Shown here: one piece after another, positions 1 through 42,175 of the stretch
How positions within the stretch are numbered: the first letter of the stretch is position 1
Layout of the letters: each line of letters opens with the position of its first letter
DNA from: Candidatus Micrarchaeota archaeon
GTDB lineage: Archaea; Micrarchaeota; Micrarchaeia; Anstonellales; Anstonellaceae
Reading direction: 5' to 3'
Assembly (NCBI GenBank): GCA_964458205.1
Contig: CAYWFJ010000003.1
Location: forward strand, 1-42,175
Length of the DNA stretch: 42,175 nucleotides
The notes under the pieces: generated by a model
Told to the model about the DNA's origin: nothing
Seen by the model: only the letters and a program-made list of their open reading frames with translations
The model's database searches: none
Made by a program: the position numbers and the translations under genes

Positions 1-168
1 GACATGATTTTGTTGGCTATAGCAAGCTTCTTATAGGTTTTGAGGCAGAATGGTGTGCCTTTGGATGTGGGGTTCGTTACCTGAACAGGGGCTGGAACAA
101 TAAGCACGGATTTCTGTGCGCATTCGTGGATGGAATCTACGGCTGCAAAGAACACAACGGGTGAAAAC

Positions 169-669
169 ATGGGAATGTACAAATACATAACAAAGGCTTT
201 CCAGAAAGCCTACAAGGAACGAAGCGCCAGCCACCGCCAGAGGATTACCGACTGGAGGAAGCTTGGCACTGTCGTCCGGATTGAGCGGCCGACCAATCTT
301 TCCCGTGCGCGCTCCCTTGGCTACAAGGCGAAGGAAGGCTACTACATGGCAAGAGTCGCGGTAGGGCGCGGGCAGAGGAAAAGGCCGCACCCGTGGGGCG
401 GCAGGAAGCCTGCGAAGAACGTCGCCTATCTCTCCCCGGGAAAATCCCTCCAGAGGGCAGGGGAGGAAAAGGTCGCCCGCGTTTTCCGAAACCTTGAAGT
501 CGTGAACTCCTACTGGGTAGGGCAGGACGGCACCAAGAAATACTTCGAAGTCATACTTGCAGACAGGAAGCTTCTTCCGGGGGCGCCCAAAGGGCGGGCT
601 TTCCGCGGGCTCACCTCTGCCGGAAGGCAGGGAAGGGAGAGGCTCACCCACGGGGTTGAACCTACGTGA
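169..669 (+). CDS. rpl15e: Ribosomal protein L15e
   Basis: ORF 130..669. From ATG 169 the product [17 protein letters not shown]...[17 protein letters not shown]...[10 protein letters not shown] matches the L15e family as I know it. GGGTGA Shine-Dalgarno at 159-164. The stop overlaps the next gene's start (GTGA). Confidence 0.92.
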
Positions 670-1133
670 TTGACATCGTCCGGGGCGGATTTGCCGGGCG
701 GCTTTCGGGCTTGAGCGAAGTGGTGCAAGCGGCAGCCTTGAAGAATTTCAGGCAGGCTGCCGATGCCGCCTCTGCGAAATCCGCCGCCAGGGGCAAGGAT
801 GCGCTGCTCTATTCGCCCGGCTATGAGTTTGACGAGGGGGTTTTTTCCGACCTTGCAAAGTCGGGCGGCGCGGTTGTCTTTTCCTTTTCCGACTTGCTAG
901 CGGAGAAAGGCTTTCGCCGCGCGATAACGCTTTCAAAGATGAGGCTTGCTTTCTCATCCTGCAGGAAAAAGGGATGCGGCTTTGTGGTATGCACGCTTGC
1001 AAATGAGGAGGGCTCGCTTCGGAATAGGAGGGAGCTTGTTTCGTTCATGTCCATCCTCGGGATGAATGAGCGCGAGAAAAAATTCTGCGAGTCCGCAATG
1101 GATAGGCTCGCAGGCGGGAAGGGGAAGAAATGA
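666..1133 (+). CDS. rnp3: RNase P protein component 3 (Rpp30-like), unusually short
   Basis: GTG 666 overlaps the rpl15e stop. The segment [56 protein letters not shown] resembles the C-terminal half of archaeal Rpp30. Its position between rpl15e and pop5 is the conserved archaeal arrangement. It is only 155 aa. Confidence 0.6.
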
Positions 1134-1441
1134 AGCCGTCCGAAAGATTCAAGAAACGGTATGTCTCCTTCGCGCTATCGGCAGATGGGGCGGCGCCTGC
1201 TTACTCCGAGGCAAAGTCGATAGTGCACGAGCATTTCCTTTCGATGTTTGGCGAATTCGGGATTTCAAGCCTTGCCTTCAAGCTCATAAAATACGACCAG
1301 AAAACAGGCAAGGGGATGCTGCGCTGCGAGCGGAGCCGGCTGGAAGAGGCTGTTTTTTGCATGGCGTGCCTGTCTGTTTGGAACGGGAAAAAATGCCGCC
1401 TGGAGCCGCTTTCCGCAGGGGGAAGCGTGAAGAGAACCTGA
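1130..1441 (+). CDS. rnp2: RNase P protein component 2 (Pop5/Rpp14-like)
   Basis: ATGA overlap with the upstream gene. N-terminus [15 protein letters not shown], then ..HFLSMFGEFG...KLIKYD..TGKGMLRCERS, is the Pop5 pattern. Synteny with rpl15e/rnp3 supports the call. Confidence 0.75.
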   Translation: MKPSERFKKRYVSFALSADGAAPAYSEAKSIVHEHFLSMFGEFGISSLAFKLIKYDQKTGKGMLRCERSRLEEAVFCMACLSVWNGKKCRLEPLSAGGSVKRT

Positions 1442-1445
1442 GGGG

Positions 1446-2183
1446 TTATTTTTTCCCGCCGCTTTCATCCTTTGCCCGCATGCCGCTATGCTCGAAGAAG
1501 AATGCTTTTTTTGCAGCAGGGTCTTTTTTCCTGCGCACACATCCATTGCCCTCGCCCTCATCCTTAGCGCGCCTGCCGTCGCTTAGCGGCTGCTGCGCGC
1601 CCAGCCCCTCTTTTTTGGCGACCATTTTGCGGGTAGCCGGGTCGAATACCTCTTTTGCCCCTATGGCTATTATTTTCGGCTCGCATGCGATGCCGAATAT
1701 TTTTTTCGCCCTGGCAGCCAGCTGCCCGATTCCGAAAAGCGGCGCGGAGGAGGTGCCGGATTCGCCTTCTGAATGGCATTCCAGGCAGAGGCGCCTGCCC
1801 TGGCTCATGTAAAGCGTCCCTGTTTCCCTGCCGCAGCGGTCGCAGGTTCCGCACATGCCGCCGCGCTCGGATGGAAGCCCGCCTGCGCCATGCGAGCCGC
1901 CTTCGTGCGAAAGGGCATTGCGCCCGCTTTGCCGGATTATCCTCTCCTCGTCCTGCACATCCATTATGCAATAGGCGCAGTATAGGCGCGAATTCCACAT
2001 GCGAAGCTCGTGCGGAGGAAGGTACATGCCGCAGCGCTGGCAGGGGACGTCCGTATTCTGGGCGGATTCGCAATTCTGGCAGATCATGTTCCCCCCATGG
2101 TCGAGCTCGCCGATGTGAGCGCCGCAGCGGATGCAGCATGTCATGGGGGAAGAATGGGTTTTGGGCAATAAATAGCTATCCAT
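1446..2183 (-). CDS. Multi-zinc-ribbon protein (several CxxC pairs), function unknown
   Basis: ORF 1446..2240, but the codon at 2240 is TTG. The first ATGs are at 2183 and 2144. Repeated CxxC...CxxC units: CIRCG..CQNC, CQRCG..CAYC, CGTCDRCG..CLEC. Convergent with pop5, with stops 4 nt apart. The start codon is uncertain. Confidence 0.55.
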   Translation of the reverse strand: MDSYLLPKTHSSPMTCCIRCGAHIGELDHGGNMICQNCESAQNTDVPCQRCGMYLPPHELRMWNSRLYCAYCIMDVQDEERIIRQSGRNALSHEGGSHGAGGLPSERGGMCGTCDRCGRETGTLYMSQGRRLCLECHSEGESGTSSAPLFGIGQLAARAKKIFGIACEPKIIAIGAKEVFDPATRKMVAKKEGLGAQQPLSDGRRAKDEGEGNGCVRRKKDPAAKKAFFFEHSGMRAKDESGGKK

Positions 2184-2510
2184 GGGCGCAGGAAAACCGC
2201 TGCATCCGCGATTGCCCCAAATGCGGCATCCGCAATCCAAGACGGAGAAAAAAATAAAGAAGCTAAAAGGTGCGAGAAATCGATTAAATCTGGCATAAGC
2301 ATCCCGATTTGATAAAAATAAAGGAAAGCGAAGCCAAAATGAGCTAAAACATTCATTGGAGTGTCTAATTGATAAAAAAGAGCTATTAGGGCTCTTTTTT
2401 TCAAAAAAAGCCTAATGATACCCACTTTCATGCCAAAACCGATTATAAATTCCCTTTTTTTTCGAATGCTGGAAATATTTATAAACAATAATGTGCTGAA
2501 TAGAAACATG

Positions 2511-2530
2511 TCTTTCCCTGACGGGAAAGA
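2511..2530 (+). promoter_or_regulatory. Perfect 8-bp hairpin in the predicted speH 5' leader, abutting the SD
   Basis: TCTTTCCC-TGAC-GGGAAAGA at 2511-2530, directly followed by GGGAGGA (2531-2537) and ATG 2545. TTTATAAA TATA-like box at 2478-2485, about 25-30 nt upstream. Confidence 0.4.
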
Positions 2531-2544
2531 GGGAGGATACACAA

Positions 2545-2982
2545 ATGTTTGGACCGCATCTTACGATGGACATGTACGGATGTAACAAGAAGAAACTGAA
2601 GGACGTGACGGCTGTTTACAATTTTCTTTCCGAGCTTCCTGAAATGATAGGCATGACGAAGATAATGCCCCCCTACACATTCTCATACAGCGGGCTTAAG
2701 CCAGAGGACTGGGGCGTGTCGGGAATAGTGCTCATCGCCGAGTCGCACATAAGCATACACACCTTCCCCGAGAAGAACTATGCGTCGGTGGACATATTCT
2801 CCTGCAAGGACTTCAACGTGGAGGAGGCGGCGAACATAATCGCGAGCAGGTTCGAGGCCAAGACATACGAGCAGAACTTCCTGCAGAGGGGCAGGCACTT
2901 CCCCAAGGATATTGCGCGAAGCAGGCAGATAATCGAGCTTGAGCGCGAGCGGGAAGTCGGCAAGGCCAAGGAAACCGCTTGA
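2545..2982 (+). CDS. speH: S-adenosylmethionine decarboxylase proenzyme (pyruvoyl-dependent, SpeH/SpeD class 1)
   Basis: MFGPHLTMDMYGC...GIVLIAESHISIHTFPEKNYASVDIFSC. The ESH(I/L)SIHT(F/W)PE self-cleavage site is the family signature. SD GGGAGGA lies upstream. Confidence 0.9.
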   Translation: MFGPHLTMDMYGCNKKKLKDVTAVYNFLSELPEMIGMTKIMPPYTFSYSGLKPEDWGVSGIVLIAESHISIHTFPEKNYASVDIFSCKDFNVEEAANIIASRFEAKTYEQNFLQRGRHFPKDIARSRQIIELEREREVGKAKETA

Positions 2983-2995
2983 GGCGCCCCCCTAC

Positions 2996-3027
2996 TTTTT
3001 CCGGTTTTTATATTTTCAGCTGTTTTT
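2996..3027 (+). terminator. Oligo-T tract cluster between convergent genes (archaeal-type terminator)
   Basis: Four T4-T5 runs (2996-3000, 3005-3009, 3013-3016, 3023-3027) lie just after the speH stop. Confidence 0.4.
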
Positions 3028-3121
3028 GCCCATCAGCGAAAGCTATAGGGCTCTTCAGAGAAAGAAGAATGCCGCTGTCTTTTGCAATCCCCTGCCCGCC
3101 CAAAGCCCCATCCCATTTCCG

Positions 3122-5344
3122 TCATTTCCCTGGGCAGTCGCTGTCGCACTTGTCAACAGCATCAGCATAGATGGAGATAACTTCGGCGCCATAGGCATAG
3201 CCCTGCCCTTCGCCCGGGTTCGGATTCGGGCGGTTGCGCACATAGCGGATATAGTTCTCCTCGCCGCTGCAGGCTGAGCTGTTGTCGCGCTGGTGTATGA
3301 ACCCCGATATTGAGGGCGGCTGCAGGCCGAAATATTTGTTTGATGCAAGGTAATAAGCTGCCCAGCCGCGGTCCTCGTCCTTTATTCCGCCATCGCAGAC
3401 CCCGGTGCCAATCTGCCCCCAGTTGCTGCCGATGAACTGTTCCGCGCTGCTTAGGGCGGTTGCGAATTTGCTGACCCCGCAGCAGATGCTCATCTCGGGG
3501 TTGAACGGGTTGTAGTTCTCGCCTCCGCACTCCTGGACCACCTGCGGCATTGCAATGCCGTCCTGCACGTAAAGATGGCCTGGAAGCTCAATGCACTGCA
3601 TGAGGCCAAACGCGCAGCGCTTCTGCCCGGAGGGGCATTCGGAATGGCAGTCTGCCGGCGGAATCCCGGCTGCATCGCAGATTTCTGACATGTAATAGTA
3701 GTTCCTTGTGTCTTCCGGCGTGGTCGGGCGCTGGTTGTTGCAGGGCCTTGCAAGCGGCACGCAGAACGATGGCAGCGAAGGGTCGAAATGGCTTTCATGC
3801 TCTATTATCGAGCGGACGAATGTCGAGCTGATGTCCGCGCTGTCTGCGATTTCCTCTATCATTGGGTAAAGCGGGCAGTGGTCGGAGCTGAAAACCTGCC
3901 CTGCGAAATTGTCATAAATGCCTGCGGATTCGGATGACAGCTTCGTTTCCGAAACGCATACCTCGCCGCAGTTGAGGTTTGCGATTTTCTCAAGGGGCAG
4001 AACCTCGCCTTGCGCCATCTCCACGCCGACTTGCGTGTTTATTTCGGTTGAAACCACGTTGTACATCTTGCTGTTGTAGAAAAGCTCGCATTTGTCCCCA
4101 TATGCATTGCGGGAGAACATGAGGGGAGTCCGGTAGCTTGATGTCCCGAAATACTGGCACATCTGGGACCATGTATTGAGCGCAGGATGCTTCTGCTCGC
4201 CCGAAGGGTAAAGCACCCCGAAATCGCAACCCTGTATTCCGTTGCACGGAAGGGGCCCGGTGCGGTCTATGAACTCATACATGCTCATGCCTATTACCCC
4301 GGATGCCGCAAGATCCGAAGAAAGTGCGAAGAGGTTCTGGTAGAAGTTGCGCACCTTTGCGGCGCTCCAGGTGCAGCTGCCGTCGCTGCTGTTCCCTTCG
4401 CTTGCCCCGGCATAAAGCCATATTGTCGGCTTGAAATAGGTGCGCAGTATGTCGCGCGAGAAGAGGTAGTTCTGCCCGATTGCGTCGTCAATGCTGCAGG
4501 TCGGGTAATCGTTTGCGCGGAAACCGAAGCCTATAAGGTCCACCTTGTCATAATAGGGGTTTGTGCTGTCTTGCGTCGGGTCTGCCGGAGGGGGCCCGAT
4601 GACTCTTTCAATCGCATGCATATCCCCGGATTTTACCGCAAGGACGGTAAGGCACTTGTCGCACGTGCCAAGGGCGTCAATCTGCGCATGTATTGCCGAG
4701 ACGTCATCGCTCCCGTTGAGGAGTATTTCGGTCGTGAGAATGGCGGGCCCTGCGTTCCCGTCTTCGAAGATTTGTGCCATCTCCTGGAAATAAGCCGCAT
4801 CCATGCGGGTCTTGTTTGAATAATAAATATACAGCGGCAGCGCGTCCCGGTCAAGCCAGCACACCGCACGCGCGATATTTGGCATGCGCGGCGCCCTTGA
4901 CGGGCTGCTCACCACCCATTTTGTCGCAAGCTGCAGCGAATAGTTGCAATAAAGGTTCGCCATGCCGGTTGAAGCGAAGGAAGGCCCGTTGCCCACCATG
5001 AAAACGCGGGGGAATGACTCGTTGTTGAGGGTCTTGTTGATGAATTCCTCCTCGTTGCACTTCTCGAATTCGCACCTTCCGTCAACCAGGGTGATGTCAT
5101 ACCATGGCAAAAGGAAATTTTTTAGCCTTGCAAAGAAATTCGTGTTGTTCTTGCACATCATGCAATAGCAGGGCTGTGGGTCGTCTATTTCCAGGCAGGA
5201 CGGGTCGGCAAGATTGTTGAAGCGGGAAAATGTCATGTCGGTGTTGCCCATCTGCTCGTTTGCGGGCACATTTAGGGCGCATCCTGCCAAAAGGAAGAAT
5301 GCGGATAGGGCGGTTGCCAGCATAAATCGCGTTTTCAGGCTCAT
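3122..5344 (-). CDS. Secreted Cys-rich lipoprotein, 740 aa, with C-terminal SLT (lytic transglycosylase-like) domain split by a Cys-rich insert
   Basis: N-terminus MSLKTRFMLATALSAFFLLAGC is a signal peptide plus lipobox. About 34 Cys by hand count. SLT motifs occur in order: SIIEHESHFDP ... AFGLMQ ... GWAAYYLASNKY. The N-terminal ~480 aa show an alternating beta/alpha pattern (PLYIYYS, PAILTTE, LTVLAVK, VDLIGFGF, PTIWLYAG, VIGMSMYE), possibly a TIM-barrel hydrolase. The start overlaps the stop of the upstream giant gene (ATGA). Confidence 0.8.
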   Translation of the reverse strand: MSLKTRFMLATALSAFFLLAGCALNVPANEQMGNTDMTFSRFNNLADPSCLEIDDPQPCYCMMCKNNTNFFARLKNFLLPWYDITLVDGRCEFEKCNEEEFINKTLNNESFPRVFMVGNGPSFASTGMANLYCNYSLQLATKWVVSSPSRAPRMPNIARAVCWLDRDALPLYIYYSNKTRMDAAYFQEMAQIFEDGNAGPAILTTEILLNGSDDVSAIHAQIDALGTCDKCLTVLAVKSGDMHAIERVIGPPPADPTQDSTNPYYDKVDLIGFGFRANDYPTCSIDDAIGQNYLFSRDILRTYFKPTIWLYAGASEGNSSDGSCTWSAAKVRNFYQNLFALSSDLAASGVIGMSMYEFIDRTGPLPCNGIQGCDFGVLYPSGEQKHPALNTWSQMCQYFGTSSYRTPLMFSRNAYGDKCELFYNSKMYNVVSTEINTQVGVEMAQGEVLPLEKIANLNCGEVCVSETKLSSESAGIYDNFAGQVFSSDHCPLYPMIEEIADSADISSTFVRSIIEHESHFDPSLPSFCVPLARPCNNQRPTTPEDTRNYYYMSEICDAAGIPPADCHSECPSGQKRCAFGLMQCIELPGHLYVQDGIAMPQVVQECGGENYNPFNPEMSICCGVSKFATALSSAEQFIGSNWGQIGTGVCDGGIKDEDRGWAAYYLASNKYFGLQPPSISGFIHQRDNSSACSGEENYIRYVRNRPNPNPGEGQGYAYGAEVISIYADAVDKCDSDCPGK

Positions 5345-8300
5345 GCCTCTCCCCTCTTCCCGTATGCCGCCCTGGCTTCGGCATCGATTGCCTGCCTCTT
5401 TGCCTTAAACCGCAATGGTGAATACATTGAAAAGCCGTTTGCAAGCTCGGTGCCCACCATGGCAAGATAGGCGGGCCTGCGCTGCCTGTGCTTGCTGTGG
5501 TCGACAAGCGCAGTGTCAATCGAATGCCCTGTGAACTGCTCGAATTTCGAGTCAAAACCGTCTATGTGGCCCCCGCCATAGACGTAATTGGCATCTATCC
5601 TGCCCCCTGCATAATGGTAATGCGGCGCGTGCTCGGAAGCTGAAGCGGTGGATTTGCTTTCCCTGAATTTCTTGAACAGCAGACCCCGGATTACGCTTGA
5701 AATCGGGCTTGCCAGCATGAGCGTTCTTGTGTTTGTGAACGAATAATCCATCATCTCGGCTTGGAGCTTCATGGTATTGAGAAGAAGCGAAGTGTCGTCC
5801 TTGTAGACTCTTCTGTAGGCATCGGAGTGCGTTGAGAACCTGTCAGAGGAGGATTTCCATCTGCCCTTCTCGTCATATTCATCGGAATAGTAATGCTTCA
5901 TCACGGAAAGGGGGCCGCCGCTTGCCCGGTCCACCTCGGATGCGATTTGCGTGAAAGGGCTGTATTTGCCAGTCAGGAGGGACACGTCTATCATGCCCGG
6001 AACCATTGGCTTCCAGTAATTTGAATTGTGGTACGCGGAATAAAGCTCCATGAAGCGGTTCCGCGAGCCGTCTTCCTGTATGTCCCTGCCGCTGTGCCCT
6101 TCCCTGACTGAAACTGGCCTGCTGTCATATATTTTCGAAATCGGCTTGAAGTATTTTTTCCAAAGCTCCTCTTTCCGCGCATGGTCGTCTGTTGTGCGCC
6201 ATTCTTCGTATACTTCCAGCATCTTTGGGTCGCTTTTAAGCATCGTGTCGAGCTTGCGCTCGGCTTGGAGATACCTGTCAAGAGGGCGGGTAAGCCCGCT
6301 AAGAAGCGCCGGGGTTGCGTAGTGCTCGCTGTCTGTGAAAATGCTGCGCACGCCCCTGCGCACAATTCCTTCCTTGGTGGGGTCGCTTGGGCCTGCGCGC
6401 ATATATGCCCCTATGGCCACGCTGAGGGTGGATGAATCAAGCATGTTCTGCAGACGTGCGTGTGTATAGTCTGTCGGGACGGTGATAAGCGCCTTGAAAA
6501 TCGCAAGCTTGTCCTGCGTCCCCCATTTTGACCCGTTAAGCGAGTCTGTTTCGAAGTATGCTGGGTAAAACGAGCCTTTCCTTGCTCCGAAGCTTATGAA
6601 TTCGTTCTGGAACTTGTGCACGGTGCTCGCAAGCGAAATCGGGAGATGCATCGCCCGCTCCCATCCGGAGTTTATGGCCCAAAAAGTCGGGCGCTCATAT
6701 ACGTTCTGCCCGGTCTGGTATCCGACCATCATGGTATTCTCATAGCCCCCGCCTATTGCAACGCGCGGGTCCCTCATCACGCTCGATTCTGCAACCTGGA
6801 AAAAATCGCTTGCAAGCCCCTGCCGATAGCCGCTGTCAAAAAGCCCCATTACTGAAACCAGGTTCCGCCTGGAGCCGTACGGGGAATCGTGGGTCCCCAC
6901 CCAGTCCCTTGCGATGTCGTTCAATGCCTTGAATTCGTGCTTTGCGTCCGCATATGCCGCCTTGTATTCCTGCCTTATTGCCTTGGTTTCATCCTTGCGC
7001 GCAAGGTAATCCTCCCTGGAAATGAGCCTGTCCTTGTAAAGCGAATTGAGGGCCTTGTCCATGAGCTTTGCGGAATAGTATTTCGATTCCTCCGCAGCAA
7101 TTGCTTCCAGCGTATTTGCGGCAATACCCCTCCTGTAATTCCAGCCGACTGCCCAGGAGAATAACCCTCCGGAAGACTGTATCTTGCCCATTCGGTCGGC
7201 TATCAGGTCCTTTTGCTCGTCGCTCCCCCCTATCTTTTTGTATTCATCGGTATTGTTCTTATCAAAGAAATGGGTTTTTGGGTCGAATGTGAAGCGCTTG
7301 CCCCCAGCCCTCGTCTCCCCTTCCAATTCGTTCTTGAACTCCCAAAGCACGAATCTCGCCTGGGTCTGTGCGGTGTACCAGTTGCGCATGTTCTGCTTCC
7401 TTGTTTCATAGCCCGCGGTGACGAATTCCGACAAAGCGCTGCCCAAGGAAAGCTGCGCACGGATGACAGAGTTCCTGGATTTTGTATCCCCTGCGCCAAA
7501 CACGCCCTGGCTTTCAGGCTTGCCGGAGTATTTGAGGTCTGAGACTGTGACGGCCTTTACCTTTGCATTAGGGTCATAGCCCCCGCCGATTTGGGTGCCT
7601 GTGAGGGACATGCCTGCAAGCACCCGGAGGTCCTTGTTTGATTCGGCAAATGCCATTATCCCTGCGGTTGACGCATCCTTGCCTGGATGCGCATAAATCC
7701 AGCTTGCATCTCCCCCGGGGGTCTTATGCTGGACAAGTATTGCTATGTTCATCAATCGGTTCCCGTAGCTTGAGGATTCGTACCTTGAGATAAGCGGCGC
7801 CAGGTCTACGACCTTTCCTTTCCGGTAGACGCCATCCTCTATGCCGCAGGCTTTCAGGACGTCCTGGTTGTGCTCCAGCATCACCATTCCCCCCCTCCTG
7901 TCGGACGACAGCATGAAGCCGACCTTGCGCCTGTAGTCTGAGAAAGTGTAGCCCCTCTTGATAAGCTCGCTGTAGGCATCCCCGTTGAAAACGGGCTTTC
8001 CTTCTGCATCGTATTTCAGCTTGCCTTTCATGTCCACTGTTGTAAACTTGGCATCGTAATACTGGCTGTCCTTGTTCACCAATTGGGAAAAGAACATGGC
8101 AAGCATGCTGCGGTCCTCCCTTGCCTTGTTCAGGTATTTTGACATGTCGCTGTATACGAAGTTCGCCCATGTGGAGCCAGATAGGCCATGCCATGCGGCT
8201 TGTGATGCCATATTGTCCCAGCGCCTCGCCCGCAGAAGCGCCTCGTCAACCGAACGGTCGTATTGTATGTTCTGGGTCCTGAATTCAGCCCTCTTTGCCG

Positions 8301-11289
8301 CAAGCTCCGCAACCTCCCCTTCCCCGGCTTTGCGCTCCAAGAACCGCAGGTTGCCTGCTGAAAATGGGTCTTTGAGTATGCTGAAAACTTCCCGATTGCC
8401 CCTTTGGGGCCTGAAAAGCTCGGAAACACCGATTGCCCGGGCTTCCCATTGTTTCGCAAAGCTTGTGCCTTCATTGAGAAGATTGACGAATGCCCTTGCG
8501 GACACGGCTTCGGCCGCATGCGCCGCAGCCTGGCGCCGCACATCTTCAGGAATCTTGTCAGGAGGCACGCCCTTGGCAAGCCTTGCCTGCGCGGATGAAA
8601 GCTCGCCATGGTAAAGCGCCTGAAGCTCGGAGCCAAGCTTCCCGTCAATAACCGCCTGCGTCAGCCTTTCGAGGAAATGCTTCCTGCCTGCGCTGTTCGG
8701 CCGCATCAGGATGTCGAAATCATCCATGTCCTTTATTGAATAGGGGTTTCCGCCCTCGGAAACAATCCCAAGATGCTTCAGGCGGTCGTTGAGGTAAAAC
8801 GACAGCGGCCCGCCCTCGCCAAAAATGCACGCCTTCATCAGCCGGCTTACCCTCTCCTGGAAGCTCTCGTCTGCTTTTGCCTTGGAGCCTGAATTGATGC
8901 TGTCTGCGATGCCTTTCAGCTGGGAAAGGGCGGCTTCGCCGTCTTTCAGGTATTTTTCCTTGAAGCGGGCTGCCTTTGAATCGAAATCGGCTGCGGAGAG
9001 CTTAGATATGCCTTCGCCGAAAATCACGTCTATCTGCTTGTCCACCTTCTTAGCCAGCTCCCTGAAGGAAGGCAGGTTTGCCCTGTTCTCGACCAAAAGG
9101 GCGAAGCGCTCGGCTTCTTTCATCTTTTCTATGTCCGCCGGGGAGAGTTTTTTTCCGTTGGCGACCAGTGCGCCGCTTTCTGCCAATGCCTTAAGCTCCG
9201 CCTCGGCTTTCTTGAGAAGCGGGAAATTCCCTTTTTCATACGAGAGGTGGGTGCGCATTGATTCGACATCCTCTCGAGTCAGTGCCTTGAATTCCCCGTT
9301 TTTGAAATATATCATGCAGTCGCGGGCAAGCCCGCCTATGATGCCCGCAAGGAGCCCTGTCTGCTCCTCGATTTTCTTCCGCTCAGGCCCCTGCTTTTGG
9401 AGAGAAGCAAGCGCAAGGAGCGCTTTCTCAGGAGTAAGTGTCCCTGAATTGAGCCGTTCAATCACTCCTGAAACATCCGCTTCGCGTTTTTCGATGCCCG
9501 AGAGGAATGAAGCGATATGCGAAAATGCCTTCTTGTCGAGATTTTCAAGCCTTTCAAAGGCCTTCTTGGCGCTGTTAGGGTCAGACGTATTGAGGCTGGC
9601 AAGGATGCTATTGAGGGTGTCTTTCTGGTCCGATGTGAGCGATGGGTTTTTCAGGGCGCTTTTCACCAGCTTGATAGCCTCTTCGCGGGTTTCGTGGCTG
9701 CCGCGGGTCGAAACCTGGCTGATGAGAAGGGCCAGAAGCTGGTTGTACATTATGGTTGTGCTTGCCGCAAGGCCGATACGGTATTCCTCCGCCCTGTCGA
9801 GTATTTCGTTTTTCTTCTTGTCCGCAAAATCCGATTTCTTCATGAATTCGTCGAATTTCCCCGGGCTTAGCTTCTGGAATAAGGCGCCAAGGGAATTCTT
9901 GATGCGTTTCCCTGCGTCCTCTTTGTCCTGCTTGGTGAATGCAAGGAACGCAAGCGCGCGCCCGGTCTCCGAGCCTAGCCTCTTGGCGCCTATCTTGCTC
10001 GCCCTGAACTGCATGTATACGTCCATCGCCTTGACTGGGAGATTGACCACGCCCTTAACTATCGGGATTTTCTGTATGATGCGCGCGCCCTTGCTCTCGT
10101 CGAATGCGACCACTTTCTTCCTGGCGCGGTCAAGGCGGTTGTTCAGCCATTTCTCATAGCCCTTGCTCCCCCCGCCCCTTGCAAGCTTCAGTGCGCTGAC
10201 CAGCTGGTCCCCGGCAGCCATGACATGCGTCAGGCCTTCGCCGCCCATTTTTTGTATTGAATCCCATTTTTTTGCAACCCTGCCCGATGCATCTTTGGGC
10301 CTGCCGCGCAGTATTTCCCTAAGGATCGCATTTACCCTTTCCGACCCCTCTTTGCTGAGCGGCGAGCCGCCGGAAGTCTCCTTGTAGTATTCACGCAGCG
10401 CCTCTTTGACCTGTTCGCGGGCTTGGCGCCTTGCTTCCTTCCTGTCCTTCCCGCTTTTGCCCCGCGTCCGCATGTCCGCGGCCTCCCTTGCTGCGGTGAA
10501 AAGGGACTTGGTCGCCTTCCTGTTCTGGATTTCGACCCGCTTGATCATCGAATTTATCATCATGGGCAATGTCGGGCCTTTCAGCCTGTATTGCCTGCTT
10601 TTTGGGAGGCGGGGGGTGGTAAGGTCGAAAAGCGAGAGCGGATCCCTGCCGGAATAATACATTGAGGCAAGGAGCAGCCCCACGACAAGCATTGCCGGAA
10701 AGCAGTATGCTGCGTTTGAGGAAAGCGCCCCGGATATTGCCGGGCCAAGCGCAGATAAGGCGGCATTGTTCTTCGGGCAGGCGGTTATTGCCTGGAAGGA
10801 GGGCAGTATCGAAACCTCCCCGCTGGTGTTGCCTTCATAGCGGACCTGGAGAAGCCCGCATGATTTTTGGGACTCGATGTCGGCAACCCCCCCTGATGCG
10901 TTGATGTGATAGGCAAAAGAGCAGTTCGCTTCGCCTTTTGCGTTGGCGATTGCCGGGTTGCAGATGACGTTGCCGGATGAATCCGAGAGATTGTGCCCGT
11001 CAAAAGAGAAAATGAGGCGGGCTCCGGCAACTGGGGCAAACCCGAAGCGCACATCGTCTATGGATTCGTAGGATGACGGATCCATCAGGACGCCCACGTC
11101 CTGCTCCAGGCTTGGGGAAACCCTTTGGTGGAATTCGCTTGCGTTTGCAAAGCTTATCTTCACATAGGCGGTTTGGCCGGATGAAGAGATTGTGATGAAC
11201 GTGCGGGCGCCCTCGTCAGATGCGGGCAGCGCGCAATTGGCAGCGGAAAATAAAAGCAGCAGTATGAACAGCGGTGTTGCCCTGCGCAT
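5341..11289 (-). CDS. Giant membrane-anchored protein (~1982 aa): signal peptide, ~170-aa ectodomain, one TM helix, ~1750-aa charged/coiled cytoplasmic region
   Basis: ORF 5341..11313. ATG 11289 gives MRRATPLFILLLLFSAANCALP, a typical signal peptide, and fits a leaderless transcript from the TATA at 11313-11323. The ectodomain has Cys and N-x-S/T sequons (NAS, NLS, NCS, NAS, NTS). TM helix is AAYCFPAMLVVGLLLASMYYS, followed by K/R-rich sequence (positive-inside). A long KE-rich helical region follows. No Walker A seen by eye. Confidence 0.8.
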   Translation of the reverse strand: MRRATPLFILLLLFSAANCALPASDEGARTFITISSSGQTAYVKISFANASEFHQRVSPSLEQDVGVLMDPSSYESIDDVRFGFAPVAGARLIFSFDGHNLSDSSGNVICNPAIANAKGEANCSFAYHINASGGVADIESQKSCGLLQVRYEGNTSGEVSILPSFQAITACPKNNAALSALGPAISGALSSNAAYCFPAMLVVGLLLASMYYSGRDPLSLFDLTTPRLPKSRQYRLKGPTLPMMINSMIKRVEIQNRKATKSLFTAAREAADMRTRGKSGKDRKEARRQAREQVKEALREYYKETSGGSPLSKEGSERVNAILREILRGRPKDASGRVAKKWDSIQKMGGEGLTHVMAAGDQLVSALKLARGGGSKGYEKWLNNRLDRARKKVVAFDESKGARIIQKIPIVKGVVNLPVKAMDVYMQFRASKIGAKRLGSETGRALAFLAFTKQDKEDAGKRIKNSLGALFQKLSPGKFDEFMKKSDFADKKKNEILDRAEEYRIGLAASTTIMYNQLLALLISQVSTRGSHETREEAIKLVKSALKNPSLTSDQKDTLNSILASLNTSDPNSAKKAFERLENLDKKAFSHIASFLSGIEKREADVSGVIERLNSGTLTPEKALLALASLQKQGPERKKIEEQTGLLAGIIGGLARDCMIYFKNGEFKALTREDVESMRTHLSYEKGNFPLLKKAEAELKALAESGALVANGKKLSPADIEKMKEAERFALLVENRANLPSFRELAKKVDKQIDVIFGEGISKLSAADFDSKAARFKEKYLKDGEAALSQLKGIADSINSGSKAKADESFQERVSRLMKACIFGEGGPLSFYLNDRLKHLGIVSEGGNPYSIKDMDDFDILMRPNSAGRKHFLERLTQAVIDGKLGSELQALYHGELSSAQARLAKGVPPDKIPEDVRRQAAAHAAEAVSARAFVNLLNEGTSFAKQWEARAIGVSELFRPQRGNREVFSILKDPFSAGNLRFLERKAGEGEVAELAAKRAEFRTQNIQYDRSVDEALLRARRWDNMASQAAWHGLSGSTWANFVYSDMSKYLNKAREDRSMLAMFFSQLVNKDSQYYDAKFTTVDMKGKLKYDAEGKPVFNGDAYSELIKRGYTFSDYRRKVGFMLSSDRRGGMVMLEHNQDVLKACGIEDGVYRKGKVVDLAPLISRYESSSYGNRLMNIAILVQHKTPGGDASWIYAHPGKDASTAGIMAFAESNKDLRVLAGMSLTGTQIGGGYDPNAKVKAVTVSDLKYSGKPESQGVFGAGDTKSRNSVIRAQLSLGSALSEFVTAGYETRKQNMRNWYTAQTQARFVLWEFKNELEGETRAGGKRFTFDPKTHFFDKNNTDEYKKIGGSDEQKDLIADRMGKIQSSGGLFSWAVGWNYRRGIAANTLEAIAAEESKYYSAKLMDKALNSLYKDRLISREDYLARKDETKAIRQEYKAAYADAKHEFKALNDIARDWVGTHDSPYGSRRNLVSVMGLFDSGYRQGLASDFFQVAESSVMRDPRVAIGGGYENTMMVGYQTGQNVYERPTFWAINSGWERAMHLPISLASTVHKFQNEFISFGARKGSFYPAYFETDSLNGSKWGTQDKLAIFKALITVPTDYTHARLQNMLDSSTLSVAIGAYMRAGPSDPTKEGIVRRGVRSIFTDSEHYATPALLSGLTRPLDRYLQAERKLDTMLKSDPKMLEVYEEWRTTDDHARKEELWKKYFKPISKIYDSRPVSVREGHSGRDIQEDGSRNRFMELYSAYHNSNYWKPMVPGMIDVSLLTGKYSPFTQIASEVDRASGGPLSVMKHYYSDEYDEKGRWKSSSDRFSTHSDAYRRVYKDDTSLLLNTMKLQAEMMDYSFTNTRTLMLASPISSVIRGLLFKKFRESKSTASASEHAPHYHYAGGRIDANYVYGGGHIDGFDSKFEQFTGHSIDTALVDHSKHRQRRPAYLAMVGTELANGFSMYSPLRFKAKRQAIDAEARAAYGKRGEA

Positions 11290-11312
11290 GGTTGCTTTTT
11301 GGAAATCCTGCA

Positions 11313-11323
11313 TTTATATATTA
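11313..11323. promoter_or_regulatory. Shared bidirectional TATA box for the two divergent operons
   Basis: TTTATATATTA sits in the 69-nt spacer between ATG 11289 (minus) and ATG 11359 (plus). It is about 25 nt from ATG 11289 and about 25 nt from the GGAGG SD at 11346-11350. Confidence 0.55.
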
Positions 11324-11358
11324 TGATGCTTTAATCATTGCAACTGGAGGGCTGGCGG

Positions 11359-12732
11359 ATGCTTGATTTCATTCTCATGACCCCTGAAATGCTCCTTTCA
11401 AGCTCGGGCGTCCTCATAGCCCTTGCCACTGCGATATCCATCATTGCCCTCTCGTTCATGGCGGGTGAATTCTTCTCAATGCCCACTCTCCGCGGATTTG
11501 CAAAGGCGGAACTCTATGAGCTTGGCGTAACCGCAGTCGTGATTGCCATATCCATAATGCTCATAACCCCGGGGGGGCCGTTCGACATGATTACGCGCGG
11601 CTTTCTGGATCCGGGAACCCCTGCGGATAGGGCATGCAAGGAATGGAAATCAATCCATGGGCAATACGACCCGGTTTCGGGGAATTACCCGGACGGCAAC
11701 CTCGCTTTTGCGCATGCGGACTATTTCATAGGGTGCAGGGTGGATTTCCTGACCCAGATGACATCGGCACTCACCTTGGGCATCCTGGACACGAACAGCG
11801 GGATAATGATAGCCAAGCTGACCACCGCCTACATGAACCTGATGCTGATGGAGTTTTTCATGGGGTTCCTCTCCACGGTCAATTTCCATCTGACGATTCA
11901 GACGCCCATATTGATAGGGATAGACATAGGGTTGCCGCCCCACGCCGGGCTCACCCCGCTGCTGGAATTCAACACCACCCTTACGGACATGGTGGGCAGC
12001 ACCATTGCCGCGATGACCGCAAAGAAGATGCTGCTGAATTTCATAGAGGAGAATGCAATCGGGGTTTTCCTGGTGCTTGGCATTTTCCTGCGCGCGCTCC
12101 CGTTCACCCGGAAAACCGGGTCCACGATAATAGCGATTGTGTTTGCCGCCTATTTCGTTTTTCCGACATCGGTTCTCCTGAACCAGCAGATATGGCGGGC
12201 GATAGAAAACCCCCCTGGCCCGCCAGGCTGCCTAGAGGTCGGGACTGCGTGCACGGCGGATTCGGAATGCTGCTCAGGCAATTGCGCAATGGGGGCGGGC
12301 AGATGCGCTGCGATGCTGAGCGATTTTGACCATGTGAAATCGTTCATAAACACGTGCTACGGAAAAAGCGAGGCTGAAGTCCGCGATTCGCTTGACAGCC
12401 AGGCGCAGCACCAGCAGGCCCAGCTGGAGCAGTATTTTGACGACCAGGGAGAGGAGGCAGTATCCACAAGAACCACCAGCCGCCTCAAAAGCTCGCTTGG
12501 CACTGCGGGAAACGTCATAGTCGGCCCGATGCTCAGCATGAACATCCCCATCGGGAGCGGCCCGCTGACTTTCGGGTTTGTCGAAAAGGCCATGAATGAC
12601 ATGGGCAGGCTCATGCTCATAATATTGATATTCACAGTGATAGAAATACTGGTCACCATAACCCTCATGAAGGACTTTGCCATCATGATAGGCGGTGAAC
12701 CGCGGGTTCTTGGCATAAGCAAGCTGGTGTGA
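11359..12732 (+). CDS. Polytopic membrane protein, paralogue P1 of 6 (LRxxPxTRxxG family, unnamed), with knottin-like 6-Cys loop
   Basis: ORF 11338(TTG)..12732. ATG 11359 is preceded by GGAGG. Multiple hydrophobic helices. Core motif FLRALPFTRKTGSTIIAIVFAAYFVFP (from 12088). Loop CLEVGTACTADSECCSGNCAMGAGRC (12229-12306). C-terminal TM plus tail IGGEPRVLGISKLV. Confidence 0.8.
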   Translation: MLDFILMTPEMLLSSSGVLIALATAISIIALSFMAGEFFSMPTLRGFAKAELYELGVTAVVIAISIMLITPGGPFDMITRGFLDPGTPADRACKEWKSIHGQYDPVSGNYPDGNLAFAHADYFIGCRVDFLTQMTSALTLGILDTNSGIMIAKLTTAYMNLMLMEFFMGFLSTVNFHLTIQTPILIGIDIGLPPHAGLTPLLEFNTTLTDMVGSTIAAMTAKKMLLNFIEENAIGVFLVLGIFLRALPFTRKTGSTIIAIVFAAYFVFPTSVLLNQQIWRAIENPPGPPGCLEVGTACTADSECCSGNCAMGAGRCAAMLSDFDHVKSFINTCYGKSEAEVRDSLDSQAQHQQAQLEQYFDDQGEEAVSTRTTSRLKSSLGTAGNVIVGPMLSMNIPIGSGPLTFGFVEKAMNDMGRLMLIILIFTVIEILVTITLMKDFAIMIGGEPRVLGISKLV

Positions 12733-12734
12733 CC

Positions 12735-13658
12735 ATGGCGTTTGGGGGATTCATCCTGGAAATTTTTGCTGCGGGGGGCATCGGAGATGTCGCGCTGTCC
12801 CTTTTCGCGGTTTCCATAGCAGTAATGGCTTCGATAATCGCGCTTGCCTACATGGCATCGCAATTCTTCAGGAAGCCCGAATACGAGGGTTTTGTAACAC
12901 TTGAGATATACCAGCTCATCGTATCCGTCCTGCTGTTCGTCTCAATAGGGGGGGTCGCGGTTTTTGCAAATTCCCTGATGTATGCGTTTTCTGGCTCTGA
13001 CCCGATAGACACGGGCAGAGCATATCTCTCATATGTAAGCGAGCAGATTGCGCTTCCGGTTATGGTCGGGTTTGAGACATTGAAGCTCACAATGCAATTC
13101 ATAGGTTCGATAAGCATGAGATGGGGCGCCAGCGTGTGGGGGGTGGTGATGGTCCCTTTCGGGGCATGCCAGGTGCTTGAAAAGGTGGCGGACGTTATCC
13201 TGATGATATCGGTGCCATTCATATCAAGCCTCCAGGTGCAGATGGTAATCCTCGAAATGATTGAGGGTTTGGCGCTCTCATTCGTCCTCCCTGCTGGCGC
13301 GCTTCTTAGGATATTCCCCCCGACAAGGGACGCGGGCACCTTCCTGATGTGCTCCGCGCTTGCAGCGCTCACGGTCTACCCGTTCACATATGTGATGCAT
13401 GACAAGATAGTCAGGGTGATGGTGTCTGGTGAAAGCGAGAATCCGACAGCAAACGACATGCTTCAGAGCCAAAACCCCGGATTTGCAAGGGTAATGTCCG
13501 CAAGCTGGGCGATTGACCCGGAAAAAATGCTGTTCAGGCCCCTGCGCCTCCTAAGCTACCTTGTCCTTCAGGGGGCTTTCCTGCCTGCGCTGAGCATGGT
13601 CATAACCATTTCGTTCATAAAAGGAACCACCAAATTCGTGAGCCAGAAATTCGGGTGA
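12735..13658 (+). CDS. Polytopic membrane protein, paralogue P2 of 6
   Basis: The start (GTG 12729 or ATG 12735) overlaps or abuts the P1 stop. Core motif LLRIFPPTRDAGTFLMCSALAALTVYPFTYV (13305 onward). The N-terminal TM region aligns by eye with P1 and P6 (..IIALAYMASQFFRKPEYEGF..). Confidence 0.78.
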   Translation: MAFGGFILEIFAAGGIGDVALSLFAVSIAVMASIIALAYMASQFFRKPEYEGFVTLEIYQLIVSVLLFVSIGGVAVFANSLMYAFSGSDPIDTGRAYLSYVSEQIALPVMVGFETLKLTMQFIGSISMRWGASVWGVVMVPFGACQVLEKVADVILMISVPFISSLQVQMVILEMIEGLALSFVLPAGALLRIFPPTRDAGTFLMCSALAALTVYPFTYVMHDKIVRVMVSGESENPTANDMLQSQNPGFARVMSASWAIDPEKMLFRPLRLLSYLVLQGAFLPALSMVITISFIKGTTKFVSQKFG

Positions 13659-13662
13659 GCCT

Positions 13663-13779
13663 TTGGGTAAACCGGACGCATCCTCAAAAACGGCGCTTCT
13701 TGCCCTCTTTCTTGCATTAGCCATGCTGGCTTGCGGATGCACCGGCTCTGATGGGGGGCAAAGCGGTATAGTCCTGTAG
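13663..13779 (+). other. 38-codon lipoprotein-signal-like ORF in the same frame as P3, ended by TAG 13777-13779 (N-terminal extension of P3, or a micro-ORF)
   Basis: TTG 13663 is preceded by GGGTGA (13653-13658). The product is MGKPDASSKTALLALFLALAMLACGCTGSDGGQSGIVL*. The P3 reading frame continues directly after the TAG. This piece resembles the N-terminal extension of P4 (MMKTPTARQAAFAIALVAIALAMFASMPCG). Confidence 0.5.
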
Positions 13780-13806
13780 ATTTTTGGTTGGGAAAACCTC
13801 GTTGCA

Positions 13807-14973
13807 GTGGCTCTTGCCGCAACAGCAAGCCTTTTGGGCCTTGCATATATCGCCGCATCTTTTGTGAATGATGACAAGCTTAAGGCATGGGTCAAAAAAG
13901 AGGCAGGGCAGCTGGTTTTCTCAATTATGATAATAATATGCGCAATTGCGATCGTTGACAGCATGGATTTCTGGCTTAAAACATTCAGCCTTGCAGGCTC
14001 TCCGGCCTGGCAGGACTATGTTGGAAACCACATATGCTGCGACCCTGCCGTTGTGCCCCAGTGCCAGGCGGGGCTATGGAAACGCCCGTGCCATGTGGAG
14101 CTCGCGATGGACCACCTGCAGTTTGTCTATGAGACCCTGCGGAAGAATGTCATGACTTATCTTTGGAATTACTCGGCCATTGCAACGCTTGCCAATCTCC
14201 ACACCAGCATAAACATCATGAATAGGCCCGACTTCGGGAGCCTGAGCCTGAGCCCGTTAACCTACCTGTCCGCAGGAGTTGACTATTTCACCATACTCAT
14301 TGGGCTTGCAACCAAAGCCATGATGATGACCCGCACGCAGCAGGCAGCCCTGGATTATCTGCATTATCCAGTATTCGGGGCTTTCATGTCCATGGGGCTC
14401 GTGCTGCGCATACTCCCATTCACAAGAAAATTGGGGGGCATGCTAATAGCCATATCGCTTTCGTTGTATGTGGTCCTGCCGATGTTTTACGTCCTAAACA
14501 GCGCAATATTATGGGGCTTCATTGCGGCGCCTGCAGGGGGAACGCCCTCAACAGTGGGGGCGTCATACGACACCGGCGCATATACGCCCGGGTATGGCGC
14601 AGGGGAAGCTGAAAACTATGATGCGGTTGACCCTGAGAATGTCCTTGAAGGGGGCTATGTTGCGAATATAGACGTATGCAACAGCACAGGGGCCGATGCC
14701 GAACAGGCAAGGGCTGAAAGGCAGCAGGATGAGGGATTTATCCAAAGCAACTGGAAAATGATGCGCGGGACAAAGTGGCATGCCGGCCTGCAGACAATGC
14801 TTACCGGCCCCGGGCTCTCGTATGATGGCCCGCTCGGGGTCCTTGCGATGATAATGGTATTCTCGACCGTGCTCCCGTTCCTTGGACTGATGACTTCGCT
14901 TGCCGCATTCAAGGTCCTTTCCCCGCTGCTCGGGGGGGATGTCGAGTTAGGGCTGCTCTCGAGGCTGATATGA
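13807..14973 (+). CDS. Polytopic membrane protein, paralogue P3 of 6 (possibly disrupted or read-through; see 13663..13779)
   Basis: ORF from GTG 13807, which has only a weak SD. Core motif VLRILPFTRKLGGMLIAISLSLYVVLPMFYV. Cys- and sequon-containing loops (HICCDPAVVPQCQ, CNSTG). Tail LGGDVELGLLSRLI. The stop overlaps the P4 start (ATGATG). Confidence 0.7.
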   Translation: MALAATASLLGLAYIAASFVNDDKLKAWVKKEAGQLVFSIMIIICAIAIVDSMDFWLKTFSLAGSPAWQDYVGNHICCDPAVVPQCQAGLWKRPCHVELAMDHLQFVYETLRKNVMTYLWNYSAIATLANLHTSINIMNRPDFGSLSLSPLTYLSAGVDYFTILIGLATKAMMMTRTQQAALDYLHYPVFGAFMSMGLVLRILPFTRKLGGMLIAISLSLYVVLPMFYVLNSAILWGFIAAPAGGTPSTVGASYDTGAYTPGYGAGEAENYDAVDPENVLEGGYVANIDVCNSTGADAEQARAERQQDEGFIQSNWKMMRGTKWHAGLQTMLTGPGLSYDGPLGVLAMIMVFSTVLPFLGLMTSLAAFKVLSPLLGGDVELGLLSRLI

Positions 14974-16292
14974 TGAAAACTCCCACTGCAAGGCAGGCTG
15001 CTTTCGCAATTGCGCTGGTCGCCATCGCGCTGGCGATGTTCGCAAGCATGCCTTGCGGAAATTATTTCGGGTTTGACGTTTTCGGCACCAACCCGCCTAA
15101 CGTGGTCACCTGCGACCAGCCGGCAAACGGACTTTTCTGGCTTGAGCTCACCATAATCGCGCTTGCGCTCTCGGTGGCGCTCGTCTCTGCAGCCTGGATA
15201 CTCAACGGCGTTTTTGGCGGCCCGAAATACAACGAATTCCTGAAAGAGCGCCTATGGAGCATGCTTGAGACCGCGGTGATAATGGGCATTTTCATAGCCA
15301 TGCTGGTTTCGCTCCAGCAATATGGGAACGACAATCTCGACACGGCGAGGGCATACACAAAAATAATACGGAATAGCGCGGTGGAGGATTTTGGGAAAAC
15401 GATAGCGGGAACTGCCCTGTTTTCATTCGTATCGAATGCCAACCCGAAAATACACCTTTTCAAGGGCCATTTCGGGTCCTATATCGATTTCCAGCTGGCA
15501 CCCATGTTCAAGCCGATATTCGACATGATGGGGCTGATAATACAGCTCCAGACCACGGTTGTGCTTCAGTGGTTTGCCCATGACTACCTGCTCTGTTTTG
15601 CAAAAAACTACCTGCTGACCCTCCTTTTGCCAGTCGGGCTTTTCCTTCGCGGGATGGGCATCAAAACCGCAGGCAACGCCATGATGGGGGTTGCGATTGC
15701 CCTTTATTTTGTCTATCCGTTCATGATTGTCCAAATAGGGGAGATGGTCACAAAACACTATGAGAATGAGATTTCGGCGCTCACCATTGCAGAGGGCAAC
15801 ATACACCTGAGCCTTTGCTTCAGCAGCAAGCCCATATGCTGCATGGGCGGGACCCCTGACCCGGTCAACGATACCCTGGTCATACCGAACGGGAATGGGT
15901 TCATAAGCGTCAAAAAAGTCCTTACCAACCCCCTCCTTGGTTGCAGCTACTCGACAACCAATGTAAGGATATGGGAAAGCGCGGGAGGGGTGGTGGCAAG
16001 CAGCGCAGCCTTCATGCTGATGAAAGCCATGATGTCCGGCTCGGGCACGTCATCGAGCAGCACGGGCTTGAGCACCGCTTCAGGGTTCATGAATATCCTG
16101 ATGCTGCTGGCCCTTTTCCCGCCCATGGTGATGCTGGTGCTTAGCTTCATATACGGGCTTGCTTATTTCTTCTTCATCGTAAGCATGGTGCTGCCGATAT
16201 TCGCCATATTCATAACTCTCACGCTCGCAAAGGAGATTACCAAGGCGCTTGGGACGGAAATAGACCTTTCAGCGCTTGAAAAGCTGATATGA
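14970..16292 (+). CDS. Polytopic membrane protein, paralogue P4 of 6 (with extra N-terminal signal/anchor)
   Basis: ATGA overlap with P3. Divergent core FLRGMGIKTAGNAMMGVAIALYFVYPFMIV. Cys loop SLCFSSKPICCMGG..VNDT. S/T-rich stretch SGSGTSSSSTGLSTASG. Tail LGTEIDLSALEKLI. Confidence 0.78.
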   Translation: MMKTPTARQAAFAIALVAIALAMFASMPCGNYFGFDVFGTNPPNVVTCDQPANGLFWLELTIIALALSVALVSAAWILNGVFGGPKYNEFLKERLWSMLETAVIMGIFIAMLVSLQQYGNDNLDTARAYTKIIRNSAVEDFGKTIAGTALFSFVSNANPKIHLFKGHFGSYIDFQLAPMFKPIFDMMGLIIQLQTTVVLQWFAHDYLLCFAKNYLLTLLLPVGLFLRGMGIKTAGNAMMGVAIALYFVYPFMIVQIGEMVTKHYENEISALTIAEGNIHLSLCFSSKPICCMGGTPDPVNDTLVIPNGNGFISVKKVLTNPLLGCSYSTTNVRIWESAGGVVASSAAFMLMKAMMSGSGTSSSSTGLSTASGFMNILMLLALFPPMVMLVLSFIYGLAYFFFIVSMVLPIFAIFITLTLAKEITKALGTEIDLSALEKLI

Positions 16293-16307
16293 GGACAGGG
16301 TGCCATA

Positions 16308-17366
16308 ATGGGATTGAACATTGCCGAAAACATCTGCGCCCCCATCCTGTCCGGGGCCCCGTCGGATTTTCCTGGAAGTTTCGGGATTCTTGGCGCTGAC
16401 TGGCTGCAGCTGACTTTCCTTGCCCTCCTTGCATCGCTCCTAGCTCTTTCTATAATATACATGCTTTCATTCTTCCTTAAGCAGAACGCAGCAGCAGCGT
16501 GGGCGAAATTCGAGCTCTTCCAGCTTTTTGCAACAGCCATGCTGGTGGTCATGACCTCTTCCGTGCTGATAGTCGGGATGTGCTCGTTTGACATGCGCAT
16601 TCTTGACCCGGACAGATATGCGGATCCGCAAAACCCGAATCGGCCCATGAACATGCTGGATATTGTGGACAGGTATTTTGGCGAGCTTGAGAAGGCGGGC
16701 GGGATGCTTTTTGCCGCCTTCCTGTTCATCATCAATATCCTGACCAACCTATTCAAGGCGATGTTCCTAAGCTCGCCACTGGGAGTGGGGGGCAATGAAA
16801 GCCCTCTTGAATCGCTTATGCAGCTCAACAACATGTTCTTCATCCTGATAAGCGGATTCGTCATCTCGTTCCTCATGCTTGGCGTGCAGACCAGGATGGT
16901 GGAGTACATCAGCATAGCTGCGCTCTATTACCTGTTTCCCTTCGGGGTTTTTTTCAGGGCGTTTGAGCCGACCCGCGCTTTTGGCGGAACCCTGATAGGC
17001 CTCTCAATCTCCCTTTTCCTGTTCTACCCCGCCCTCCTGGTTTTCAACGACTATGTTGTTTACGGGCCGGTTTCCGAAATCAACCAGGAGCTGGAAGATA
17101 GCATAGATAGGGGCGACACGCAGGTTTCTGGGCAGCAAGGCGGGATGCCCGACAGCCAGGTAATAGTGAATGGAATAGAAAGCGGCGACCTGGCATCCGG
17201 GATAGGCGGTTCCGTCCTTGTGGTTTTCAAGCCGCTCATGCTGTATTTCGTGGCAGCGGTCGTCCTGCCCATAATCAATTTCATAATACTGGTGGAAGTT
17301 GCAAGGGGGCTCACGCGCCTCCTGGGAGAAGAGGTGGACATAACCAACCTCACGAGGCTGATATGA
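16308..17366 (+). CDS. Polytopic membrane protein, paralogue P5 of 6
   Basis: ATG 16308 is preceded by GGGTG. Core FFRAFEPTRAFGGTLIGLSISLFLFYPALLV. Tail LGEEVDITNLTRLI. The stop overlaps the P6 start. Confidence 0.78.
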   Translation: MGLNIAENICAPILSGAPSDFPGSFGILGADWLQLTFLALLASLLALSIIYMLSFFLKQNAAAAWAKFELFQLFATAMLVVMTSSVLIVGMCSFDMRILDPDRYADPQNPNRPMNMLDIVDRYFGELEKAGGMLFAAFLFIINILTNLFKAMFLSSPLGVGGNESPLESLMQLNNMFFILISGFVISFLMLGVQTRMVEYISIAALYYLFPFGVFFRAFEPTRAFGGTLIGLSISLFLFYPALLVFNDYVVYGPVSEINQELEDSIDRGDTQVSGQQGGMPDSQVIVNGIESGDLASGIGGSVLVVFKPLMLYFVAAVVLPIINFIILVEVARGLTRLLGEEVDITNLTRLI

Positions 17367-18361
17367 TGGCATTTGATTTGACTTCGTCCGGATGGATAGG
17401 CATTTCGGTGCTCGTGGCCCTGGTTTCCCTCTTCATCACCGTGCTTTTGCATATGCTCGCCCAGGCGTTCAGCCTCCAGAGCCTTGGCATGTGGGCAAAA
17501 TCCGAATATGCACAGGTGGCGGTCAGCTTCCTGATAATCTTCTTCGCGGCAGTGATGCAAAGCGCAGGTGCGGAAGTGGTCAGCCAGGTCACAGCCGAAG
17601 TTGCGGCGGCATCGGGGAACATGATGCTCACCTCCAGCATGTCGGCGAATATGGACCCGGTGGAAATAGCCAAGGCGTACATAAACAAAATCACCGGTTG
17701 CCAAATAACGCTTTACAAAATAGCATACTGGCTCAACTTCATCATGGAGCCGCTGAGCAAAATCAGCCTGGAGGCCATGGGTTTTGAAGGGATTACTGGG
17801 GGCGCCCTCTCAGGATATGTCTCTTTTTTCCACTACGTAATGAATAACCTTACATATGTGATCCTCTTCAACTATGTCCAATACAGCGTGCTTCTGCTCT
17901 CTAAATACTCCATGCTTTACCCGGTACTCCCAATCGGTCTTGTTCTTCGCGCGTTCGCGCCGACCAGGGGGGTTGGAGGGCTGATGGTTGCGTTCGCGCT
18001 TGGCTTCGCATTCGTGTTCCCATTCACGTACGTGCTGGTGGTTGCAATAACCCCGAACACCACATACACCATGTGCAATGAGATAACCCTAACCGCTGGC
18101 GATTTGCCACAAAAAGACGAGCAGCCTTGCTACAACAGCAAGGCGGGAACAAGGGAACAGTCTTTCAGGCTAAAAAGCAACATGCAGAAAATATCCGGGA
18201 TAGTCGGATTCATGCAGAATGCGATAGGGATAATCTTTCTGCAGGCGGTAATCTACCCATTGGTCTCGTTGATTATGACTTTCACGTTCATCAGGCAGAC
18301 CAGCTCGCTGTTCGGAGCCGACCTTGCAGAGATAGGGCGCGGGCTCATCAAGATAATATAG
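17363..18361 (+). CDS. Polytopic membrane protein, paralogue P6 of 6
   Basis: ATGA overlap with P5. Core VLRAFAPTRGVGGLMVAFALGFAFVFPFTYV. Loop TPNTTYTMCNEITL..QPCYNS. Tail FGADLAEIGRGLIKII. Confidence 0.78.
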   Translation: MMAFDLTSSGWIGISVLVALVSLFITVLLHMLAQAFSLQSLGMWAKSEYAQVAVSFLIIFFAAVMQSAGAEVVSQVTAEVAAASGNMMLTSSMSANMDPVEIAKAYINKITGCQITLYKIAYWLNFIMEPLSKISLEAMGFEGITGGALSGYVSFFHYVMNNLTYVILFNYVQYSVLLLSKYSMLYPVLPIGLVLRAFAPTRGVGGLMVAFALGFAFVFPFTYVLVVAITPNTTYTMCNEITLTAGDLPQKDEQPCYNSKAGTREQSFRLKSNMQKISGIVGFMQNAIGIIFLQAVIYPLVSLIMTFTFIRQTSSLFGADLAEIGRGLIKII

Positions 18362-18379
18362 CCGAAAACTTGGACGCTG

Positions 18380-18736
18380 CTAGTGCAGGTTGGCCTTTTT
18401 TGGCGCCGCCCCGCCATTTTGCGCCAGGGCTTTCCTGCAAGGATACGGCATGTCCCTTGCGCTTGGAGGGTTTTTTGCCTCAAGAGGATTTTTATCTTGG
18501 GCCGCTGCTTCCCTCGCATGCGGCGCCTGGGCCTTTTTCTCCTTGACCGCGTTTCTCGCGGCCTTGCCTATTGCGTAAGGGACTGTGAAAAGCCCGGCGG
18601 CGATTTTGAAGATGGCAGTGGCAAGGGATACTGTGATGTTTGAAAGCGTGATTAATGCCGGAACCCCGATGGCAAGCGCTGCGCTGACCGCAGCTGCCCC
18701 GACGATTATGGATGCGCCGATGGAATAGGGATCCAT
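18380..18736 (-). CDS. Small membrane protein (two TM helices plus basic tail), unknown function
   Basis: ORF 18380..18784. The internal ATG 18736 gives MDPYSIGASIIVGAAAVSAALAIGVPALI..IFKIAAGLFTVPYAIG, then a K/A/P-rich tail. Convergent with P6. Confidence 0.4.
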   Translation of the reverse strand: MDPYSIGASIIVGAAAVSAALAIGVPALITLSNITVSLATAIFKIAAGLFTVPYAIGKAARNAVKEKKAQAPHAREAAAQDKNPLEAKNPPSARDMPYPCRKALAQNGGAAPKKANLH

Positions 18737-18865
18737 GCTTTTGGATATGCATGGCTCGCATTTATAAAAAATGCGCCCAGGCAAGTCCCATCCGCTTTAA
18801 AAACTATCATTCAAATGTTTAGCGGCTCCTGTGTGGGGAGACTGAACTGAAGCCCTGGGTTTTTC

Positions 18866-20020
18866 ATGGCAATAGACCTTCCGAACATATACAAAGGGGA
18901 TTACCGCCTGCTCATGGCGGTCCCGATAGCCCTTGTGCTCCTTTCCCTGATGTTCATACCTAGTGTGGAGCTTGGCGTGGACTTCAAGGGGGGCACCATG
19001 GTGACCATGCAGGCAAACCAGAGCGTGGACGAGGGGGCGCTTCGCGCAGCCCTCACAGACGCAGGGTTTGAGGTATCATCCGTAAAGTCGCTTGCGAATC
19101 CGGCAGGGTATGAAATAGAGGTGGAGATAGAGCGGGACGGCAACCTTACCCGCGCGGAGCAGCTCAAGACCGATTTCTTCTCGAAAATAGACGAAGTGTC
19201 CCGCCTGGAGTCCGATGTCATGGCGACGAACTCAAGCCCGGACGCCGTGTCGAAATACGTGGAGGCGCGCAAATCGGTTGACGGGATGGCGGACGGGCTT
19301 TTCGAGATAGCCGGGATGCCCAGGAACGCAAGCGGCTATCCGGGCACCAATGAGCTGAAGGCAACCGCCGGAGTCGTCTACCGGAAAATCCTTGATGAGA
19401 ACTCGGAAAGGCTGACTGAAACGCTCTCCCGGAACGTGCAGTATGAAAGCGCAAGTTTCAACCAGGTGTCGGCATCGCTTTCGGACAAGTTCGTGGAACG
19501 GGTCGTGGCGGTCGTCATATATTCAATCATAATCGTGAGCATAGTGGTGTTCCTGATATTCCGGACGCTGGTGCCCAGCCTTGCGGTGCTCATAGGCGCA
19601 GCCTGCGACCTTGTAATGGCGCTTGGCGCGATGGGCCTTTTCGGAATCCCCCTCACGCTTGCTTCGTTTGCCGCCCTCCTCATGCTGGTCGGCTTCTCCC
19701 TTGACACAGACGTGCTCCTCACCATGAGGCTGGTAAAAAGAAGGGAAGGGACCCCGCGGGAAAGGGCATATGAGGCAATGAAAACAGGGACAATGATGAG
19801 TTTGTCGCTGATACTCTCATTTGCCTGCCTGTTCATACTGGCGATGGTGACCCACATCAATACTTACTTCGAGATTTCGGCAGTTGCGCTCGTGGGGCTG
19901 GTGGGCGACCTGATAGCCACCTGGATGCTCAATGCGCCCATAGTGCTTTCATACATGGAGAAAAGAGGGGATGCCGGCAAGGAAGAGAAGCCGTTCCTCT
20001 CGTCGATATTTTCGGGATAG
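18866..20020 (+). CDS. secF: Protein-export membrane protein SecF (archaeal)
   Basis: Shows GVDFKGGTMVTMQ, and a C-terminal 6-TM block FRTLVPSLAVLIGAACDLVMALGAMGLFGIPLTLASFAALLMLVGFSLDTDVLL. It lies upstream of secD, as in other archaea. Confidence 0.8.
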   Translation: MAIDLPNIYKGDYRLLMAVPIALVLLSLMFIPSVELGVDFKGGTMVTMQANQSVDEGALRAALTDAGFEVSSVKSLANPAGYEIEVEIERDGNLTRAEQLKTDFFSKIDEVSRLESDVMATNSSPDAVSKYVEARKSVDGMADGLFEIAGMPRNASGYPGTNELKATAGVVYRKILDENSERLTETLSRNVQYESASFNQVSASLSDKFVERVVAVVIYSIIIVSIVVFLIFRTLVPSLAVLIGAACDLVMALGAMGLFGIPLTLASFAALLMLVGFSLDTDVLLTMRLVKRREGTPRERAYEAMKTGTMMSLSLILSFACLFILAMVTHINTYFEISAVALVGLVGDLIATWMLNAPIVLSYMEKRGDAGKEEKPFLSSIFSG

Positions 20021-20027
20021 TGTTCTT

Positions 20028-21728
20028 ATGATTACAAAGGAAGAGATAGTGAAGGGCGCAAAGGAGCGCGACGTTTTAGTCATGTTCACATTCATGCTTC
20101 TTGCGTGCCTTGCAATCGCGCTTGACCACCGGCACGGCGTCCCGATTTTCATAGCGTCCATCCTCATGATAGCGATAGCGGTCTCTTTCCTCAAGCGCGA
20201 CCGCGTGAGGATTGCGGGCCTTTTGGCGATAGTCATCCTTTCGCTTTTCTCGATTGGCTTCAACGGGGTGAAATTCGGGATAGACTTCTCTGGAGGCGTC
20301 CGGATACCTGTGCTTCTTGAGACCTCGGTGAGCGCAGATGTGATGGAGGACATGGTGAGCACGATAAAGACGCGGGCTGCGGCGTTCGGGCTTACCGAGG
20401 TGAAGGTGCGCCCCATAGGCGACTCGGAAATATACGTCGAGCTTCCTCAAAGCTCCCCGCAGCTTGTCCGGGACGTGGAAACCGTGCTCTCGCAGCAGGG
20501 CGTGTACCAGGGCGTGGTCGACGGGAAAATTGCGATAAGGGGAGATGACATTTATACCGGAACCATCGGAAGGGTGCCGTCACAATATCTCCAGGGCGCG
20601 GATTGGGCTGTGAGTTTCACGGTCACGCAAGGGGGGGCCAAGAGGTTTTCGCAGACCGTTCTCGGCAAGGCAGATTATCCCCTTTACATGTTCCTGGACA
20701 GGCCGGACAACGCCATAGTGGTGGTGGGCGAAAAAAGCCTGATGAACCACTCGAAAAGCGCCGGAGGGCAGGTCTCAAAAAGCAGGGCGCTTGAGCTTGC
20801 CGTGAATTCCCTGAAGCTTGAGGGGGCGGACATACCGGTTTATATTGAAGAGGACATTGCAGGGGACTTTTCCATTGCGCCAGCAAACAACAGGACAAAG
20901 GCGATTGTGTCCGCCAACAGCACGCTTATGCCGAAGCTTAGGGAAGCTGGCTTCGTGGTGGTGGAAAAAAGCGATGAGGAAATGTCCCCTGAATACCAGG
21001 TTTCCCAAAGCTCGCCCGCCTCCGATGCGGTGAGCGTCTGGAAAGCGGTCGGGCTCCTCTCGTCCCCCCGCCTTGCCAAATCTGTCACAGAAGGGGTGCC
21101 GAGCTTTTCCTATCTGATAAACGGGGCTGCGCAGGGCGACACTGCGACCGCAAGGGCTGCCGATGCGCTCAAAAAGGAAAGGGAGCTTGAATCCATACTC
21201 AAGGGCGGTGCGCTTCCGGTGCACATCACCTTGGGCTCGAAAACGCTCGTGCCCGCGCCGCTTGGCGCCGAGTTTTTGCGGCTGAGCCTGATTGGTATTG
21301 TTTTCTCGCTTATCGCAATCTCGCTGATGGTCGCGCTCCGCTACATGCATCCGCAGATAGTGCTGCCCATGATATGCATAAGCATCGCGGAACTAATCAT
21401 ATTGGTAGCTATATTGGGCTCGTTCACCATTGACCTTTCCGCAATGGCGGGAATACTTGCGGCAATAGGGGTCGGGATTGACGCGCAGATTGTCGTGACC
21501 GACGAGCTTTTGAAAAAGGAGGAGGAGCCAAGGAAGAGGATGGAAAAGGCATTCACCATCATCACCACCTCGGTGATGGTCGCGGTGGTCGCCATGCTGC
21601 CCCTTCTTCTCATGTCGGGCCTGGTTGAGATAATCGGCTTTGCAACCTCCACCATATTGGGCTCCCTATTGGGCCTGTTCATCTCCCGCCCTGCATACGG
21701 CGCGATTGTGGAGCACCTGTTCGAGTAG
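20028..21728 (+). CDS. secD: Protein-export membrane protein SecD (archaeal)
   Basis: ATG 20028 lies 8 nt after the secF stop. Shows FGIDFSGGVRIPV, a large periplasm-like domain, and a C-terminal TM block ..AGILAAIGVGIDAQIVVTDE... Confidence 0.8.
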   Translation: MITKEEIVKGAKERDVLVMFTFMLLACLAIALDHRHGVPIFIASILMIAIAVSFLKRDRVRIAGLLAIVILSLFSIGFNGVKFGIDFSGGVRIPVLLETSVSADVMEDMVSTIKTRAAAFGLTEVKVRPIGDSEIYVELPQSSPQLVRDVETVLSQQGVYQGVVDGKIAIRGDDIYTGTIGRVPSQYLQGADWAVSFTVTQGGAKRFSQTVLGKADYPLYMFLDRPDNAIVVVGEKSLMNHSKSAGGQVSKSRALELAVNSLKLEGADIPVYIEEDIAGDFSIAPANNRTKAIVSANSTLMPKLREAGFVVVEKSDEEMSPEYQVSQSSPASDAVSVWKAVGLLSSPRLAKSVTEGVPSFSYLINGAAQGDTATARAADALKKERELESILKGGALPVHITLGSKTLVPAPLGAEFLRLSLIGIVFSLIAISLMVALRYMHPQIVLPMICISIAELIILVAILGSFTIDLSAMAGILAAIGVGIDAQIVVTDELLKKEEEPRKRMEKAFTIITTSVMVAVVAMLPLLLMSGLVEIIGFATSTILGSLLGLFISRPAYGAIVEHLFE

Positions 21729-21825
21729 ATGGAAATGGAAAAGGGGATTCGCATCCCTTCCGGCTTATCCTTGATTTGCCCGCTTAATCCTTGCTTTTCT
21801 TTTTTCGCATCAGCTTGCCTTTTTT

Positions 21826-22398
21826 TCACTCTGCTAGCTTTTCTTCCAGGAAAGAAGCCATTGAGTTGAGCATGGGCAGGATATAGAAAGGAAGCACTAT
21901 TCCTATTATCGCCCCAGTCATCATGCGGATAGAATTGGTGCTTTCGCGGAAGCCCAAAAGCTGCGTGCCGCCGTCGATTGCGACCGGAACCGCAGCTGCG
22001 ATGAGCAGCCATGCGGGCGGCCAGTCTTCCGAGTCGATTTTGCGGATGAATGGGAGAATGATGAGCCCGAAAAGCATTGCAAGGTAGATTGCGACGTCCC
22101 GGGAGCAGACAGGGAATTTGTAGCCTGCCTTGCCATCCTTCACAACGTAATTTGCCCTTGAGTGGCTGATCTCTTCGCCTTGCGGGCGGCAGTCGCCGAT
22201 TGAATGCCCGCCTGATGCAGACTGGAAAAGGCATAGCGAGCGGGAAGTGAGCTGGTGGCAGGTGGGCGCGAATGCCAGATAGAGCGTGCCTGACACAGGG
22301 TCGCCTTGCGAGGCGAGATAAGGAACCGAAAAGATTGCGAGGTTGAAGAGGAAGAGCGCCGAGAGGAAAAGGATGAAGGGGAGCTTTCCTGCCGCCAT
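21826..22398 (-). CDS. DUF2085-like membrane protein
   Basis: Shows PTCHQLTSRSLCLF....FPVCSRDVAIYLAMLFG...AIDGGTQLLG. This is the CHQ / C-x-R-(C/D) / IDG pattern I associate with DUF2085. Confidence 0.6.
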   Translation of the reverse strand: MAAGKLPFILFLSALFLFNLAIFSVPYLASQGDPVSGTLYLAFAPTCHQLTSRSLCLFQSASGGHSIGDCRPQGEEISHSRANYVVKDGKAGYKFPVCSRDVAIYLAMLFGLIILPFIRKIDSEDWPPAWLLIAAAVPVAIDGGTQLLGFRESTNSIRMMTGAIIGIVLPFYILPMLNSMASFLEEKLAE

Positions 22399-22416
22399 GG
22401 CTTTCGCTTTTTGTGC

Positions 22417-22430
22417 CTATATTTTTAAAG
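22417..22430. promoter_or_regulatory. TATA box upstream of the tRNA 5' fragment / LAGLIDADG ORF (possibly bidirectional with 21826..22398)
   Basis: CTATATTTTTAAAG. Its 3' edge is about 26 nt upstream of G22456, the first base of the tRNA-like 5' segment. Confidence 0.5.
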
Positions 22431-22455
22431 GGGAAGCGCTCCAAGGAACCCACGC

Positions 22456-22484
22456 GGGCTCGTAGCTCAGCTTGGATAGAGCGA
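22456..22484 (+). other. Isolated tRNA 5' part (acceptor 5' strand plus complete D-arm, positions 1-27), duplicate of the 5' part of the downstream tRNA-Arg
   Basis: GGGCTCG-TA-GCTC-AGCTTGGATA-GAGC-GA. A 21-nt stretch (AGCTCAGCTTGGATAGAGCGA) is identical to 23505-23525. The acceptor strand can pair with CGGGCCC at 23721-23727 (one G-U) and perfectly with CGAGCCC at 31659-31665 and 31753-31759 (minus strand). Confidence 0.6.
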
Positions 22485-23475
22485 TTTTATGGAAAGAATC
22501 GTTTTCATCCCTGGAAAACAGCGGGAGATGGTACTTGGTTTCATATCGCATACGGGCAAAAGCCAAGTAAAGGCAGCGAAATTACTTGGTGTTCCGAGGC
22601 GAACACTAAGAAATTGGATAAACGAAACGCGAACTATTCCCGCCGGTATTTTTGGAAAAATGATTCACGCATGCCCTGAGTTGAAGATTTTTTCAAGCAG
22701 CATTCGCAAGGTTCTTGATGCCAATTGGGGCAGAACGAAAGGCGGAAAGAACTGTTATGCTGTCCTTCGAAAAAAATATGGTGAAGACGAGCTTATGCGA
22801 AGAAAACGGTCGGGTGGCGCGGCTTCGATAAAACTGAGGCTGGAGAAAATAACGCGCAAACTGCCCCCACCTGATGACGCTCGCGTCCTAGAACTGCTTG
22901 GCGCACTAATCGGAGACGGATGGATAGGGATTAGCGGCGGAAGAAAACAGGTATGCTTCTGCGGGAATCTGCGCCAGCAAGCGTATGCAAAACATTTGCG
23001 AAAACTCCTGTGTCGGGCTTTCGGTGTCCGCGGTTATTTCAAGTTACGAGAAAAAAATACTGTATTCTATATTATCGTGAACTCTGGCCCTATTTTTGAT
23101 TTTTTTAAGAATGAATTCGATTTTCCAGTAGGCGCCAAGAAGAAATTCAATACGCTTCTGTTGCCATCCGAAACTGAAGAAGGGCTAACAGTTATACGTG
23201 GAATTTTTGATACGGACGGCGGAATATATATGGACAATGCGCCAGGTTATGCTCGTCCGTACCCGGTAGTGGACATAACTTCGCACAACCCAGAATTACT
23301 CGGATGGATATCTAAAACCCTGACTAAAAAGGGTTTTAAGGTGATTAGCCTTAAGTATAGCATCCGCCTCAAGACCATTAGTCAGGTGGAGCGCTGGTTT
23401 AACGAAGTTAAGCCATCGAATAAAGTCCACGTAAATAAGTGGAACCTCTGGAAGAGCAAATACATGGGCCCGTAA
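22485..23475 (+). mobile_element. LAGLIDADG homing-endonuclease cassette embedded in or next to a tRNA gene; visibly AT-richer than its flanks
   Basis: Bracketed by the duplicated tRNA 5' part. Base composition drops (for example 23041-23160 is A/T-rich). Contains a double-motif LAGLIDADG ORF. Confidence 0.6.
22489..23475 (+). CDS. LAGLIDADG-family homing endonuclease with N-terminal HTH
   Basis: Two dodecapeptide motifs, LELLGALIGDGW and VIRGIFDTDGGIY. N-terminal HTH KAAKLLGVPRRTLRNWI. The last codons (ATG GGC CCG TAA) overlap the tRNA-Arg acceptor GGGCCCGTA. Confidence 0.85.
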   Translation: MERIVFIPGKQREMVLGFISHTGKSQVKAAKLLGVPRRTLRNWINETRTIPAGIFGKMIHACPELKIFSSSIRKVLDANWGRTKGGKNCYAVLRKKYGEDELMRRKRSGGAASIKLRLEKITRKLPPPDDARVLELLGALIGDGWIGISGGRKQVCFCGNLRQQAYAKHLRKLLCRAFGVRGYFKLREKNTVFYIIVNSGPIFDFFKNEFDFPVGAKKKFNTLLLPSETEEGLTVIRGIFDTDGGIYMDNAPGYARPYPVVDITSHNPELLGWISKTLTKKGFKVISLKYSIRLKTISQVERWFNEVKPSNKVHVNKWNLWKSKYMGP

Positions 23476-23728
23476 GCGAAAACAGATTGTTTGTTTTCCC
23501 GGGAAGCTCAGCTTGGATAGAGCGACACTCTCCTACCCTAGGGGGCAGATGGTCATCCGTCGATCCCCCTAAGGGTTCACCCCCAATCGGCAACATTGTT
23601 GGGGGATGAACCTGGAAGAGCATTGCGCTTTTTCCGCGAATGTGCGGAGAAAGGTGAAGGTCGTGAGTTCAAACGCCGTTGTCTGGCAACGTGTTGCCAG
23701 CCCTTGGCTGACAATCTCACCGGGCCCG
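23466..23728 (+). tRNA. tRNA-Arg(CCU) with three putative introns (31 nt at 9/10, 116 nt at 37/38, 41 nt in the T-loop at 59/60); mature length 75 nt
   Basis: Hand fold: GGGCCCG TA [23475-23505] GCTC AGCTTGGATA GAGC G ACACT CUCCUA [23536-23651] A GGTGA AGGTC GTGAG TTCAAA [23674-23714] T CTCAC CGGGCCC G. The acceptor is 7/7 Watson-Crick. The anticodon stem has 4 pairs plus an A-A at 27:43. A T-run follows at 23734-23739. The alternative 5' exon at 22456-22484 is unresolved. Confidence 0.6.
23536..23590 (+). repeat. 55-nt intron module shared with the tRNA-Lys T-loop intron
   Basis: CCCTAGGGGGCAGATG..GATCCCCCT..GGTTCACCCCCAATCGG. About 47/55 identical to the minus strand of 31782-31836. Confidence 0.8.
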
Positions 23729-23780
23729 TATCATTTTTTCATCCGCGCTGAAGCGGATGGTTTTTTATATAACAGTGAGA

Positions 23781-24629
23781 ATGAGTGCCATGGTTTCGAA
23801 ATTAGCCGCGTTGTTCGAGGAAGCCGTAAGGAACAACTGCCAGGGCGAGATAGCCATACTCTTTTCAGGCGGCATAGACAGCACGGCGATTGCGACCATA
23901 GCGAAGAAATACACCACGCCGCTTCTCATTACCGCAGGAGTGGCGGGCAGCCAGGATTTGGAGGCTGCAAAGAAGATTGCGGCAGAGCTTGGCCTCCCGC
24001 ACAAGGAAGTCGTTTTCTCGGAAGAGGAAATCGTAAAGATTTACAAGAAATGCTACAAGATACGGAAAGGGGATCTCCTCAAAGTCGAGCTCATGGTGCC
24101 GGTCTTCTCCTGCTGCCGGGAGGCTGCGCGCTCTGGCAAGTGGAGGATACTCTCTGGCTCTGGCGCGGAGGAGCTTTTCATCGGCTATGACAGGTATTTT
24201 CGGCACAAGGGCGCGAAGCTGCAAAGGCTCCTTGAGAGGGAAATAGTCGAGCTTCCGTCAGGGGACTGCGAGGCGCAGGAGCTGGTGGCTAAGAATTTCG
24301 GCATGCGCGCGGCATTCCCGTTCCTTTACCCCCCGTTCGTGAATTCTGTCCTCTCCACGCCTCTTTCAGAACGGCTGGGCACGCGCGAGAGCAAGAAGCC
24401 CCTCCTGCGCAAAATCTGCGCGGAGCTTGGCGTCCCGCAGGATGCGATTGACCGGAAGAAAAAGGCGATGCAGTACGGGAGCGGCGTGCACAAGATACTT
24501 CTTTCAAGAATAAAGGAAGTAGAGGAGGAGCTCCAGATAAAGGAGGAGCTAAAGCAGAGGAAGCGCGACCAGATGGCGCAGGTGCGGGAAGCCCGCTATG
24601 GCCCGTCAGGTTACAGGCCGCGCGCTTAG
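23781..24629 (+). CDS. Asparagine-synthase-domain / PP-loop ATP pyrophosphatase protein (no glutaminase domain)
   Basis: AILFSGGIDSTAIA (SGGxDS PP-loop) and GSGAEELFIGYDRY (AsnB-like motif). The start is ATG 23781 or 23790. ORF-track start 23757 lies too close to the tRNA end. Confidence 0.7.
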   Translation: MSAMVSKLAALFEEAVRNNCQGEIAILFSGGIDSTAIATIAKKYTTPLLITAGVAGSQDLEAAKKIAAELGLPHKEVVFSEEEIVKIYKKCYKIRKGDLLKVELMVPVFSCCREAARSGKWRILSGSGAEELFIGYDRYFRHKGAKLQRLLEREIVELPSGDCEAQELVAKNFGMRAAFPFLYPPFVNSVLSTPLSERLGTRESKKPLLRKICAELGVPQDAIDRKKKAMQYGSGVHKILLSRIKEVEEELQIKEELKQRKRDQMAQVREARYGPSGYRPRA

Positions 24630-24648
24630 GATACCGCGCTACCTGCCT

Positions 24649-24798
24649 TCAGCTGGTGGAATAGACCGAGCGCCAGACCGCCATATGCGACACGCCCAGG
24701 GCATCTGCCACCTTGCGAAGCGGCAGCCGTTCCTCGAAATAGAGGAAGCGCGCGGCTTCGAGCTTTTCCTGCGAGAGGGATTTGTGCCTTCCTTTCAT
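24649..24798 (-). CDS. 49-aa helix-turn-helix protein (Hin/transposase-type HTH)
   Basis: Not in the ORF track because it is under 60 aa. Hand translation: MKGRHKSLSQEKLEAARFLYFEERLPLRKVADALGVSHMAVWRSVYSTS*. SD GGTGAT lies 4 nt upstream of the ATG. Confidence 0.5.
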   Translation of the reverse strand: MKGRHKSLSQEKLEAARFLYFEERLPLRKVADALGVSHMAVWRSVYSTS

Positions 24799-24806
24799 AA
24801 AATCAC

Positions 24807-25142
24807 CTAACAGCACATCCTGCCTGCAAGGAAACTCGCATTCCCCTGCTCAAAATTGCCCTTTGCCTGGTTGAGAGCCGCGGTTTTCACTATTCCCTCG
24901 TCCAAGGGGGCGCCAGCCCGCATCCCTTTTTCCGCCCTTTTCTTCCCACGCTCAGCCCTTCCAAACTCGCGAAGAGCAGGATGCGCCTCAAGCTCAGCTA
25001 AGACTTGGGCATGCGCTTCTCTTTTGCGGAGATAACGCGCCTCAAGCGCGGCTACCGCGTTTGGATGCGTGTCCGTCCGCTTCCTGTGCGTCTTGGGGTT
25101 TGCCAAGCATAGTGCGCCGCACCTGTGATTTCCAGCCAGCAT
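24807..25142 (-). CDS. Hypothetical 111-aa protein, co-oriented with the small HTH gene
   Basis: ATG 25142 is preceded by GAGGTG. The product is basic and Ala/Arg-rich. No family recognised. Confidence 0.4.
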   Translation of the reverse strand: MLAGNHRCGALCLANPKTHRKRTDTHPNAVAALEARYLRKREAHAQVLAELEAHPALREFGRAERGKKRAEKGMRAGAPLDEGIVKTAALNQAKGNFEQGNASFLAGRMCC

Positions 25143-25390
25143 ATGAACACCTCGATTGATTTTTTTTCAGCCCGCAAGCGCGCGGGAAAAGCCAAAGCTA
25201 TCGAATTTTTTTCGAGACGTTCGGGCACTTGCCAAGCCACCCAAGCGCGGAAACTAGTCCCAGAAATAGATAAGGTGCAGGCTAGAGGCAGATGAAACGC
25301 ATAGTGTGTTTGCGCTTGCTGGCATTGCTAGCACCGATAATGGATGTGGGGGGAACGGTTTAAATAGGCTTGTAACGGAAACGCGGGCGG

Positions 25391-28300
25391 CTAGTCGATA
25401 AGATAGATGGAATTTACGCTGCTGCTTGAGGCTACGGAATAGGCGAAATCAAGCCTCCGGGCTTCCTTCGCATACCTGCCAGTAAGATAGCTTGCAACCT
25501 CGGTCCTGTTTGAAAGCGGATGCCAGCCCGTCTGTTCGGTTATATAGACGTGCGCAAGATTGTTGTCTTTTGCAAACTGCCTTGCGACATCAAGCACGGC
25601 TTCGCAGAACTTGCCCACATCGATTTGCGAAACGAAATCGGTATTCGGGTTGAAGCCACGCAAGAGAAGCGACTTTTCGCCGTTTACCTCGACAACGTAC
25701 GCCATTATGTTGCCCCTGGCGACAGACTCGTTCTCGATTATGTTCATGTGGAAGTGCTCCTGGCGGTTGAAAAGCCCGATATCCTGCGCAGTGCAGACCC
25801 CTGCGGAGGCTTTGGCGAAGAAGGACGCCTGGTTCTTTGAAAGGTATGCCCTTATGTTTGCGCCAAGCTCGCCTTTGGTTTCCTTGCTTTCCTCGAATTT
25901 CTTCATGTCGGATTTTGCCTGCGCAAGGATAGGCGAGATTGCCTTGCTGAATATTATTTTTGAGAGGACATCTGCCGTCTTTTCATTGCTTTCAAGAATC
26001 GCCCCCCAATCCGGCTTTTCGGGAAGGGACAGCTGCTTTTCGATTGTGACCTGGCGGCTTGGGTCTGAGAGGTTTTTTTTCACGGCTTCCGAGATTTCGG
26101 GCTTTTTATCAAGGAGGCTTGCAAGCCTGTGCGAATAATTGTCCTTGAAGTATATCCCCATTACCTCCCTGAATTCTGTGAGAAGCGCATATGCCGAACT
26201 GCTGTCCATCTCCCGCTCCTGCGTGGTGAAATTTGCCACAAACTCGTCCCTTGCCATCGGGTACATGAGCGTGCTTACCTCTTCCGGTGAATAGTTCGTC
26301 CCTGCGCGGGCGACCTTCACGAATGCCTGCCGAAGCGCCTTTGCCCTGTCCTCGCCCTTGGGAAGCTCCGGAGTAAGAGCTGAAACGTATTTTGCAAATG
26401 ATGCGAAATCAAGATTGGCGCCTTCCCTAAGAACGTAGCTTTTCTGGCTTGCGGAAAGCGAATAGCCGCCCTGGGGGAAAACGTAGCCTGAAAGGTCATT
26501 TGTCCTGTCAGAAACCTGAAGAAGGAGCGATTCCACGTTCTCGAAGCTCATGCCGACCGGCTTATAGGCTATGTAGACCATCTCGGCAAGGATTCCCTTG
26601 TCCTCTTCCGGCAGGAGGCTGCCGATAGGCTCGTTTTTGAAGAATTTTGATTTGATGGTTTCCACCTTCTTGACAAGCTCGGCCCTGCCCGCAGGGTCAA
26701 GCTTAACATAGCTTGCGAAAAGCTTGGGGGTGGGAGCCCCGATTTCGCGGATTGCGCTGAAAATCTTCTCCTGGTTCTTTGCCGGGGAGAAGCCATCCAT
26801 TCCCGCAAGCGTATCCACCGTTGTATTGAACTCGTTCGGGTATTGCGCGAGAAGCTGGCGCAGGAACTCGCGGTCGGTCTTGAGGAAATTTACGGTGCCT
26901 TTTGCAAGATAGCCGCTTTCCACAAGCTTTTTTGCCAAAAAATCGAAGCGCCGCTCGCCTGCGCCTTTCCTTGAAATGAGCTTGGTTGCCATGTGGCTGC
27001 CGTTTGCCCTGTCGATTCTCGAGGCTGCAATCGCCATCCTTGCGGCAAGCGCTGCATCCTTCCTGCCTGCTTCGCGTATGAAGAGGTCAAGCACGCGGCG
27101 ATTCCCTTCGATTAGGCCGATTGCGCCTAAGATGTCACACGCGGACCTGCTTGCGCGGCCAAGCTTTTTCGAATTCTCGATTTCCTCGGAATAAGTGTCA
27201 AAAATAAGGTCAATCTCCTTTTCCCCCAATTGGCTGATGGCAATCTTCTGTTTCATCACGGCATCCCGCTCTTCCGCAGGCAGCTTGAGCGCTTCTTCAA
27301 GAGGGAGGAAGGCATGGGCGGCTATCAGAAGCCGGCTGTTGCCTGATAAAGACGCCTCAGATGCCAGCTTTCCGACCATCCCCGAAATTTCATCCGGCGA
27401 GCCTGCTTTTGCCCCTTCCTTTAGCTCCATGTTCTGGTAAGCCCTGAAAAGCACCCCAATGCTGAAATTTCTTGCAGAAGCGGAATGGTCATACTGATAG
27501 ATGAAAGACTCGCGGTTCCCTGTCGCTGATGCGCAATCAAGCGACTTTTCGCGCAATGCAATTGGCGCCTGCTCTTCAATCAAAAGCTCGGCGAGGCTTT
27601 TTGCCTGAGGCAATGTTTCTATTGCAAGTGCCTTGTACATCGCAGCATCGGCATAATTCCCTGCCGAACCTGACGGGTCAGTGAGACGCGCTTCCTTTTC
27701 CGCCTCTGCGCTTGCCAAGCCATAGGATTTTGACCTTATCTCCGATGGCAAAGCTGATTTTTCCGCAATCCGACGAAAGGCGTCCTTCCCGCTCATCTCG
27801 ACATTGCCCCATCCTTTCACTTTTCCGCCACGGTACCCTTCGGCGAATTTCCAAAATAGATCGGAACATTTTGAAACAACCTCGGCATCGTAGGCACTTG
27901 ACGCTTGGACGTATGAGAAGAGCGCCTGCCCATAGGCATCGCCTTTCTCGTAAAGCCCGGCTGCAAGGCCAACCCGCTGGTTGTTAATGGAAGTGGAATT
28001 GAATTCGTATCCTTTTTCAGACAGTATGTCGCCAGCCTCAACGAACTTGCCCTGTTCTGATAGGGAATCCGCCGCTTTTACAAGGCAGTCGAATGCGAGC
28101 TCCTCCTGCCTTGCCCGAACCGATGGCACGATAGCAATGCTTCTTGCTTTCAAATAGGCAGTGGCTGCTTCCTTGAATTCGCCATTGCCAAACCTTTTTT
28201 CGGCTTCTTGAATGTAGAAGCTGAAGATTTTGCGCTTGGAGGATTGGTCGTCCATCTTGACGTATTCCGACAGCCCGTAACCATTTGCATAATTCAGAAT

Positions 28301-30943
28301 CTCTGCCGCCTTGCCAAACTCGCCTGCAAGTTCAAAGAGCCTGATTGACTCAAGCCCGCATTTTTCCGCAAGATCAGCCTCGCCTTTTTCATGCAAGCTT
28401 AAGGCGGCAGACTTATATGCTTCTGCCATTATCGCGTGCCCCTCTGGCGAAACGAAGAGCTTGCTGGATTTGGAAAGCACTGCCATTCCTCTCAGCAGCA
28501 TGTTCTCTTTTGTTTTCGGACCGATGAATTCGCGGGTAGATTCATCAAGGAGATTCTTGAAAAGATCATAGAAAGAGCCTGATTGAAGGCAAAGCGACTC
28601 TGCCTTGCCATAGTAAGCTGCTGCTATGCTTTTATCGGGCTCTTCGATGAAAAGCCGGAAATAGCAATTCATCGCATCGCGCAGGCTTTCGCCCGCCTCC
28701 TTTGGCTTCTGCTCGGCAAGAAGGGAATCTGCTTTCTCTTCATAGCTTCTGGCCGCACTAAGAAGAGAGTTCCGCCGCTTTTCAAGAAGCCCCTCCTTTT
28801 CAGTTACATCCGCATATGAAACAGCATATTGGTAAGAATTGCTGGCTTCTTTGTGCTGCCCTGCAAGCCCGTAATAATCGCCGGCTTTCTCGAAAAGGCG
28901 GCAGGCTGCTTTTGAGACATGTTGCCGTTCATCTGAACCGATGTTGGTGGAGAACATATAGGCCGAGGCAACCCGCGCATAGCCTGTGTCTTTATTGGCA
29001 GGGTCGGCAAGCCGCTCAAGCCGACTGGCAATCGATTCTACCTTGGCAAATGAATATGCCGCAGCATGAACGCCCGGAGAATAACTGGATTGCCTCTGCC
29101 GCTCATTCCAATATTCATGAATGGCGGAGCTATAACTTGAAAATGCGTTATGCTTGTCCCCGGCAAGCTCGTAAAGCTCGCCTATGCGGACATGGCGCTC
29201 CGCTTGTTCCTCATAGCCGCCCAAGTCGCGATCCATATATTCTTTCCTGGCTTCCTTGAGGTATTTTTTCCTATTGAAAACGCTCTTTATGCCCTTTTCC
29301 TTGGCAAGGCGGGCACCGAACTCATCGTTTTTGAGCGAAAGAAGGCGCTCAATCCTTTCATAGCATGCAAGCCTGCTGCCCACGGATGAAAAGATGTTTG
29401 CCTTATCGCGCCACATCTTGATTGCTTCGTCAATCTTTTTTTCAGAGACAAGGCGCGATTCATCTATGGAATAGCGCTCGATTGCAAAAGCCTCGTATTG
29501 GGATAGCTTTCCCCCATATTTTGCCTTAAGCTCGTCCGAACCTGGGTCAAGCCTTGAGATTGCGCTATTGTAGGCTTCAATAACCGTATCAGGGGGATAA
29601 ATAGGAAGATGATTCCGCAAATTGAGAAACCCCCCGTCAAGCTTTTCAAGATAGGCATCCCGCAATTCCTGGCTTGGTGCATGCCTAACCGCCCTGCCAT
29701 AGGCGGTGATTGCGTCCATCAATCCATAATGCGGCATGGATTCGCTCCCGCCCGCCCTTAAAAAAATCTCCCCCGCAATTGCGGCATATTTGGTTATCTC
29801 TCCGTCTTCCCGCGCTGTGGATGATGCCTTCATGTAAGCGTTGCCAGCCTCGGCAAGTTTGCCTTCCTCGATAAATTTGACTCCTCCTTTTGCAAACAGG
29901 TATGCCGCAGTCCGATAATAATCATCCTGGATTCCCCTTTCGCGTACTTTTTCGGCAAGATTTTTCTTATAGGCATCCGCTGCCTCCAAAAACCTGCCTT
30001 CCCCCACCAGGATTTTGGCTTCGTAAAGATAAGCATCCAGGCTTCTTGAGCGGCAATCCGCCTCCTTTGCAGCCCAGGCTATCTTGGAAGAGGGATTGAT
30101 GGCTGCTTCGTCCAACTTCCCATAAGCAGCTTTAAGCTCCCAAAAAAGCTCGGCTTCGTTGTGTTTTTTTTCATGTTCCAGACGGGATGCTTCTTTCATT
30201 GAAACCTCGTAATTACGGATATTCCGCCAGATCCAGTAGGGTATTGGCCCGCCGTCTTTGTTCTTTTCGCCAGCATTTATGCAGTCGTTGAAATGCTGCC
30301 CGATTGCCTTGCATAGCCCTGCGCTATAAGCCATGCCAAGCGCTTCAAACTCACGCTCCGCTTTGGAAATGAGCTTAAGCGCTTTATCCGGATTGGAGGC
30401 GTAGCATGCATCGCTTTGGTGCCGTATTGCCTTATTCTTAAGGCGCCTCTCCATGGCAAGCTCCAGCCGCTTCTTTAGGTAGTCGCCTGCCCTTTTCGCA
30501 ACGTGCTCTTTCCCCTTCCTTTCCTCCTCCTTTGCCTTCTCGCGCGTGATTTCGTTTGATTGCTGCGAAACTATGATGCCCTCGCTTCCCTGGTGGCTGC
30601 TGCTGTGCGCTGCGGAGAACTTCGTATTCTCCTGCCTTGCCGCCCCTCCGCCGCCTTCGCTGTGCTGCGAGCGGTGGATTGCCGGGCCGAACCTTCCGAA
30701 TGCGGAAATGATGATTTTTTCTATCTTTTTTGCGTGCTTCCTTGAGATTTTCGTGTTCTCCTGTTTGGAGAGGTGCCAAAGCGAGCGGAGGTTGGCCGAG
30801 AGCTCCTCTTCCGAGAATTCGGCTGCCTCTGGCTTTAGGTATTCCTTGGAAAGCTCGGCTATGTCGCTTAAGTGCTCCATGGAGAGGTCTGGCTTGCCTT
30901 GAGGAAAGGAAACGGCAGGGGTCTTTGGAGGCGTGGGCTTCAT
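25391..30943 (-). CDS. Giant cytoplasmic helical-repeat (TPR/SNAP-like) protein, 1850 aa, with a distinct C-terminal globular domain
   Basis: No signal peptide or TM helix. At least 8 copies of G-x-(F/L/H)-x-EA-x-x-(A/S)-Y-like units, such as GRFLEAADAYKK, GKLAEAGNAYMK, GEFKEAATAYLK, GKFVEAGDIL, GEFGKAAEIL and GQHKEASNSYQY. The last ~200 aa (..GNIMAYVVEVNGEKSLLLRGFNPNTDF..) are non-repetitive. Confidence 0.8.
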   Translation of the reverse strand: MKPTPPKTPAVSFPQGKPDLSMEHLSDIAELSKEYLKPEAAEFSEEELSANLRSLWHLSKQENTKISRKHAKKIEKIIISAFGRFGPAIHRSQHSEGGGGAARQENTKFSAAHSSSHQGSEGIIVSQQSNEITREKAKEEERKGKEHVAKRAGDYLKKRLELAMERRLKNKAIRHQSDACYASNPDKALKLISKAEREFEALGMAYSAGLCKAIGQHFNDCINAGEKNKDGGPIPYWIWRNIRNYEVSMKEASRLEHEKKHNEAELFWELKAAYGKLDEAAINPSSKIAWAAKEADCRSRSLDAYLYEAKILVGEGRFLEAADAYKKNLAEKVRERGIQDDYYRTAAYLFAKGGVKFIEEGKLAEAGNAYMKASSTAREDGEITKYAAIAGEIFLRAGGSESMPHYGLMDAITAYGRAVRHAPSQELRDAYLEKLDGGFLNLRNHLPIYPPDTVIEAYNSAISRLDPGSDELKAKYGGKLSQYEAFAIERYSIDESRLVSEKKIDEAIKMWRDKANIFSSVGSRLACYERIERLLSLKNDEFGARLAKEKGIKSVFNRKKYLKEARKEYMDRDLGGYEEQAERHVRIGELYELAGDKHNAFSSYSSAIHEYWNERQRQSSYSPGVHAAAYSFAKVESIASRLERLADPANKDTGYARVASAYMFSTNIGSDERQHVSKAACRLFEKAGDYYGLAGQHKEASNSYQYAVSYADVTEKEGLLEKRRNSLLSAARSYEEKADSLLAEQKPKEAGESLRDAMNCYFRLFIEEPDKSIAAAYYGKAESLCLQSGSFYDLFKNLLDESTREFIGPKTKENMLLRGMAVLSKSSKLFVSPEGHAIMAEAYKSAALSLHEKGEADLAEKCGLESIRLFELAGEFGKAAEILNYANGYGLSEYVKMDDQSSKRKIFSFYIQEAEKRFGNGEFKEAATAYLKARSIAIVPSVRARQEELAFDCLVKAADSLSEQGKFVEAGDILSEKGYEFNSTSINNQRVGLAAGLYEKGDAYGQALFSYVQASSAYDAEVVSKCSDLFWKFAEGYRGGKVKGWGNVEMSGKDAFRRIAEKSALPSEIRSKSYGLASAEAEKEARLTDPSGSAGNYADAAMYKALAIETLPQAKSLAELLIEEQAPIALREKSLDCASATGNRESFIYQYDHSASARNFSIGVLFRAYQNMELKEGAKAGSPDEISGMVGKLASEASLSGNSRLLIAAHAFLPLEEALKLPAEERDAVMKQKIAISQLGEKEIDLIFDTYSEEIENSKKLGRASRSACDILGAIGLIEGNRRVLDLFIREAGRKDAALAARMAIAASRIDRANGSHMATKLISRKGAGERRFDFLAKKLVESGYLAKGTVNFLKTDREFLRQLLAQYPNEFNTTVDTLAGMDGFSPAKNQEKIFSAIREIGAPTPKLFASYVKLDPAGRAELVKKVETIKSKFFKNEPIGSLLPEEDKGILAEMVYIAYKPVGMSFENVESLLLQVSDRTNDLSGYVFPQGGYSLSASQKSYVLREGANLDFASFAKYVSALTPELPKGEDRAKALRQAFVKVARAGTNYSPEEVSTLMYPMARDEFVANFTTQEREMDSSSAYALLTEFREVMGIYFKDNYSHRLASLLDKKPEISEAVKKNLSDPSRQVTIEKQLSLPEKPDWGAILESNEKTADVLSKIIFSKAISPILAQAKSDMKKFEESKETKGELGANIRAYLSKNQASFFAKASAGVCTAQDIGLFNRQEHFHMNIIENESVARGNIMAYVVEVNGEKSLLLRGFNPNTDFVSQIDVGKFCEAVLDVARQFAKDNNLAHVYITEQTGWHPLSNRTEVASYLTGRYAKEARRLDFAYSVASSSSVNSIYLID

Positions 30944-30976
30944 TGAGGGAACATATGCTTAAATGAGGTTAAAAAG

Positions 30977-31633
30977 CTACTTTTTTTTCCCCGCGATGAA
31001 CAGGTGCTCAAGGTCGAACGGGGAAAGCTCTATCTGCTGGGAGACATCGATATCCGAGCCGACCTTGTTAACGAACTCCTCGAATATCTTTTTCGGCTGG
31101 CGCGTGACATCTATGCTTTGCGATTTTATGGCAATCATGCCCCAGCCGCCTTTCTTCAGGAAAAGCAGGCTGTTTTTGAGGAATATGTCATCCTGGTCGG
31201 GCTGCGCGACGTCCTGGTAAATCACGTCAACTTTCCCGATGCCCTCCGCGTAATCCTGCGGGGCGCGCGCGTCGCCCATTATGGGGAGCATGTTGGGACG
31301 CGACTCGCAGACCGAGAGGAGGTCGCGCATGGAGCGCTGCGCGAATTCAACGCAATACACTATGCCTTCCTCGCCAACGATGTCGGAAACGTGCGAAGGA
31401 GTGGTGCCCGTGCTTGCGCCTAAGTAAAGAACAGATGAGCCTGGCTTGATGGGCATTTCCTTCAGCCCTTTGTGTATTGCAGCGGCGAGCTTGCTCCTGT
31501 AAATGTCCCACATGCGGTATTCGTCCTTGCCGTCGGCAACGAGCTTCTCGCCGTAAACGCGCCTGCCCGGGGCTAGCGATTTTGTCGCAAGGCGGTTGGT
31601 CACCAGGTATACGCCGGGGAATTTTTCGTCCAT
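30977..31633 (-). CDS. flpA: Fibrillarin-like rRNA/tRNA 2'-O-methyltransferase
   Basis: Shows RVYGEKLV...YRMWDIYRSKLAAAI...PGSSVLYLGASTGTTPSHVSDIV...VYCVEFA..DARAPQDY..VDVIYQDVAQPDQ. The ORF-track start 31642 is TTG; the ATG is at 31633. Confidence 0.92.
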   Translation of the reverse strand: MDEKFPGVYLVTNRLATKSLAPGRRVYGEKLVADGKDEYRMWDIYRSKLAAAIHKGLKEMPIKPGSSVLYLGASTGTTPSHVSDIVGEEGIVYCVEFAQRSMRDLLSVCESRPNMLPIMGDARAPQDYAEGIGKVDVIYQDVAQPDQDDIFLKNSLLFLKKGGWGMIAIKSQSIDVTRQPKKIFEEFVNKVGSDIDVSQQIELSPFDLEHLFIAGKKK

Positions 31634-31652
31634 GAAAATCAACTTAAGAAAT

Positions 31653-31735
31653 TGAAAGCGGGCTCGGTCCCTAAACCCCGGAGGGGCAAGCCCCTCCCTG
31701 GTTCAAGGGTTCCTCCGGACCCACCCCACGAAATA
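31653..31735 (-). other. Orphan tRNA 3'-end-like segment (ends ..GGGAC CGAGCCC G) including a 16-nt direct repeat of the tRNA-Lys 3' end
   Basis: TGAAAGCGGGCTCGGT occurs at 31653-31668 and again at 31746-31761 (plus-strand reading). The segment between them contains GC-rich hairpins (GGAGGGG-CTTG-CCCCTCC; CCGGAGG...CCTCCGG). I could not fold it into a complete tRNA. Confidence 0.4.
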
Positions 31736-31751
31736 TTTGTGATTATGAAAG

Positions 31752-31937
31752 CGGGCTCGGTGGGATTTTCACAAGGCGCACCCGATTGGGGGTGAACCAT
31801 CAGGGGGATCGTCTGCAGTGCATCTGCCCCCTAGGGTTTGAACCCACGGCTTTCTGGTTACCTCAGTTGCCAATTATCCGCAATCGGATAAGAGCCATAA
31901 AAGCCAGACACTCTAGGCCAAGCTGAGTTACGAGCCC
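31752..31937 (-). tRNA. tRNA-Lys(UUU) with two introns (39 nt at 37/38, 71 nt in the T-loop at 59/60); mature length 76 nt
   Basis: Hand fold of the minus strand: GGGCTCG TA ACTC AGCTTGGCCTA GAGT G TCTGG CUUUUA [39-nt intron with TTATCCG-ATTG-CGGATAA hairpin] (N38) CCAGA AAGCC GTGGG TTCAAA [71 nt] T CCCAC CGAGCCC G. All stems are Watson-Crick. 186 nt total = 76 + 39 + 71. Confidence 0.75.
31782..31836 (-). repeat. 55-nt intron module (copy inside the tRNA-Lys T-loop intron)
   Basis: Minus strand reads CCCTAGGGGGCAGATG CACTGCAGAC GATCCCCCT GAT GGTTCACCCCCAATCGG. Compare 23536-23590. Confidence 0.8.
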
Positions 31938-32016
31938 GCGTGGGTTTTTTTCAGCCGTCATAACCTTTTAATACTTACCCGGAGTAGGGGGAAGAGCCAA
32001 ACGGGGGTGCGTCCTT

Positions 32017-34569
32017 ATGAAAAATATCATGTGGTTCTCCGAGATAAGAAAAACCAACCTTGCGGAAGTTGGCGGGAAGGGCGCGAACCTTGGCGAGATG
32101 ACATCGGTCGGCTTTCCCGTCCCTAACGGCTTCGTGGTGACTTCGGGCGCGTATTTCTGGTTCATCAGGCACAACAAGATAGAGGCGACCATAAAGGAGA
32201 TGACTTCTGACCTTGACACCGAGAACAGCGACAAGCTCAACATTGCCTCGGAAGCGATAAAGAACAAGATACTTTGCGGCGAGATACCGCCCCAGCTTCG
32301 AAACGAAATAATGGGCGCTTATAGGAGCATGATAAGGCAGGGGCGGGAGCCATATGTGGCTGTCCGAAGCTCGGCCACCGCAGAGGATTTGCCGGAAGCC
32401 TCGTTTGCAGGGCAGCAGTCCACCTTCCTCAATGTGCGCGGCGCGGAGGAGTGCGTCCAGAATGTGAAGGAGTGCTGGGCTTCGCTTTTCGAGCCGCGCT
32501 CCATATACTACAGGACTGAAAACAAATTCGACCACATGAAAGTGGGCCTGGCGGCGGTTGTGCAGGAGATGGTGCAGTCCGAGAAGGCGGGCGTGATGTT
32601 CACTGTGGACCCGATGACGCAGAACAGGGGGAAAATCGCGATTGAGGGCGCGTACGGGCTTGGAGAAGTCGTGGTCTCAGGCTCGGTGACGCCGGACAGG
32701 TATATTGTGGACAAGACTTCCCTTGCCATCGACATCAAGGATGTGGCAAAGCAGGAGTGGATGCTTGCGAAAATGAACGACAAGAACGAGAAAATCAACA
32801 TAAAGGAGGAAATGCAGGCAAGGCAGAAGCTCACCGACGCGCAGGTGGTGGAGCTTGCAAAAATCGGAAAGAGGATTGAACAGCACTATGGCAAGCCGCA
32901 GGACATCGAATGGGCGGTCACCGAAGGGAAGCTTTACATTGTGCAGTCAAGGCCCATAACCACCCTGAAGGGCGCGGCAGCTGTCCTAGATGGCGTGCCT
33001 TCCATTTCGGAGCCTGTGCAGCAAAAGCCTGCGGCACAGCAGGCAGTGGTTCAGCAAAAGCCGGCTCAGCAGGCGGTTGCGCCCGTGATTGCAAAGCCTG
33101 CGCAGCCCGTGATTCAGCCGCAGGCGGCAAGGCCAGCACAGCAGACTGCGCAGGCGCCAATCGCAATGCCTGCGCAAAAACAGGAGCAACGGGGTGGAAA
33201 CATGGCATCAAGCGAAGCTGAAGGGAAGATAATACTCAAAGGGCTTGGCGCGGCGCCAGGAGTTGGCAAGGGCAAGGTGAAGATACTCGCAGGCCCGAAG
33301 GAGATAGGCAAGGTGGAAAAAGGGGATGTGCTGGTCACAGACATGACCACGCCGGACTTCGTGCCTGCCATGAAGAAGGCGTGCGCGATAGTCACAAATT
33401 CGGGCGGCATGACCTGCCATGCGGCAATCGTAAGCAGGGAGATGGGGATACCTTGCGTTGTCGGGACAAAGAACTGCACCAGCGTGCTTCGTGACGGGCA
33501 GTTCATAACGGTCGATGCGAGCAGGGGCGTGGTTTACGACGGGGACTATGGCGCGGTGCAGGACAGGAGGAACACCGCCGACGCGCAGGGGCCGTCCGTT
33601 TCGCCGACATCCATCTCGGTGCCGGTCACAGGGACAAAGATATACGTCAACCTTGCTGAAGTGGACTTGGCGGAAAAGACGGCCAAGCTCCCATGCGACG
33701 GAGTGGGGCTCCTTCGCGCGGAGTTCATGATTGGCGACATCGGCGAGCACCCGAAGAAGATGATAAAGGAGGGCAGGGGCAAGGAATTCACGGACAGGCT
33801 TGCTGAGAAGCTCCGCGTCTTTACGACCGCATTCTACCCAAGGCCGGTCGTCTACCGCGCCACTGACTTCAAGACGAATGAATATAGGAACCTGAAGGGC
33901 GGCGAGGAGTACGAGCCAGCTGAGGCAAACCCCATGATGGGCTACCGCGGCTGCGGAAGGTACATCACCGAGCCCGAAGTGTTCTCGCTCGAGCTTGACG
34001 CGATAAAGAAGGTTCGCGAGGAATTCGGGATGAAAAACCTCTGGCTCATGCTTCCGTTCGTCCGGAGGATTGGCGAGCTTCGCGCGATAAAGGAGCTTCT
34101 CAAGAGCAGGGGCATGCACCACACGCGCGACTTCAAGCTGTGGATAATGGTGGAGGTGCCATCGACCGTCTTCCTGATTGACCAGTTCTGCGATGAGGGG
34201 ATAGACGGGGTGAGCATCGGGAGCAACGACCTCACGCAGCTCATACTCGGGATAGACCGCGACAACGCAACGCTTGCTGAAGGGTTCGACGAGCGGAACT
34301 ACGCCGTGCTTCGCGCAATTGAAAGGGTGGTGAGGGTGTGCGCGAAGAAGGGGGTCACCTGCTCCATCTGCGGGCAGGCGCCTTCGGTTTACCCCGACTT
34401 TGCGGAAAAGCTTGTTGATTTCGGCATAACCAGCATGTCGGTGAACCCGGACGCGGTTGAGAGGACCAGGCGCGTGGTTGCAAGCGCGGAGACAAAGGTG
34501 CTGCTCAAGAGGCTTGCAAAATTGACCGCAGAGGAGGACGCCGAAAAGCAGGGGGAATACGAGGATTAG
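32017..34569 (+). CDS. ppsA: Phosphoenolpyruvate synthase (PEP/pyruvate,water dikinase) with a P/A/Q-rich inter-domain insert
   Basis: N-terminus WFSEIRKTNLAEVGGKGANLGEM. Phosphohistidine domain TNSGGMTCHAAIVSREMGIPCVVG. C-terminal PEP-utilising TIM domain GVSIGSNDLTQL. SD GGGGGTG lies upstream. Confidence 0.92.
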   Translation: MKNIMWFSEIRKTNLAEVGGKGANLGEMTSVGFPVPNGFVVTSGAYFWFIRHNKIEATIKEMTSDLDTENSDKLNIASEAIKNKILCGEIPPQLRNEIMGAYRSMIRQGREPYVAVRSSATAEDLPEASFAGQQSTFLNVRGAEECVQNVKECWASLFEPRSIYYRTENKFDHMKVGLAAVVQEMVQSEKAGVMFTVDPMTQNRGKIAIEGAYGLGEVVVSGSVTPDRYIVDKTSLAIDIKDVAKQEWMLAKMNDKNEKINIKEEMQARQKLTDAQVVELAKIGKRIEQHYGKPQDIEWAVTEGKLYIVQSRPITTLKGAAAVLDGVPSISEPVQQKPAAQQAVVQQKPAQQAVAPVIAKPAQPVIQPQAARPAQQTAQAPIAMPAQKQEQRGGNMASSEAEGKIILKGLGAAPGVGKGKVKILAGPKEIGKVEKGDVLVTDMTTPDFVPAMKKACAIVTNSGGMTCHAAIVSREMGIPCVVGTKNCTSVLRDGQFITVDASRGVVYDGDYGAVQDRRNTADAQGPSVSPTSISVPVTGTKIYVNLAEVDLAEKTAKLPCDGVGLLRAEFMIGDIGEHPKKMIKEGRGKEFTDRLAEKLRVFTTAFYPRPVVYRATDFKTNEYRNLKGGEEYEPAEANPMMGYRGCGRYITEPEVFSLELDAIKKVREEFGMKNLWLMLPFVRRIGELRAIKELLKSRGMHHTRDFKLWIMVEVPSTVFLIDQFCDEGIDGVSIGSNDLTQLILGIDRDNATLAEGFDERNYAVLRAIERVVRVCAKKGVTCSICGQAPSVYPDFAEKLVDFGITSMSVNPDAVERTRRVVASAETKVLLKRLAKLTAEEDAEKQGEYED

Positions 34570-34577
34570 GTGTGAAA

Positions 34578-35189
34578 ATGGCTGCGCCTGTCCTGAAAAG
34601 CTTTCTTGCGGCAGCGCTTTCCATTCTCCTTTTGATTTTTCTTTCCGGATGCGGCCAGCAGGCTGAAAAACAGGGCGGAAACGCAACAAACGAGGTAATT
34701 GGAATGTCAAAAACAAACACAAGCGAGGTCAGAATTGCAGGGAAGGGGGATACCGTTTCGGTGAATTATGTCGGGAAGCTGGAGAATGGGACGGTGTTTG
34801 ACACAAGCATCGAAGCCGAGGCGAAAAAGGGAGGGCTGCCGCTGCGCGGAAGCTATTCCCCATTGGAATTCACGGTTGGCGCAGGGCAGATGATTGCGGG
34901 CTTTGACGCGGGCGTTTTGGGCATGAAGGAGGGCGAGGAGAAGACGGTGAGGCTGCCCCCTGAGCAGGCATACGGGAACAGAAGAGAGGATGCGGTCATC
35001 TCCATACCTGTCGCGAACATAGGCAACTCGGAATCGATAAAGGTCGGGAGCATGCTTTATGCGCAAAACGGCGCAAGCGGCACGGTGGCTGCGATTGAGA
35101 ACGGCACTGCGAAAGTGGATTTCAACCACGAGCTTGCAGGAAAGACGCTGGTTTTCACCATAAAGATGGTGAAAATACAGAAGAAGTAG
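34578..35189 (+). CDS. FKBP-type peptidyl-prolyl cis-trans isomerase, lipoprotein-like signal
   Basis: Signal ends LLIFLSGCGQ. FKBP core GDTVSVNYVGKLENGTVFDTS...LEFTVGAGQMIAGFDAGVLGMKEGE. ATG 34578 lies 5 nt after AGGTG; the ORF track starts at GTG 34572. Confidence 0.85.
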   Translation: MAAPVLKSFLAAALSILLLIFLSGCGQQAEKQGGNATNEVIGMSKTNTSEVRIAGKGDTVSVNYVGKLENGTVFDTSIEAEAKKGGLPLRGSYSPLEFTVGAGQMIAGFDAGVLGMKEGEEKTVRLPPEQAYGNRREDAVISIPVANIGNSESIKVGSMLYAQNGASGTVAAIENGTAKVDFNHELAGKTLVFTIKMVKIQKK

Positions 35190-35278
35190 CTGGCGGGGAA
35201 ACGCCAGGGCAATGCATGAGGGCGGCGCGATAAGAAGAAAAATGCGTTGCCCCTATCTTTCGCCAAAAGGATGGTTTT

Positions 35279-36196
35279 GTGAAAATCATGCTGCAATTCC
35301 CGGAGGGCCTCAAGCGAATAGCGCTAGAGGAAGCAGGGAAGCTTGAGAAGCAGGGGCACGAGGTGTTCCTTTCGGCTTCCGCATGCTTTGGCGGGTGCGA
35401 CTTGTGCCTGGATGAGGCGCGGCTTGTCGGCGCCGGGAAGATAATCCACTTCGGGCATGCTGAATTCTGCAAGGTGGCTGGCAAGGGGATGCCGAAAGTG
35501 GAGTATATGCCTTACTTTTTGGAAGTGGAGTGGGAAGCCGCGGGGAGGATGCTTGCGAAAGCGGCAGGCATGCTGAAGGGGAAGGGCGCAAGGAAAGTTT
35601 CGCTTGTTTACCCTGTGCAGCATGCGAAGAATTCTGTGATGGTGAAGGGGCTATTGCAAAAGGAAGGCTTGGAAGTGCTGGTTGGCAAGGGCGGGAAAAA
35701 CACGCGCTATTTGGGGCAGGTGCTGGGCTGCGACGGAAGCGCGGCTGGCGTGAAGGGGATTGATGCCGCCGTTTATTTCGGAGGGGGGAAATTCCACCCG
35801 ACAGGGATTGCCCCTGGAAAGCCCGTGCTGTGCGCAGACCCGCACCTTATGGATGCCTACTGGATTACAGATGAGATAACAAGGCGGGAAAAAAGGCGGA
35901 AGGGCGCGCTTCTGTCTGCATCGGAAGCGAAAACGTTCGGCATACTGCTGAGCACGAAATGCGGGCAGATGAACATGGCGGCCGCGAAAGCCGCAAAAAG
36001 GATGATTGAAGGGAAAGGGAGGCGTGCCGCGATATTGGTTGCAAACGAGCTTTCCCCTATTGCGTGCGCGAACTTTTCAGCGTTTGATGCGTATGTGAAT
36101 ACGGCCTGCCCCAGGATTTCCGATGACGGCGAGGCATATGGGAAGCCGATTGTGGATGCAAAGGACATCAAGAGGCTCCTTGAGCTGATGGTTTAG
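35279..36196 (+). CDS. dph2: Diphthamide biosynthesis protein Dph2 (2-(3-amino-3-carboxypropyl)histidine synthase)
   Basis: Shows LQFPEGLKRIALEEAGKLEKQGHEVFLSASACFGGCD...IIHFGHA...NTACPRI. The start is GTG 35279 or ATG 35288. Confidence 0.8.
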   Translation: MKIMLQFPEGLKRIALEEAGKLEKQGHEVFLSASACFGGCDLCLDEARLVGAGKIIHFGHAEFCKVAGKGMPKVEYMPYFLEVEWEAAGRMLAKAAGMLKGKGARKVSLVYPVQHAKNSVMVKGLLQKEGLEVLVGKGGKNTRYLGQVLGCDGSAAGVKGIDAAVYFGGGKFHPTGIAPGKPVLCADPHLMDAYWITDEITRREKRRKGALLSASEAKTFGILLSTKCGQMNMAAAKAAKRMIEGKGRRAAILVANELSPIACANFSAFDAYVNTACPRISDDGEAYGKPIVDAKDIKRLLELMV

Positions 36197-36198
36197 CC

Positions 36199-37173
36199 AT
36201 GGCGGGCGCAAACGGGAGAATCGCGTTTTTCGACTTCCTGAAAGGGATTGCGATTATTTCGGTGATTTTCCTCCACTGCGCGGATTTCACGCAGGAAGGA
36301 GCATGGGTAAAGGAGCCCCTGAGCTTCGGGGTGGAGCTGTTCGTAATCGCCTCCGGGTTCCTTCTCGCGAAAAGGTATGAGAATGGCGTTGCGGTTCTTG
36401 GCTATTGGAAAGGGATATTCATCCGGCTCGTGCCGGCATATGTTTTTTTCACGCTCGCGCTCCACTTGTTTGCCTTCGGTTTTTTGATTTCCCCGCATGA
36501 GCTGCTGCTGGACGTCCTTCTTGGGAGGCAGAACGGCGGGAGCCTGTATTTCATACCGGTGATATTGCAGCTTTACCTGGTATTCCCCATATTGAACAGA
36601 TACAGGCGCGAGGCGCTCTCGCCCCCCTTCCTTGCGCTCGCGCTTGCCCTTTCGCTTCTGATAAGCCAATGGGACTCGATGGTGCGCGTGCCGTGGAACG
36701 CCGACCCGTTCGCACTCGCGTTTTGCGGGAGGTATTTCTTCCTTTTTGTGCTTGGAATGTGGATGTCGGAAAGGAAAATCGAGGATGTGGGGGCAAAGAA
36801 AAGCGCCGCAATCCTAGTCTGCCTGCTTGCGCTTGTCCTGCTCTCATTTGCGATAAGCTTGCCCTTCAGGCAGGTTTTCCTGTATCCGGCGGCAATGTTT
36901 TTCGCAATCCGTGCGGCATACCTTGCCTTGGAAAAGGCGAAGCCTGCAGCCAGCATCCTTTCCGCGGTTGAAAGCACTGGCAGGATGTCGCTTATGGTCT
37001 ATATCCTGCACCCGATTGCGATTTATGGCGTGCTTGCGAGGCTGCCATTTGAGCCGGCAGGCTGGGCGGGATATCTTGCCTATTCGCTTGCCGCACTCGC
37101 GCTAAGCTATGCTGGAGCTGCCATGTTCTACCTGGCTGGCAGGCTTGTTTGGAAAGGAACCGCCCGTGCATAG
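36199..37173 (+). CDS. Acyltransferase family 3 (OatA-like) integral membrane protein
   Basis: Shows RIAFFDFLKGIAIISVIFLHC and about 9-10 hydrophobic helices, typical of Acyl_transf_3. Confidence 0.7.
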   Translation: MAGANGRIAFFDFLKGIAIISVIFLHCADFTQEGAWVKEPLSFGVELFVIASGFLLAKRYENGVAVLGYWKGIFIRLVPAYVFFTLALHLFAFGFLISPHELLLDVLLGRQNGGSLYFIPVILQLYLVFPILNRYRREALSPPFLALALALSLLISQWDSMVRVPWNADPFALAFCGRYFFLFVLGMWMSERKIEDVGAKKSAAILVCLLALVLLSFAISLPFRQVFLYPAAMFFAIRAAYLALEKAKPAASILSAVESTGRMSLMVYILHPIAIYGVLARLPFEPAGWAGYLAYSLAALALSYAGAAMFYLAGRLVWKGTARA

Positions 37174-37217
37174 GCATATATTCCTTATTTGCCCTTTTCA
37201 CGCGGGATGGTGAAGCT

Positions 37218-38240
37218 ATGTCGATACTCATCGGGCTTACTGGCGAAAACTGCGCGGGCAAGGGGACGGTCGCAGACTATCTTGTGAAAAAAGGGTTCTA
37301 TTACTATTCGCTCTCAGATATCATACGTGAAGAGCTTGCGAACGAAGGGAAGGAGATAACCAGGGACGCCCTTATCGCGAAAGGCAACGACTTGAGGCGC
37401 AATTTCGGGGCGGACATACTTGCCAAAAGGACGATTGGGAAGCTTTTGCCTGACAGGAATTATGTCATAGATTCCATAAGGAACCCTGCCGAAGCAAAAG
37501 CGCTTCTTGCCACCGGGAAGATGACTCTTGCTTATGTGACCGCATCGCCTGAAGACAGGTTCGAGAGGATGAAATCAAGGAAACGGGAGGGCGACCCGAG
37601 AAGCTTCGAGGCTTTCAAGATAATTGACCGCGCAGAGATGGAAAGCAAGGATGAATTCGGGCAGAAGCTGGGCGAGGTGTTCGCGCTTGCCACAAAAAGA
37701 GTGGTGAACGAGGCGGATTTCAAGTCGCTTTATGCGAGCGTGGATTCCATCCTTTCCCAGATGTCTGCCGACTTCAAGTCGAAAAGGCCCAGCTGGGACG
37801 AGTATTTCATGAATATCGCGCTGGTGGTTGCAAGCAGGAGCAACTGCCTCAAGAGGCACGTCGCGGCGGTCATCGTTAAGGACAAGCGGATAATCTCCAC
37901 CGGCTACAACGGCACCCCGCGAGGGATAAAAAACTGCGACGAGGGCGGCTGCGCAAGGTGCGCAAGCTTTGCGGATTCCGGCACCAAGCTTGACGAGTGC
38001 GTGTGCTCGCATGGGGAGGAGAACGCCATTGTGCAGGCTTCGTACCACGGGATAAGCATAAAGGGCGCGACAATCTACACGACCTTCTCGCCCTGCCTCA
38101 ACTGCACCAAGATGATAATCAATTCGGGCATGGTTGAAGTGGTCTACAACAGCAAGTACCCTGTGTGCGAGCTGCCGATGAAGCTTCTTAAGGAGGCGGG
38201 GATTGCAGTAAGGCCCGTAAAGCTCGAAGAGGAAAAATGA
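37218..38240 (+). CDS. Fusion protein: N-terminal P-loop (d)NMP-kinase-like domain plus C-terminal dCMP deaminase
   Basis: P-loop LIGLTGENCAGKGT at the N-terminus. Deaminase motifs WDEYFMNIA..ASRSNC...CSHGEENAI...TFSPCLNCTKMI (HxE / PCxxC zinc site). ATG 37218 follows GGTGA. Confidence 0.85.
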   Translation: MSILIGLTGENCAGKGTVADYLVKKGFYYYSLSDIIREELANEGKEITRDALIAKGNDLRRNFGADILAKRTIGKLLPDRNYVIDSIRNPAEAKALLATGKMTLAYVTASPEDRFERMKSRKREGDPRSFEAFKIIDRAEMESKDEFGQKLGEVFALATKRVVNEADFKSLYASVDSILSQMSADFKSKRPSWDEYFMNIALVVASRSNCLKRHVAAVIVKDKRIISTGYNGTPRGIKNCDEGGCARCASFADSGTKLDECVCSHGEENAIVQASYHGISIKGATIYTTFSPCLNCTKMIINSGMVEVVYNSKYPVCELPMKLLKEAGIAVRPVKLEEEK

Positions 38241-38247
38241 GGGGCGA

Positions 38248-39111
38248 CTACTCCTTGAAATGGGCCCTGAGAGCCCCCTCTATCGCATCCTTAAGCGATG
38301 AGTGCCCTTCGCCTTTGCGCACGAAAACGATGCCGGATTCGCTGAGCTTGCCCGCGTCCAGTTCCTCGCCGCTGTGCAATATCGCCTTAAAGGGGATGCC
38401 CGGCCTTGCACCCCTTATCCCTTCGATAAGCCCGATTCCATCCATCGGCTGGCGCATGTCGTAGTCCGTTACCACAACATCAGCAGGGATTTTTTTGAAC
38501 GAATCGAGCGCAAGATGCGGATTGGTGAAATACGATACGTTTTGATAGCCTGCCCTATTCAGGTTGTCCCGTATCAGGCGGCAGGTGGTTTCATCGTCAT
38601 CCACCAGCAGTATGCTTGCCTTTTTGAAATCCTTTCCATGGGAAAGCCGCTCAACCGCATCGAGAAATGCATCAAGCATGAATGGCTTCTTCAAAAGCGC
38701 ATCGGCAGACGGGACGGACAGGCCAGGGGTTCCGGATGCAACCATGACACGGACTTCAGCCCCCCCTTCGCAGCTTCTAATCCGCCGGATAAGCTCGTCC
38801 CCGTTCATCAGCGGCATGCTAAAATCTGTTATCAGTATGTCAAAAGGCTCCTTTTTGAATGCCTCCAGGGCATCCAAAGGCGAAGTGAATGACGTAACCG
38901 ATTTGAAGCCGGCATCCGAGATTATCTCGCGCATCAGGCCGCACATCGGCGCGTCATCATCGACCACGAGCACGCGGGATTCCTTGCCCTTCCTTTCCAA
39001 AGCATTGGAAAGAGGGGGCCTGCCAGTGAACACTGGCCGCGGCAAGGGGCTGCCTTGCTTTGCCCCGGTGCCTGAGCCGTTCTTGGAAAATGCGGAATTG
39101 TACGCGCCCAT
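38248..39111 (-). CDS. Tandem receiver-domain (REC-REC) response regulator without an output domain
   Basis: Two CheY-like units: RVLVVDDDAPM...DILITDFSMPLMNG and SILLVDDDETT...DVVVTDYDMRQPMDG. Confidence 0.8.
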   Translation of the reverse strand: MGAYNSAFSKNGSGTGAKQGSPLPRPVFTGRPPLSNALERKGKESRVLVVDDDAPMCGLMREIISDAGFKSVTSFTSPLDALEAFKKEPFDILITDFSMPLMNGDELIRRIRSCEGGAEVRVMVASGTPGLSVPSADALLKKPFMLDAFLDAVERLSHGKDFKKASILLVDDDETTCRLIRDNLNRAGYQNVSYFTNPHLALDSFKKIPADVVVTDYDMRQPMDGIGLIEGIRGARPGIPFKAILHSGEELDAGKLSESGIVFVRKGEGHSSLKDAIEGALRAHFKE

Positions 39112-39168
39112 GGTTAATCCCGTGCTTTTCTCATGCGGAGTGTTTAAAAGGCATTTTGAAGCGCCCCC

Positions 39169-39822
39169 CTAAAGGGTCTTGAAAAGGAATCTTAGGACGC
39201 CAAGAAGGACAGTAAGGGAAAGGAAGGCGCCTGCGGCAAGAAGGACGATTCCCGGCACCAGCCAGGAAACAAGCGCCTTTTTCCAGCCGAACTTGAAAAG
39301 CGCGCCGATTGAGACTGTGAGGAGATAAAATCCATAGATGAGCATCGAGAAGGCGACAAGGTCGCCTGCAAGCTGGAAAATCCCCGCGCCGAGCGGAAAG
39401 GAAAGATTCTGCATAATTGACTTTAGGAGGAGGACTGCGATGTTTATGACTATGGTGAAAACGAATGTCGGGGCTGCGGCAAGGCTCACCATGTAGTAAA
39501 GCCTGCCAATCTCGGCCTTGCCCCCAAAGAATGACGTGGTGGCTGACAGCATCAGCGTGAAGAGCCCGGAAACTGCGATGATGGCAAGCGCAGTTGCAGC
39601 AATGCTGAAAAGCAGGGCGGCAAGGTATATCGCCTCGAAATTGCCAGAGAGGAGAAGCGCAAGGAGAAGAAGCGGAAGGTATGTCATCAGGATGGGCGTG
39701 CCGAAATTCTCAAGCCCGTCGCGGAAGGAAAGCTCCTTCCGCTTGGCATGGATGGCTGCGGTTTTTTTGGGCGAGAGCATCATCTGGTTCCAGGAATCGG
39801 TCCGCTCTTGGAATTCCAGCAT
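39169..39822 (-). CDS. Yip1-like multi-pass membrane protein
   Basis: About 45-aa hydrophilic N-terminus followed by five hydrophobic helices. The family call is tentative. Confidence 0.45.
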   Translation of the reverse strand: MLEFQERTDSWNQMMLSPKKTAAIHAKRKELSFRDGLENFGTPILMTYLPLLLLALLLSGNFEAIYLAALLFSIAATALAIIAVSGLFTLMLSATTSFFGGKAEIGRLYYMVSLAAAPTFVFTIVINIAVLLLKSIMQNLSFPLGAGIFQLAGDLVAFSMLIYGFYLLTVSIGALFKFGWKKALVSWLVPGIVLLAAGAFLSLTVLLGVLRFLFKTL

Positions 39823-39834
39823 GCAAAACCCCGC

Positions 39835-40512
39835 TTACTTCACAACCGTGCCGCCGTGCGGCCTGCCCTCTATCGCTTTTCTCACATCGAGCATGTTCTT
39901 GCCGTGCACGAAATGCGCCTCAATCTTCGAGCGGGCAATGAGCTTGCAGGCAAGGAAGTCGAATACGAAGTGCGTGCCCGCCTTGCGCATGTCGTTTTTC
40001 CCTGCAAGGTCGATTAGCTGCGCATAGCCCATCTTGCGGAATTTCTTCGCGTCGTGGTTGCGGACCGGATTGTCGGAATATATGCCATCGATATTGGAAA
40101 GGTTGAGCACGCGCTTTGCGCCAAGGCATTCCGCCAGTAGAACCGCATCGCTGTCGGTCGTGATGCCCGGTATGGTGCCGCCCATCACCGTGAAGCGGTG
40201 CTTTTTCGCGGATGCGCGCGCCGACTCGAACGTGTGGCAGACCGTGCGGTTGACGTCGCTTTTTATAATGTCTATCACGAACTGGGAATTTTTTTTCGTC
40301 GCCTCTATCGCAGCCTCGTCAGCCTCGAATTCGCTTGCGCCTTTTTTGCGCGCGGCTTCCGCCCATTTCCTCGCAAGCCTGCCCCCGCCTACGACTATGC
40401 CGAACCTGAATTTCGTTGAGCGGAGCACCCTTGCAAGCGAGGCGACATACTGCCCGTCGGGCTCGCCAGGGTTCACAAGCGAGCCGCCCAATGAGATTAC
40501 GACCGTTTGCAT
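39835..40512 (-). CDS. pyrH: Uridylate (UMP) kinase, archaeal type
   Basis: Shows VVISLGGSLV...GIVVGGG..AR...GGTIPGITTDSDAVLLAE...LSNIDGIYSDNP. Confidence 0.88.
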   Translation of the reverse strand: MQTVVISLGGSLVNPGEPDGQYVASLARVLRSTKFRFGIVVGGGRLARKWAEAARKKGASEFEADEAAIEATKKNSQFVIDIIKSDVNRTVCHTFESARASAKKHRFTVMGGTIPGITTDSDAVLLAECLGAKRVLNLSNIDGIYSDNPVRNHDAKKFRKMGYAQLIDLAGKNDMRKAGTHFVFDFLACKLIARSKIEAHFVHGKNMLDVRKAIEGRPHGGTVVK

Positions 40513-40563
40513 GGGGGGAATACTGCTGGCATGTTTTTAAATGCTGTTTCGCAAGGATTGCAC

Positions 40564-41136
40564 ATGGGAAAGGGAAAATTCGGCTCGGAGATAGCCGCGA
40601 TTGTGAAGGAGCTTGAAAGGCGCGAGCGGGAGCAGGACAGGATACTTTCGGGGACGCGGGAGATAATCCGCCACTGCTCAAACGGGATAAAGCTTGCGCA
40701 TGCGGGCGAATTGAAGAAGGCGAAGGCGGAAATAGCGGCTGCCGAGAGGAAAGCCGCGCCATTTTCGAAAACCGAGCAGTTCGGGTACCTCCTTGAGCAG
40801 ACCTATCAGGAAATCGCGGAGGCGAGGCTGTTCCTTGCAGCAGCGGAGGGGAAAAGCCTTCCGACTTGGAAGGGGCTTGGGATGCCCTTTGAGCCTTACC
40901 TTCTCGGGCTTTGCGACCTTGTTGGCGAGCTTCGCCGCGAGATGCTTGAGATGCTGAAAAAGGGGAGGATGAAGGATGCCGAGCGCCATTTTGAATTGAT
41001 GAGCGGGATATACGACGAGCTTTTGCCCATACGGTTCTCGAATTCGCTCCTGCCGAACTTCCGCAAGAAGCAGGATGTCGCAAGGATGCAGGTCGAGCAG
41101 GCAAGATCGGAGCTTGTCAGGGCGAAGATGAGGTAG
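40564..41136 (+). CDS. Translin-family protein
   Basis: ATG 40564. Shows ...YQEIAEARLF...EPYLLGLCDLVGELRREMLE..., the archaeal translin pattern. Confidence 0.7.
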   Translation: MGKGKFGSEIAAIVKELERREREQDRILSGTREIIRHCSNGIKLAHAGELKKAKAEIAAAERKAAPFSKTEQFGYLLEQTYQEIAEARLFLAAAEGKSLPTWKGLGMPFEPYLLGLCDLVGELRREMLEMLKKGRMKDAERHFELMSGIYDELLPIRFSNSLLPNFRKKQDVARMQVEQARSELVRAKMR

Positions 41137-41139
41137 CCC

Positions 41140-41586
41140 TCAGACGCCCTCGAACTGCCAGCTTTCCTTCACCACGTTGAGTATCACCTGCGTGTTGGTG
41201 TGCTCGATGTGGGGCAGGTTGAGGAGCTTTTTTATCAGCCCGGAGAACGAATCGCGGCTCTTTGCCGCGATGATTGCCACGCTGTCGTACTCGCCTGTCA
41301 CGTCATAGACCGCCATCACGCCTGGCAGGCGGCTTATCCTGCCTTGCGTTTCAAGGAGCCTGCCTTTCTCTATCTTTATCTGCACCACGCCCAAGAATTC
41401 GTAGCCGAGCTTGGAAAGGTCGATATTCGCGCCGTACCCCAAAATCACGCCTGATTTCTCAAGCTTCTGCATGCGCGAAATGAGCGTGGTCGGGTGGAGC
41501 TTCAGGCGCTTTGCTATCTCGCGGTACGAGCCGCGGCAGTTCCCGCGAAGGGAGGAGAGTATCTCTGCGTCGGTCTTGTCCAACAT
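41140..41586 (-). CDS. lrp: Lrp/AsnC-family transcriptional regulator
   Basis: Shows LDKTDAEILSSLRGNCRGSYREIAKRLKLHPTTLISRMQKLEKSGVI, followed by a RAM domain (..VMAVYDVTGEYDSVAII..). SD AAGGTGGG lies upstream. Divergent from glnA. Confidence 0.88.
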   Translation of the reverse strand: MLDKTDAEILSSLRGNCRGSYREIAKRLKLHPTTLISRMQKLEKSGVILGYGANIDLSKLGYEFLGVVQIKIEKGRLLETQGRISRLPGVMAVYDVTGEYDSVAIIAAKSRDSFSGLIKKLLNLPHIEHTNTQVILNVVKESWQFEGV

Positions 41587-41681
41587 TTGCCCACCTTTTT
41601 AGTGCCTTTCCAGATGAATAATGTACATTTGGGCAAATAATTTAAAAAAACAGCTTGAATGTGCATCAATTCCTGCAAGAA

Positions 41682-41690
41682 TTATATATA
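41682..41690 (+). promoter_or_regulatory. TATA box for glnA
   Basis: TTATATATA lies about 41 nt upstream of ATG 41731. SD GGGGGTGGGG lies just before the ATG. Confidence 0.45.
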
Positions 41691-41730
41691 CAACCTAATG
41701 CGCATCACCCACATCGATAGGGGGTGGGGA

Positions 41731-42175
41731 TATGCTTGGGGACGCGACAGGGGAGGAGATAGGCCGCATACTCAACGACGCAAAGGAGAAAGGCGTGCAG
41801 TTCGTCGACCTTGAGTTCGTGGATATACAAGGCTCGCCGAAAATGTGCGAGATAACCGCCAAAAGGCTGGAGGACGTCCTTACGGACGGGACATGGTTCG
41901 ACGGCTCGTCCATAGAGGGGTTTGCAAGGATTGCCGAGTCGGACATGTTCCTGGTGCCGGACACCTCCACCTGGGCGCCGCTCCCGTGGGCGAAGAACAG
42001 GACCGCGAGGATGATATGCGACGTTTATGTCGACGAGAAAACGCCTTTCGCAGGCGACCCGCGCTCCATACTCAAAAGGCAGCTTGAGCGCGCCCGGGGC
42101 ATGGGCTTTGAATACAAGGTAGGGCCTGAGCTTGAATTTTTCCTCTTCAAGGGCATGAACAGAAATAACGACCCG
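41731..42175 (+). CDS. glnA: Glutamine synthetase type I, N-terminal part (runs off the window)
   Basis: Hand translation: MLGDATGEEIGRILNDAKEKGVQFVDLEFVDIQGSPKMCEI...DGSSIEGFARIAESDMFLVPD...GDPRSILKRQLERA...GPELEFFLF. It is not in the ORF track because there is no stop within the window. Confidence 0.9.

Follow-up and report, generated by a model that had tools for sequence, protein, structure and literature searches.

What do eight tightly packed archaeal genes encode, and do their products work together at the cell surface? The genes cover ~15 kb of the window, by which we mean the whole stretch of 42,175 nucleotides analysed, itself an entire contig of a Candidatus Micrarchaeia (DPANN) archaeon. 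Much of archaeal diversity belongs to the DPANN group, whose members depend for their living on contact with other cells, and we know of no symbiont-encoded DPANN contact apparatus whose molecular make-up has been defined. Micrarchaeota are tiny symbionts with genomes of usually ~1 Mb, and in a genome of that size a ~15-kb module would be a large investment. A literature search found no description of the eight-gene cluster, which is apparently undescribed so far, and we regard it as a genuine candidate for a novel machine of the cell surface. The reading we favour, tentatively and with somewhat less than even confidence, is a lineage-specific envelope complex with a hetero-oligomeric core in the membrane, a scaffold in the cytoplasm and a lipoprotein that cuts the wall; it would probably act at cell-cell contacts.

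Organisation and conservation of the module

An earlier note on this DNA had described two divergent operons, and both the layout and the reading frames were recovered as it placed them. On the minus strand lie the genes for a Cys-rich lipoprotein of 740 aa (3122-5344, from its ORF and a 35-sequence alignment) and a giant protein of 1982 aa (5341-11289; an alternative ATG at 11313 would give 5341-11313 and 1990 aa). The giant stop and the lipoprotein start share 4 nt (5341-5344), the ATGA coupling that the note had pointed out. Six genes follow on the plus strand: P1 (11359-12732, 457 aa, alternative TTG start at 11338), P2 (12729-13658, 309 aa, GTG start), which is the smallest paralogue and 'core only', P3 (13663-14973), P4 (14970-16292, 440 aa, with an additional N-terminal hydrophobic segment), P5 (16308-17366, 352 aa) and P6 (17363-18361, 332 aa). 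These are indeed mostly coupled by overlapping stop and start codons, with 4 nt shared at three of the five junctions, namely P1/P2, where the GTG of P2 is involved, and P3/P4 and P5/P6, where the overlap is ATGA. P4 and P5 are separated by a 15-nt gap, and at P2/P3 an in-frame TAG obscures the junction. Starting from an in-frame TTG at 13663, P3 would gain a lipoprotein signal peptide, but the TAG at 13777-13779 interrupts this frame, leaving an uninterrupted ORF of 388 aa from the GTG at 13807. The P3 orthologues examined carry a signal peptide with a lipobox.

The divergent giant/P1 intergenic region is ~69 bp long and contains the TATA-like element TTTATATATTA (11313-11323), at the position given in the note for a TATA box. 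Its first eight nucleotides, TTTATATA (11313-11320), are one of only 3 matches to TTTAWATA in the 42-kb window, and the same 8-mer class recurs in the giant/P1 spacer of 10 of 29 related loci; the spacers of two loci (L001 and L005) hold the palindromic TTTATATAAA. The element sits ~25 nt from the giant ATG at 11289, which would be leaderless, and ~35 nt upstream of a GGAGG that precedes the P1 ATG at 11359. From its sequence and position it is a candidate shared bidirectional promoter.

The note had asked whether the neighbourhood is kept in related genomes, and it is. The 16 loci covering the full block agree in the order and orientation of all eight genes, which have 1:1 orthologues there, and among 29 loci on 28 distinct contigs every one of sufficient length has an unbroken gene order. 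As the note had said, the flanking genes are housekeeping by Pfam (AdoMet decarboxylase, speH, and SecF/SecD); these flanks are not kept, while the eight-gene module is. The analysis thus supports one conserved, co-oriented and tightly packed module across Micrarchaeota. A functional link to SecFD was considered and set aside, as the adjacency is lost in a distant clade.

The persistence of the module with its 1:1 orthologues beside changing flanks, the overlapping or closely spaced genes and the shared TATA-like spacer count in favour of a single complex, as does the giant-lipoprotein pair, which remains adjacent even where no P genes are nearby. On Bilamarchaeaceae-like contigs the P genes lie away from this pair, which counts against a single complex. 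Such separation is what would be expected if two operons encoding unrelated proteins shared a promoter region and nothing else. We consider synteny without a common function highly unlikely, given that the module stays while both flanks change, that conservation extends to the short spacer with its TATA element, and that all eight products are envelope proteins known so far from one and the same lineage only.

The cluster is single copy, syntenic and vertically inherited, the pattern of core housekeeping genes and not of a rapidly changing host-interaction locus, and this counts against a role in partner contact. It brings in a serious rival, one that we judge rather unlikely, in which the cluster is a housekeeping machine that builds, remodels or divides the cell's own envelope (S-layer, glycan layer or membrane); here the task of the lipoprotein would be to trim a self glycan, and that of the giant to couple processes in the cytoplasm to the membrane core. 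In keeping with this, the cluster is phylum-wide and found among housekeeping genes (speH, SecFD, TopoVI), and it is kept in MAGs from many habitats, including lakes, groundwater and hot springs according to isolate or sample names. This core-genome pattern of vertical inheritance is matched about equally by a role in the self envelope and by targeting of a partner cell. Against it, the module holds no glycosyltransferase, flippase or S-layer gene, and neither Pfam nor further profile searches revealed similarity to known envelope-biogenesis families.

A viral or defence-island origin was rejected, PHROGs and PADLOC being empty, the position a syntenic core-genome one and the GC content unremarkable. 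A second giant ORF (25391-30943) was likewise dismissed as a paralogue of the first, having neither similarity to it nor a TM helix.

Six paralogous membrane proteins

Searches of Pfam, NCBIfam, PHROGs and PADLOC with all eight proteins gave nothing significant, and when the alignments of the lipoprotein, the giant, P1 and P2/5/6 were compared with PDB profiles, no credible match emerged. By sequence, seven of the eight proteins are without detectable relatives among characterised families, and only the SLT enzyme discussed below resembles known proteins. Nor did any of them match confidently an unrelated known function, the outcome that the note had named as one that would count against its proposal.

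The six rightward genes had been called paralogous. Blastp similarity between them is weak, and it was the profile-profile comparison, with all 15 pairs at an hhalign probability of 97-99.6%, that argues decisively for P1-P6 being true ancient paralogues. P1 is polytopic, with at least five hydrophobic helices. The note's placing of the predicted parts outside the cell, in the membrane and in the cytoplasm held up, with topology derived solely from hydropathy, charge and Cys distribution. Across the family, conservation is concentrated in the membrane-spanning helices, in a pair of short basic loops (including G..LR.FP.TR..G) and in a tail at the C-terminus (..G.E....L.(K/R)LI), and this, together with the paralogy, counts for the favoured complex. 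The long inserts with Cys residues vary, and conservation is highest in the parts that face the cytoplasm, as would also suit a machine serving the cell's own envelope. We infer that the inserts face outward. In P1 the insert at residues 298-321 has nearly invariant Cys residues with the spacing C-x6-C-x5-CC-x3-C-x6-C, which would suggest a knottin-like cluster of the inhibitor cystine knot type in an outward-facing insert; matches to conotoxin and atracotoxin families are weak (E 0.04-3) and AF2 confidence over the insert is moderate to low in places.

The earlier note had likened these proteins to VirB6/TrbL, and this analogy found no support in Pfam, PDB profiles or Foldseek. The window P1-P6 gave nothing in Pfam at E<=0.01, and neither PF04610 nor any other T4SS family at E<=1; 43 P2/P5/P6 sequences (3 from the window and 40 orthologues) gave scattered single matches only, none of them to a T4SS family at E<=0.01. 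An AF2 model of P1 (pLDDT 75.5, pTM 0.71) had no Foldseek match in PDB or BFVD (best E ~0.4), leaving VirB6, SecY, FliPQR-type and transporter folds unsupported.

In the favoured complex P1-P6 would form the membrane core, and a single copy of every P subunit per hetero-oligomer is favoured by the 1:1 orthology and the tightly packed operon. The sequence analysis shows the anatomy, the paralogy, the conserved module, the SLT domain and the lack of matches to known families; complex formation, stoichiometry, sidedness, substrate and the role towards a partner cell are what we infer. A bolder version, which we consider unlikely, is that P1-P6 constitute a new hetero-hexameric membrane conduit and, with the giant and the lipoprotein, serve Micrarchaeota as an apparatus to tap partner cells.

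The giant protein and the lipoprotein

The giant protein has the features that had been ascribed to it, namely a ~170-aa ectodomain bearing Cys and sequons, a single TM helix and a charged cytoplasmic part of ~1750 aa. Its N-terminus is a hydrophobic signal-like segment, followed by one more TM at ~189-210, and the first 200 residues hold six of its nine Cys and five of its eight N-x-S/T sequons. Next to the membrane the chain is strongly basic; the ~1750 aa beyond are charged and helical. Conservation peaks in the TM and juxtamembrane region (0.82 identity), which includes the invariant motif GRDPLSLFD.TTPRLP, and further conserved patches lie at ~1100-1125, 1500-1550 and 1726-1765. No Pfam or PDB profile matched the giant, and Pfam searches with 19 giant sequences (the window copy and 18 orthologues) gave scattered single matches only. 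An AF2 model of residues 1001-1875 was of low confidence (pLDDT 59.9, with the most conserved motif region poorly modelled) and had no Foldseek match. The conservation peak counts for the favoured complex, in which this bitopic protein of ~220 kDa would probably dock on the P core through its TM and juxtamembrane motif, and its 1750-aa helical cytoplasmic domain may serve as a scaffold or adaptor.

The lipoprotein contains 34 Cys, many of them invariant in the 35-sequence alignment. Its lipobox, LLAGC (...FFLLAGC), fits [LVI][ASTG][GA]C, and G21 and C22 are nearly invariant (>=90% conserved in 35 orthologues), so that lipid anchoring is predicted. A conserved N-domain (~40-450) precedes a divergent SLT lytic-transglycosylase domain (~495-690). 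The ~400-aa Cys-rich N-domain has no relatives detected by PDB profile search or Pfam, and from its strand-like conserved motifs we suspect a TIM-barrel glycosidase fold.

The SLT domain had been proposed from motifs alone. Against PF01464 the window copy is sub-threshold (E=0.059, 13.4 bits, cut-off 21.3), which counts against the favoured reading, yet 14 of the 35 orthologues match this family, with a best E of 4.3e-7. Two relatives carry a precomputed PF01464 match, and NCBI labels one relative 'transglycosylase SLT domain-containing protein'. The window motifs are IEHESHFDP, with the catalytic Glu-Ser, and FGLMQ, the G-L-x-Q motif; among the 35 sequences E517, S518 and F520 are nearly invariant and G580 and Q583 invariant. 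Based on the orthologue matches and the conserved Glu-Ser, the C-terminal domain is a divergent SLT (GH23) lytic transglycosylase, a putative enzyme.

In the favoured complex the disulfide-rich lipoprotein with its GH23/SLT domain would cut the glycan wall locally. The murein-type modules of its relatives count for this: one (P0271) has SLT (27.8 bits) fused with NlpC/P60 (35.3 bits), another (L019) has a GDSL-like domain, and in two loci (L028 and L027) a YkuD_2 gene adjoins the lipoprotein gene. The same modules speak against a machine serving the cell's own envelope, since NlpC/P60, YkuD and GDSL are the classical murein toolkit and archaea are, to our knowledge, not makers of murein. GH23 enzymes, however, are not restricted strictly to murein, a point of general knowledge in favour of the own-envelope role.

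Murein-type domains would equally be found in a nutrient scavenging or antibacterial module, in which the hydrolase digests the walls of bacteria, whether living neighbours or necromass, and P1-P6 import the products or anchor the enzyme. DPANN archaea are reduced in biosynthesis, with few transporters known (PMC8975820), and the killing of bacteria by archaeal peptidoglycan hydrolases has been documented (PMC12352652). Like those hydrolases, the lipoprotein is an archaeal protein with a murein-degrading domain; unlike them, it is predicted to be lipid-anchored and belongs to an eight-gene membrane module. No mention of DPANN, Micrarchaeota or SLT was found in the main text of that paper. We give scavenging or killing only a slim chance, as P1-P6 resemble no transporter family (Pfam, PDB profiles, Foldseek), the 1750-aa cytoplasmic protein is left unexplained and the enzyme is predicted to be membrane-tethered, not secreted.

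Comparison with conjugation systems and a possible role at cell contacts

The hallmark of a conjugation-type T4SS is a VirB4-family ATPase, usually with a VirD4 coupling ATPase too. The earlier note had seen no Walker A motif in any of the eight proteins. This stands for the giant, the lipoprotein, P1-P3, P5 and P6; P4 has one pattern match, AVEDFGKT, which sits in a poorly conserved loop. Thus no conserved Walker A occurs in the eight proteins, and among the further window ORFs put through Pfam there was no VirB4- or VirD4-type ATPase. A HerA/VirB4-class ATPase used as tblastn query found nothing in the window or the other retrieved loci (L001-L042) besides L037. Among the 28 window ORFs scanned there is no Pfam family for a pilin (VirB2), coupling protein or relaxase, the last as the note had said. 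For Ced/Ted (CedB/TedB ATPase, CedA) there is no ATPase and no Pfam match in the cluster proteins, and for type IV pili and the archaellum no T2SSE/T2SSF match in the cluster or scanned neighbours. A VirB1-type wall hydrolase is represented, by the SLT domain of the lipoprotein orthologues. The cluster is not a detectable member of T4SS or Ced/Ted, and Pfam, tblastn and Foldseek bear out the note's view that the locus is unlike these and unlike pilus or archaellum loci.

It is nevertheless conceivable, if quite improbable, that the cluster is a highly diverged conduit of the T4SS or Ced/Ted type with ATPases encoded elsewhere, the lipoprotein being a VirB1/CwlT-type hydrolase and P1-P6 unrecognisable VirB6-like channel subunits. 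The SLT/GH23 hydrolases VirB1, CwlT and PrgK are often fused to NlpC/P60 or CHAP, and conjugation hydrolases of monoderms have SLT (+NlpC/P60) as their domain pair; the pair is seen in the Micrarchaeia relative P0271. The lipoprotein further resembles VirB1, CwlT and PrgK in its catalytic Glu-Ser and G-L-x-Q, in being predicted membrane-tethered and extracytoplasmic, and in being encoded beside polytopic membrane proteins. It differs in its ~400-aa Cys-rich N-domain, in its constant pairing with a giant bitopic protein and in the lack of detected VirB4, VirD4, VirB6, VirB8 or pilin partners. The P proteins are multi-pass like VirB6, TrbL and CedA, with large extracytoplasmic inserts and an operon adjoining a wall hydrolase, but no sequence or fold similarity was found (neither a T4SS Pfam match for P1-P6 and 40 orthologues nor a PDB match for the P1 model), and they are six ancient paralogues with motifs of their own, against one gene. 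In L037 a distant lipoprotein relative is followed by a 2-TM protein and then by the HerA/VirB4-class ATPase, which speaks for such a conduit; as a component this ATPase was rejected, since it occurs on that contig only and is missing from the nearest relative, L036.

Returning to the favoured envelope complex, the most likely use would be that the partner-cell wall is opened or gripped at the contact site, allowing exchange through the membrane core. The cluster has no energy source, which counts against this; with no ATPase encoded there, the assembly would be static, would run on the proton-motive force or would rely on an ATPase encoded elsewhere. Cultured Micrarchaeota have murein-free archaea (Thermoplasmatales, Sulfolobales) as their known hosts, so that a murein-type hydrolase would have no obvious host substrate there, a further point against, and the question arises why archaea with such hosts keep a murein-type lytic transglycosylase. 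Cultured Micrarchaeota need direct cell contact with their hosts (PMC8975820, PMC11329633), which counts for the favoured complex, and in ARM-1 the intercellular nanotubes are made by the host and not the symbiont (PMC11329633), which counts against it. If the conduit reading were true, these genes would provide a DPANN cell-cell connection with its first molecular candidates, and the murein toolkit would imply that many Micrarchaeota engage murein-walled bacteria and not only archaea. If the role is housekeeping, the cluster would still be a new archaeal envelope complex with a new six-paralogue family of membrane proteins. Either way it offers testable gene candidates for existing co-cultures, provided that it occurs in those strains.

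Pacearchaeota and Woesearchaeota have been described as having large extracellular proteins with an SLT domain, up to 3000 aa long (fam00969; Castelle et al. 2021, PMC8204110). Those are single proteins carrying SLT in other phyla, whereas here SLT is on a separate 740-aa lipoprotein, and the giant is a distinct, mostly cytoplasmic protein linked to six membrane paralogues. The lipoprotein family has 289 representatives among 1.84e9 proteins.

A conserved unit of eight genes

All of the open reading frames that the earlier note had placed in the divergent cluster (3122-18361) were found where it had located them. Scanning the GTDB species representatives with a profile of P1, the first of the six polytopic membrane paralogues (P1-P6), returned 29 loci on 28 distinct contigs (L001 and L010 being identical), and the open reading frames of each locus were assigned by comparison with the window proteins. 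The gene arrangement is conserved, with the lipoprotein and giant protein genes on the reverse strand and P1 to P6 on the forward strand, order and orientation kept and one orthologue of each. The complete set is present in 16 loci; the remaining loci end at contig edges, with the order kept as far as it is visible. In the closer relatives the giant protein shares 26-32% identity with its window counterpart, the lipoprotein 38-47% and P1-P6 35-54%; in the flanks the values are 62-71% for SecF/SecD and 80-89% for speH. In a distant clade SecFD is replaced downstream of P6 by a carbamoyltransferase, a PLD-like protein and a glycogen synthase, which shows that the conserved unit is the eight genes and not their neighbourhood. 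A variant contig carries IleRS between the giant gene and P1. In four Bilamarchaeaceae-like contigs (L034, L038, L039 and L040) the pair of giant protein (1504-1696 aa) and lipoprotein is found beside the Topo VI genes, and no member of the P family lies within 10 kb of it. A small PLD-like gene recurs near this pair, just as one follows P6 in the distant clade. Several loci also contain small Gly/Ala-rich hydrophobic open reading frames with Lys-rich tails between P6 and SecF, on varying strands; putative genes of this type lie at 18380-18784 (reverse strand) in the window and at 17171-17356 (forward strand) in L001.

The TATA-like element TTTATATATTA, previously noted at 11313-11323, does lie within the divergent spacer. 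The archaeal TATA 8-mer TTTAWATA occurs only 3 times in the window, and the same 8-mer class is present in the equivalent spacer of 10 of the 29 related loci, in 2 of them as the palindrome TTTATATAAA. The spacer fits a candidate shared bidirectional promoter, from which the giant mRNA would be leaderless and P1 led by GGAGG.

The membrane paralogues and the giant protein

Pairwise blastp detected weak similarity among P1-P6. Profiles were built for each paralogue from 21-31 sequences, orthologues together with the window copy; when these were aligned using hhalign, all 15 pairs gave probabilities of 97.0-99.6% (E 1e-10 to 6e-25), confirming their paralogy. The stop/start overlaps ascribed to most of the operon are present at P1/P2, P3/P4 and P5/P6 (4 nt each) and absent at P4/P5, where the gap is 15 nt. 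Common to the family are a pair of hydrophobic helices at the N-terminus, a helix-loop-helix that carries the motif G..LR.FP.TR..G, a last transmembrane helix in which a Pro is conserved, and a C-terminal tail whose end reads L.(K/R)LI. The long insert preceding the last helix is of low conservation and contains most of the Cys residues. Within the P1 insert sits a conserved knottin-like cluster, C-x6-C-x5-CC-x3-C-x6-C (residues 298-321; 12250-12321), with only weak similarity to the conotoxin and atracotoxin families. The distribution of charge and Cys suggests that the inserts, including the knottin-like one, are extracellular, whereas the basic loops and the tail would face the cytoplasm; the predicted helix count is at least five, the exact figure being uncertain. 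Modelled with AlphaFold from 37 sequences (pLDDT 75.5, pTM 0.71), P1 is predicted to have long helices that extend well past the hydrophobic stretches, and a Foldseek search of the PDB and BFVD with this model returned nothing better than E ~0.4.

The earlier note requires correction at P3, where the uninterrupted reading frame begins at GTG 13807. An in-frame TTG upstream, at 13663, is followed by a lipoprotein signal peptide, as in the P3 orthologues examined, and this N-terminus (13663-13809) is broken by an in-frame TAG at 13777-13779, where the orthologues have Trp. The TAG may reflect a sequencing error or a nonsense polymorphism, or P3 may be genuinely truncated.

The giant reading frame (5341-11313, reverse strand) most likely starts at ATG 11289, giving a protein of 1982 aa. 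Its anatomy is as previously described: a hydrophobic signal-like N-terminus, a ~170-aa ectodomain with 6 of the 9 Cys and 5 of the 8 sequons, a single further transmembrane helix at ~189-210, a basic juxtamembrane stretch and a charged region of ~1750 residues. No Walker A motif is present in the sequence. Conservation peaks at the transmembrane helix and the motif GRDPLSLFD.TTPRLP (0.82 identity), followed by patches at ~1500-1550 (ESS.MRDPR...VGYQTGQ.VYERP) and 1726-1765 (SG.DI.EDGSR.RF). Residues 1001-1875 are predicted, at low confidence (pLDDT 59.9), to be mainly helical, and a structure search with this model gave no match. PDB profile searches identified no sequence relatives for the giant protein, the P family or the ~400-aa N-terminal domain of the lipoprotein.

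A predicted murein-type hydrolase and the proposed function

The lipoprotein start overlaps the giant stop by 4 nt, and the product has the 740 aa, 34 Cys and LLAGC lipobox reported earlier. The SLT lytic transglycosylase assignment is supported by the orthologues: the C-terminal domain matches this family in 14 of 35 orthologues (best E 4.3e-7), being recognisable only once orthologues are scanned, as the window lipoprotein alone has no significant match. Its motifs at the catalytic Glu (E517-S518) and at G-L-x-Q (G580, Q583) range from conserved to invariant. When 1.84 billion representatives were searched exhaustively with HMMER, the lipoprotein profile recovered only 289 proteins at E<=1e-3, of which 183 reach E<=1e-30. 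One relative from Micrarchaeia (P0271; L036, 2209-5742) has SLT fused to NlpC/P60, another (L019, 1036-3762) has a GDSL-like C-terminus, and the lipoprotein gene of two distant loci has as its neighbour a gene of the YkuD_2 (L,D-transpeptidase) type (L028, 205-1263; L027, 1-995). Jointly, the predicted SLT, NlpC/P60, GDSL and YkuD_2 domains are a classical murein-acting set.

The eight window proteins gave no significant match in Pfam, NCBIfam, PHROGs or PADLOC. As the earlier note had judged, the cluster does not match type IV secretion systems (T4SS), Ced/Ted or the type IV pilus/archaellum: membership fails in each case on the ATPase and, for T4SS, also on the VirB6-type subunit that the note had suggested. 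VirB1/CwlT-type hydrolases are the closest described relatives, for one domain of one cluster protein. Giant SLT proteins have been noted in Pacearchaeota and Woesearchaeota (PMC8204110) and are conceptually close, although their architecture and lineage differ from those of the cluster. The literature searched contained no description of the Micrarchaeota eight-gene cluster. Since membership of the known systems fails and the literature searched gives no description, we rate the module as outside the known kinds of system by Pfam, PDB-profile and Foldseek (PDB, BFVD) comparison, with remoter homology possible.

The earlier interpretation, a dedicated surface machine possibly directed at a partner cell, is partly supported: sequence analysis supports a functional module with products outside the cell, in the membrane and in the cytoplasm, and the partner cell remains tentative. 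In the model that we cautiously favour, the six P subunits would assemble into a hetero-oligomeric core in the membrane, on which the giant protein would dock through its transmembrane helix and juxtamembrane motif to supply a cytoplasmic scaffold, and the lipoprotein would make local cuts in a glycan wall, most probably that of the partner cell, at the contact site. Cultured Micrarchaeota do need direct contact (PMC8975820), but for ARM-1 the nanotubes observed originate from the host (PMC11329633). To our knowledge the known hosts of cultured Micrarchaeota lack murein, which also speaks against the model. The cluster behaves as core genome, which suits a housekeeping function in the envelope of the Micrarchaeota cell itself almost as well; we regard this as a serious, though less probable, rival. 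The hydrolase architecture is also consistent with a diverged conjugation-like conduit, and in L037 (10001-17235) the gene for P0273 (1094 aa, SLT), which is distantly related to the lipoprotein, precedes those for a 272-aa protein whose N-terminus has two transmembrane helices and for a 517-aa HerA/VirB4-class ATPase. However, among the loci compared (L001-L042) this adjacency is unique to L037 and absent from its nearest relative, L036, neither a giant protein nor a P gene is encoded nearby in L037, and T4SS components beyond the hydrolase are undetectable, making the conduit a weaker, improbable rival. The cluster also offers a testable gene set for asking how Micrarchaeota make contact with other cells. 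A phylum-wide envelope module of ~15 kb, almost wholly unannotatable and with a predicted murein-type hydrolase, would surprise DPANN specialists.

Taxonomic spread and other genes of the window

The window is archaeal and appears to be a complete contig; its 42,175 bp carry genes for ribosomal protein L15e, the p30 subunit of RNase P, fibrillarin and Dph2 (Pfam). A lipoprotein fragment with 98% identity bears the NCBI label 'Candidatus Micrarchaeia archaeon'. Named homologues of the cluster proteins belong to Micrarchaeota (Micrarchaeia, Anstonellaceae, Bilamarchaeaceae), the others being unassigned 'uncultured archaeon' apart from two exceptions; the 29 loci are labelled likewise, and the two contigs labelled Woesearchaeota or Patescibacteria are taken to be mis-binned.

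A second giant reading frame (25391-30943, reverse strand; 1850 aa) has no transmembrane segment, a helical-repeat-like composition and no match in a Pfam scan; it is unrelated to the cluster's own giant protein. At 22489-23475 (forward strand) a 328-aa reading frame, which has an HTH at its N-terminus and weakly matches LAGLIDADG_3, may encode a free-standing homing-endonuclease-like or regulatory protein. The gene at 37149-38240 (forward strand) fuses an AAA_17/18 kinase-like domain to a dCMP/cytidine deaminase domain. Finally, the reading frame at 21341-22453 (reverse strand), 370 aa at its longest, overlaps the 3' end of SecD; its positional counterparts in L001 and L003 are DUF2085 membrane proteins of 199-239 aa, so that its true start is probably further downstream.

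Follow-up and report, generated by a model that had tools for sequence, protein, structure and literature searches.

What does a Micrarchaeota cell do with a 1,982-residue membrane protein whose bulk is predicted to lie in the cytoplasm, and why is its gene set beside an array of membrane-protein genes? The genomes of Micrarchaeota, like those of other DPANN archaea, are tiny (roughly 1 Mb), and to our knowledge hardly anything has been learned about how DPANN envelopes and cell-cell contacts work at the molecular level. The locus lies in a 42,175-nucleotide stretch of DNA from a Candidatus Micrarchaeota archaeon (GenBank assembly GCA_964458205.1, contig CAYWFJ010000003.1), the whole of which we refer to as the window. 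The giant gene is part of an eight-gene module of 15.2 kb, more than 1% of a genome of ~1 Mb, and sequence and fold libraries contain no match to its two main protein families. The module is unusual in its giant protein, which is predicted to face inward and not outward; in its six paralogues, frozen in number and order, a signature of an obligate hetero-oligomer; and in its peptidoglycan-hydrolase-like lipoprotein, encoded by an organism in which peptidoglycan synthesis is not known. We found no description of the giant family or of its gene cluster in the literature.

Architecture of the giant protein

The giant gene occupies 5341..11289 on the minus strand and encodes 1,982 amino acids plus a stop codon, a type I membrane protein that defines an orphan family of Micrarchaeota. 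The longest form of its open reading frame (ORF) spans 5341..11313 (minus strand; 1,990 aa), and the public gene call starts at Met9 of this form, which gives 1,982 aa and the same end, 11289, as an initial annotation made from the letters alone. The 69-bp divergent spacer between the giant gene and paralogue 1 contains a single TATA-like element by sequence, TTATATATTA at 11314..11323. A leaderless start would therefore fall at 11289, and the start at 11313 would be excluded. The same element is a putative bidirectional promoter. Residue positions given here follow the 1,982-aa numbering, except that composition figures use the numbering of the 1,990-aa ORF; all features of the giant protein lie on the minus strand.

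A Sec-type signal peptide, MRRATPLFILLLLFSAANCALPA, is predicted at 11221..11289 (aa 1 to 23) from its n-region, MRR, and its hydropathy, which peaks at 1.81 over aa 5 to 23; nearly all N-intact relatives have an equivalent peak. The ectodomain that follows (10714..11220; aa 24 to 192) comprises 169 residues and, judging by its sequence pattern, appears beta-rich. Its four Cys residues are conserved (C110/C123 and C144/C171), and it carries five N-x-S/T sequons, the number given in the initial annotation. An invariant Cys (C196) marks the outer end of the single transmembrane (TM) helix (10654..10713; aa 193 to 212), which, with a Kyte-Doolittle 19-residue mean of 1.82, is the sole further peak above 1.6. 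The helix is followed by SGRDPLSLFDLTTPRLPKSRQYRLKGP, and the net charge is +4 in the next 30 aa versus +1 in the preceding 20 aa. Nowhere is the family better conserved than in the juxtamembrane signature MYYSGRDPLSLFDLTTPRLPK (10600..10662; aa 210 to 230), which takes in the end of the TM helix and in which Y212, G214, P217, D222, T224, P226, and P229 are invariant.

The remaining ~1,770 residues contain only marginal and nonconserved hydrophobic peaks (1.52 and 1.27), three Cys residues, and three sequons, or 0.17 per 100 aa versus 2.6 per 100 outside. A moderately conserved cytoplasmic region (9730..10599; aa 231 to 520), which includes a RIPxV...LDV.AQ.R.S block, leads into a variable, indel-rich region rich in Lys, Glu, and Arg (8290..9729; aa 521 to 1000). 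The conserved C-terminal region (5635..8289; aa 1001 to 1885) is rich in aromatic residues and consists mainly of helices and, to a lesser extent, of small beta elements. It holds an invariant polar core, ESSvMRDPR...GYqTGQnvYE (6694..6789; E1501, M1505, R1506, G1527, Q1528, and E1532), and a second conserved block, G.D..eDGSRNRFmELY...W.P..PG (5995..6090), in which R1745 and G1765 are invariant. The invariant polar residues of the C-terminal half might just as well belong to an enzyme or form a ligand site.

The initial annotation had described the first stretch after the TM helix as rich in lysine and glutamate and coiled in appearance. The composition is as described (K, 10.8%; E, 7.7%; R, 7.2%; F+Y+W, 5.8%; ORF residues 226 to 950), but the coiled appearance was not confirmed. 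A home-made and crude heptad score, applied to windows of 35 aa or more and compared with shuffles, put no segment above the 99th percentile; Pro+Gly content is 10 to 11%, and coiled-coil profiles gave noise-level matches alone. We regard the region at aa 521 to 1000 as probably helical, though not as a coiled coil of the canonical kind. The last ~900 residues are rich in aromatics and glycine, as had been noted (F+Y+W, 11.4%; G, 8.4%; ORF residues 1100 to 1990).

A family with conserved topology, apparently confined to Micrarchaeota

A hidden Markov model search of 1.84 billion representative sequences recovered only 74 relatives of the giant protein. The source labels that were checked are all Micrarchaeota, bar a few records that are likely mis-binned or mislabeled. 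Relatives at 17 to 30% identity align along the whole length of the giant protein and share its single-TM layout, so the ORF is not a product of chance. The second giant ORF of the window (25391 to 30943), considered as a possible paralogue, is unrelated.

The picture of a real type I membrane protein, small outside and bulky inside, held up across this family. The same layout, with a single TM helix and no further conserved one, is present in 52 of 52 N-intact relatives. These have 2 to 6 Cys residues within ~170 ectodomain residues versus 0 to 9 across 1,300 to 2,100 C-terminal residues, where sequon density is at chance level. Distant relatives carry one to three CxxH/CxxC zinc-ribbon motifs at the C terminus, which fits an intracellular location. 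Hydropathy, the positive-inside rule, the asymmetry of Cys and sequons, and the zinc ribbons all point the same way, and the prediction of a Sec-type single-pass protein with its N terminus outside and its C terminus inside is well supported and conserved across the family.

No known family accounts for the giant protein. Against Pfam, NCBIfam, PADLOC, and PHROGs it gave no match beyond subthreshold noise (ATPTG10 and TPR_26), and when 25 diverse relatives were scanned against Pfam at an E value of ≤1, no family was matched by more than one of them. Searches of PDB sequences with the giant protein on its own, with profile A1, and with profile A5 yielded coiled-coil or helical noise only. The protein has neither a Walker A motif nor HExxH, and its cytoplasmic part has no AAA or FtsK match. 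An AlphaFold2 (AF2) model of aa 1001 to 1885, built from 15 sequences, reached moderate confidence (pLDDT, 62.6), with the invariant motifs in its low-confidence parts. Foldseek searches with this model found no fold match in the PDB (best E value, 0.74) and nothing significant in BFVD, where the best match (E value, 0.13) was to tape-measure-like helices.

We also considered mobile-element or viral cargo and a defense system as identities for the locus. Both were rejected: IMG/VR contains no relative of the giant protein on viral contigs, PHROGs and PADLOC gave no match, and the module is flanked by syntenic housekeeping genes.

An eight-gene module with a lipoprotein and six membrane paralogues

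The gene directly downstream of the giant gene (3122..5344, minus strand), which it overlaps by 4 nt, encodes a 740-aa lipoprotein with 34 Cys residues and the lipobox LLAGC. The lipoprotein combines a conserved N-terminal domain with a weak SLT, or lytic-transglycosylase-like, C-terminal domain (EHES...GLMQ...AYYLA). The window lipoprotein matches SLT (PF01464) at an E value of 0.059 and 13.4 bits, under the Pfam gathering threshold of 21.3 bits, and 11 of its 21 orthologues match SLT, the best at an E value of 2.2e-5. Its top PDB match, MltC, is weak (E value, 0.24) and falls at the catalytic motif. Possible counterparts of the family 1 lytic transglycosylase motifs (catalytic E-S, GLMQ, and AYNxG) can be read by eye in the window lipoprotein (EHES, FGLMQ, and AAYYLASNKYFG), and the second of these varies among orthologues (G.AQ).

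Divergently upstream of the giant gene, six paralogous genes lie on the plus strand at 11359..12732, 12729..13658, 13807..14973, 14970..16292, 16308..17366, and 17363..18361 (paralogues 1 to 6, respectively). Each product has ~5 TM helices. The predicted topology, five TM helices with the N terminus out and the C terminus in, combines evidence from hydropathy and charge with Cys positions and the secondary structure in AF2 rather than the output of dedicated topology software. Paralogue 1, which is 457 aa long when read from the ATG at 11359, has two large Cys-bearing outer domains. Conservation among the paralogues peaks in the predicted cytoplasmic loops (R252, R258, G261, and S262) and in the C-terminal tails, which end in a near-invariant peptide, ...LGG[ED]x[ED][IL]xxL[ST][KR]L[IV]-COOH. 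The AF2 model of paralogue 1 is confident (pLDDT, 81.6), and Foldseek found no fold match for it (best E value, 0.96); PDB profile searches with the membrane paralogues gave zero matches. A VirB6/TrbL identity was rejected for the paralogues, which have no Pfam match, no PDB profile match, and no fold match despite the confident model.

The adjacency to a membrane-protein array that the initial annotation had pointed out proved to be a conserved arrangement, and the genetic link is stronger than could be known from the window. Exactly six paralogues stand upstream, in divergent orientation, in each locus with enough flanking sequence (~20 genomes); each is orthologous by position, and the order from paralogue 1 to paralogue 6 is kept in every complete locus. 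The lipoprotein gene is directly downstream of the giant gene in 24 distinct loci, including the distant loci L032, L033, and L035. In these three, the upstream DNA examined contains no paralogue match, and the six paralogues do not adjoin the giant gene in L033 (10 kb upstream examined) or in L034 and L035 (shorter flanks). The giant protein is always encoded with the SLT-like-domain lipoprotein and, in most lineages, also with six nonredundant paralogues in frozen order. The cluster encodes no ATPase or other recognizable energy source, and no gene for a VirB4/VirD4-type P-loop ATPase is present between 3122 and 18361. SecDF was rejected as a part of the module, as it is adjacent in the closer clade only.

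A proposed function and its alternatives

We tentatively propose, with somewhat less than even confidence, that the giant protein is the inward-facing subunit and cytoplasmic platform of a Micrarchaeota-specific, envelope-spanning eight-gene module. In its favor are the conserved topology, the narrow range of the family, the synteny, the concentration of conservation in the juxtamembrane motif and in the loops and tails of the paralogues, and the SLT matches of the lipoprotein. Against it count the loci in which the paralogues do not adjoin the giant gene, the lack of an encoded energy source, and the modest confidence of the C-terminal model; nor is linkage of the genes proof that their products form a complex. 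The six paralogues would form a hetero-oligomeric membrane core, to which the giant protein may be joined by its TM helix and by the invariant juxtamembrane motif on the cytoplasmic side. The cytoplasmic part of the giant protein, of ~1,750 residues, would then serve as the platform, a variable helical spacer bearing the conserved C-terminal domain, whose invariant cluster of Glu, Arg, Asp, and Gln may bind or process a cytoplasmic ligand. The paralogues may dock on the platform through their C-terminal tail peptides, and the small disulfide-bonded ectodomain is a candidate partner, outside the cell, of the cotranscribed lipoprotein. The role of a scaffold or basal platform, which the initial annotation had also suggested, is an inference. 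Our best guess is that the module as a whole builds or remodels a cell-surface or cell-contact structure. Some carriers are labeled Anstonellales/Anstonellaceae, and Anstonellales is an order proposed to be comparatively host independent (PMC8561730, PMC12892359), which weakens the case for a role in host contact.

The polar residues of the C-terminal half also suit a different account, in which the giant protein works at the membrane as an anchored cytoplasmic enzyme that makes envelope polymers or glycoconjugates. Its C-terminal domain would be catalytic through acidic residues and Arg, the paralogues would be polytopic carriers, flippases, or polymerases, and the SLT-like lipoprotein would trim the product outside. 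The invariant residues of this half (Q1308, E1501, R1506, Q1528, E1532, and R1745) have polar or charged side chains and occur in short motifs, D1507 and D1823 are near-invariant, the partner lipoprotein carries a putative glycan-cleaving SLT-like domain, and the module sits in a housekeeping neighborhood, adjoining SecDF in one clade. However, Pfam, NCBIfam, PDB, and fold searches gave no match to a glycosyltransferase, synthase, flippase, or other enzyme, the motifs fall in low-confidence parts of the model, and a variable spacer of ~750 residues would be unusual in an enzyme. We regard this account as possible but unlikely. The tightest linkage in the data set, that of the giant and lipoprotein genes, is kept in L033 and L035 without upstream paralogue matches, and, with the single-pass architecture and small disulfide-bonded ectodomain, it would be expected of a stand-alone receptor or signal transducer that senses the lipoprotein or the surface state and signals to a cytoplasmic effector, the paralogues being merely syntenic. 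The searches revealed no output domain of the kinase, cyclase, HAMP, PAS, or DNA-binding type, and a six-paralogue array frozen in ~20 genomes across ~17 to 30% identity is hard to explain as neutral synteny; such a receptor is quite improbable.

The K/E/R-rich middle region of varying length and its weak profile similarity to long helical proteins could also belong to a membrane-to-cytoplasm tether, such as a cytoskeletal, division, or nucleoid anchor. The helical region would span the distance, and the C-terminal domain, which bears zinc-ribbon motifs in distant relatives, would bind nucleic acid or a filament. Yet the heptad signal is absent, Pro+Gly content is 10 to 11%, the window protein itself lacks zinc ribbons, and no similarity was found to SMC, CdvA, SepF, ESCRT, FtsZ-binding, or other known tethers, all of which makes a tether decidedly improbable. 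The reading furthest from ours is a conventional extracellular adhesin or S-layer-type protein whose bulk lies outside, the predicted topology being wrong. The giant DPANN proteins described so far are mostly extracellular, and extracellular SLT-domain proteins of up to 3,000 aa are reported from Woesearchaeota and Pacearchaeota (PMC8204110). Nonetheless, this reading is disfavored and very improbable, given a stop-transfer TM helix that comes after a signal peptide and is itself trailed by positive charge, no conserved second TM helix, few Cys residues and chance-level sequons C-terminally versus a Cys-dense ectodomain in 52 relatives, and zinc ribbons at the C terminus of relatives. Pfam and NCBIfam searches with the giant protein and 25 relatives detected no Ig-like, cadherin, beta-helix, lectin, or S-layer domain.

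Within the preferred reading of an envelope-spanning module, a bolder version, which we consider rather unlikely, would make the eight genes a new archaeal trans-envelope nanomachine. Six noninterchangeable paralogues would form a pseudohexameric channel or base, capped outside by the glycan-cleaving lipoprotein and gated, powered, or loaded inside by the giant protein; the machine would open the wall of a partner or the cell's own surface layer and move material. If the parts do form one machine, they would represent a new type of archaeal envelope complex and a concrete target for cryo-electron tomography and proteomics in Micrarchaeota cocultures and enrichments. The juxtamembrane motif, MYYSG[RK][DN]PLSLFD[IL]TTP[RK]LP, would provide a sharp genomic marker for the system.

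Comparison with known systems

Type IV secretion and conjugation-like systems (polytopic VirB6/TrbL and the specialized lytic transglycosylase VirB1; archaeal Ced/Ted) also place a set of membrane proteins beside a glycan-cleaving protein, a position taken in the module by the weakly SLT-like lipoprotein, and share with the module the overall idea of a trans-envelope assembly. The resemblance is one of gene content only. Unlike these systems, the module has no VirB4, VirD4, or HerA ATPase, its paralogues lack a match to TrbL/VirB6 in Pfam and to folds in the PDB, and its 1,982-aa single-pass protein with a cytoplasmic bulk has no counterpart in type IV secretion. EccC of the type VII secretion system and the export-gate proteins of type III secretion and flagella resemble the giant protein in having an N-terminal membrane anchor, a large cytoplasmic part, and polytopic partners encoded alongside. 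They carry recognizable P-loop ATPase or export-gate domains, whereas the giant protein lacks a Walker A motif and matches neither a known family nor a known fold.

The paralogues recall the rings of Mcm2-7, CCT, and the proteasome alpha and beta subunits, obligate hetero-oligomers whose paralogous subunits arose by ancient duplication, in that their number is fixed at six, they are orthologous by position, and none has been lost, a pattern expected of noninterchangeable subunits of one ring or complex. By this analogy the paralogues may form a ring, although the known rings are soluble, whereas the paralogues are polytopic membrane proteins and not homologous to them. Among DPANN archaea, a parallel exists with fam00969 (Castelle et al. 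2021, PMC8204110), the large extracellular SLT-domain proteins known from Woesearchaeota and Pacearchaeota. There, in different phyla, the giant protein is itself extracellular and SLT bearing, whereas in the Micrarchaeota module a lipoprotein of 740 aa, encoded by its own gene, bears the SLT-like domain and the giant protein is predicted to face the cytoplasm. Both would be lineage-specific DPANN uses, at the cell surface, of a murein lytic-transglycosylase-like domain.

Gene boundaries and genomic setting

The longest open reading frame covering the giant gene spans 5341..11313 on the reverse strand (1990 aa), and the public gene call of an identical sequence starts at Met9, which yields 1982 aa and matches the end at 11289 taken by the initial annotation. 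The sole TATA-like element in the 69-bp spacer to the divergent neighbor gene, TTATATATTA, sits at 11314-11323; this position is incompatible with a start at 11313 and fits one at 11289, and we think that the gene is probably leaderless and begins at Met9. Residue numbers refer to the 1982-aa form.

The window has archaeal content, including ribosomal protein L15e, fibrillarin, SecD/SecF, PEP synthase, and a diphthamide synthesis protein. ARAGORN found no tRNA genes across positions 1-42175, and no Rfam family reached its gathering threshold in these 42 kb. A second giant reading frame (25391-30943, reverse strand, 1850 aa) lies directly downstream of the fibrillarin gene (30977-31642); it lacks a transmembrane (TM) helix, is helical-repeat-like in appearance, is unrelated to the giant protein, and has zero matches in Pfam and NCBIfam. 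Between housekeeping genes, 22489-23475 on the forward strand encodes a free-standing HTH and LAGLIDADG-like protein of 328 aa, perhaps a homing endonuclease that has been domesticated or persists as a remnant.

A lineage-restricted family with one membrane helix

The layout of the giant protein was derived from hydropathy, motif counts, and segment-by-segment translation. Hydropathy places a signal peptide at aa 1-23, followed by a 169-aa ectodomain (aa 24-192) that contains four Cys and five N-x-S/T sequons, a single TM helix at aa 193-212 (AAYCFPAMLVVGLLLASMYY), and the stretch SGRDPLSLFDLTTPRLPKSRQYRLKGP, with a net charge of +4 over the 30 aa that follow the helix versus +1 over the 20 aa that precede it. 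The remaining ~1770 residues contain three sequons, three Cys, and no convincing hydrophobic segment. Cys196 (codon 10702-10704), at the outer end of the helix (C[FLIV]P) and beyond two likely ectodomain disulfide pairs, is invariant and could be an unpaired Cys available for an intermolecular disulfide or modification.

A word-indexed search recovered 16 relatives of 1650-2290 aa, and a profile built from the last 886 residues matched 74 of 1.84 billion representative proteins (HMMER), 53 of them below 1e-30. In near-full-length matches (1400-2400 aa), the matched region always lies in the C-terminal half; the others are short fragments. The gene is carried by 31 GTDB species representatives and by none of 2.9 million viral contigs, and the retrievable source labels are all Micrarchaeota, Micrarchaeia, Anstonellales, or Anstonellaceae, bar a few evidently misbinned or mislabeled records. 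The giant protein is thus a real, conserved, lineage-restricted family, with identity to the window protein falling to 16-20% in a distant branch. All 52 proteins with an intact N terminus share a hydrophobic N terminus, an ectodomain of ~170-220 aa with 2-6 Cys, and a single TM helix at position 165-246, with no further conserved TM helix. Members of the distant branch (P0046-P0073, e.g., P0050, P0051, and P0060) carry one to three C-terminal CPxHG...CPxC zinc-ribbon motifs, which are typically intracellular; the window protein has none, and its tail is His/Gly/Tyr-rich instead. The Cys/sequon asymmetry, the positive-inside rule, and these zinc ribbons together make the predicted N-out, C-in orientation well supported. 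The initial annotation of a small, sequon- and Cys-bearing exterior and a predominantly cytoplasmic protein, with one TM helix, is therefore upheld as a prediction.

It had also divided the cytoplasmic part into a charged, coiled half and an aromatic-rich half. The compositional split stands, as the first half is K/E/R-rich and the second has twice its aromatic content. The coiled appearance is not supported: no window of at least 35 residues exceeded the 99th percentile of shuffled sequences in heptad-register score, Pro+Gly content is 10-11% throughout, and a profile search of solved structures returned noise-level matches to long helical proteins and nothing else. Conservation is moderate at aa 231-520, gives way to a variable, indel-rich region at aa 521-1000, is high at aa 1001-1885, and ends with a variable tail (aa 1886-1982). 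The best-conserved 40-residue block anywhere in the protein comprises the TM end and a juxtamembrane motif (79% mean column identity), where Y212, G214, P217, D222, T224, P226, and P229 are invariant in the deep alignment too.

Six paralogues and a lipoprotein accompany the giant gene

The membrane-protein array noted beside the giant gene proved to be its companion in most lineages. Six open reading frames at 11359-18361 (forward strand) encode polytopic membrane proteins (par1 to par6) with 19-24% mutual identity and a common core motif, LR.FP.TR..GG. An HMM of this family, which is unannotated and confined to Micrarchaeota, finds exactly six genes adjoining the giant gene on the opposite strand in all related loci with enough flank (~20 distinct loci). 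Moving outward from the giant gene, the window paralogue that scores best against successive copies is always par1, par2, and so on to par6, with the best score several-fold above the second best. Since each copy is orthologous by position across loci, the six-fold duplication must be old, none of the copies is dispensable, and their order is frozen, a pattern expected of obligate hetero-oligomer subunits. Ahead of par3 is an unusual 148-nt gap (13659-13806), where other paralogue genes abut or overlap; window par3 (388 aa) is ~40 aa shorter at its N terminus than its orthologues (433 aa in locus L001), which could be explained by a different start site or by a small lesion.

From hydropathy, charge, and conserved Cys positions, we infer that the paralogues have about five TM helices, an N-out, C-in orientation, and two large outer domains. 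On this topology, their most conserved residues (R252, R258, G261, S262, and the C-terminal tail) face the cytoplasm. The last ~20 residues are near-invariant within each paralogue class (16-29 loci among L001-L031); five of six classes end in LGG[ED]x[ED][IL]xxL[ST][KR]L[IV]-COOH and par2 in FIKGTxKFxSQKLG, and these tails look like candidate cytoplasmic docking peptides. The AlphaFold2 model of par1 is confident (60 sequences, pLDDT 81.6, pTM 0.76); its helices are very long, its beta hairpins are small, and it has a Cys-rich insert. An initial idea that the paralogues are VirB6/TrbL proteins is not supported, as this model has no PDB fold match (best E value, 0.96).

On the other side, the giant gene overlaps by 4 nt a lipoprotein gene (3122-5344, reverse strand; 740 aa, lipobox LLAGC, 34 Cys), whose orthologue lies immediately downstream in 24 distinct loci, including L032, L033, and L035. 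Its C-terminal part is predicted to be a diverged SLT (lytic transglycosylase) domain: PF01464 matches the window copy at an E value of 0.059 and 11 of 21 orthologues (best, 2.2e-5), MltC is the top PDB sequence match, at the catalytic motif, and EHES, GLMQ, and AYYLA motifs are readable. The conserved N-terminal domain (~370 residues) has no match. In locus L002, from a distant relative, the lipoprotein (442 aa) lacks the SLT-like C-terminal domain and a separate SLT_2 (PF13406) gene lies ~8 kb downstream (24670-24965); glycan cleavage may be kept in trans. The giant gene is also present without six upstream paralogues in L033, L034, and L035, loci of distant Micrarchaeia; paralogue matches are absent upstream in L032, L033, and L035, with the full 10 kb covered for L033 alone. 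In L033, L034, and L035, the array may lie elsewhere in the genome or have diverged past HMM detection. SecD/SecF follow the array in the closer clade only, and the remaining flanks of the eight-gene module (giant gene, paralogues, and lipoprotein gene) are housekeeping genes.

A putative membrane platform and its alternatives

The giant gene is thus in tight, ancient linkage with the SLT-like lipoprotein gene and, in most lineages, with six nonredundant paralogues, and conservation in the giant protein and paralogues concentrates at the predicted cytoplasmic membrane face. The paralogues would form a hetero-oligomeric membrane core, onto which the giant protein would dock, with the TM helix and the juxtamembrane motif as its contact elements. 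Its cytoplasmic domains would act as a platform, with the paralogue tails as obvious candidate ligands, and the lipoprotein would pair outside with the small disulfide-bonded ectodomain. As a whole, this reading of the sequences is tentative, falling a little short of an even chance; the platform role is plausible.

In the C-terminal region, Q1308, E1501, M1505, R1506, G1527, Q1528, E1532, R1745, and G1765 are invariant across the deep family, R1312, D1507, G1734, and D1823 are nearly so, and these positions fall together in the motifs ESS.MRDPR, GY.TGQ..YE, and DGSRNRF...PG. Such an acidic/amide/Arg set is more suggestive of ligand binding or catalysis than of a passive scaffold. A motif scan found neither a Walker A motif nor HExxH, and the AlphaFold2 model of aa 1001-1885 (15 sequences, pLDDT 62.6, pTM 0.48) is mostly helical with small beta elements and places the invariant motifs in low-confidence segments. 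Foldseek with this model gave no significant match (best E values, 0.74 in PDB and 0.13 in BFVD). Among the alternatives to the platform, we consider a membrane-anchored enzyme of envelope synthesis unlikely. A stand-alone receptor seems quite improbable, and we regard a role as a cytoskeletal or nucleoid tether as very improbable. That the protein is a mispredicted extracellular adhesin is barely credible, and the bulk of the protein contains no adhesin domains.

Returning to the proposed platform assembly, the SLT-like lipoprotein points to glycan cutting, and either a partner's wall or some polymer on the cell's own surface could be the substrate. Attack on a partner's wall has been proposed for other DPANN (PMC8204110), and the order Anstonellales has been suggested to rank with the DPANN that depend least on a host (PMC8561730, PMC12892359). 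Carriers labeled Anstonellales or Anstonellaceae fall in that order and the module occupies a core genomic region, so a housekeeping envelope role is no less likely than an attack on a host.

Comparison with known systems

The giant protein has no match in Pfam, NCBIfam, PADLOC, or PHROGs, three PDB sequence/profile searches identified nothing, and 25 diverse relatives yielded no consistent weak Pfam match. Neither it nor the six-paralogue family has a detectable relative in the sequence or fold libraries searched, and we found no description of the giant-protein family in the literature. Cryo-ET of a Micrarchaeota-related coculture revealed host-derived nanotubes and unexplained symbiont structures, and names no proteins corresponding to the module (PMC11329633). 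Because both families lack detectable relatives and the module appears to be undescribed, we rate it as outside the known kinds of systems; each class tested missed a defining feature (ATPase, VirB6 fold, P-loop, adhesin domains, or heptad signal). Within archaeal "dark matter," the module is concrete, well delimited, and phylogenetically sharp, and its architecture is unusual.

Its closest analogies are organizational, not homologous. Its gene content, polytopic proteins and an SLT-like lipoprotein, recalls the polytopic proteins and specialized lytic transglycosylase of the T4SS, although the cluster has neither an ATPase nor a VirB6 fold. The membrane-anchored cytoplasmic platforms of secretion systems would be similarly organized, but the cluster lacks a P-loop. 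Mcm2-7 and CCT offer the parallel of hetero-oligomers built of paralogues, as the six membrane proteins may be.

Follow-up and report, generated by a model that had tools for sequence, protein, structure and literature searches.

The closest bacterial counterparts of the protein described here are the family-1 lytic transglycosylases (LTs; GH23, PF01464), represented by MltE, MltC and Slt70 of E. coli and by MltF of P. aeruginosa. These enzymes share with it the fold and the order and register of the motifs, and lipoprotein anchoring is also a property of the Mlt enzymes. Unlike them, the Micrarchaeota protein has about 48 extra residues, with 4–6 Cys, between the ES and GLMQ motifs, about 15 predicted disulfides, a fused N-terminal TIM barrel, and an archaeal host. 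The family has diverged from bacterial SLT proteins so far that database-scale HMM searches fail to reach them.

SLT proteins are already known in other DPANN archaea. Large SLT-domain proteins have been described in Woesearchaeota and Pacearchaeota, as fam00969 (PMC8204110) and as GH23 proteins (PMC9723730); they are up to 3000 aa long, are recognisable by Pfam, and have been reported only there (PMC8204110; PMC9723730). Their extracellular, murein-type LT domain, which has been read as a sign of interaction with bacterial walls, is the feature they have in common with the protein reported here. Compared by description, the Micrarchaeota family is distinguished by a size of 700–1000 aa, by the TIM-plus-SLT architecture, and by being core, syntenic and mostly annotated as 'hypothetical'.

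It has been shown experimentally that archaeal peptidoglycan hydrolases kill bacteria (PMC12352652). The modular enzymes of this kind, such as the M23 proteins of Halogranum salarium, are secreted and carry murein-cleaving domains; their distribution is patchy, they are often encoded on plasmids, their origin is clearly bacterial and recent, and they have cell-wall-binding domains (PMC12352652). M23 also occurs in some relatives of the Micrarchaeota protein. In contrast to the modular hydrolases, however, the Micrarchaeota family is vertically inherited, is encoded on the chromosome beside housekeeping genes, and has no known binding modules.

Hydrolases of the PrgK/VirB1 type, which belong to conjugation and type IV secretion, sometimes combine an SLT domain with M23/LytM and NlpC/P60-CHAP domains. 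They resemble the present family in the combination of SLT with M23 or NlpC/P60 and in the adjoining membrane-protein genes.

The lipoprotein gene and its relatives

The window, i.e., the whole stretch of 42,175 nucleotides that was analysed, is from a Candidatus Micrarchaeota archaeon, a tiny symbiotic organism (assembly GCA_964458205.1, contig CAYWFJ010000003.1). The gene of interest and the main parts of its product are as follows.

3122–5344, minus strand: complete lipoprotein gene, 740 aa, two domains, 34 Cys (ORF list, homologues)
5279–5344, minus strand: signal peptide and lipobox, residues 1–22, FFLLAG followed by C22 (sequence, conservation)
5048–5197, minus strand: N-terminal Cys-rich beta-hairpin module, residues 50–99, with C50, C59, C64, C91 and C96 (invariant Cys columns)
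4025–5047, minus strand: (beta/alpha)8 TIM barrel, glycoside-hydrolase-like, residues about 100–440 (AF2 model, Foldseek)
3125–3889, minus strand: divergent SLT/GH23 domain, family-1 lytic transglycosylase-like, residues 486–740 (Pfam, hhalign, model, Foldseek)

The earlier note, made from the letters of this DNA, had spoken of an archaeal lipoprotein, and both words are supported. The window contains archaeal markers (L15e, RNase P Pop5/Rpp30 and fibrillarin), and the closest match to the protein is from a Candidatus Micrarchaeia archaeon. The signal peptide has K4 and R6, then a hydrophobic core, then L-A-G-C (residues 19–22), which conforms to the lipobox pattern [LVI][ASTVI][GAS]C. All 44 close homologues have G21 and C22, as do 130–133 of the 159 relatives, and C22 is the putative site of lipidation. 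The Cys-rich module that follows has strands 59–65 and 91–96 in the predicted model. Most of the 34 Cys of the protein occupy invariant alignment columns, and about 15 disulfides are predicted.

The protein has 54 full-length homologues at 40–50% identity and 290 related cluster representatives at E ≤ 1e-3. Conservation was counted in 44 close homologues and, in a wider alignment, in 159 full-length relatives, which share only 25–50% identity overall. Clustered at 50% identity, the family falls into at least 250 groups, and its named members are all Micrarchaeota; a search with the broad alignment A3, whose candidates were capped in number, gave back members of the close family that were already known, and one with the distant member P0188 as query brought in one new protein. 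The gene is a core gene, vertically conserved across Micrarchaeota. In the literature, no report was found of the gene in the acidophilic cultured Micrarchaeota (Micrarchaeum, Mancarchaeum). Several diverged members carry an additional domain: Peptidase_M23 in P0077, P0097, P0118, P0136 and P0154 (E 1e-14 to 6e-18), and NlpC/P60 in P0181 (E 1.2e-8). In their source records, these members are named as M23 or NlpC/P60 proteins and come from Ca. Gugararchaeum, Ca. Burarchaeum and Micrarchaeia.

For the lipoprotein, NCBIfam and PHROGs returned nothing meaningful. The ORFs at 3162–3530 (minus), 3490–3798 (minus) and 4187–4819 (plus) overlap the 740-aa frame and were rejected as genes, because that frame is the one conserved in the 290 relatives. 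A scan for sigma-70 promoters and terminators was discarded as irrelevant to an archaeon.

The C-terminal SLT/GH23 domain

Against Pfam SLT (PF01464), the window protein alone reaches 13.4 bits (E 0.059), under the gathering threshold of 21.3 bits. The Pfam check that the earlier note had proposed is therefore sub-threshold for the single sequence, but the same model matches 25 of the 44 close homologues at E ≤ 0.1 (best E 4.3e-7), and four relatives lie above the cut-off: P0118 (32.9 bits), P0136 (35.6), P0154 (29.9) and P0181 (27.8). Aligned by hhalign with the LT domains of E. coli Slt70, MltC, MltD, MltE and MltF, the family profile gives a Prob of 88% and E 3.1e-6, with ES, GLMQ, DPxxN..G and YxG all in register and in canonical order.

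The AlphaFold (AF2) model of the domain, with a pLDDT of 94.6, leads to the same fold. Among the 50 best Foldseek matches in the PDB, 49 are GH23 chains (48 LTs and goose lysozyme), the other being a T7 ejectosome chain at rank 40; MltF, MltE, Slt, MltC, Slt70 and the goose lysozyme GEWL are the best matches. Named matches among the viral models of BFVD are almost all SLT-type lysins, including phage SLT/LT_GEWL proteins. It should be noted that the Foldseek probabilities are 0.9–1.0 but the E-values are 1.5e-3 or weaker, so that no Foldseek match of this domain reaches E ≤ 1e-3, and that the target-normalised TM-scores are about 0.5 at most. Since phmmer and hmmsearch (profiles A1 and A2) found no PDB chain even at E ≤ 10, the link to the fold comes from Pfam on the relatives, from hhalign and from Foldseek. 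The SLT assignment holds at the level of the family, with a motif match beyond chance, and the goose-lysozyme-type domain that the earlier note had read from the motifs is borne out: the C-terminal part folds as an SLT/GH23 domain, and its catalytic Glu-Ser, GLMQ and Tyr-x-Gly motifs follow one another in the canonical order, with strong conservation. The landmarks of the domain are the following.

3779–3811, minus strand: motif I, SIIEHESHFDP, residues 512–522, with Glu517 and Ser518 (hhalign, conservation)
3614–3778, minus strand: insert of 55 residues with 6 Cys, separating motif I from motif II, residues 523–577 (sequence)
3596–3613, minus strand: motif II, AFGLMQ, residues 578–583 (hhalign, conservation)
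3467–3514, minus strand: YNPF...S.CCG..K motif, residues 611–626 (hhalign register)
3326–3364, minus strand: WAAYYLASNKYFG, residues 661–673, with Y671-x-G673 as a partial counterpart of motif III, AYNxG (hhalign register)

Motif I indeed precedes motif II, at coordinates that had to be corrected (3779–3811 instead of about 3783–3812), while those given earlier for motif II were exact. Glu517, at the catalytic position (codon 3794–3796), and Ser518 stand at the C-terminus of a predicted helix (507–517) and align onto the catalytic ES of Slt70, MltC, MltD, MltE and MltF; G580-L-M-Q583 aligns likewise onto the GLMQ of the E. coli LTs. The YNPF...S.CCG..K motif corresponds to DPxxNI..G..YL in the family-1 LTs. 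A third motif resembling AYNAG had been proposed at WAAYYLASNKY (residues 661–671, 3332–3364). A partial counterpart exists, but it is not the AAYY stretch: within S-N-K-Y-F-G, only Y671 and G673 correspond to residues of A-Y-N-x-G.

The conservation of these residues is high. E517 is kept in 42 of 44 close homologues and 146 of 159 relatives, S518 in 41/44 and 136/159 (with Thr in 11 more), G580 in 44/44 and 158/159, Q583 in 43/44 and 146/159, and Y671 in 44/44 and 140/159; G673 is found in 115 of the 159. In the YNPF motif, the corresponding counts among the 159 relatives are 157 for P613, 149 for F614, 152 for C621 and 145 for G623. Two homologues, P0027 and P0052, are without the Glu-Ser pair.

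The spacing between motifs I and II is what sets the domain apart. From ES to the G of GLMQ there are 61 residues, compared with exactly 13 in Slt70, MltC, MltD, MltE and MltF; the earlier note had given about a dozen for bacterial enzymes. Its figure of 55 intervening residues with 6 Cys is exact; the Cys are C528, C535, C556, C566, C570 and C577. These residues remain unaligned to the E. coli LTs and are modelled as a strand, a helix (552–558) and a strand with a pLDDT of about 92–97. The splitting of the two motifs is a family feature: a Cys-rich insert of 39–186 aa, mostly with 4 or 6 Cys, is present in 158 of the 159 aligned relatives, the length in the one other row being 0. The ES–GLMQ loop has grown into a sub-domain of about 50 residues that is stapled by Cys and, placed at a hairpin beside the catalytic Glu, elaborates the GH23 fold in a new way. 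At the tip of this beta-hairpin, the insert may extend the wall of the substrate groove without blocking it.

The N-terminal barrel and the neighbouring genes

The earlier suspicion that the first 480 or so residues form a TIM-barrel hydrolase is supported by the AF2 model (pLDDT 88), which has eight alternating strand/helix units, and by Foldseek matches to GH2, GH26, GH10, GH5 and GH113 barrels at E 3e-6 to 4e-5. The fold of this domain is a (beta/alpha)8 barrel, in which strand 4 ends in a conserved Glu. This residue, E206 (codon 4727–4729), follows strand 201–206 and is kept in 43/44 close homologues and 152/159 relatives. A further Glu, E316 (codon 4397–4399), lies after beta7 (strand 307–313); it is kept in 35/44 but in only 56/159. 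The fold and, as placed by strand order, the Glu ending beta4 and (in the subfamily of the window protein) the Glu of beta7 are common to the barrel and to clan GH-A (4/7), for which GH2 beta-glucuronidase, the GH26 beta-1,3-xylanase 2ddx, GH10, GH5 and GH113 served as comparators. The barrel differs from the clan in having no sequence similarity to it, in a Thr before E206 (T-E for the N-E of the clan), and in the poor conservation of the beta7 Glu in the wider family. No GH family was matched in Pfam scans of the window protein and the 44 homologues, and hhalign of the barrel profile against the TIM domain of E. coli UidA gave a Prob of 0.1%. The barrel of this subfamily could trim a glycan, its acid/base being E206 and its nucleophile E316 by strand order.

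Two sets of neighbouring genes need to be considered together with the lipoprotein gene.

5341–11313, minus strand: giant protein gene, 1990 aa, upstream of and co-oriented with the lipoprotein gene (ORF list, TM scan)
11338–18361, plus strand: six tandem paralogous polytopic membrane-protein genes, divergent from the pair (paralogy, TM predictions)

The stop of the giant gene overlaps the start of the lipoprotein gene by 4 nt. The TM scan places a signal/TM segment at residues 11–33 and a TM segment at 197–215 of the giant protein, the long remainder of which is probably cytoplasmic. In every locus with enough flanking sequence, the lipoprotein gene is preceded by a gene for a membrane-anchored protein of 1500–2200 aa, and the two stay side by side at identities between 48% and about 26%; the pair is kept in Ca. 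Gugararchaeum, where all other neighbours differ, and P0097, a member with M23, retains the same giant-protein neighbour. Of the six paralogues, m1–m4 are syntenic with the pair in about 15 loci and are missing beside it in L033. Their association with the pair is one of synteny, and a functional link is putative and unproven. AdoMetDC, RNase P and L15e, all housekeeping genes, are equally syntenic, and the genomes are small; synteny is for this reason weak evidence of function. NCBIfam and PHROGs gave nothing meaningful for the giant protein, and the six paralogues had no match in Pfam, NCBIfam or PHROGs.

The same three collections identified no secretion ATPase (VirB4/VirD4-type), pilin or other secretion component among the neighbours. 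In this respect, with no T4SS ATPases, coupling protein or pilins nearby, the locus departs from the PrgK/VirB1-type systems. The comparison with VirB1 made in the earlier note, if taken as membership in a secretion system, was rejected for want of a secretion ATPase in the cluster.

Substrate and biological role

In our opinion, the protein is probably, though by no means securely, an exported, membrane-tethered, disulfide-rich protein with two glycan-cleaving domains, whose SLT domain cuts bacterial murein at the archaeal surface. The SLT domain would cleave the MurNAc-beta-1,4-GlcNAc backbone of bacterial peptidoglycan, with Glu517 as the single acid/base; it would be either a lytic transglycosylase, which yields 1,6-anhydro-MurNAc, or a lysozyme of the g type. 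In this way, the archaeon might open or digest the murein of bacterial neighbours at its own surface, so as to attach or gain access to a bacterial host or prey, or else to scavenge fragments of the wall. Murein is preferred as the substrate because diverged members add Peptidase_M23 or NlpC/P60 murein endopeptidase domains.

The earlier note had listed a bacterial neighbour, pseudomurein or another glycan as targets. Of these, the fusions to M23 and NlpC/P60 speak for murein and, together with chemistry, reduce the weight of pseudomurein. Pseudomurein has beta-1,3 links and a sugar with a C6-carboxylate. For both reasons, as a matter of established chemistry, it cannot give a 1,6-anhydro product.

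It is unlikely that the substrate is instead a non-murein glycan, be it chitin-like poly-GlcNAc, S-layer or other surface glycans of an archaeal host, or pseudomurein, with contact between archaea or the scavenging of polysaccharides, instead of attack on bacteria, as the purpose. GH23 includes chitinases, and MltE binds chitopentaose (PDB entry 4hjy, which is among the Foldseek matches); these facts speak for such a glycan, as does the resemblance of the barrel to xylanases, mannanases and glucuronidases rather than muramidases. Pfam scans of the window protein and its homologues found no murein-binding module (LysM, SH3, PG_binding), which points in the same direction. Against a non-murein glycan are the motif set, which is that of the family-1 murein LTs, and the fusion of orthologues to M23 and NlpC/P60, typical murein peptidases; one of these orthologues, P0097, retains the giant-protein neighbour. 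The hosts of cultured Micrarchaeota are wall-less Thermoplasmatales, i.e., archaea (PMC5864196), which counts against murein and in favour of another glycan. The same is true of the spread of the gene: it is core, syntenic and vertical, as opposed to the patchy, plasmid-biased occurrence of weaponised hydrolases (PMC12352652). The sub-threshold SLT score, the lack of PDB matches to sequence or profile even at E ≤ 10, the weak Foldseek E-values and TM-scores, the two homologues lacking Glu-Ser and the beta7 Glu retained in 56/159 are further observations against the murein reading. In its favour, a cultured Micrarchaeon shows no genes for making a wall polymer of its own (bioRxiv 10.1101/2021.04.28.441871), and the killing of bacteria by archaeal peptidoglycan hydrolases (PMC12352652) counts on the same side.

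We regard as quite unlikely the proposal that the lipoprotein is the wall-opening part of a Micrarchaeota-specific envelope apparatus, formed with the giant protein and possibly the six paralogues and analogous to VirB1 or PrgK. The 4-nt overlap and persistent adjacency of the giant and lipoprotein genes, the survival of the pair in Ca. Gugararchaeum and the synteny of the membrane paralogues are what such an apparatus would have in its favour, along with the SLT, M23 and NlpC/P60-type combination, which recalls the multidomain hydrolases of the PrgK type. However, no neighbour matches a VirB4/VirD4-type ATPase, pilin or other secretion family, the housekeeping genes are just as syntenic, and the paralogues are missing beside the pair in L033. 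The broader proposal, that the giant protein, the TIM-plus-SLT lipoprotein and the six paralogues make up an undescribed, Micrarchaeota-wide envelope machine that contacts or penetrates partner cells, seems to us equally doubtful. If it were true, its murein-cutting head would imply that, outside acid mine drainage, most Micrarchaeota live on bacteria, not archaea. Finally, it is very improbable that the SLT-like domain has no catalytic activity, or does no more than bind glycan, the protein being an adhesin or a structural surface protein. The extreme divergence from canonical SLT proteins, the large insert adjoining the active site and the two homologues without Glu-Ser would suit a dead domain, but the Glu, Ser, GLxQ and Tyr are kept in about 90% or more of the 159 relatives. 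Such conservation at 25–50% identity is the pattern of an active enzyme.

Returning to the murein reading, we note that threshold-based surveys (Pfam, CAZy) miss this large family, so that the numbers of archaeal peptidoglycan hydrolases given in the literature are too low. Because the gene is conserved across the phylum, the distribution of the family suggests that Micrarchaeota regularly deal with bacterial cell walls. A phylum-wide, vertically inherited, predicted-exported enzyme with intact LT active-site motifs, joined in some members to M23 or NlpC/P60, is a testable indication that these archaea process bacterial walls as a matter of routine.

The SLT domain and its Cys-rich insert

Residue-to-nucleotide mapping bears out the coordinates given in the earlier note, and its three motifs all lie within one open reading frame (ORF 3122..5344):

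3122..5344, minus strand: lipoprotein gene, 740 aa (ORF list)
3779-3811, minus strand: SIIEHESHFDP, residues 512-522
3596-3613, minus strand: AFGLMQ, residues 578-583
3332-3364, minus strand: WAAYYLASNKY, residues 661-671

The N-terminus of the product, MSLKTRFMLATALSAFFLLAG followed by C22, is a predicted signal peptide with a lipobox. The protein contains 34 Cys, mostly at invariant columns of the homologue alignment, as would be expected of an exported, disulfide-stabilised enzyme.

The Pfam check was negative for the window protein alone, which scores 13.4 bits against PF01464 (E 0.059; cut-off 21.3) in a stretched match of residues 495-633 to profile positions 2-82, but positive at the family level: SLT is matched by 25 of 44 aligned homologues (best E 4.3e-7). 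Full-length homologues sharing 40-50% identity number 54. Sequence and profile searches of PDB chains with the lipoprotein family gave no match. In a local profile-profile comparison (hhalign), the alignment of the C-terminal domain matched that of five E. coli family-1 lytic transglycosylase (LT) domains with a probability of 88% (E 3.1e-6). In this register, E517-S518 falls on the catalytic Glu-Ser of the E. coli enzymes, A-x-G-L-x-Q on GLMQ, Y-N-P-F..S..C-G on the DPxxNI..G motif, and Y671-x-G673 on the Y and G of AYNxG, while the Cys-rich insert stays unaligned. AlphaFold2 gave a confident model for residues 474-740 (pLDDT 94.6, pTM 0.91). GH23 chains (MltF, MltE, Slt, MltC, Slt70, and goose lysozyme) make up 49 of its best 50 Foldseek matches in the PDB, the exception being a T7 ejectosome chain at rank 40, although the E-values are modest (best 1.5e-3) and target-normalised TM is at most about 0.5. 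Named matches in a viral structure library are nearly all SLT or LT_GEWL lysins. Judged by their retention across 159 full-length relatives with only 25-50% identity, the active-site residues are under selection: E517 is found in 146 of these, S518 in 136 (Thr in 11 more), G580 in 158, Q583 in 146, and Y671 in 140. Since Pfam results on homologues, hhalign, Foldseek, and residue conservation agree, we conclude that the C-terminal domain is a genuine, very diverged GH23/SLT domain with its catalytic motif set intact. The SLT signature read earlier from the sequence is thus confirmed as an observation and supported in its interpretation.

Residue counts also uphold the reported split of motifs I and II by 55 residues with six Cys: residues 523-577 comprise exactly these numbers. 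From Glu-Ser to the G of GLMQ there are exactly 13 residues in Slt70, MltC, MltD, MltE, and MltF (sequences from NC_000913.3), in keeping with the bacterial spacing of about a dozen given in the note, versus 61 in the lipoprotein, a net extra length of ~48. The insert is found in 158 of 159 aligned relatives (39-186 residues, median 62; one row reads 0) and, by this distribution, is a family hallmark and no accident of the window sequence. Its Cys count is 4 in 75 members and 6 in 66, even numbers that are consistent with disulfides; C556 and C566 are both missing in the one member without them. In the model, the insert forms a strand (528-530), a loop, a helix (552-558), and a second strand (574-576), with block pLDDT of 92-97. 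The two modelled strands correspond to the β-hairpin located after the catalytic helix of GH23 enzymes, and the insert can therefore most simply be viewed as an excursion of the hairpin tip, which would lengthen one wall of the substrate groove.

The N-terminal barrel

The region preceding the SLT domain had been read as a possible TIM-barrel hydrolase, and the full-length model (pLDDT 88.1, pTM 0.87) agrees, showing eight regular strand/helix units at residues ~110-400. With E-values of 3e-6 to 4e-5, Foldseek matches this domain to TIM-barrel glycosidases of clan GH-A, including GH2 β-glucuronidases, the GH26 β-1,3-xylanase 2ddx (target-normalised TM 0.54), GH10, GH5, and GH113. The Pfam scan of the window protein and homologues matched no GH family, and UidA showed no sequence similarity to the domain. 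E206 lies where the fourth strand ends, and 43/44 of the close homologues and 152/159 of the relatives keep it; E316, after the seventh strand, is present in the window protein and 35/44 close homologues. A clan GH-A 4/7 catalytic pair E206/E316 is therefore plausible from the model for this subfamily, but not as a family constant, since only 56/159 of the wider family keep E316.

Family distribution and gene neighbourhood

When 1.84 billion cluster representatives were searched exhaustively with a profile, 290 proteins matched at E<=1e-3 (251 at E<=1e-10), with the TIM+SLT architecture in essentially all full-length representatives. All organism-named members are Micrarchaeota (Micrarchaeia, Anstonellaceae, Bilamarchaeaceae, Ca. 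Gugararchaeum, Ca. Burarchaeum); one GTDB locus is labelled Woesearchaeota, and most members are annotated "hypothetical protein". The window is archaeal DNA, judging from its genes for ribosomal protein L15e, RNase P Rpp30 and Pop5, fibrillarin, and SecDF and from a 98%-identical partial protein in NCBI (source "Candidatus Micrarchaeia archaeon"); together with the lipobox, this sustains the description of an archaeal lipoprotein.

Wherever the flank suffices (23 GTDB genomes and four contigs), a same-strand gene of 1500-2200 codons precedes the lipoprotein gene. The neighbourhood in the window includes:

5341-11313, minus strand: giant gene, 1990 aa, signal/TM 11-33 and TM 197-215 (TM prediction)
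11338-18361, plus strand: six tandem membrane paralogues, 309-464 aa, 4-6 predicted TM (pairwise BLASTP E 1e-4 to 3e-16)

The giant protein has an N-terminal signal/TM, a ~160-aa ectodomain, a second TM, a conserved juxtamembrane motif (PLSLFDLTTPRLPK), and a long K/R-flanked remainder of ~1775 aa that is probably cytoplasmic; no family assignment was found for it. In the window, the stop of the giant gene and the start of the lipoprotein gene share 4 nt. Across loci, the paralogous membrane-protein block lies divergently upstream and AdoMet decarboxylase downstream. In Ca. Gugararchaeum, a 1512-aa homologue of the giant protein (BLASTP E 9e-12), which has the juxtamembrane motif, is directly upstream and the remaining neighbours are all different; gene order thus indicates that the giant and lipoprotein genes are a conserved unit. 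The membrane paralogues, which match nothing in Pfam, NCBIfam, or PHROG, are divergent from this pair in ~15 Micrarchaeota genomes; their tie to it is weaker, because housekeeping genes show equal synteny.

Several other genes were noted. A second giant ORF (25391-30943, minus strand; 1850 aa, 15 Cys, no predicted TM, no Pfam match) lies directly downstream of the gene for fibrillarin (30977-31642). In archaea, the usual partner of that gene is nop5; no Nop5 was recognised at this locus. A Cys-rich, zinc-ribbon-like protein with many CxxC pairs (1446-2240, minus strand) has only a weak DUF7685 match, and three homologous loci (L001, L003, L004) carry a similar-sized gene at the syntenic position. 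The 328-aa product of 22489-23475 (plus strand), with an N-terminal helix-turn-helix and a weak LAGLIDADG_3 match, possibly represents a homing-endonuclease-like regulator, either domesticated or free-standing. No tRNA genes were detected across the 42-kb window (1-42175).

SLT/GH23 proteins are already recorded for DPANN, as large extracellular proteins of Woese- and Pacearchaeota (PMC8204110, PMC9723730), and individual Micrarchaeota MAGs are mentioned in passing to hold one GH23 and one M23B peptidase (PMC8561730). The literature searched contained no description of a Micrarchaeota-wide TIM+SLT lipoprotein family, of its Cys-rich insert, or of a giant membrane protein constantly paired with it.

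The likely substrate

One 43%-identical relative, P0029 (917 aa), has an extra C-terminal tail of ~200 aa with no Pfam match, which by eye looks like an SGNH/GDSL-type esterase (…VLYTGVNDD…DPVH…). If the likeness is real, the tail could be a peptidoglycan O-acetyl-esterase-type accessory domain.

The earlier note had listed a bacterial neighbour, pseudomurein, and another glycan as possible targets. Pseudomurein is disfavoured by chemistry: its links are β-1,3, and its talosaminuronic acid lacks the C6 hydroxyl for a 1,6-anhydro product. Remodelling of the cell's own sacculus is unlikely, because in a cultured Micrarchaeon, which has an S-layer, no genes for wall-polymer synthesis are seen (bioRxiv 10.1101/2021.04.28.441871). 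Archaeal M23 hydrolases have been demonstrated experimentally to kill bacteria (PMC12352652). Several points count against murein: the hosts known for Micrarchaeota in culture are archaea that have no wall, according to PMC5864196; a murein-binding module was looked for in the family and none was found; and, unlike the surveyed archaeal peptidoglycan hydrolases with their patchy, plasmid-biased distribution (PMC12352652), the lipoprotein gene is a vertically inherited core gene. In favour of murein, five diverged members (P0077, P0097, P0118, P0136, P0154) carry an extra C-terminal Peptidase_M23 (E 1e-14 to 6e-18; borderline in P0101), and another, P0181, carries NlpC/P60 (E 1.2e-8); the P0097 gene likewise sits downstream of a giant gene. 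M23 and NlpC/P60 are classic murein endopeptidase domains. That they have repeatedly been fused to the TIM+SLT core is the best available pointer to bacterial peptidoglycan as the substrate of this family.

Follow-up and report, generated by a model that had tools for sequence, protein, structure and literature searches.

A conserved array of six paralogous membrane proteins in Micrarchaeota as candidate subunits of one cell-envelope complex

In the window, the whole stretch of Candidatus Micrarchaeota DNA that was analysed (42,175 nucleotides), six co-oriented genes at 11359-18361 encode homologous five-TM proteins, M1 to M6, of a membrane-protein family for which no known relatives were detected. 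With moderate confidence, M1-M6 are interpreted as anciently diverged, distinct subunits of one obligate hetero-oligomeric Micrarchaeota membrane complex, probably a cell-surface or host-contact apparatus. The six most likely build one multi-part envelope machine because the same six are found in the same order in every related genome examined. All six ORFs (6/6) are present on the + strand, preceded by a short divergent intergenic region:

11290..11358, no strand: short divergent intergenic region with an A/T-rich TTTATATATTA element and GGAGG (direct sequence reading)
11359..12732, + strand: M1, subunit 1, 457 aa, 5 TM, AF2 pLDDT 81.9
12729..13658, + strand: M2, subunit 2, smallest of the six at 309 aa; 4-nt overlap of its start with the M1 stop
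13663..14973, + strand: M3, subunit 3; intact ORF from GTG 13807 to 14973, 388 aa
14970..16292, + strand: M4, subunit 4, 440 aa; signal-like segment at the N-terminus
16308..17366, + strand: M5, subunit 5, 352 aa
17363..18361, + strand: M6, subunit 6, 332 aa; 4-nt overlap of its start with the M5 stop

The ATG of M1 at 11359 lies 8 nt downstream of GGAGG and agrees with orthologue N-termini, and the intergenic region may function as a promoter. The six core strings quoted in an earlier note on this DNA (LRALPFTRKTGS and its counterparts) were all found verbatim in the ORFs. No seventh family member was detected in the window, and tRNA and Rfam scans of it were empty. M3 is interrupted: a signal peptide of lipoprotein type (LACGC), encoded at 13663-13776, is severed from the protein by an in-frame TAG at 13777-13779 in place of a conserved Trp. 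If the TAG is real, full-length lipid-anchored M3 would be dispensable in this genome.

Homology of the six, proposed in the earlier note from motifs aligned by eye, is supported well above chance by statistical tests. Pairwise BLASTP and phmmer matches among the proteins are collinear, and hhalign comparisons between orthologue groups give probabilities of 97.5-99.7%. Profiles built from orthologues of other genomes, without window sequences, retrieve the remaining five proteins of the array (E 1e-6 to 1e-24 for most pairs, Z=1e6; three M4-involving pairs are weaker or missing) and match none of the other window ORFs. Topology prediction also agrees with the architecture described in that note: a TM1-TM2 hairpin, ecto-loop 1, a TM3-turn-TM4 hairpin, a variable ecto-loop 2 (55-143 aa in the six), TM5 and a conserved tail. 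All six are 5-TM, N-out/C-in proteins with the cytoplasmic turn G..LR..P.TR..G, the motif being deviant in M4 (LRGMGIKTAGN). The N-out topology is indicated by cleavable signal peptides on M3, M4 and relatives. Placement of the large loops outside the cell is backed by the M3 and M4 signal peptides, by the positive-inside TRK turn and by the enrichment in Cys, with 26 in 1393 aa of ecto-regions vs 3 in 892 aa elsewhere. The supposed richness of these loops in N-x-S/T sequons did not hold up, as the 7 found in 1393 aa are about the chance expectation, itself a back-of-envelope estimate not derived from window composition.

The six proteins have their cytoplasm-facing elements in common: P..K.FAK.E..EL in the TM1-2 loop, LR..P.TR..G in the TM3-4 turn and GGE....GLsKL[IV] at the extreme C-terminus. 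The extracellular regions are subunit-specific, with predicted disulfide stabilisation in M1, M3 and M4. Identity between paralogues is highest in the cytoplasmic turn (44%), compared with 10-11% in the ecto-loops. The AlphaFold model of M1 is confident (pLDDT 82) and shows 5 TM helices and an ectodomain formed from TM-helix extensions. Ecto-loop 2 of M1 contains a knottin-like CX6CX5CCX3CX6C module (about 12229-12309), the Cys of which are invariant in Micrarchaeia orthologues of M1; Pfam matches to conotoxins and spider toxins are weak (37/69 family members, all under cut-offs).

Complete related loci, known from about 15 genomes, hold exactly six tandem members each, in fixed order and size order, and the best matches fall at the same array position for 85 of the 85 genes. 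The six are therefore not recent or diversifying duplicates, and recent tandem duplication was rejected; judged from sequence, they are ancient, strictly positional orthologues. Loci carrying the array are spread across the Micrarchaeia; Anstonellaceae are represented, as is a divergent clade with Bilamarchaeaceae as named members. The genes of the array lie close together and often share 4 nt. Apart from one 99% copy, orthologues are 36-53% identical to the window copy, the rate of evolution being similar for all six. The similar evolutionary rates, the tight spacing and the turn being the most conserved element between paralogues were counted in favour of a complex, as were the fixed number and order, the loop lengths and Cys numbers kept within each paralogue, the synteny with the giant and SLT-lipoprotein genes described below, the housekeeping setting and the absence from viral, plasmid and phage collections.

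It could alternatively be hypothesized that the six are independent surface receptors or transporters, in which tandem duplication and variable loops diversify an interface, for example for host or virus recognition. Such a role would fit ecto-loops that are the most divergent regions between paralogues and Cys-rich modules that, like the knottin-like motif of M1, are typical of binding modules. It would also fit loop 2 being the fastest-evolving region between orthologues (25-36% identity, the core of TM3-4 and TM5-tail having 63-78%; regional identity was used in place of dN/dS, synonymous sites being saturated at 36-53% orthologue identity). However, copy number and order do not vary, positional orthology is complete, neither recent duplicates nor gene-conversion-like similarity were seen among the six, loop length and Cys framework are kept per paralogue across genomes, and the genes are tightly packed. 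Independent receptors are thus improbable. The loops differ between subunits, yet are not hypervariable between genomes, and the earlier view of them as a diversifying surface-exposed interface is not supported, in view of the positional orthology, a copy number that is always six and the conserved loop lengths and Cys counts.

Among all named sources, the family is confined to Micrarchaeota (phylum Microcaldota, DPANN); public data contain at least 3117 of its clusters when grouped at 50% identity. Around the cluster lie genes with housekeeping functions, among them those for L15e, RNase P subunits, SecDF and fibrillarin, and a viral contig scan and tblastn against plasmids and phages found no relatives. 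A mobile-element origin was rejected; the cluster belongs to the core genes, and its inheritance is vertical. Two large genes on the opposite strand and two Sec genes downstream accompany the array:

5341..11313, - strand: giant partner protein, 1990 aa; gene caller start at 11289
3122..5344, - strand: SLT-like lipoprotein, 740 aa, lipobox LAGC, 34 Cys
about 3245-3862, - strand: C-terminal lytic-transglycosylase (SLT/GH23)-like domain of the 740-aa lipoprotein, with E517-S518 and GLMQ motifs
18866-20020, + strand: SecF, downstream of the array
19971-21728, + strand: SecD, downstream of the array

The giant consists of a signal peptide, a Cys- and sequon-bearing ectodomain of ~175 aa, one TM, the invariant juxtamembrane motif MYYSGRDPLSLFDLTTPRLP and ~1770 aa that are probably cytoplasmic; the TM and juxtamembrane segment are its most conserved part. 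Searches against Pfam, NCBIfam, PHROGs and PDB sequences gave no usable match for it, and its role is a guess because the AF2 model of the conserved C-terminal 991 aa failed (pLDDT 49, unusable). For the 740-aa lipoprotein, the Pfam SLT model matches 6/8 orthologues (best E 2.2e-5), the window copy scoring E 0.059, under the gathering score; a profile of the protein found nothing usable among PDB sequences. Residues E517-S518, G580 and Q583 are invariant in its orthologues, and the E-S motif aligns with that of Agrobacterium tumefaciens VirB1. For Pacearchaeota and Woesearchaeota, Castelle et al. 2021 (PMC8204110) proposed a part in cell-cell interaction for large extracellular SLT-domain proteins, which reach 3000 aa. 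These are likewise secreted DPANN proteins with a murein-lytic-transglycosylase-like domain (PMC8204110), but they belong to other phyla and reach greater lengths, whereas the lipoprotein described here is Cys-rich, 740 aa long and keeps a fixed place in synteny with the giant and the six-gene array.

In those Micrarchaeia loci that were examined, the giant gene and M1 are arranged head-to-head, and the array is head-to-head with the giant and SLT-lipoprotein genes in most lineages sampled. Synteny of giant, SLT-lipoprotein, array and SecFD is found in Micrarchaeia loci, including an Anstonellaceae locus of 25% identity. In the very divergent locus L019, a giant with the same N-terminal module adjoins M1 and an SLT-like ORF is also present. 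The Bilamarchaeaceae-type clade (L002/L003, L020, L021) departs from this arrangement: neither the giant nor the SLT protein neighbours the array, and SecDF does not follow downstream. A 1363-aa protein near the L002 array was rejected as a giant homologue, having no signal peptide, TM or profile match. The absence of an ATPase or other energy source within the cluster, the non-adjacent partners in this clade and the in-frame stop of M3 were counted against a complex.

The position of SecF and SecD, conserved same-strand neighbours directly downstream in Micrarchaeia loci that extend far enough, would fit a reading of the array as an envelope-biogenesis module, which would anchor or assemble an S-layer or surface glycoproteins, or aid Sec-dependent export with SecDF, and would not be specific to host contact. 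The two genes may be co-expressed with the array, which need not make them part of the complex. The gap between array and SecDF is a 504-nt spacer in the window vs 56 nt in L001, and the adjacency is lost in the Bilamarchaeaceae-like loci. Signal peptides or lipoboxes on subunits and partners, the core, vertically inherited character of the cluster and an S-layer in Micrarchaeota, as described in a preprint, are consistent with envelope biogenesis. On the other side, such a module would not be expected to include a glycan-cleaving SLT enzyme or a cytoplasmic protein of 2000 aa, and nothing resembling known S-layer anchoring or glycosylation proteins was found. Altogether, this role is considered rather unlikely.

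The description of the six as an unrecognised polytopic membrane-protein family stands, with no match in the libraries searched (Pfam, NCBIfam, PHROGs, PDB sequences, Foldseek PDB/BFVD). A Pfam scan of 69 family members at E<=10 recognised no family, NCBIfam and PHROGs scans of the six proteins gave no match, and the family profile found noise only among PDB sequences. No significant match emerged when the M1 model was compared with PDB and BFVD by Foldseek (best PDB TM-score 0.17, none at E<=0.001). Among the papers found on Micrarchaeota and DPANN cryo-ET, S-layer, protein families and Microcaldus, none describes the cluster. Exclusion of ABC permease, T2SS-F/PilC and VirB6 identities for the core motif, made in the earlier note, was borne out, none of these models being matched. 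ABC permeases (EAA loop, BPD_transp_1) were rejected in view of no Pfam or NCBIfam match and no adjacent ABC ATPase gene, T2SS-F/PilC/FlaJ (PF00482) with 0/69 members matching and no adjacent secretion ATPase or pilins, and TrbL/VirB6 (PF04610) with 0/69 members at E<=10 and an hhalign probability of 0.07% between the family profile and A. tumefaciens VirB6.

VirB6 of type IV secretion nevertheless resembles the six in its 5-TM, N-out/C-in topology and its large external loop, and occurs as tandem paralogues (RvhB6) in Rickettsiales. Together with the lytic-transglycosylase-like protein encoded alongside, reminiscent of VirB1 and sharing its E-S motif, this raises the possibility of a highly diverged type IV secretion or conjugation-like conduit, with the six as VirB6-like channel subunits and the SLT lipoprotein as the VirB1 equivalent. 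Such an origin is highly improbable given that the six proteins show no sequence or profile similarity to VirB6/TrbL, and no fold similarity to solved VirB6 by Foldseek of the M1 model, in which nothing in the PDB (a copy assumed to include T4SS entries) exceeded a TM-score of 0.2. Moreover, neither the 42-kb window nor the surroundings (21 kb each) of about 20 related loci showed a VirB4, VirD4 or VirB11 ATPase or a pilin, and other VirB components were likewise missing nearby. The Micrarchaeota array always has exactly six distinct subunits in a vertically inherited, archaeal chromosomal housekeeping context, and the family is absent from plasmids.

The gross topology of the M1 model also resembles that of TTYH/prominin proteins, which are N-out with 5 TM and two large disulfide-bonded external loops from TM-helix extensions. 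A membrane-shaping or lipid-handling role of this kind, in which an extracellular helical bundle bends the membrane or captures host lipids, would suit lipid-auxotrophic DPANN cells. TTYH1-3 were indeed the top Foldseek PDB matches, but at E 0.4-2, probability <=0.11, TM-score 0.13-0.17 and rmsd above 20 Å, which is no real fold match, and no sequence signal was found in PDB sequences or Pfam. TTYH and prominin are eukaryotic homo-oligomers, not sets of six paralogues, and have neither the LR..P.TR..G turn nor the C-terminal GGE...KLI tail, so that such a role is very improbable. A further likeness, taken as a lead only, is to the FliP/FliQ/FliR export gate of type III secretion, a pseudo-hexameric assembly of helical-hairpin proteins: both combine tight hairpins predicted as TM with a possible pseudo-six-fold arrangement of non-identical chains. 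Unlike the gate proteins, the Micrarchaeota six have large ectodomains and no other T3SS genes are present; no FliP/Q/R (SctR/S/T) chain appeared among the Foldseek PDB matches, nor was there a Pfam match.

In the six-subunit complex favoured here, the simplest stoichiometry would be one copy each of M1-M6, every subunit contributing five TM helices as two tight helical hairpins and a last helix. Because the cytoplasmic elements are shared and the extracellular regions subunit-specific, the resulting membrane platform would be uniform on its inner side and asymmetric on its outer side. The platform probably works with the two proteins encoded head-to-head with it. The giant, single-pass and probably mostly cytoplasmic, could serve as scaffold or tether, and the secreted SLT-like lipoprotein is predicted to cleave glycans outside the cell. 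Most likely, the complex would serve these host-dependent archaea as an apparatus of the cell envelope or of cell contact. A more specific proposal, which we regard as doubtful, is that M1-M6 form a one-to-one, pseudo-symmetric hetero-hexameric ring of new fold at the core of the Micrarchaeota host-contact apparatus (for example the intercellular tubes or contact sites seen by cryo-ET), with the giant holding it from inside and the SLT-like lipoprotein opening the partner envelope. If so, it would be a conduit between cells that is specific to this lineage and has no relation to known secretion systems.

To our knowledge, almost none of the molecular parts by which DPANN archaea attach to or feed on other cells are known, and the cluster supplies named candidates for this contact: a set of eight genes, all or some of which are conserved throughout the class, including that for a giant membrane-anchored protein. 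A fixed set of six paralogous subunits is, as far as we know, unusual for a prokaryotic membrane complex, homo-oligomers being the rule. The candidates also include a predicted extracellular glycan-cleaving enzyme, in an organism not known to have murein of its own. The family appears to be new, without detectable relatives and with a fold that is confidently predicted and unmatched, and it merits a family definition of its own. Co-cultures of cultured Micrarchaeota with published cryo-ET exist for Ca. Micrarchaeum harzensis and Microcaldus ARM-1; if these strains carry the cluster, its predicted part in DPANN cell contact would be directly testable.

Six open reading frames (ORFs), all co-oriented, occupy 11359-18361 of the window, as the earlier note had described; they are referred to here as M1-M6:

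M1: 11359-12732, forward strand, ORF
M2: 12729-13658, forward strand, ORF
M3: 13807-14973, forward strand, ORF
M4: 14970-16292, forward strand, ORF
M5: 16308-17366, forward strand, ORF
M6: 17363-18361, forward strand, ORF

The proposed M1 start, ATG 11359, is correct, being preceded by GGAGG and with an equivalent Met opening the orthologues, and each of the six core strings quoted in that note was found verbatim. Pairwise identity between the proteins is only 19-24%, yet they align collinearly. Homology was assessed with profiles that drew only on orthologues from other genomes; E values refer to a nominal database size of 1e6 sequences. Such profiles retrieve the other five window paralogues, mostly at E 1e-6 to 1e-24, and no further ORF in the window. 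Against M4, the M3 profile scored weakly (E 2.4), the M6 profile was weaker than most pairs (E 2.7e-4), and the M2 profile found no match. Given these matches and hhalign probabilities of 97.5-99.7% among the six orthologue groups, the suggested paralogy is statistically sound. M3 contains an in-frame TAG (13777-13779, within 13663-13809), located exactly at the Trp of all orthologues (VWVWGWE), which splits a lipoprotein signal peptide (…LAMLACGC…) from the remaining protein. Possible explanations are mutation of TGG to TAG, an error in sequencing or assembly, and a restart at GTG 13807.

The architecture was drawn from hydropathy, alignments and a confident AlphaFold2 model of M1 (pLDDT 81.9, pTM 0.78), all of which agree. 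A tight TM1-TM2 helical hairpin with the connecting loop P..K.FAK.E..EL is followed by large region 1 (a beta-hairpin and helices), a 49-residue helix whose terminal part is TM3, a one-residue turn inside LR..P.TR..G, and TM4, terminating in (Y/F)xx(Y/F)P. Variable region 2 (55-143 aa) then leads into a long helix terminating in TM5 and a tail, GGE....GLsKL[IV], conserved up to the very C-terminus. Lipoprotein signal peptides on M3 orthologues, N-terminal signal peptides on M4 and several relatives, the positive charge of the TRK turn, and the concentration of Cys in the two large regions (26/1393 aa vs 3/892 aa elsewhere) argue for an N-out/C-in topology in which the two large regions are external. 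The loops had also been described as sequon-rich, but their 7 sequons in 1393 aa are about the chance level by a rough estimate. M1 region 2 carries a CX6CX5CCX3CX6C module (~12229-12309, residues 291-317) whose cysteines are invariant among Micrarchaeia orthologues; it is knottin-like, and 37 of 69 family members show weak conotoxin/spider-toxin Pfam matches. Few modules of this cystine-knot-like type are known from archaea.

The family had been put forward as unrecognized, and database searches agree. No Pfam model matches it (69 aligned members, E<=10), NCBIfam and PHROGs do not recognize it, PDB sequences gave no match, and the M1 model had no significant Foldseek match in the PDB or BFVD. 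The top PDB structures, TTYH1-3, reached E 0.4-2 and TM-scores of 0.13-0.17, which speaks against prominin/TTYH-like membrane shaping or lipid capture, a role considered very improbable. Nor does the family match ABC-permease or T2SS-F profiles, in line with the earlier reading of the core motif. VirB6 was tested directly because it, too, has five TMs with the N-terminus outside, is accompanied by an SLT protein and, in Rickettsiales, occurs as tandem paralogues. However, the hhalign probability was 0.07% and a T4SS ATPase is absent nearby, so that membership in VirB6 is rejected as well and a degenerate T4SS is very improbable. The family is large: a full HMMER scan of 1.84 billion representatives returned 3117 clusters (E<=1e-3), 2445 of them with E<=1e-10. 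Taxon-named members are nearly all from Micrarchaeota, Micrarchaeia, Anstonellaceae or Bilamarchaeaceae, the exceptions in naming being two members labeled just 'uncultured archaeon' and one contig assigned to Patescibacteria. The latter (locus L014, JBAZMO010000078.1; P0034) is a 3.4-kb contig with an M1 orthologue deposited as 'Patescibacteria group bacterium', and is probably mis-binned, since the other taxonomically named members all come from Micrarchaeota. No relatives were found in viral contigs, plasmids or phages, and the literature searched holds no description of the cluster. M1-M6 thus represent a new protein family and gene cluster, with the M1 fold compared with PDB and BFVD.

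Neighborhoods of relatives from ~15 further genomes were compared. Every sufficiently long locus has exactly six family members in tandem, in a constant size order (~465/305/430/445/355/330 aa), with spacing mostly <=20 nt and numerous 4-nt overlaps. For 85/85 genes, the top hit among the window paralogues is the one in the corresponding position, and the runner-up scores far lower. This positional orthology persists even in an Anstonellaceae locus with identities of 25-33%, and in a divergent clade represented, as far as its members are named, by Bilamarchaeaceae. It follows that the copies arose before the class Micrarchaeia radiated and that the set has stayed intact since. Between orthologues, identity is 63-75% in TM3-TM4, 63-78% in TM5-tail, 41-56% in TM1-TM2, 40-50% in region 1 and 25-36% in region 2. 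Across paralogues, the cytoplasmic turn is best conserved (44%) and the ecto-regions least (10-11%), while loop length and number of cysteines are paralogue-specific and maintained across orthologues. Diversification of a surface interface, as proposed earlier, is unsupported by such a fixed set, and independent diversifying receptors are improbable: the pattern is characteristic of a single complex of distinct subunits whose inner face is shared and whose outer face is asymmetric, not of a diversifying repertoire.

The window comes from an archaeal chromosome, as its genes for ribosomal protein L15e, an RNase P subunit, SecF/SecD, fibrillarin, diphthamide synthase and PPDK show. The neighbors of the cluster that are of concern here are:

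3122-5344, reverse strand, 740-aa SLT-like lipoprotein
5341-11313, reverse strand, 1990-aa giant protein
18866-21728, forward strand, SecF and SecD

The genes for the giant and the SLT-like lipoprotein are arranged head-to-head with M1 in the examined Micrarchaeia loci. The giant comprises a signal peptide, ~175 aa with 6 Cys and 5 sequons, a single TM, and ~1770 aa that are probably cytoplasmic, as they have only 3 Cys. Its best-conserved stretch, the TM and juxtamembrane MYYSGRDPLSLFDLTTPRLP (residues ~200-245; window 10579-11313, reverse strand), is recognizable even in the very divergent homologue of locus L019, an indication of a specific contact within or at the membrane. The giant has no relatives in Pfam and PDB, and only 17 homologues were found, all from uncultured or Micrarchaeota sources. 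The lipoprotein has a LAGC lipobox and 34 Cys; its C-terminal part (~3245-3862) matches the Pfam SLT lytic-transglycosylase domain in 6/8 orthologues (best E 2e-5), with an invariant E-S catalytic motif that aligns with its A. tumefaciens VirB1 counterpart and a GLMQ-like motif also kept. The N-terminal ~480 aa have no known relatives. This archaeon is not known to have murein. In L019, a 1152-aa protein with the giant's N-terminal module adjoins M1, and an SLT-like ORF is nearby. Large SLT-domain proteins have been considered candidate cell-interaction enzymes in other DPANN phyla (Castelle et al. 2021, PMC8204110). SecF and SecD follow M6 in Micrarchaeia loci of sufficient extent, as an envelope-biogenesis or Sec-associated platform would have it; this role is nevertheless rather unlikely. 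Bilamarchaeaceae-like loci have the six genes without giant, SLT-like lipoprotein or SecF/SecD neighbors. The six-gene set is thus the universal unit, and its partnership with other genes is inferred from synteny in most lineages, not all.

Further features were observed around and beyond SecF/SecD:

18380-18784, reverse strand, possible small ORF (2 TMs, basic tail) with a TTTTTATAAA element upstream, in the M6-SecF spacer
21341-22453, reverse strand, 370-aa ORF, C-terminal third overlapping SecD on the opposite strand
22489-23475, forward strand, 328-aa ORF, helix-turn-helix at the N-terminus, weak match to LAGLIDADG_3
25391-30943, reverse strand, second orphan giant ORF (1850 aa), between SecD and fibrillarin

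The M6-SecF spacer is 504 nt here vs ~50-100 nt in most relatives. The 370-aa ORF matches other loci only as antisense of SecD; at least part of it, in the form listed, is a shadow ORF. The 328-aa ORF may be a mobile remnant or a regulator derived from a homing endonuclease. The 1850-aa ORF has no TM segment, no Pfam match and no BLAST match among the fetched loci; because SecD is directly followed by DUF2085 and fibrillarin in a relative's locus (L001), it and the HTH/LAGLIDADG and asparagine-synthase-like genes look like an insertion specific to this lineage.

Altogether, M1-M6 are homologous, anciently diverged 5-TM proteins, always found together and in fixed order, with conserved cytoplasmic motifs and subunit-specific, partly disulfide-rich ectodomains. 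Judging from these features, they probably assemble stoichiometrically into one membrane complex. More tentatively, this complex might dock the giant through its TM and juxtamembrane stretch and work with the extracellular SLT-like enzyme, and would then form a cell-envelope or host-contact apparatus.

Follow-up and report, generated by a model that had tools for sequence, protein, structure and literature searches.

The origin of archaeal tRNA introns at odd positions and of tRNA gene fragmentation are old questions, and it is a long-standing idea that introns shield tRNA genes from mobile elements. Non-canonical bulge-helix-bulge (BHB) introns and split or permuted tRNA genes have reportedly been described from the Thermoproteales, Nanoarchaeum and ARMAN by Sugahara, Fujishima, Randau, Chan and Lowe; we know of no protein-coding mobility gene linked to the tRNA introns of these groups. 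A different set of elements targets tRNA genes and restores the interrupted gene, including SSV-type and other archaeal elements and bacterial genomic islands. The original work on SegB of phage T4 is said to date from 2008. SegB is a free-standing GIY-YIG endonuclease associated with a tRNA gene cluster (PMC13096335). Collaborative (trans) homing, in which an ORF-less intron is paired with a free-standing endonuclease, as in cyanophage psbA, is reviewed in PMC3984707, which cites Zeng, Bonocora and Shub (2009).

The locus described here is the tRNA-Arg(CCU) locus of a Micrarchaeota-type (DPANN) archaeon, in which a LAGLIDADG ORF is inserted with duplicated tRNA 5′ parts on both sides. By profile and fold the closest known systems are I-DmoI and I-Tsp061I from BHB introns of rRNA genes, with which the locus shares an archaeal host, a stable-RNA gene with a BHB intron and a monomeric protein with two motifs and both motif aspartates kept. 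Unlike these systems, the locus has a tRNA as its host gene, an ORF placed upstream of the exon it overlaps and outside the small intron, and a protein with an extra N-terminal helix-turn-helix (HTH); part of the host gene is duplicated by the insertion, which would not be excised as RNA. The arrangement resembles psbA collaborative homing in that the endonuclease gene lies beside, not inside, a small ORF-less intron of the neighbouring gene, that intron and ORF co-occur, and that footprint-free ORF-less alleles lack the intron. A cut at the intron insertion site is hypothetical here, and the systems differ in that the intron is a protein-spliced BHB intron rather than a group I ribozyme, the genome is an archaeal chromosome rather than a phage, and the cassette both supplies a replacement exon and leaves the old one behind as a stub.

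With SegB the locus shares a free-standing homing endonuclease amid tRNA genes and neighbouring tRNA sequence that is dragged along, but the nuclease family is different, the genome is cellular, and the tRNA overlap, the duplication of a tRNA part and the intron have no known counterpart in SegB. As in SSV-type elements, a tRNA gene is the insertion site, a replacement of the displaced part is supplied and tRNA direct repeats flank the insert; unlike them, the insert is only 1 kb in size and has no integrase, and with a LAGLIDADG nuclease for mobility it would move through break repair rather than site-specific recombination. Several BHB introns in one tRNA, at positions such as 9/10 and 59/60, an intron module common to different tRNA genes and tRNA fragments beside the gene are features in common with the Thermoproteales, Nanoarchaeum and ARMAN, whereas here one of the introns is physically tied to a nuclease ORF.

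Structure of the tRNA-Arg(CCU) locus

The features below were identified in the window (the whole 42,175-nucleotide stretch of DNA that was analysed).

22418–22429, + strand: TATA-like box TATATTTTTAAA, putative resident tRNA promoter, upstream of copy A and the ORF; ends 27 nt before G22456
22456–22484, + strand: copy A GGGCTCGTAGCTCAGCTTGGATAGAGCGA, 5′ part of the resident tRNA-Arg(CCU), positions 1–28, with U5 and no intron
22485–23525, + strand: 1041-nt insertion relative to the ORF-less allele
22489–23475, + strand: ORF of an HTH and double-motif LAGLIDADG homing endonuclease, ATG at 22489, 328 codons, TAA at 23473–23475
23466–23474, + strand: copy B GGGCCCGTA, probable first exon of the working tRNA-Arg(CCU), covering positions 1–9, with C5
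23475–23505, + strand: intron 1, 31 nt, at 9/10 before the D-arm, canonical hBHBh′ by BHB scan and folding
23506–23535, + strand: exon 2, positions 10–37, with the D-arm, 5′ strand of the anticodon stem and anticodon CCT (ARAGORN on the spliced sequence)
23536–23651, + strand: intron 2, 116 nt, at the canonical 37/38 site
23652–23673, + strand: exon 3, positions 38–59
23674–23714, + strand: intron 3, 41 nt, in the T-loop at 59/60, near-canonical hBHBh′ by folding
23715–23728, + strand: exon 4, positions 60–73, with the 3′ acceptor strand CGGGCCC (23721–23727) and discriminator G23728
23740–23766, + strand: terminator-like hairpin and T-run 3′ of the tRNA, part of the resident locus and also present after the ORF-less tRNA of the relative L089

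Much of this layout had been anticipated. The original prediction, made from the letters of the sequence, described a TATA box upstream of G22456, an intact tRNA 5′ part starting at that base, a 328-codon AT-richer LAGLIDADG ORF whose end overlaps a second 5′ copy, a 31-nt interruption before the D-arm, 21 identical nucleotides at 23505–23525 and a foldable tRNA-Arg(CCU) with two further inserts; each of these was recovered. The hairpin at 23740–23759 was considered as a relic of the tRNA 3′ part and rejected, being resident sequence that is found in L089 too.

The box and its distance from the gene are identical in the ORF-less relatives L089 and L090, where the tRNA that follows is uninterrupted, and a TTTAAATA box lies upstream of the copy A relic in L001 and L004. 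From archaeal promoter geometry we infer that the TATA-like box acts as a promoter. A candidate internal tRNA promoter, GTAAATAAG, is located at 23431–23439 in the 3′ end of the ORF; the motif is not conserved in L001.

Within the insertion are TTTT, the ORF, exon 1 in copy B, the 31-nt intron and a second D-arm. A 21-nt direct repeat (22464–22484 and 23505–23525, 100 % identical, spacing 1041 nt) lets the boundaries of the insertion shift by 20 nt, to 22465–23505. A 21-nt D-arm probe matched the window at these two copies only, and a double match occurred in 0 of 100 shuffles. The last codons of the ORF, ATG GGC CCG TAA, overlap copy B from 23466, with the stop codon formed by tRNA positions 8–9 and the first base of intron 1. 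GC content is 0.40–0.51 in the ORF vs 0.52–0.60 in the flanks.

Joining 23466–23474, 23506–23535, 23652–23673 and 23715–23728 gives a 75-nt tRNA, called tRNA-Arg(CCT) by ARAGORN, from which three BHB introns have been removed, at 9/10, 37/38 and 59/60. The claim that both 5′ copies can pair with the 3′ acceptor strand at 23721–23727 held: with the copy A acceptor swapped in, the ARAGORN call of tRNA-Arg(CCT) was unchanged and included a U5:G68 wobble.

In the hBHBh′ arrangement an outer helix (h), a 3-nt bulge, a 4-bp central helix (H), a second 3-nt bulge and an inner helix (h′) follow one another. A strict all-against-all BHB scan of 22440–23740 returned 5201 candidates and was non-discriminating, and only specific junctions were considered. 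At the candidate junctions, where a check for BHB motifs had been proposed, introns 1 and 3 had BHB structures (near-canonical for intron 3) and intron 2 had an H helix with bulges. Intron 1 has h GGG/CTC, H CCCG/CGGG, bulges TAA and AAG, and h′ as the hairpin at 23476–23499; excision in silico at these predicted splice sites joins GTA to GCTC. Homologous introns fold as hBHBh′ at nine of nine loci under constrained folding, with compensatory changes in h′ (GAAAACA/TGTTTTC, GAAAGC/GCTTTC, GCCAAA/TTTGGC and TGCC/GGCA) and in H (CTCG/CGAG in L085). Covariation was read from per-sequence constrained folds, MAFFT having misaligned the inner helix of L007 and L008. Judged by these folds, the intron of copy B is a real BHB intron.

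Intron 2 combines the anticodon stem with H CTCC/GGAG and bulges TAC and AAA, without an inner helix. It is composite, containing a nested BHB at 23581–23609 and a module of about 58 nt that by alignment also occurs in the tRNA-Lys gene. Intron 3 has h GTGAG/CTCAC, H TTCA/TGAC (3 bp and a U.C), bulges AAC and AAT, and h′ GCCG/TGGC; it was missed by the BHB scan owing to the one U.C mismatch in H. Its boundaries were set by alleles without intron 3 (L086 and L001), the intron being carried by L089 and L090.

Neither ARAGORN at several intron settings nor Rfam, run both with the gathering score and with E values up to 10, found a tRNA in the unspliced sequence, and a tRNA-Glu call made by ARAGORN on the raw sequence at a permissive setting was spurious. 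Because both tools are blind to the unspliced sequence, the tRNA-Arg(CCU) gene is detectable after hand splicing only. The practical consequence is that standard tRNA finders miss such genes: ARAGORN reported zero tRNAs in the 42-kb window, yet at least two are present, and it miscalled two related tRNA-Arg genes as tRNA-Gly. A group I intron was rejected, as Rfam gave no match to a ribozyme core, whether in the window at the gathering score or in 22300–23900 with E values up to 10.

The endonuclease ORF

The ORF product matched Pfam LAGLIDADG_3 just above the cut-off and had weak N-terminal HTH matches. It carries the motifs LIGDGW (D143) and FDTDGG (D243), and neither aspartate varies among 30 homologues, the most distant of which is 21 % identical. 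A profile search matched I-Tsp061I and I-DmoI. The AlphaFold model (pLDDT 93.2) has two tandem alpha-beta-beta-alpha-beta-beta-alpha domains, with 2dch, I-Tsp061I, as the best Foldseek match (E 5.7e-8, target-normalised TM-score 0.71) and I-DmoI at about 0.7; WhiA and bI3 maturase were also among the Foldseek matches. The model points to an I-DmoI/I-Tsp061I-like double-motif nuclease. The ORF is under purifying selection as indicated by dN/dS of 0.05–0.16, and its product is plausibly an active nuclease.

Alleles at the same locus in relatives

The sequences compared were all from metagenome assemblies. ORF-bearing alleles were those of the window, L001, L004 and L085, ORF-less alleles those of L089, L090, L096 and L097, and deleted or footprint alleles those of L086 and L098. 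Scanning metagenomes with a single protein returned four loci, including the deletion allele L086. L091 and L099 differ in synteny, with a tRNA-Lys upstream of the AsnB-like gene, and were rejected as comparators, being uninformative here.

The comparison with relatives that had been suggested at the outset was provided by L089 and L090, which carry the locus without the cassette in the same synteny as the window (AsnB-like protein 89 and 87 % identical, respectively). In both, the promoter precedes an unbroken GGGCTCGTAGCTCAGCTTGGATAGAGCGACACTC... with U5 like copy A, and introns 2 and 3 are present. The window minus 22485–23525 is colinear with L089 (copy A 29/29, exons 100 %, intron 2 111/116, intron 3 38/41). 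Since a 1041-nt deletion restores an ORF-less gene that starts with copy A, the latter, together with its promoter, is the resident 5′ exon. Judged by alignment, the locus carries an addition of 1041 nt over the ORF-less allele found in close relatives, comprising the HTH-LAGLIDADG ORF, copy B (positions 1–9) and the 31-nt 9/10 BHB intron, and the resident 5′ part (copy A, positions 1–28) has been displaced upstream together with the resident promoter. L089-type ORF-less alleles could be precise revertants and not never-invaded genes.

The fate of the two 5′ copies differs among relatives. Copy A is degenerate in L001 (18/29 by eye, with no pairing with the 3′ strand), L004 and L085, and in L005 and L006 a copy A relic is followed by a hairpin and T-run. 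In L086, whose AsnB is 98 % identical, copy A and roughly ORF codons 1–301 are deleted and copy B, intron 1 and the promoter are kept; in the L098 footprint copy A is gone and the ATG before copy B is all that is left of the ORF. Copy B is kept at the ORF end in L001, L004–L008, L085 and L086, and is the sole remaining 5′ exon in L086 and L098. As copy A has decayed or been deleted in relatives while copy B survives, copy B is probably the working exon. On this reading copy A is a relic that probably serves as 5′ UTR in the endonuclease mRNA.

The 9/10 intron was found in 4/4 ORF-bearing alleles, in both remnant or footprint alleles (L086 and L098) and in 0/4 of the other ORF-less alleles. By the comparison of alleles, the ORF arrived together with copy B and its 31-nt 9/10 intron. 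As in a homing cycle, a single homologous site shows presence/absence polymorphism with decay and loss. Alleles before, during and after invasion are available in close relatives, so the idea of protection by introns is directly testable, and a mobility gene is physically linked to a non-canonical BHB intron at this locus.

Proposed mechanism and alternative explanations

It is probable that a homing-endonuclease cassette has invaded the tRNA-Arg(CCU) gene and supplied it with a new 5′ end and a small intron, while the former 5′ end persists as a stub. That a homing cassette had duplicated its target and left a 5′ fragment was one of three unranked hypotheses in the original prediction, and it is supported by ORF-less alleles that equal the window less 1041 nt and by a degenerate or deleted copy A in relatives. 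A single transcript from the resident tRNA promoter would carry a 33-nt copy A leader, from which the endonuclease would be translated, followed by the tRNA precursor. The mature tRNA would be made from copy B through an RNase P cut at 23466 and removal of three BHB introns by the splicing endonuclease. The same RNase P cut would strip the stop codon from the mRNA, so that translation and processing would compete. For spread, the nuclease would cut ORF-less tRNA-Arg genes and repair would copy the cassette, with copy A and the D-arm/anticodon exon as homology arms. The right-hand crossover would fall inside the tRNA, which would explain why introns 2 and 3 are of resident type and C5 and the 9/10 intron of donor type. 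The 9/10 intron would probably split the nuclease recognition site in the cassette-carried copy. Loss of the element would be by deletion, and the 21-nt repeats would permit precise reversion.

The main structural alternative, also among the three hypotheses, is that copy A (positions 1–9) is used as the exon and that 22465–23505 (equivalent to 22485–23525), ORF included, is spliced out as a 1041-nt 9/10 BHB intron, as with the rRNA introns of Crenarchaeota that carry endonuclease genes. The two segments are indeed equivalent in sequence, removal gives the ancestral gene exactly and the spliced product is a valid tRNA-Arg. Copy A is intact behind the resident promoter and can form H (CTCG/CGGG, one G.U, 4 bp) and h (GGG/CTC) with the 3′ splice site of intron 1, but such pairing is an automatic outcome of the duplication, the inner helix h′ is absent, and the full hBHBh′ that copy B forms at a distance of 31 nt (-12.8 kcal/mol) is in competition for that strand. 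That copy A is pristine in this genome counts against the cassette model, as it leaves room for use as an exon here. The tRNA nevertheless persists in L001, L004 and L085, where copy A can form neither an acceptor stem nor a D stem, as well as in L086 and L098, where copy A is gone; in L005 and L006 a hairpin and T-run come after the relic. The ORF lies between used splice sites only if copy A is the exon, being 5′ of exon 1 when copy B is used, and it is not intron-encoded in relatives with a broken or absent copy A. We consider a giant intron unlikely. The third hypothesis, that copy A is a separately transcribed 5′ piece joined to the downstream exons by trans-splicing, as in Nanoarchaeum or Caldivirga, agrees with the promoter before copy A and with its pairing to the 3′ acceptor strand. 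It is very improbable given that a complete gene with its own 5′ exon lies downstream on the same strand, that copy A has decayed or been deleted in relatives, and that on reading the locus no complementary leader and no separate 3′-half gene were seen. Neither a giant intron nor a split tRNA is needed to account for the locus.

The two remaining alternatives concern the protein and the origin of the repeats. An immobile, domesticated LAGLIDADG protein that binds DNA or RNA at the tRNA locus in the service of the host (a WhiA-like regulator or a maturase-like helper), would fit the purifying selection (dN/dS 0.05–0.16), the long stay with one tRNA down to 21–30 % protein identity, the HTH domain and the presence of WhiA and bI3 maturase among the fold matches. 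As far as is known, WhiA has lost the corresponding catalytic residues, whereas both motif aspartates are invariant here; close relatives show presence/absence and deletion polymorphism, and the ORF is flanked by relics of a disrupted resident gene. Domestication is for these reasons given little credence. The direct repeats of a tRNA part around the insert are att-like, as would result from duplication by a site-specific recombinase, or could come from mis-assembly of two alleles. A 328-aa LAGLIDADG ORF fills the insert, however, and no recombinase is among its listed ORFs; the architecture is repeated in independent assemblies, those of L001, L004/L084 and L085, and in dozens of genomes. An integrase-type element or an assembly artefact is hardly credible.

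Association with tRNA genes in DPANN genomes

Relatives of the endonuclease are encoded in 300 stretches of species-representative genomes. Among the best 82 of these 300 loci, an ARAGORN tRNA adjoins the ORF in 65 and an intron-containing tRNA was recognized by eye in 12 more. All but about five of the best 82 adjoin tRNA-Arg(CCU) or tRNA-Thr, some keeping stubs of the resident gene, and the ORF adjoins the same tRNA even at 21–30 % protein identity. The cassettes fall into an Arg type and three Thr types, with the tRNA in sense, in antisense or upstream. Viral contigs that were scanned gave weak generic LAGLIDADG matches only, with no sign of a virus-borne cassette. The literature searched contained no publication linking LAGLIDADG genes with tRNA genes in DPANN, and the LAGLIDADG-tRNA association is apparently unreported so far. 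The remark in the original prediction that ORF-bearing insertions are not usual in tRNA genes fits the literature searched; in DPANN genomes, however, the association is common. With this locus, tRNA genes would join the targets known for archaeal LAGLIDADG nucleases.

More tentatively, and with somewhat less than even confidence, we propose a hitherto unrecognised class of 'tRNA-replacing' homing cassettes in DPANN, in which a LAGLIDADG nuclease would destroy the resident tRNA-Arg(CCU) or tRNA-Thr gene and bring its own full or partial copy, the Micrarchaeota copy being armoured by a BHB intron in the recognition site. If this is true, the intron would be left behind once the nuclease gene decays, as in L086 and L098, and archaea would owe some of their non-canonical tRNA introns and tRNA gene fragments to nuclease-driven homing.

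Cassette tRNAs in Nano-, Pace- and Woesearchaeota are entirely free of introns, which together with the intact positions 1–28 of copy A creates a tension over self-immunity for the cassette model. A 5′ tRNA relic upstream of the ORF was significant in 11/44 loci, and a 3′ tRNA relic followed the intact tRNA in about 5/37. The two relics of L028 pair with one another but not with the tRNA of the cassette itself.

Layout of the cassette locus

The region 22200–23950 was read directly, element by element, and every element of the original prediction was found there: the TATA box, an upstream tRNA-Arg(CCU) 5′ part (copy A), the LAGLIDADG homing-endonuclease ORF, a second, overlapping tRNA 5′ end (copy B), the insert and the repeat.

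22418–22429: TATA-like box, read in sequence
22456–22484: copy A, GGGCTCGTAGCTCAGCTTGGATAGAGCGA, tRNA positions 1–28
22489–23475 (+): ORF of 328 codons, ATG at 22489, TAA ending at 23475
23466–23474: copy B, GGGCCCGTA, second tRNA 5′ end

Copy A and the ORF start are separated by TTTT, and the final ORF codons (ATG GGC CCG TAA) double as the start of copy B, which is followed by a 31-nt insert and then a D-arm identical to that of copy A. The predicted 21-nt identity was an exact repeat (22464–22484 and 23505–23525, spacing 1041 nt); two matches of it occurred in 0 of 100 shuffles, so chance occurrence is not expected. Base composition confirmed a higher AT content in the ORF than in the flanking sequence.

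The tRNA-Arg(CCU) gene and its introns

No tRNA was detected in the unspliced window by ARAGORN or Rfam. The hand-spliced sequence (23466–23474, 23506–23535, 23652–23673 and 23715–23728; 75 nt) was called as tRNA-Arg(CCT) by ARAGORN, in agreement with the foldable tRNA proposed from sequence, and has a single A.A mismatch at 27–43. Substitution of the copy A acceptor left the call unchanged and resulted in a U5:G68 wobble. The gene has three introns, and a search of the candidate junctions for bulge-helix-bulge (BHB) motifs recovered a full motif (hBHBh′: outer helix h, central helix H between two bulges, inner helix h′) for intron 1 and motifs with deviations for introns 2 and 3. The boundaries of intron 3 were set by relatives without it.

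Intron 1, 31 nt, at 9/10: hBHBh′ with outer GGG/CTC, central CCCG/CGGG, bulges TAA and AAG, and an inner hairpin
Intron 2, 116 nt, at 37/38: anticodon stem, central CTCC/GGAG, both bulges, without inner helix
Intron 3, 41 nt, at 59/60: T-stem, central TTCA/TGAC (one U.C mismatch), bulges AAC and AAT, inner GCCG/TGGC

For the 31-nt intron 1 the BHB character is demonstrated, with a textbook hBHBh′ structure. The 9/10 intron was present in nine loci, all nine of which fold to hBHBh′ with compensatory inner-helix changes; in the homologous locus L085 the central helix covaries too (CTCG/CGAG).

Intron 2 itself contains a further full hBHBh′ (outer 3 bp, central 4 bp, inner 6 bp) at 23581–23609, in a segment missing from the shorter intron of the homologous locus L001; this may be a nested intron. 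The 41-nt T-loop intron (region 23663–23720) is present in the window and in the relatives L089 and L090 and absent from L086 (1770–1800), whose AsnB neighbour is 98 % identical, suggesting that the intron was lost precisely and very recently.

Alleles of the locus in relatives

The gene order DUF2085 (minus strand), ORF, tRNA and AsnB-like gene was common to the window, L001, L004 (= L084), L085 and the contig of the homologous protein P0005. ORF-less alleles were recovered by way of the AsnB-like neighbour. In L089 and L090 (AsnB identity to the window 89 and 87 %), the promoter lies directly before GGGCTCGTAGCTCAGCTTGGATAGAGCGACACTC..., and U5 and introns 2 and 3 are present without a 9/10 intron. 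Both matched the window once the 1041 nt were removed. The window minus 22485–23525 aligned colinearly with L089, with identities of 29/29 for copy A, 100 % for all exons, 111/116 for intron 2 and 38/41 for intron 3, and a terminator-like hairpin was common to both; the window locus thus amounts to a gene of the L089 type with 1041 nt added. This alignment identifies copy A as the resident 5′ exon and indicates that the ORF, copy B (C5) and the 9/10 intron arrived jointly. L096 and L097 are also ORF-less and without the 9/10 intron, which was found at this locus in 4/4 ORF-bearing alleles, 2/2 remnant or footprint alleles and 0/4 other ORF-less alleles.

Duplicated tRNA 3′ ends were observed in L098 (1675–1945), which lacks the ORF, retains the 9/10 intron and has TCTCACCGGGCCCG twice, 41 nt apart, and in L097 (1680–1950), which has neither ORF nor 9/10 intron and a duplicate ~90 nt apart. 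These are possibly footprints of lost cassettes.

Which 5′ copy is functional

The upstream copy can still be made out in L001, L004 and L085 but no longer forms an acceptor or D stem. In the closest relative, L086, copy A and ~300 ORF codons are deleted, leaving the promoter ~100 nt from a copy B that retains its intron. L098, with neither ORF nor relic, retains the 9/10 intron together with the ATG preceding copy B, and L005 and L006 have an intact intron-less relic followed by a hairpin and T-run. Since the upstream copy is broken or gone in relatives, copy B is read as the working exon wherever this is decidable, and it most likely has this role in the window as well, by extension from these alleles.

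These alleles demonstrate what was inserted, the resident origin of copy A, and the polymorphism and decay series in relatives. Of the three explanations originally offered, the ORF-less alleles and the decay series support a homing cassette that duplicated its target. A giant intron would be possible in the window genome only, and is unnecessary, with copy A broken or absent in relatives. The ability of copy A to pair with the 3′ splice site of intron 1 stems solely from its being a duplicate, and the inner helix is missing from this pairing; the inner helix is present for copy B, 31 nt from the same site. The third explanation, copy A as a piece of a split tRNA, was rejected.

At L001 (1093–1101), the decayed relic has changed from GGATAGAGCGA to GGAGGGAGTAG, with a new GGAGG Shine-Dalgarno-like motif just 5′ of the ORF ATG.

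The endonuclease

Pfam gave a LAGLIDADG_3 match barely over the cut-off and weak N-terminal helix-turn-helix matches. All 47 homologues were from DPANN-type archaea, and in an alignment of 30 both motif aspartates (D143, D243) and their surroundings were invariant. A profile search of solved structures matched I-Tsp061I and I-DmoI, endonucleases of crenarchaeal rRNA introns. These were also the best fold matches (target-normalised TM-score ~0.7) of a confident AlphaFold model (pLDDT 93.2), in which a nuclease-like fold accompanies the conserved motif residues. The protein is a LAGLIDADG family member, nearest to archaeal intron-encoded enzymes. Values of dN/dS between orthologues were 0.11 at dS 1.25 and 0.16 at dS 0.31, the remaining pairs being saturated synonymously, which indicates purifying selection.

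Distribution of the family in DPANN

One genome per species was scanned, giving 300 stretches encoding relatives. The best 80 of the 300 were from Micr-, Woese-, Pace-, Nano- and Iainarchaeota and a few contigs labelled otherwise, and the best 82 loci were studied more closely. ARAGORN placed a tRNA against the ORF in 65/82, and an intron-containing tRNA was seen by eye in 12 more. In the commonest layouts a tRNA overlaps the ORF 3′ end, either tRNA-Arg(CCT) or tRNA-Thr(GGT) in the same orientation as the ORF, or tRNA-Thr in the opposite orientation; five loci had tRNA-Thr(CGT) just upstream of the ORF. Protein C-termini (..YMGP, ..GPVAQLG, ..VAQSG) are translated tRNA sequence.

A tRNA 5′ relic upstream of the ORF was significant in 11/44 loci; in Nano- and Pacearchaeota a TATA box lies between this relic and the ORF. 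A 3′ relic followed the intact tRNA in ~5/37 loci (L018, L022, L024, L028, L065), and the L028 relics pair with each other (GCTTCCG/CGGGAGC) and not with the cassette's own tRNA. In these lineages the cassette brings a complete tRNA and lies within a resident gene that has been destroyed; in the window only the tRNA 5′ part was transferred.

Several other arrangements were observed. In L054, L060, L064 and L067 the tRNA-Thr(CGT) cassette has a different layout, spanning ~200 nt before the ORF to 110 nt past it: a 5′ relic and a TATA box precede the complete tRNA, after which come the ORF and a 3′ relic. The ORF of Iainarchaeota (L045, L047 and others) converges on an antisense tRNA-Thr and is preceded by a copy of the tRNA 3′ part. 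Short homologues (212–241 aa, without HTH) precede a tRNA-Arg(CCT) lacking the 9/10 intron in L009–L014 and L040; all seven instead have an intron after GGATAGA (~23/24), so intron position tracks nuclease clade. The last ~40 nt of the ORF in L058 and L063 contain conserved C-terminal F-S-N codons (TTTTCAAAT(A)A), ~25–30 nt 5′ of the first tRNA base, and one could speculate that these double as the tRNA TATA box. ARAGORN labelled the intron-containing tRNA-Arg(CCT) of L005 and L010 as tRNA-Gly(CCC) and tRNA-Gly(TCC) with intron, respectively; automatic annotation would mislabel tRNA-Arg in these genomes.

Proposed mechanism and related systems

The putative nuclease would cut ORF-less tRNA-Arg genes, and break repair would copy the cassette. 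The resident promoter would drive both the nuclease mRNA, with copy A as leader, and the tRNA precursor, from which the tRNA would be released by RNase P and the splicing endonuclease. The putative recognition site would be interrupted by the 9/10 intron in copy B and by the 28/29 junction in copy A; this is the weakest step, as the cassette tRNAs of other phyla are intron-free.

The arrangement differs from the classical intron-encoded endonuclease. Its closest functional likeness would be the collaborative homing described for phage group I introns, in which a free-standing nuclease is paired with an intron that has no ORF (PMC3984707), and it also resembles tRNA-targeting islands, which restore the gene interrupted. 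A full-text literature search found nothing on LAGLIDADG genes at DPANN tRNA loci, which is not proof of novelty. In a survey of archaeal group I introns, 39/39 were in rRNA genes (PMC6125680). Group I identity was rejected on an Rfam search of the window sequence.

A second intron-rich tRNA in the window

A tRNA-Lys(UUU) at 31937–31752 (−) is a second multi-intron tRNA missed by ARAGORN and Rfam, and was called by ARAGORN after removal of two introns, one of 39 nt at 37/38 and one of 70 nt in the T-loop. The latter (31838–31769, −) and the 5′ part of tRNA-Arg intron 2 (23536–23593, +) have a common ~58-nt module (CCCTAGGGGGCAGATG...CCCCCAATCGG), which intron 2 of L001 lacks. This suggests that the module moves between tRNA genes and between positions. 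The tRNA-Lys 3′ end (ACCGAGCCCGCTTTCA) occurs twice (31761–31746 and 31668–31653, −), ~90 nt apart, much as the tRNA-Arg 3′ end is duplicated in L097, L098 and L004, and the duplicate may be what another insertion left behind, or an intron that mimics an exon.

Follow-up and report, generated by a model that had tools for sequence, protein, structure and literature searches.

Two interrupted tRNA genes share an intron module

The window analyzed here is a stretch of 42,175 nt from a Micrarchaeota MAG. It contains two interrupted tRNA genes, tRNA-Arg(CCU) with three introns and tRNA-Lys(UUU) with two, which are listed with their neighboring features in Table 1. The 37/38 intron of tRNA-Arg and the T-loop (59/60) intron of tRNA-Lys begin with the same 55-nt module (23536-23590 on the + strand and 31782-31836 on the - strand), whose first base is also the first base of the intron, following position 37 in Arg and position 59 in Lys. 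The Lys boundary is ambiguous by at most 3 nt, with A runs on either side, and was placed by the bulge-helix-bulge (BHB) rule. With its 10-nt and 3-nt variable parts written as N, the module pattern has exactly two matches in the window, both with 0 mismatches, and no match in any of 100 dinucleotide shuffles. The two copies are identical at 47 of 55 positions, and all eight differences lie within the 13 variable positions, in the hairpin loop or the 3-nt linker (hypergeometric probability 1.06e-6). Removing the introns in silico restores a complete cloverleaf for both tRNAs. The first-pass annotation had described one module in introns at two positions of two tRNAs, differences concentrated in a hairpin loop, a start exactly at the exon-intron boundary, and a host outside the Thermoproteales, and these descriptions are borne out.

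Table 1. Features of the two tRNA loci in the window.
Feature	Position	Strand	Remarks
tRNA-Arg(CCU), three introns	23466-23728	+	ARAGORN cloverleaf after coordinate joining of exons
tRNA-Arg exons	23466-23474, 23506-23535, 23652-23673, 23715-23728	+	
tRNA-Arg 9/10 intron, 31 nt, sequence unrelated to module	23475-23505	+	needed for cloverleaf
tRNA-Arg 37/38 intron, 116 nt, canonical position, first 61 nt = module	23536-23651	+	cloverleaf boundaries
Module copy 1	23536-23596	+	covariance-model extent (61 nt); 78.7 bits, E 4.7e-21
Hairpin 1, copy 1	23536-23575	+	pairs 1:40, 2:39, 3:38, bulged A37, 4:36 to 10:30
Conserved box TCACCCCC, copy 1	23577-23584	+	
tRNA-Arg T-loop (59/60) intron, 41 nt, different intron family	23674-23714	+	needed for cloverleaf
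tRNA-Lys(UUU), two introns	31752-31937	-	ARAGORN cloverleaf after coordinate joining
tRNA-Lys exons	31937-31898, 31858-31837, 31765-31752	-	
tRNA-Lys 37/38 intron, 39 nt, canonical, sequence unrelated to module	31859-31897	-	needed for cloverleaf
tRNA-Lys T-loop (59/60) intron, 71 nt	31766-31836	-	first 61 nt = module, last 6 nt = TGAAAA
Module copy 2	31776-31836	-	covariance-model match, 73.8 bits
Hairpin 1, copy 2	31836-31797	-	
Box TCACCCCC, copy 2	31795-31788	-	
Extra copy of tRNA 5' part	22456-22483	+	upstream of tRNA-Arg
328-codon ORF, HTH + weak LAGLIDADG_3 match	22489-23475	+	just upstream of tRNA-Arg
15-nt direct repeat of tRNA-Lys 3' end	31760-31746 and 31667-31653	-	brackets 78-nt hairpin-bearing insert

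The genome carries four module copies, all inside tRNA introns: Arg at 37/38, Lys at 59/60, Gly(UCC) at 59/60, and Cys at 37/38. Similar intron sequence thus occurs in different tRNAs and at different positions (Arg and Cys at 37/38; Lys, Gly, and a Tyr-like tRNA at 59/60). The Cys gene also gives a clean cloverleaf in ARAGORN once its intron is removed; in the Gly gene a second intron must also go, and ARAGORN then misplaces the anticodon. ARAGORN finds no tRNA gene in the unspliced window, since the genes are too interrupted, and genome-wide, with the -i option, it calls the Cys gene Ser(gct), while the Rfam tRNA model (RF00005) does not list the Arg, Lys, and Gly genes, three of the four module-bearing tRNA genes. 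These omissions are a practical warning that tRNA finders overlook genes of this kind. At gathering score the window has no match to any Rfam family, and a group I intron with a LAGLIDADG gene was rejected on that basis.

Both loci carry further insertions. The ORF upstream of tRNA-Arg had been read as a hint of mobile introns through its LAGLIDADG match, which is weak (23 bits against a cut-off of 22.5), but the ORF is itself an insertion that is missing from a related population: contigs of runs X3 and X4 pass from 22444 to 23392 through 8 other letters, and therefore 947 nt are absent there. Contigs of these runs also skip 31669-31740 behind tRNA-Lys, where the repeat-bracketed insert of Table 1 lies; similar brackets occur behind tRNA-Lys in three other genomes (G213, G412, and G183).

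Architecture and distribution of the element

The module is one copy of an element of about 60 nt that consists of a G5/C5 hairpin (hairpin 1) with a variable loop, a single-stranded TCACCCCC box, and a variable purine-rich tail that forms the 3' end. Terminal inverted repeats at both ends are lacking, as the only inverted repeat is hairpin 1 at the 5' end. In 88 unique copies the arms and box are nearly invariant and the loops vary. The four copies of the source genome have arms that are 95% identical and loops that are 56% identical, and copies at the same tRNA and position in different genomes have arms that are 88-100% identical and loops that are 36-75% identical, with loops and tails near saturation. 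Pair 3:38 of hairpin 1 is kept in a related population by a compensatory change of both bases (23538 C>G and 23573 G>C), which is also present in Arg(UCU) copies. Among 29 intron copies, 19 have a box that pairs with sequence downstream of it, versus 7 among 27 non-intron copies. In a check for a triple helix between the G5:C5 hairpin and a second C5 run, all three strands change together in one of the 88 unique copies (L091), and the box alone is changed in five. Pairing inside the loop is not general: 12 of 64 distinct loops beat their shuffles (z below -1.64), with a mean z of -0.32.

Several known classes were considered for the element. In C/D box sRNAs the C box (RUGAUGA) and the D box (CUGA) together form a kink-turn. 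Here CUGA is found only in copies with G at position 36 and the conserved columns hold no C box; with neither box conserved and no Rfam match, this class was rejected. A role of the loop as a guide sequence was likewise dropped, as BLAST of the two window modules in their own genome gave only short matches at chance level beyond the four copies, and so was a viral origin, with 0 exact-pattern matches in viral_contigs. As a post-hoc observation, the box with its following A (TCACCCCCA) is one base off the last nine bases of a 16S match (TCACCTCCA), a resemblance to the anti-Shine-Dalgarno sequence.

The exact type of the pattern occurs in 8 of 401 genomes of a phylum sample, all of one genus, and its backwards control in none. 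A covariance model (R1) finds the element in 33 of 42 family genomes, including all 22 of the genus, and in 41 of 151 genomes of an order sample; nine of the 42 family genomes have no copy at E 0.01.

Genomic contexts of the copies

Contexts were assigned by reading for 92 unique copies, a non-random part of about 200 family matches in which related genomes are not independent. Twelve of these lie in 37/38 introns, 18 in T-loop introns, and three a few nucleotides more 3' in the T-arm; 19 sit 1-5 nt behind a tRNA 3' end, 13 are secondary units of tandem arrays, 14 are flanked by a duplicated target, and the context of the other 13 is unclear. The idea that the module is a generic repeat located mostly outside tRNA genes is partly borne out: all four copies of the source genome lie in tRNA introns, but in the relatives examined only about one-third do.

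These contexts bear on a first alternative, that the module is a functional structured RNA kept by selection, such as an sRNA, a protein-binding site, or an endonuclease-recognition signal, with a 5' end made by the splicing endonuclease in introns or by RNase Z behind tRNAs. Such a function would account for the near-invariant arms and box, for the compensated pair 3:38, and for the placement of the 52 tRNA-linked sense copies, whose 5' ends lie 0-1 nt from the predicted splice site or 1-5 nt from the tRNA 3' end. All intron and trailer copies are in sense orientation, the trailer copies then run into oligo-T, and one genome (G012) has module-bearing trailers behind three tRNA-Val isoacceptors. 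However, no processing site is available to the free copies at gene ends, to one copy in frame inside an ORF, or to copies that lie antisense at the ends of tRNAs. In addition, the source genome holds only four copies and some family genomes hold none, tRNA-Lys works in relatives with unrelated introns or no intron, and the Rfam and C/D box results given above offer no known RNA class. We regard a conserved RNA function as unlikely to be the explanation.

Movement of the element family

The element family moves, as free copies and empty sites in relatives demonstrate. In 11 non-array copies a direct repeat of at least 13 nt abuts the 5' end of the element, and a reversed-flank control gives 0 of 92 at the same threshold. 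These target duplications have no fixed length (13, 13, 14, 15, 16, 16, 17-26, 18, 13-18, 24, and 41 nt), and span 13-41 nt in the free copies. The insertion site of one free copy, in G053, is single-copy and element-free in eight other genomes of the genus, and a site at the 5' end of a uvrA-like gene is single-copy and element-free in 21 of 22 others.

Turnover is also seen at the two tRNA genes of the window. Orthologs of tRNA-Lys were found in 19 other genomes of the genus, and over all 20 the T-loop holds the module in two, a diverged variant in one, no intron in one, and unrelated introns in 16. At the Lys site, a contig of run X3 skips 31772-31836 and a contig of run X4 continues with unlike letters from 31771; other sequence stands in place of the module in the related population. 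At the T-loop of tRNA-Arg, contigs of both runs go directly from 23671 to 23713, with precisely 41 nt left out. Introns are missing or replaced in related populations just where their boundaries were predicted, which places the movement of the element at the DNA level.

Loop sequences bear on recent copying. Of 66 copies, 33.6 have their nearest loop neighbor within their own genome, where 7.3 would be expected. In G012 one 20-nt loop variant is identical in eight copies, located in three T-loop introns of different tRNAs, a tRNA-Val trailer, and arrays; the identity could reflect gene conversion among existing copies rather than new insertions. Arms that stay constant while loops and tails approach saturation point to locus-by-locus selection or gene conversion and not to simple selfish decay.

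The intron copies differ from the free copies in lacking a target duplication, and instead of repeating the exon, their 3' ends are complementary to it; the mode seen for free copies therefore does not by itself explain the origin of the introns. The idea that the BHB helix derives from a target duplication was considered and set aside as a general rule, as it fits only the palindromic CUGCAG of tRNA-Cys, where two extra bases are still needed. Exact exon-intron boundaries free of duplication are what transposition at the RNA level would leave, in which an excised (circular) intron enters the transcript of another tRNA by reverse splicing or ligation and the DNA copy of the product recombines into the genome; the Arg T-loop allele that lacks exactly 41 nt likewise looks like the outcome of a cDNA-mediated loss or gain. 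No reverse transcriptase was found in G000, G313, G012, or G013, however, and free or antisense copies with 13-41-nt duplications at sites outside RNA genes are not expected from reverse splicing. The position-specific 3' ends also differ between the 37/38 and 59/60 copies, so that the moved unit was not the whole intron. We consider this route improbable.

The first-pass annotation had taken the similarity of the Arg and Lys copies as intron mobility. Mobility of the family is upheld by the duplications, the empty sites, the turnover, and the G012 loop variant, but the 47/55 identity is no sign of a recent jump from one of these tRNAs to the other, as copies of the same tRNA across genomes show a like pattern of constant arms and divergent loops. 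The two copies resemble each other because their arms are constrained; they are read as members of two old sub-lineages, a 37/38 type and a T-loop type, and their likeness is best read as constraint and not as a recent transfer. The opposite extreme, in which the window copies are ancient paralogs inherited vertically with their tRNA genes and alike only through hairpin and box constraint, agrees with own-genome copies being no closer than same-tRNA copies of different genomes and with the recurrence of the Arg and Cys copies at an unchanged site from genome to genome (for the Arg copy, in the Arg(CCU) and Arg(UCU) genes of other genomes), but it is very improbable given that the Lys T-loop copy is so rare in the genus and replaced in the related population, that its loop differs at 2 of 19 positions from that of a T-loop copy in another tRNA of G313 but at 4 from its G213 ortholog, and that the free copies with their empty sites already contradict it for the family.

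Predicted splicing of the module-bearing introns

The source genome encodes a 396-residue splicing endonuclease (PF01974; 1174-2364 of locus L092, - strand) of the epsilon2 or ARMAN-2 type. It matches the ARMAN-2 EndA (PDB 4FZ2) from end to end (E 1e-131), and because of this full-length match the genome is taken to encode the endonuclease type known to cut relaxed motifs. The ARMAN-2 enzyme cleaves a 59/60 intron with an hBH motif in vitro (PMC3239211).

The first-pass annotation had asked whether the module supplies one half of the BHB motif. It does not supply the complementary half, for which each intron uses a 3' end specific to its site. In the MFE fold of the tRNA-Lys T-arm with its intron, the T-stem is followed by a UUCA:UGAA helix and a canonical 3-nt 3' bulge (AA^U); the 5' cut falls within a junction loop, after which come hairpins 1 and 2, an arrangement of the relaxed hBH type. 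For the 37/38 intron of tRNA-Arg, manual reading yields a CUCC:GGAG helix bounded by UA^C and AA^A as its bulges, but the MFE fold favors an intron-internal hairpin without a BHB. Hand reading also gives central helices for the two introns that are unrelated to the module and lie in the same genes, CCCG:CGGG for 9/10 of tRNA-Arg and CUUU:GAGG for 37/38 of tRNA-Lys.

The explanation that we favor, and hold to be rather probable, is that these are small elements copied at the DNA level within Micrarchaeota of the genus and family. Their copies would persist where they do no harm, that is, behind tRNAs, between genes, at gene ends with a duplicated target, and inside tRNAs, and a copy inside a tRNA gene would form the 5' portion of a protein-spliced intron and be removed with it from the pre-tRNA. 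The predicted cut falls 0-1 nt ahead of the element, and hairpin 1 would substitute for the intronic helix beside it as the flanking helix. A downstream G-run in intron copies would pair with the box to form a second hairpin, and a short site-specific 3' end (TGAA in the T-loop, GGAG in Arg, GCAG in Cys) would pair with the exon into a 4-bp helix with a 3' bulge. The product would be a relaxed (hBH-type) motif, the kind cut by an epsilon2-type endonuclease, and splicing at the module sites is predicted.

Search for a mobilizing enzyme

Six enzyme families (RVT_1, Y1_Tnp, Cas1, Phage_integrase, TnpB zinc ribbon, and LAGLIDADG_3) were searched by profile in five genomes. No family follows the distribution of the element, and every one is missing from two or more of the three copy-rich genomes of the genus; G012, which is 100% complete and has 21 element matches, has none of the six above the cut-off. 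In G313 one TnpB ORF ends about 300 nt upstream of a tRNA that is followed by two tandem modules. To our knowledge, variable-length target duplications of 13-41 nt match no transposase class. A bolder form of the favored explanation, which we put forward tentatively as a possibility, is that the element is a portable 5' splice-site cassette, a mobile DNA hairpin that is moved by host enzymes and not by a transposase and that offers a first helix accepted by the epsilon2 endonuclease. Only a complementary 3' end of 4-6 nt would then be needed for a copy in a tRNA gene to become a spliceable intron.

Relation to known systems

REP/BIME sequences, MITEs, and Rickettsia palindromic elements are short, non-coding, hairpin-forming, multi-copy sequences at gene ends, in intergenic regions, and sometimes in frame within ORFs. 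The element resembles them in its short hairpin, its copy number, and its placement at gene ends, between genes, and in an ORF. Unlike them, it lacks terminal inverted repeats at both ends, has long target duplications of variable length, and is strongly linked to tRNA genes, where its copies would be removed as protein-spliced introns.

The source study on transposed tRNA introns of Thermoproteales is reportedly Fujishima et al. 2010 (Mol Biol Evol 27:2233). Papers that cite such work describe similar introns in different tRNAs and positions, read them as transposition with rapid gain, and regard the introns as transposable elements (PMC4033280, PMC10714607, PMC3239211). As in those descriptions, similar sequence is found here in different tRNAs and positions within one archaeal lineage, and presence at the same tRNA site varies among close relatives (Lys T-loop, related populations). 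Our host is instead a DPANN archaeon of the Micrarchaeota with an epsilon2 endonuclease. Measured against what the citing papers describe, the common unit here is a 60-nt 5' module and not the whole intron, the module also occurs in trailers, arrays, gene ends, and an ORF, and free copies have 13-41-nt duplications with empty sites in relatives.

Candidatus Micrarchaeum acidiphilum ARMAN-2 belongs to the same phylum, has a three-unit epsilon2 splicing endonuclease of the same type (the full-length 4FZ2 match), and is described as having non-canonical tRNA introns in many interrupted tRNA genes, including a 59/60 intron with a relaxed hBH motif (PMC3239211, PMC3488258). The introns described in the cited passages are short in contrast to ours, 13 and 25 nt, and those passages mention no shared intron module, free copies, or mobility (PMC3239211, PMC3488258).

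In Caldiarchaeum subterraneum, a tRNA gene is disrupted by a 1.8-kb recombinase-encoding element (Sugahara et al. 2012, PMC3293823). A spare tRNA 5' fragment lies upstream there with the insert between, in a heterogeneous natural population (PMC3293823). The layout of the tRNA-Arg locus in our window and the tRNA-end duplications beside module copies in relatives are similar to this case, from which our inserts differ in being 60-110 nt long and gene-free and in that protein genes, too, can have their start or end duplicated. We found no published description of the element in the literature.

Implications for the origin of archaeal tRNA introns

The element bears on the unsettled origin of protein-spliced tRNA introns in archaea. 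A preprint of 2026 on Asgard archaea tested copying, mobile elements, and reverse transcription, and concluded that the arrival of tRNA introns stays open (bioRxiv 10.64898/2026.10.13.758758). Here, a single genus shows the element at the 5' side of introns at two tRNA positions, in trailers behind tRNAs, and in free insertions with duplicated targets and matching empty sites in relatives, together with gain, loss, and replacement at exact intron boundaries at the strain level. The system is tractable, with short substrates, a crystallized endonuclease type, and many natural alleles, and it could be used to probe the insertion of a hairpin at the DNA level as one route of intron gain. If the portable-cassette reading is true, it would be the first concrete route for the arrival of protein-spliced tRNA introns in archaea, and the filled and empty sites and duplicated targets would be its footprints.

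Two Copies of the Module and Their tRNA Genes

With its 10-nt and 3-nt variable parts written as N, the pattern of the 55-nt module matches the window exactly twice, and it matched none of 100 shuffled windows. All eight differences between the two copies lie within the 13 variable positions (p = 1.06e-6 under uniform change). No tRNA gene is recognized in the unspliced window by either ARAGORN or Rfam. Exon boundaries were read by hand from the sequence, the exons were joined by coordinates, and ARAGORN was rerun, which gave complete cloverleaves for both genes; that of tRNA-Arg has a single A:A mismatch at the top of the anticodon stem. The tRNA-Arg gene contains three introns, at 9/10 (31 nt), 37/38 (116 nt), and 59/60 (41 nt), and the tRNA-Lys gene two, at 37/38 (39 nt) and 59/60 (71 nt). 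The first-pass annotation had placed the same module in introns at different positions of two tRNAs, and this is borne out: it opens both the Arg 37/38 intron and the Lys 59/60 intron, with 47 of 55 positions identical. The Lys cut site is ambiguous by up to 3 nt at the sequence level, with A-runs on both sides. The window is the third contig of a MAG of 0.99 Mb in 79 contigs (81% complete), and this genome contains four copies in all.

At the 3' end of tRNA-Lys, a 15-nt stretch comprising the last bases of the gene and its trailer recurs 93 nt downstream, and the two copies bracket a 78-nt insert that contains a G/C hairpin. Three relatives (G213, G412, and G183) have comparable hairpin inserts between copies of this tRNA end.

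Coordinates of the tRNA genes, module copies, and neighboring features (C, contigs of the MAG; all others, window)
Feature	Location	Strand	Remark
tRNA-Arg(cct)	exons 23466-74, 23506-35, 23652-73, 23715-28	+	ARAGORN cloverleaf after joining
tRNA-Lys(ttt)	exons 31937-31898, 31858-31837, 31765-31752	-	ARAGORN cloverleaf after joining
Module copy 1	23536-23590	+	tRNA-Arg(CCU)
Module copy 2	31782-31836	-	tRNA-Lys(UUU)
Module copy 3	C1:32471-32550		tRNA-Gly(UCC) T-loop intron
Module copy 4	C19:969-888		tRNA-Cys(GCA) 37/38 intron
Arg(CCU) T-loop intron	23674-23714		different intron family from module
Repeat-bracketed insert	31653-31760	-	tRNA-Lys end and trailer
ORF-bearing insert	22445-23391		947 nt
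Spare tRNA 5' part	22456-22483		within ORF-bearing insert
1850-codon ORF	25391-30980		
16S rRNA match	C36:1517-3090		

Anatomy and Constraint

In a set of 17 unique copies and then in one of 88, near-invariance holds for positions 1-12 (CCCTAGGGGGCA), 29-35 (TCCCCCT), and 42-49 (TCACCCCC), and the variable parts are a 16-20-nt loop and the tail 3' of the box. In the 17-copy alignment, positions 1-10 pair with 30-40 around a bulged A (95% of cells paired), and two-sided changes occur at two pairs, a level reached by 12 of 500 shuffles; the five G:C pairs are invariant and thus uninformative on structure. At the Arg locus of a related population, C3>G occurs together with G38>C. Self-pairing of the loop is not general (z < -1.64 in 12 of 64 loops). 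The box pairs with a downstream G-run, forming hairpin 2, in 19 of 29 intron copies versus 7 of 27 non-intron copies.

Between genomes, the identity of copies at the same tRNA and position is 88-100% for the arms, against 36-75% for the loop and 36-83% for the tail; among the four copies of the MAG it is 95% for the arms and 56% for the loop. Since both sets show conserved arms and variable loops, constraint alone would make the two window copies this similar; the 47/55 identity, earlier read as a mark of intron transfer, therefore provides no date for such an event.

The 16S rRNA match of the MAG ends in TCACCTCCA, and the box with its next base (23577-23585) reads TCACCCCCA, one difference from the 16S end, which may be chance. 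In G313, a relative, source stretches L055-L058 carry other perfect hairpin cassettes inside module copies, between GGYTC(A) and the CACCCC of the box; these split the module, and the model matches positions 1-44 only.

The Module at the Predicted Splice Site

In the fold of the Lys T-arm, exon UUCA pairs with the last UGAA of the intron, with the 3' cut in a canonical 3-nt bulge and the 5' cut in a junction loop, directly followed by hairpin 1, the G5/C5 hairpin of the module, and then by hairpin 2. In the intron copies, 0-1 nt separates the predicted 5' cut from the start of the module. The exon is preceded by (G)GTGAAAA or a near variant in all T-loop copies, by GGAGAA in Arg copies, and by GCAG with two further bases in Cys copies. 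The UGAA pairing and these site-specific 3' ends indicate that the complementary half of the bulge-helix-bulge (BHB) motif does not come from the module; in the modeled fold, it is predicted to hold the place of the intronic helix beside the 5' cut. At the Arg site, the minimum-energy fold favors an intron-internal hairpin of 10 bp in which GGAG is sequestered, and the BHB motif there is putative.

The tRNA-intron endonuclease of the MAG is a 396-aa ORF that aligns over its full length to PDB 4FZ2 (E 1e-131), described in PMC3488258 as the three-unit epsilon2 enzyme from ARMAN-2. Its closest relatives, at 75-83% identity, are from MAGs titled Candidatus Micrarchaeota, Micrarchaeia, or Anstonellaceae. 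PMC3239211 reports in vitro cleavage of a relaxed (hBH) 59/60 intron by the ARMAN-2 EndA and puts the share of interrupted tRNA genes in ARMAN-2 at 56%.

Distribution and Genomic Contexts

A 27-nt pattern with up to 3 mismatches was found in 8 of 401 phylum-sample genomes, all of one genus (the MAG and 7 of 14 others); its backwards control had no match in the same sample. The covariance model of the module (R1) matched 33 of 42 family genomes at E <= 0.01, including 22/22 in the genus of the MAG and 2/2, 4/7, 2/5, 1/1, 1/1, and 0/3 in the others. At E <= 0.001, it matched 41 of 151 order-sample genomes: 32/41 in family f1, 3/3 in f7, 4/74 in f5, 1/19 in f6, and none in the remaining families. 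Viral contigs gave no exact-pattern match. Genomes carry 1 to 22 copies, figures that are lower bounds for drafts because the repeat evidently breaks assemblies. Many copies in G012, G013, G053, and G412 lie within 250 nt of contig ends (stretches L065, L067, L075, L077-L079, L082, and L091).

A total of 78 sources yielded 97 model matches and 92 unique contexts, a non-random part of about 200 family matches. By regular expression, 17 copies directly follow the T-loop motif, 19 start 10-22 nt after it, that is, 1-5 nt behind the tRNA 3' end, and 56 lie elsewhere. Hand reading assigned 12 copies to 37/38 introns (Arg CCU, Arg UCU, and Cys), 18 to T-loop introns, 3 to the T-arm a few nt further 3', 19 to trailers, and 13 to secondary units of tandem arrays; 14 are flanked by a duplicated target and 13 have an unclear context. 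All intron and trailer copies are in sense orientation.

In G217 (L006 1432-1492), a copy lies in frame and free of stop codons inside a 286-aa stop-to-stop papain-like ORF, which ends in the papain-like motif NSWG..WG..GY. Some arrays in G012 and G013 (L039 1389; L080 352-412) begin about 8-10 nt after a TATA-like run, TATATAAT, rather than behind a tRNA, and carry oligo-T after each unit; they may be free-standing transcription units.

Turnover

No RNA run contains the window region; the DNA runs that contain it are wastewater metagenomes of several studies. Contigs from two runs of a second study, X3 and X4, represent a population about 90% identical in the compared stretch. There, 23671 is joined to 23713, so that exactly the 41-nt Arg T-loop intron is missing; the Arg 37/38 intron keeps its module, with loop changes and the compensatory pair noted above; and 31772-31836, the module part of the Lys T-loop intron, is skipped or replaced, with the TGAAAA end retained. 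The 3' end of the Arg T-loop intron resembles those of tRNA-Lys T-loop introns in G081 and G406 and of tRNA-Arg in G407. A more distant relative (run X8) joins 25390 to 30981 via TTAT and lacks the whole 1850-codon ORF.

The ORF-bearing insert, which contains the spare tRNA 5' part together with most of an HTH/weak-LAGLIDADG ORF, is replaced by 8 letters in X3 and X4 and is thus polymorphic in related populations. The active mobile-intron ecology suggested by a LAGLIDADG neighbor is not borne out in that form: the LAGLIDADG match is weak, and the family does not track the element.

Among 20 genus genomes, the tRNA-Lys T-loop carries the module in 2 (the MAG and G213) and a variant reduced to the box half in G217. 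Five genomes have unrelated introns at 59/60, 11 have a different family a few nt upstream, and G183 has no intron. These differing contents mark the site as a hot spot with content turnover.

Recent copying is visible outside the window, in G012, where one 20-nt loop is identical in eight copies that include T-loop introns of different tRNAs, a tRNA-Val trailer, and arrays. For 33.6 of 66 copies, the nearest loop neighbor is from the same genome (7.3 expected), a figure inflated by array units; gene conversion is an alternative explanation of this same-genome likeness. In two tRNA-Gly genes, the module follows TTCAAAA in G012 (L069, L063) and TTCAAATCCCT in its sister genome G013 (L077, L078), a shift of a few nt in intron position, and the two G013 copies are identical, loops included.

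Insertion and Mobility

Eleven non-array copies are flanked by direct repeats (13-41 nt), one ending at the first base of the module and the other lying just past the element; with reversed flanks, no repeat of at least 13 nt was found in the 92 contexts. In the readable cases, the duplicated target is the start of a uvrA-like ORF (41 nt), the start of a tRNA gene (13-16 nt; 3 cases), the end of a tRNA gene to which the element is antisense (16-17 nt; 2-3 cases), or the last codons and stop codon of an opposite-strand ORF (2 sites). At the G053 site, the target is single-copy and the element absent in 8 other genus genomes. Of 22 other genus genomes, 21 show a single match to the uvrA-like site, starting at the last repeat copy and free of the element, and one gave no match. 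Flanking repeats together with element-free single-copy sites in relatives establish real insertion with target duplication; the module moves at the DNA level.

In five genomes searched for reverse transcriptase, Y1 transposase, Cas1, tyrosine integrase, TnpB, and LAGLIDADG, none tracks the element, and the complete, copy-rich G012 has none of the six families above the cut-off. In G313 (L007, C2 ~38533-39177), two tandem module units follow a multi-intron tRNA, and about 300 nt upstream of that tRNA is the end of a 414-aa TnpB-like ORF (Cas12f1-like_TNB, 84.6 bits).

An insertion in a tRNA may gain its site-specific 3' end by landing in a pre-existing intron, or the module may spread between like sites by recombination. 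Among the literature matches listed, judged by titles, abstract openings, or passages, for Micrarchaeota/DPANN tRNA introns, Micrarchaeota miniature inverted-repeats, and archaeal tRNA-intron target duplications, no such element appears; the closest described case is tRNA intron transposition in Thermoproteales (passages in PMC3239211, PMC4033280, and PMC10714607). The duplicated stretch extends to a gene boundary in all readable cases. That these long duplications of variable length stop at gene boundaries may reflect survivor bias, in which only gene-restoring duplications persist, or a mechanism tied to transcript ends.
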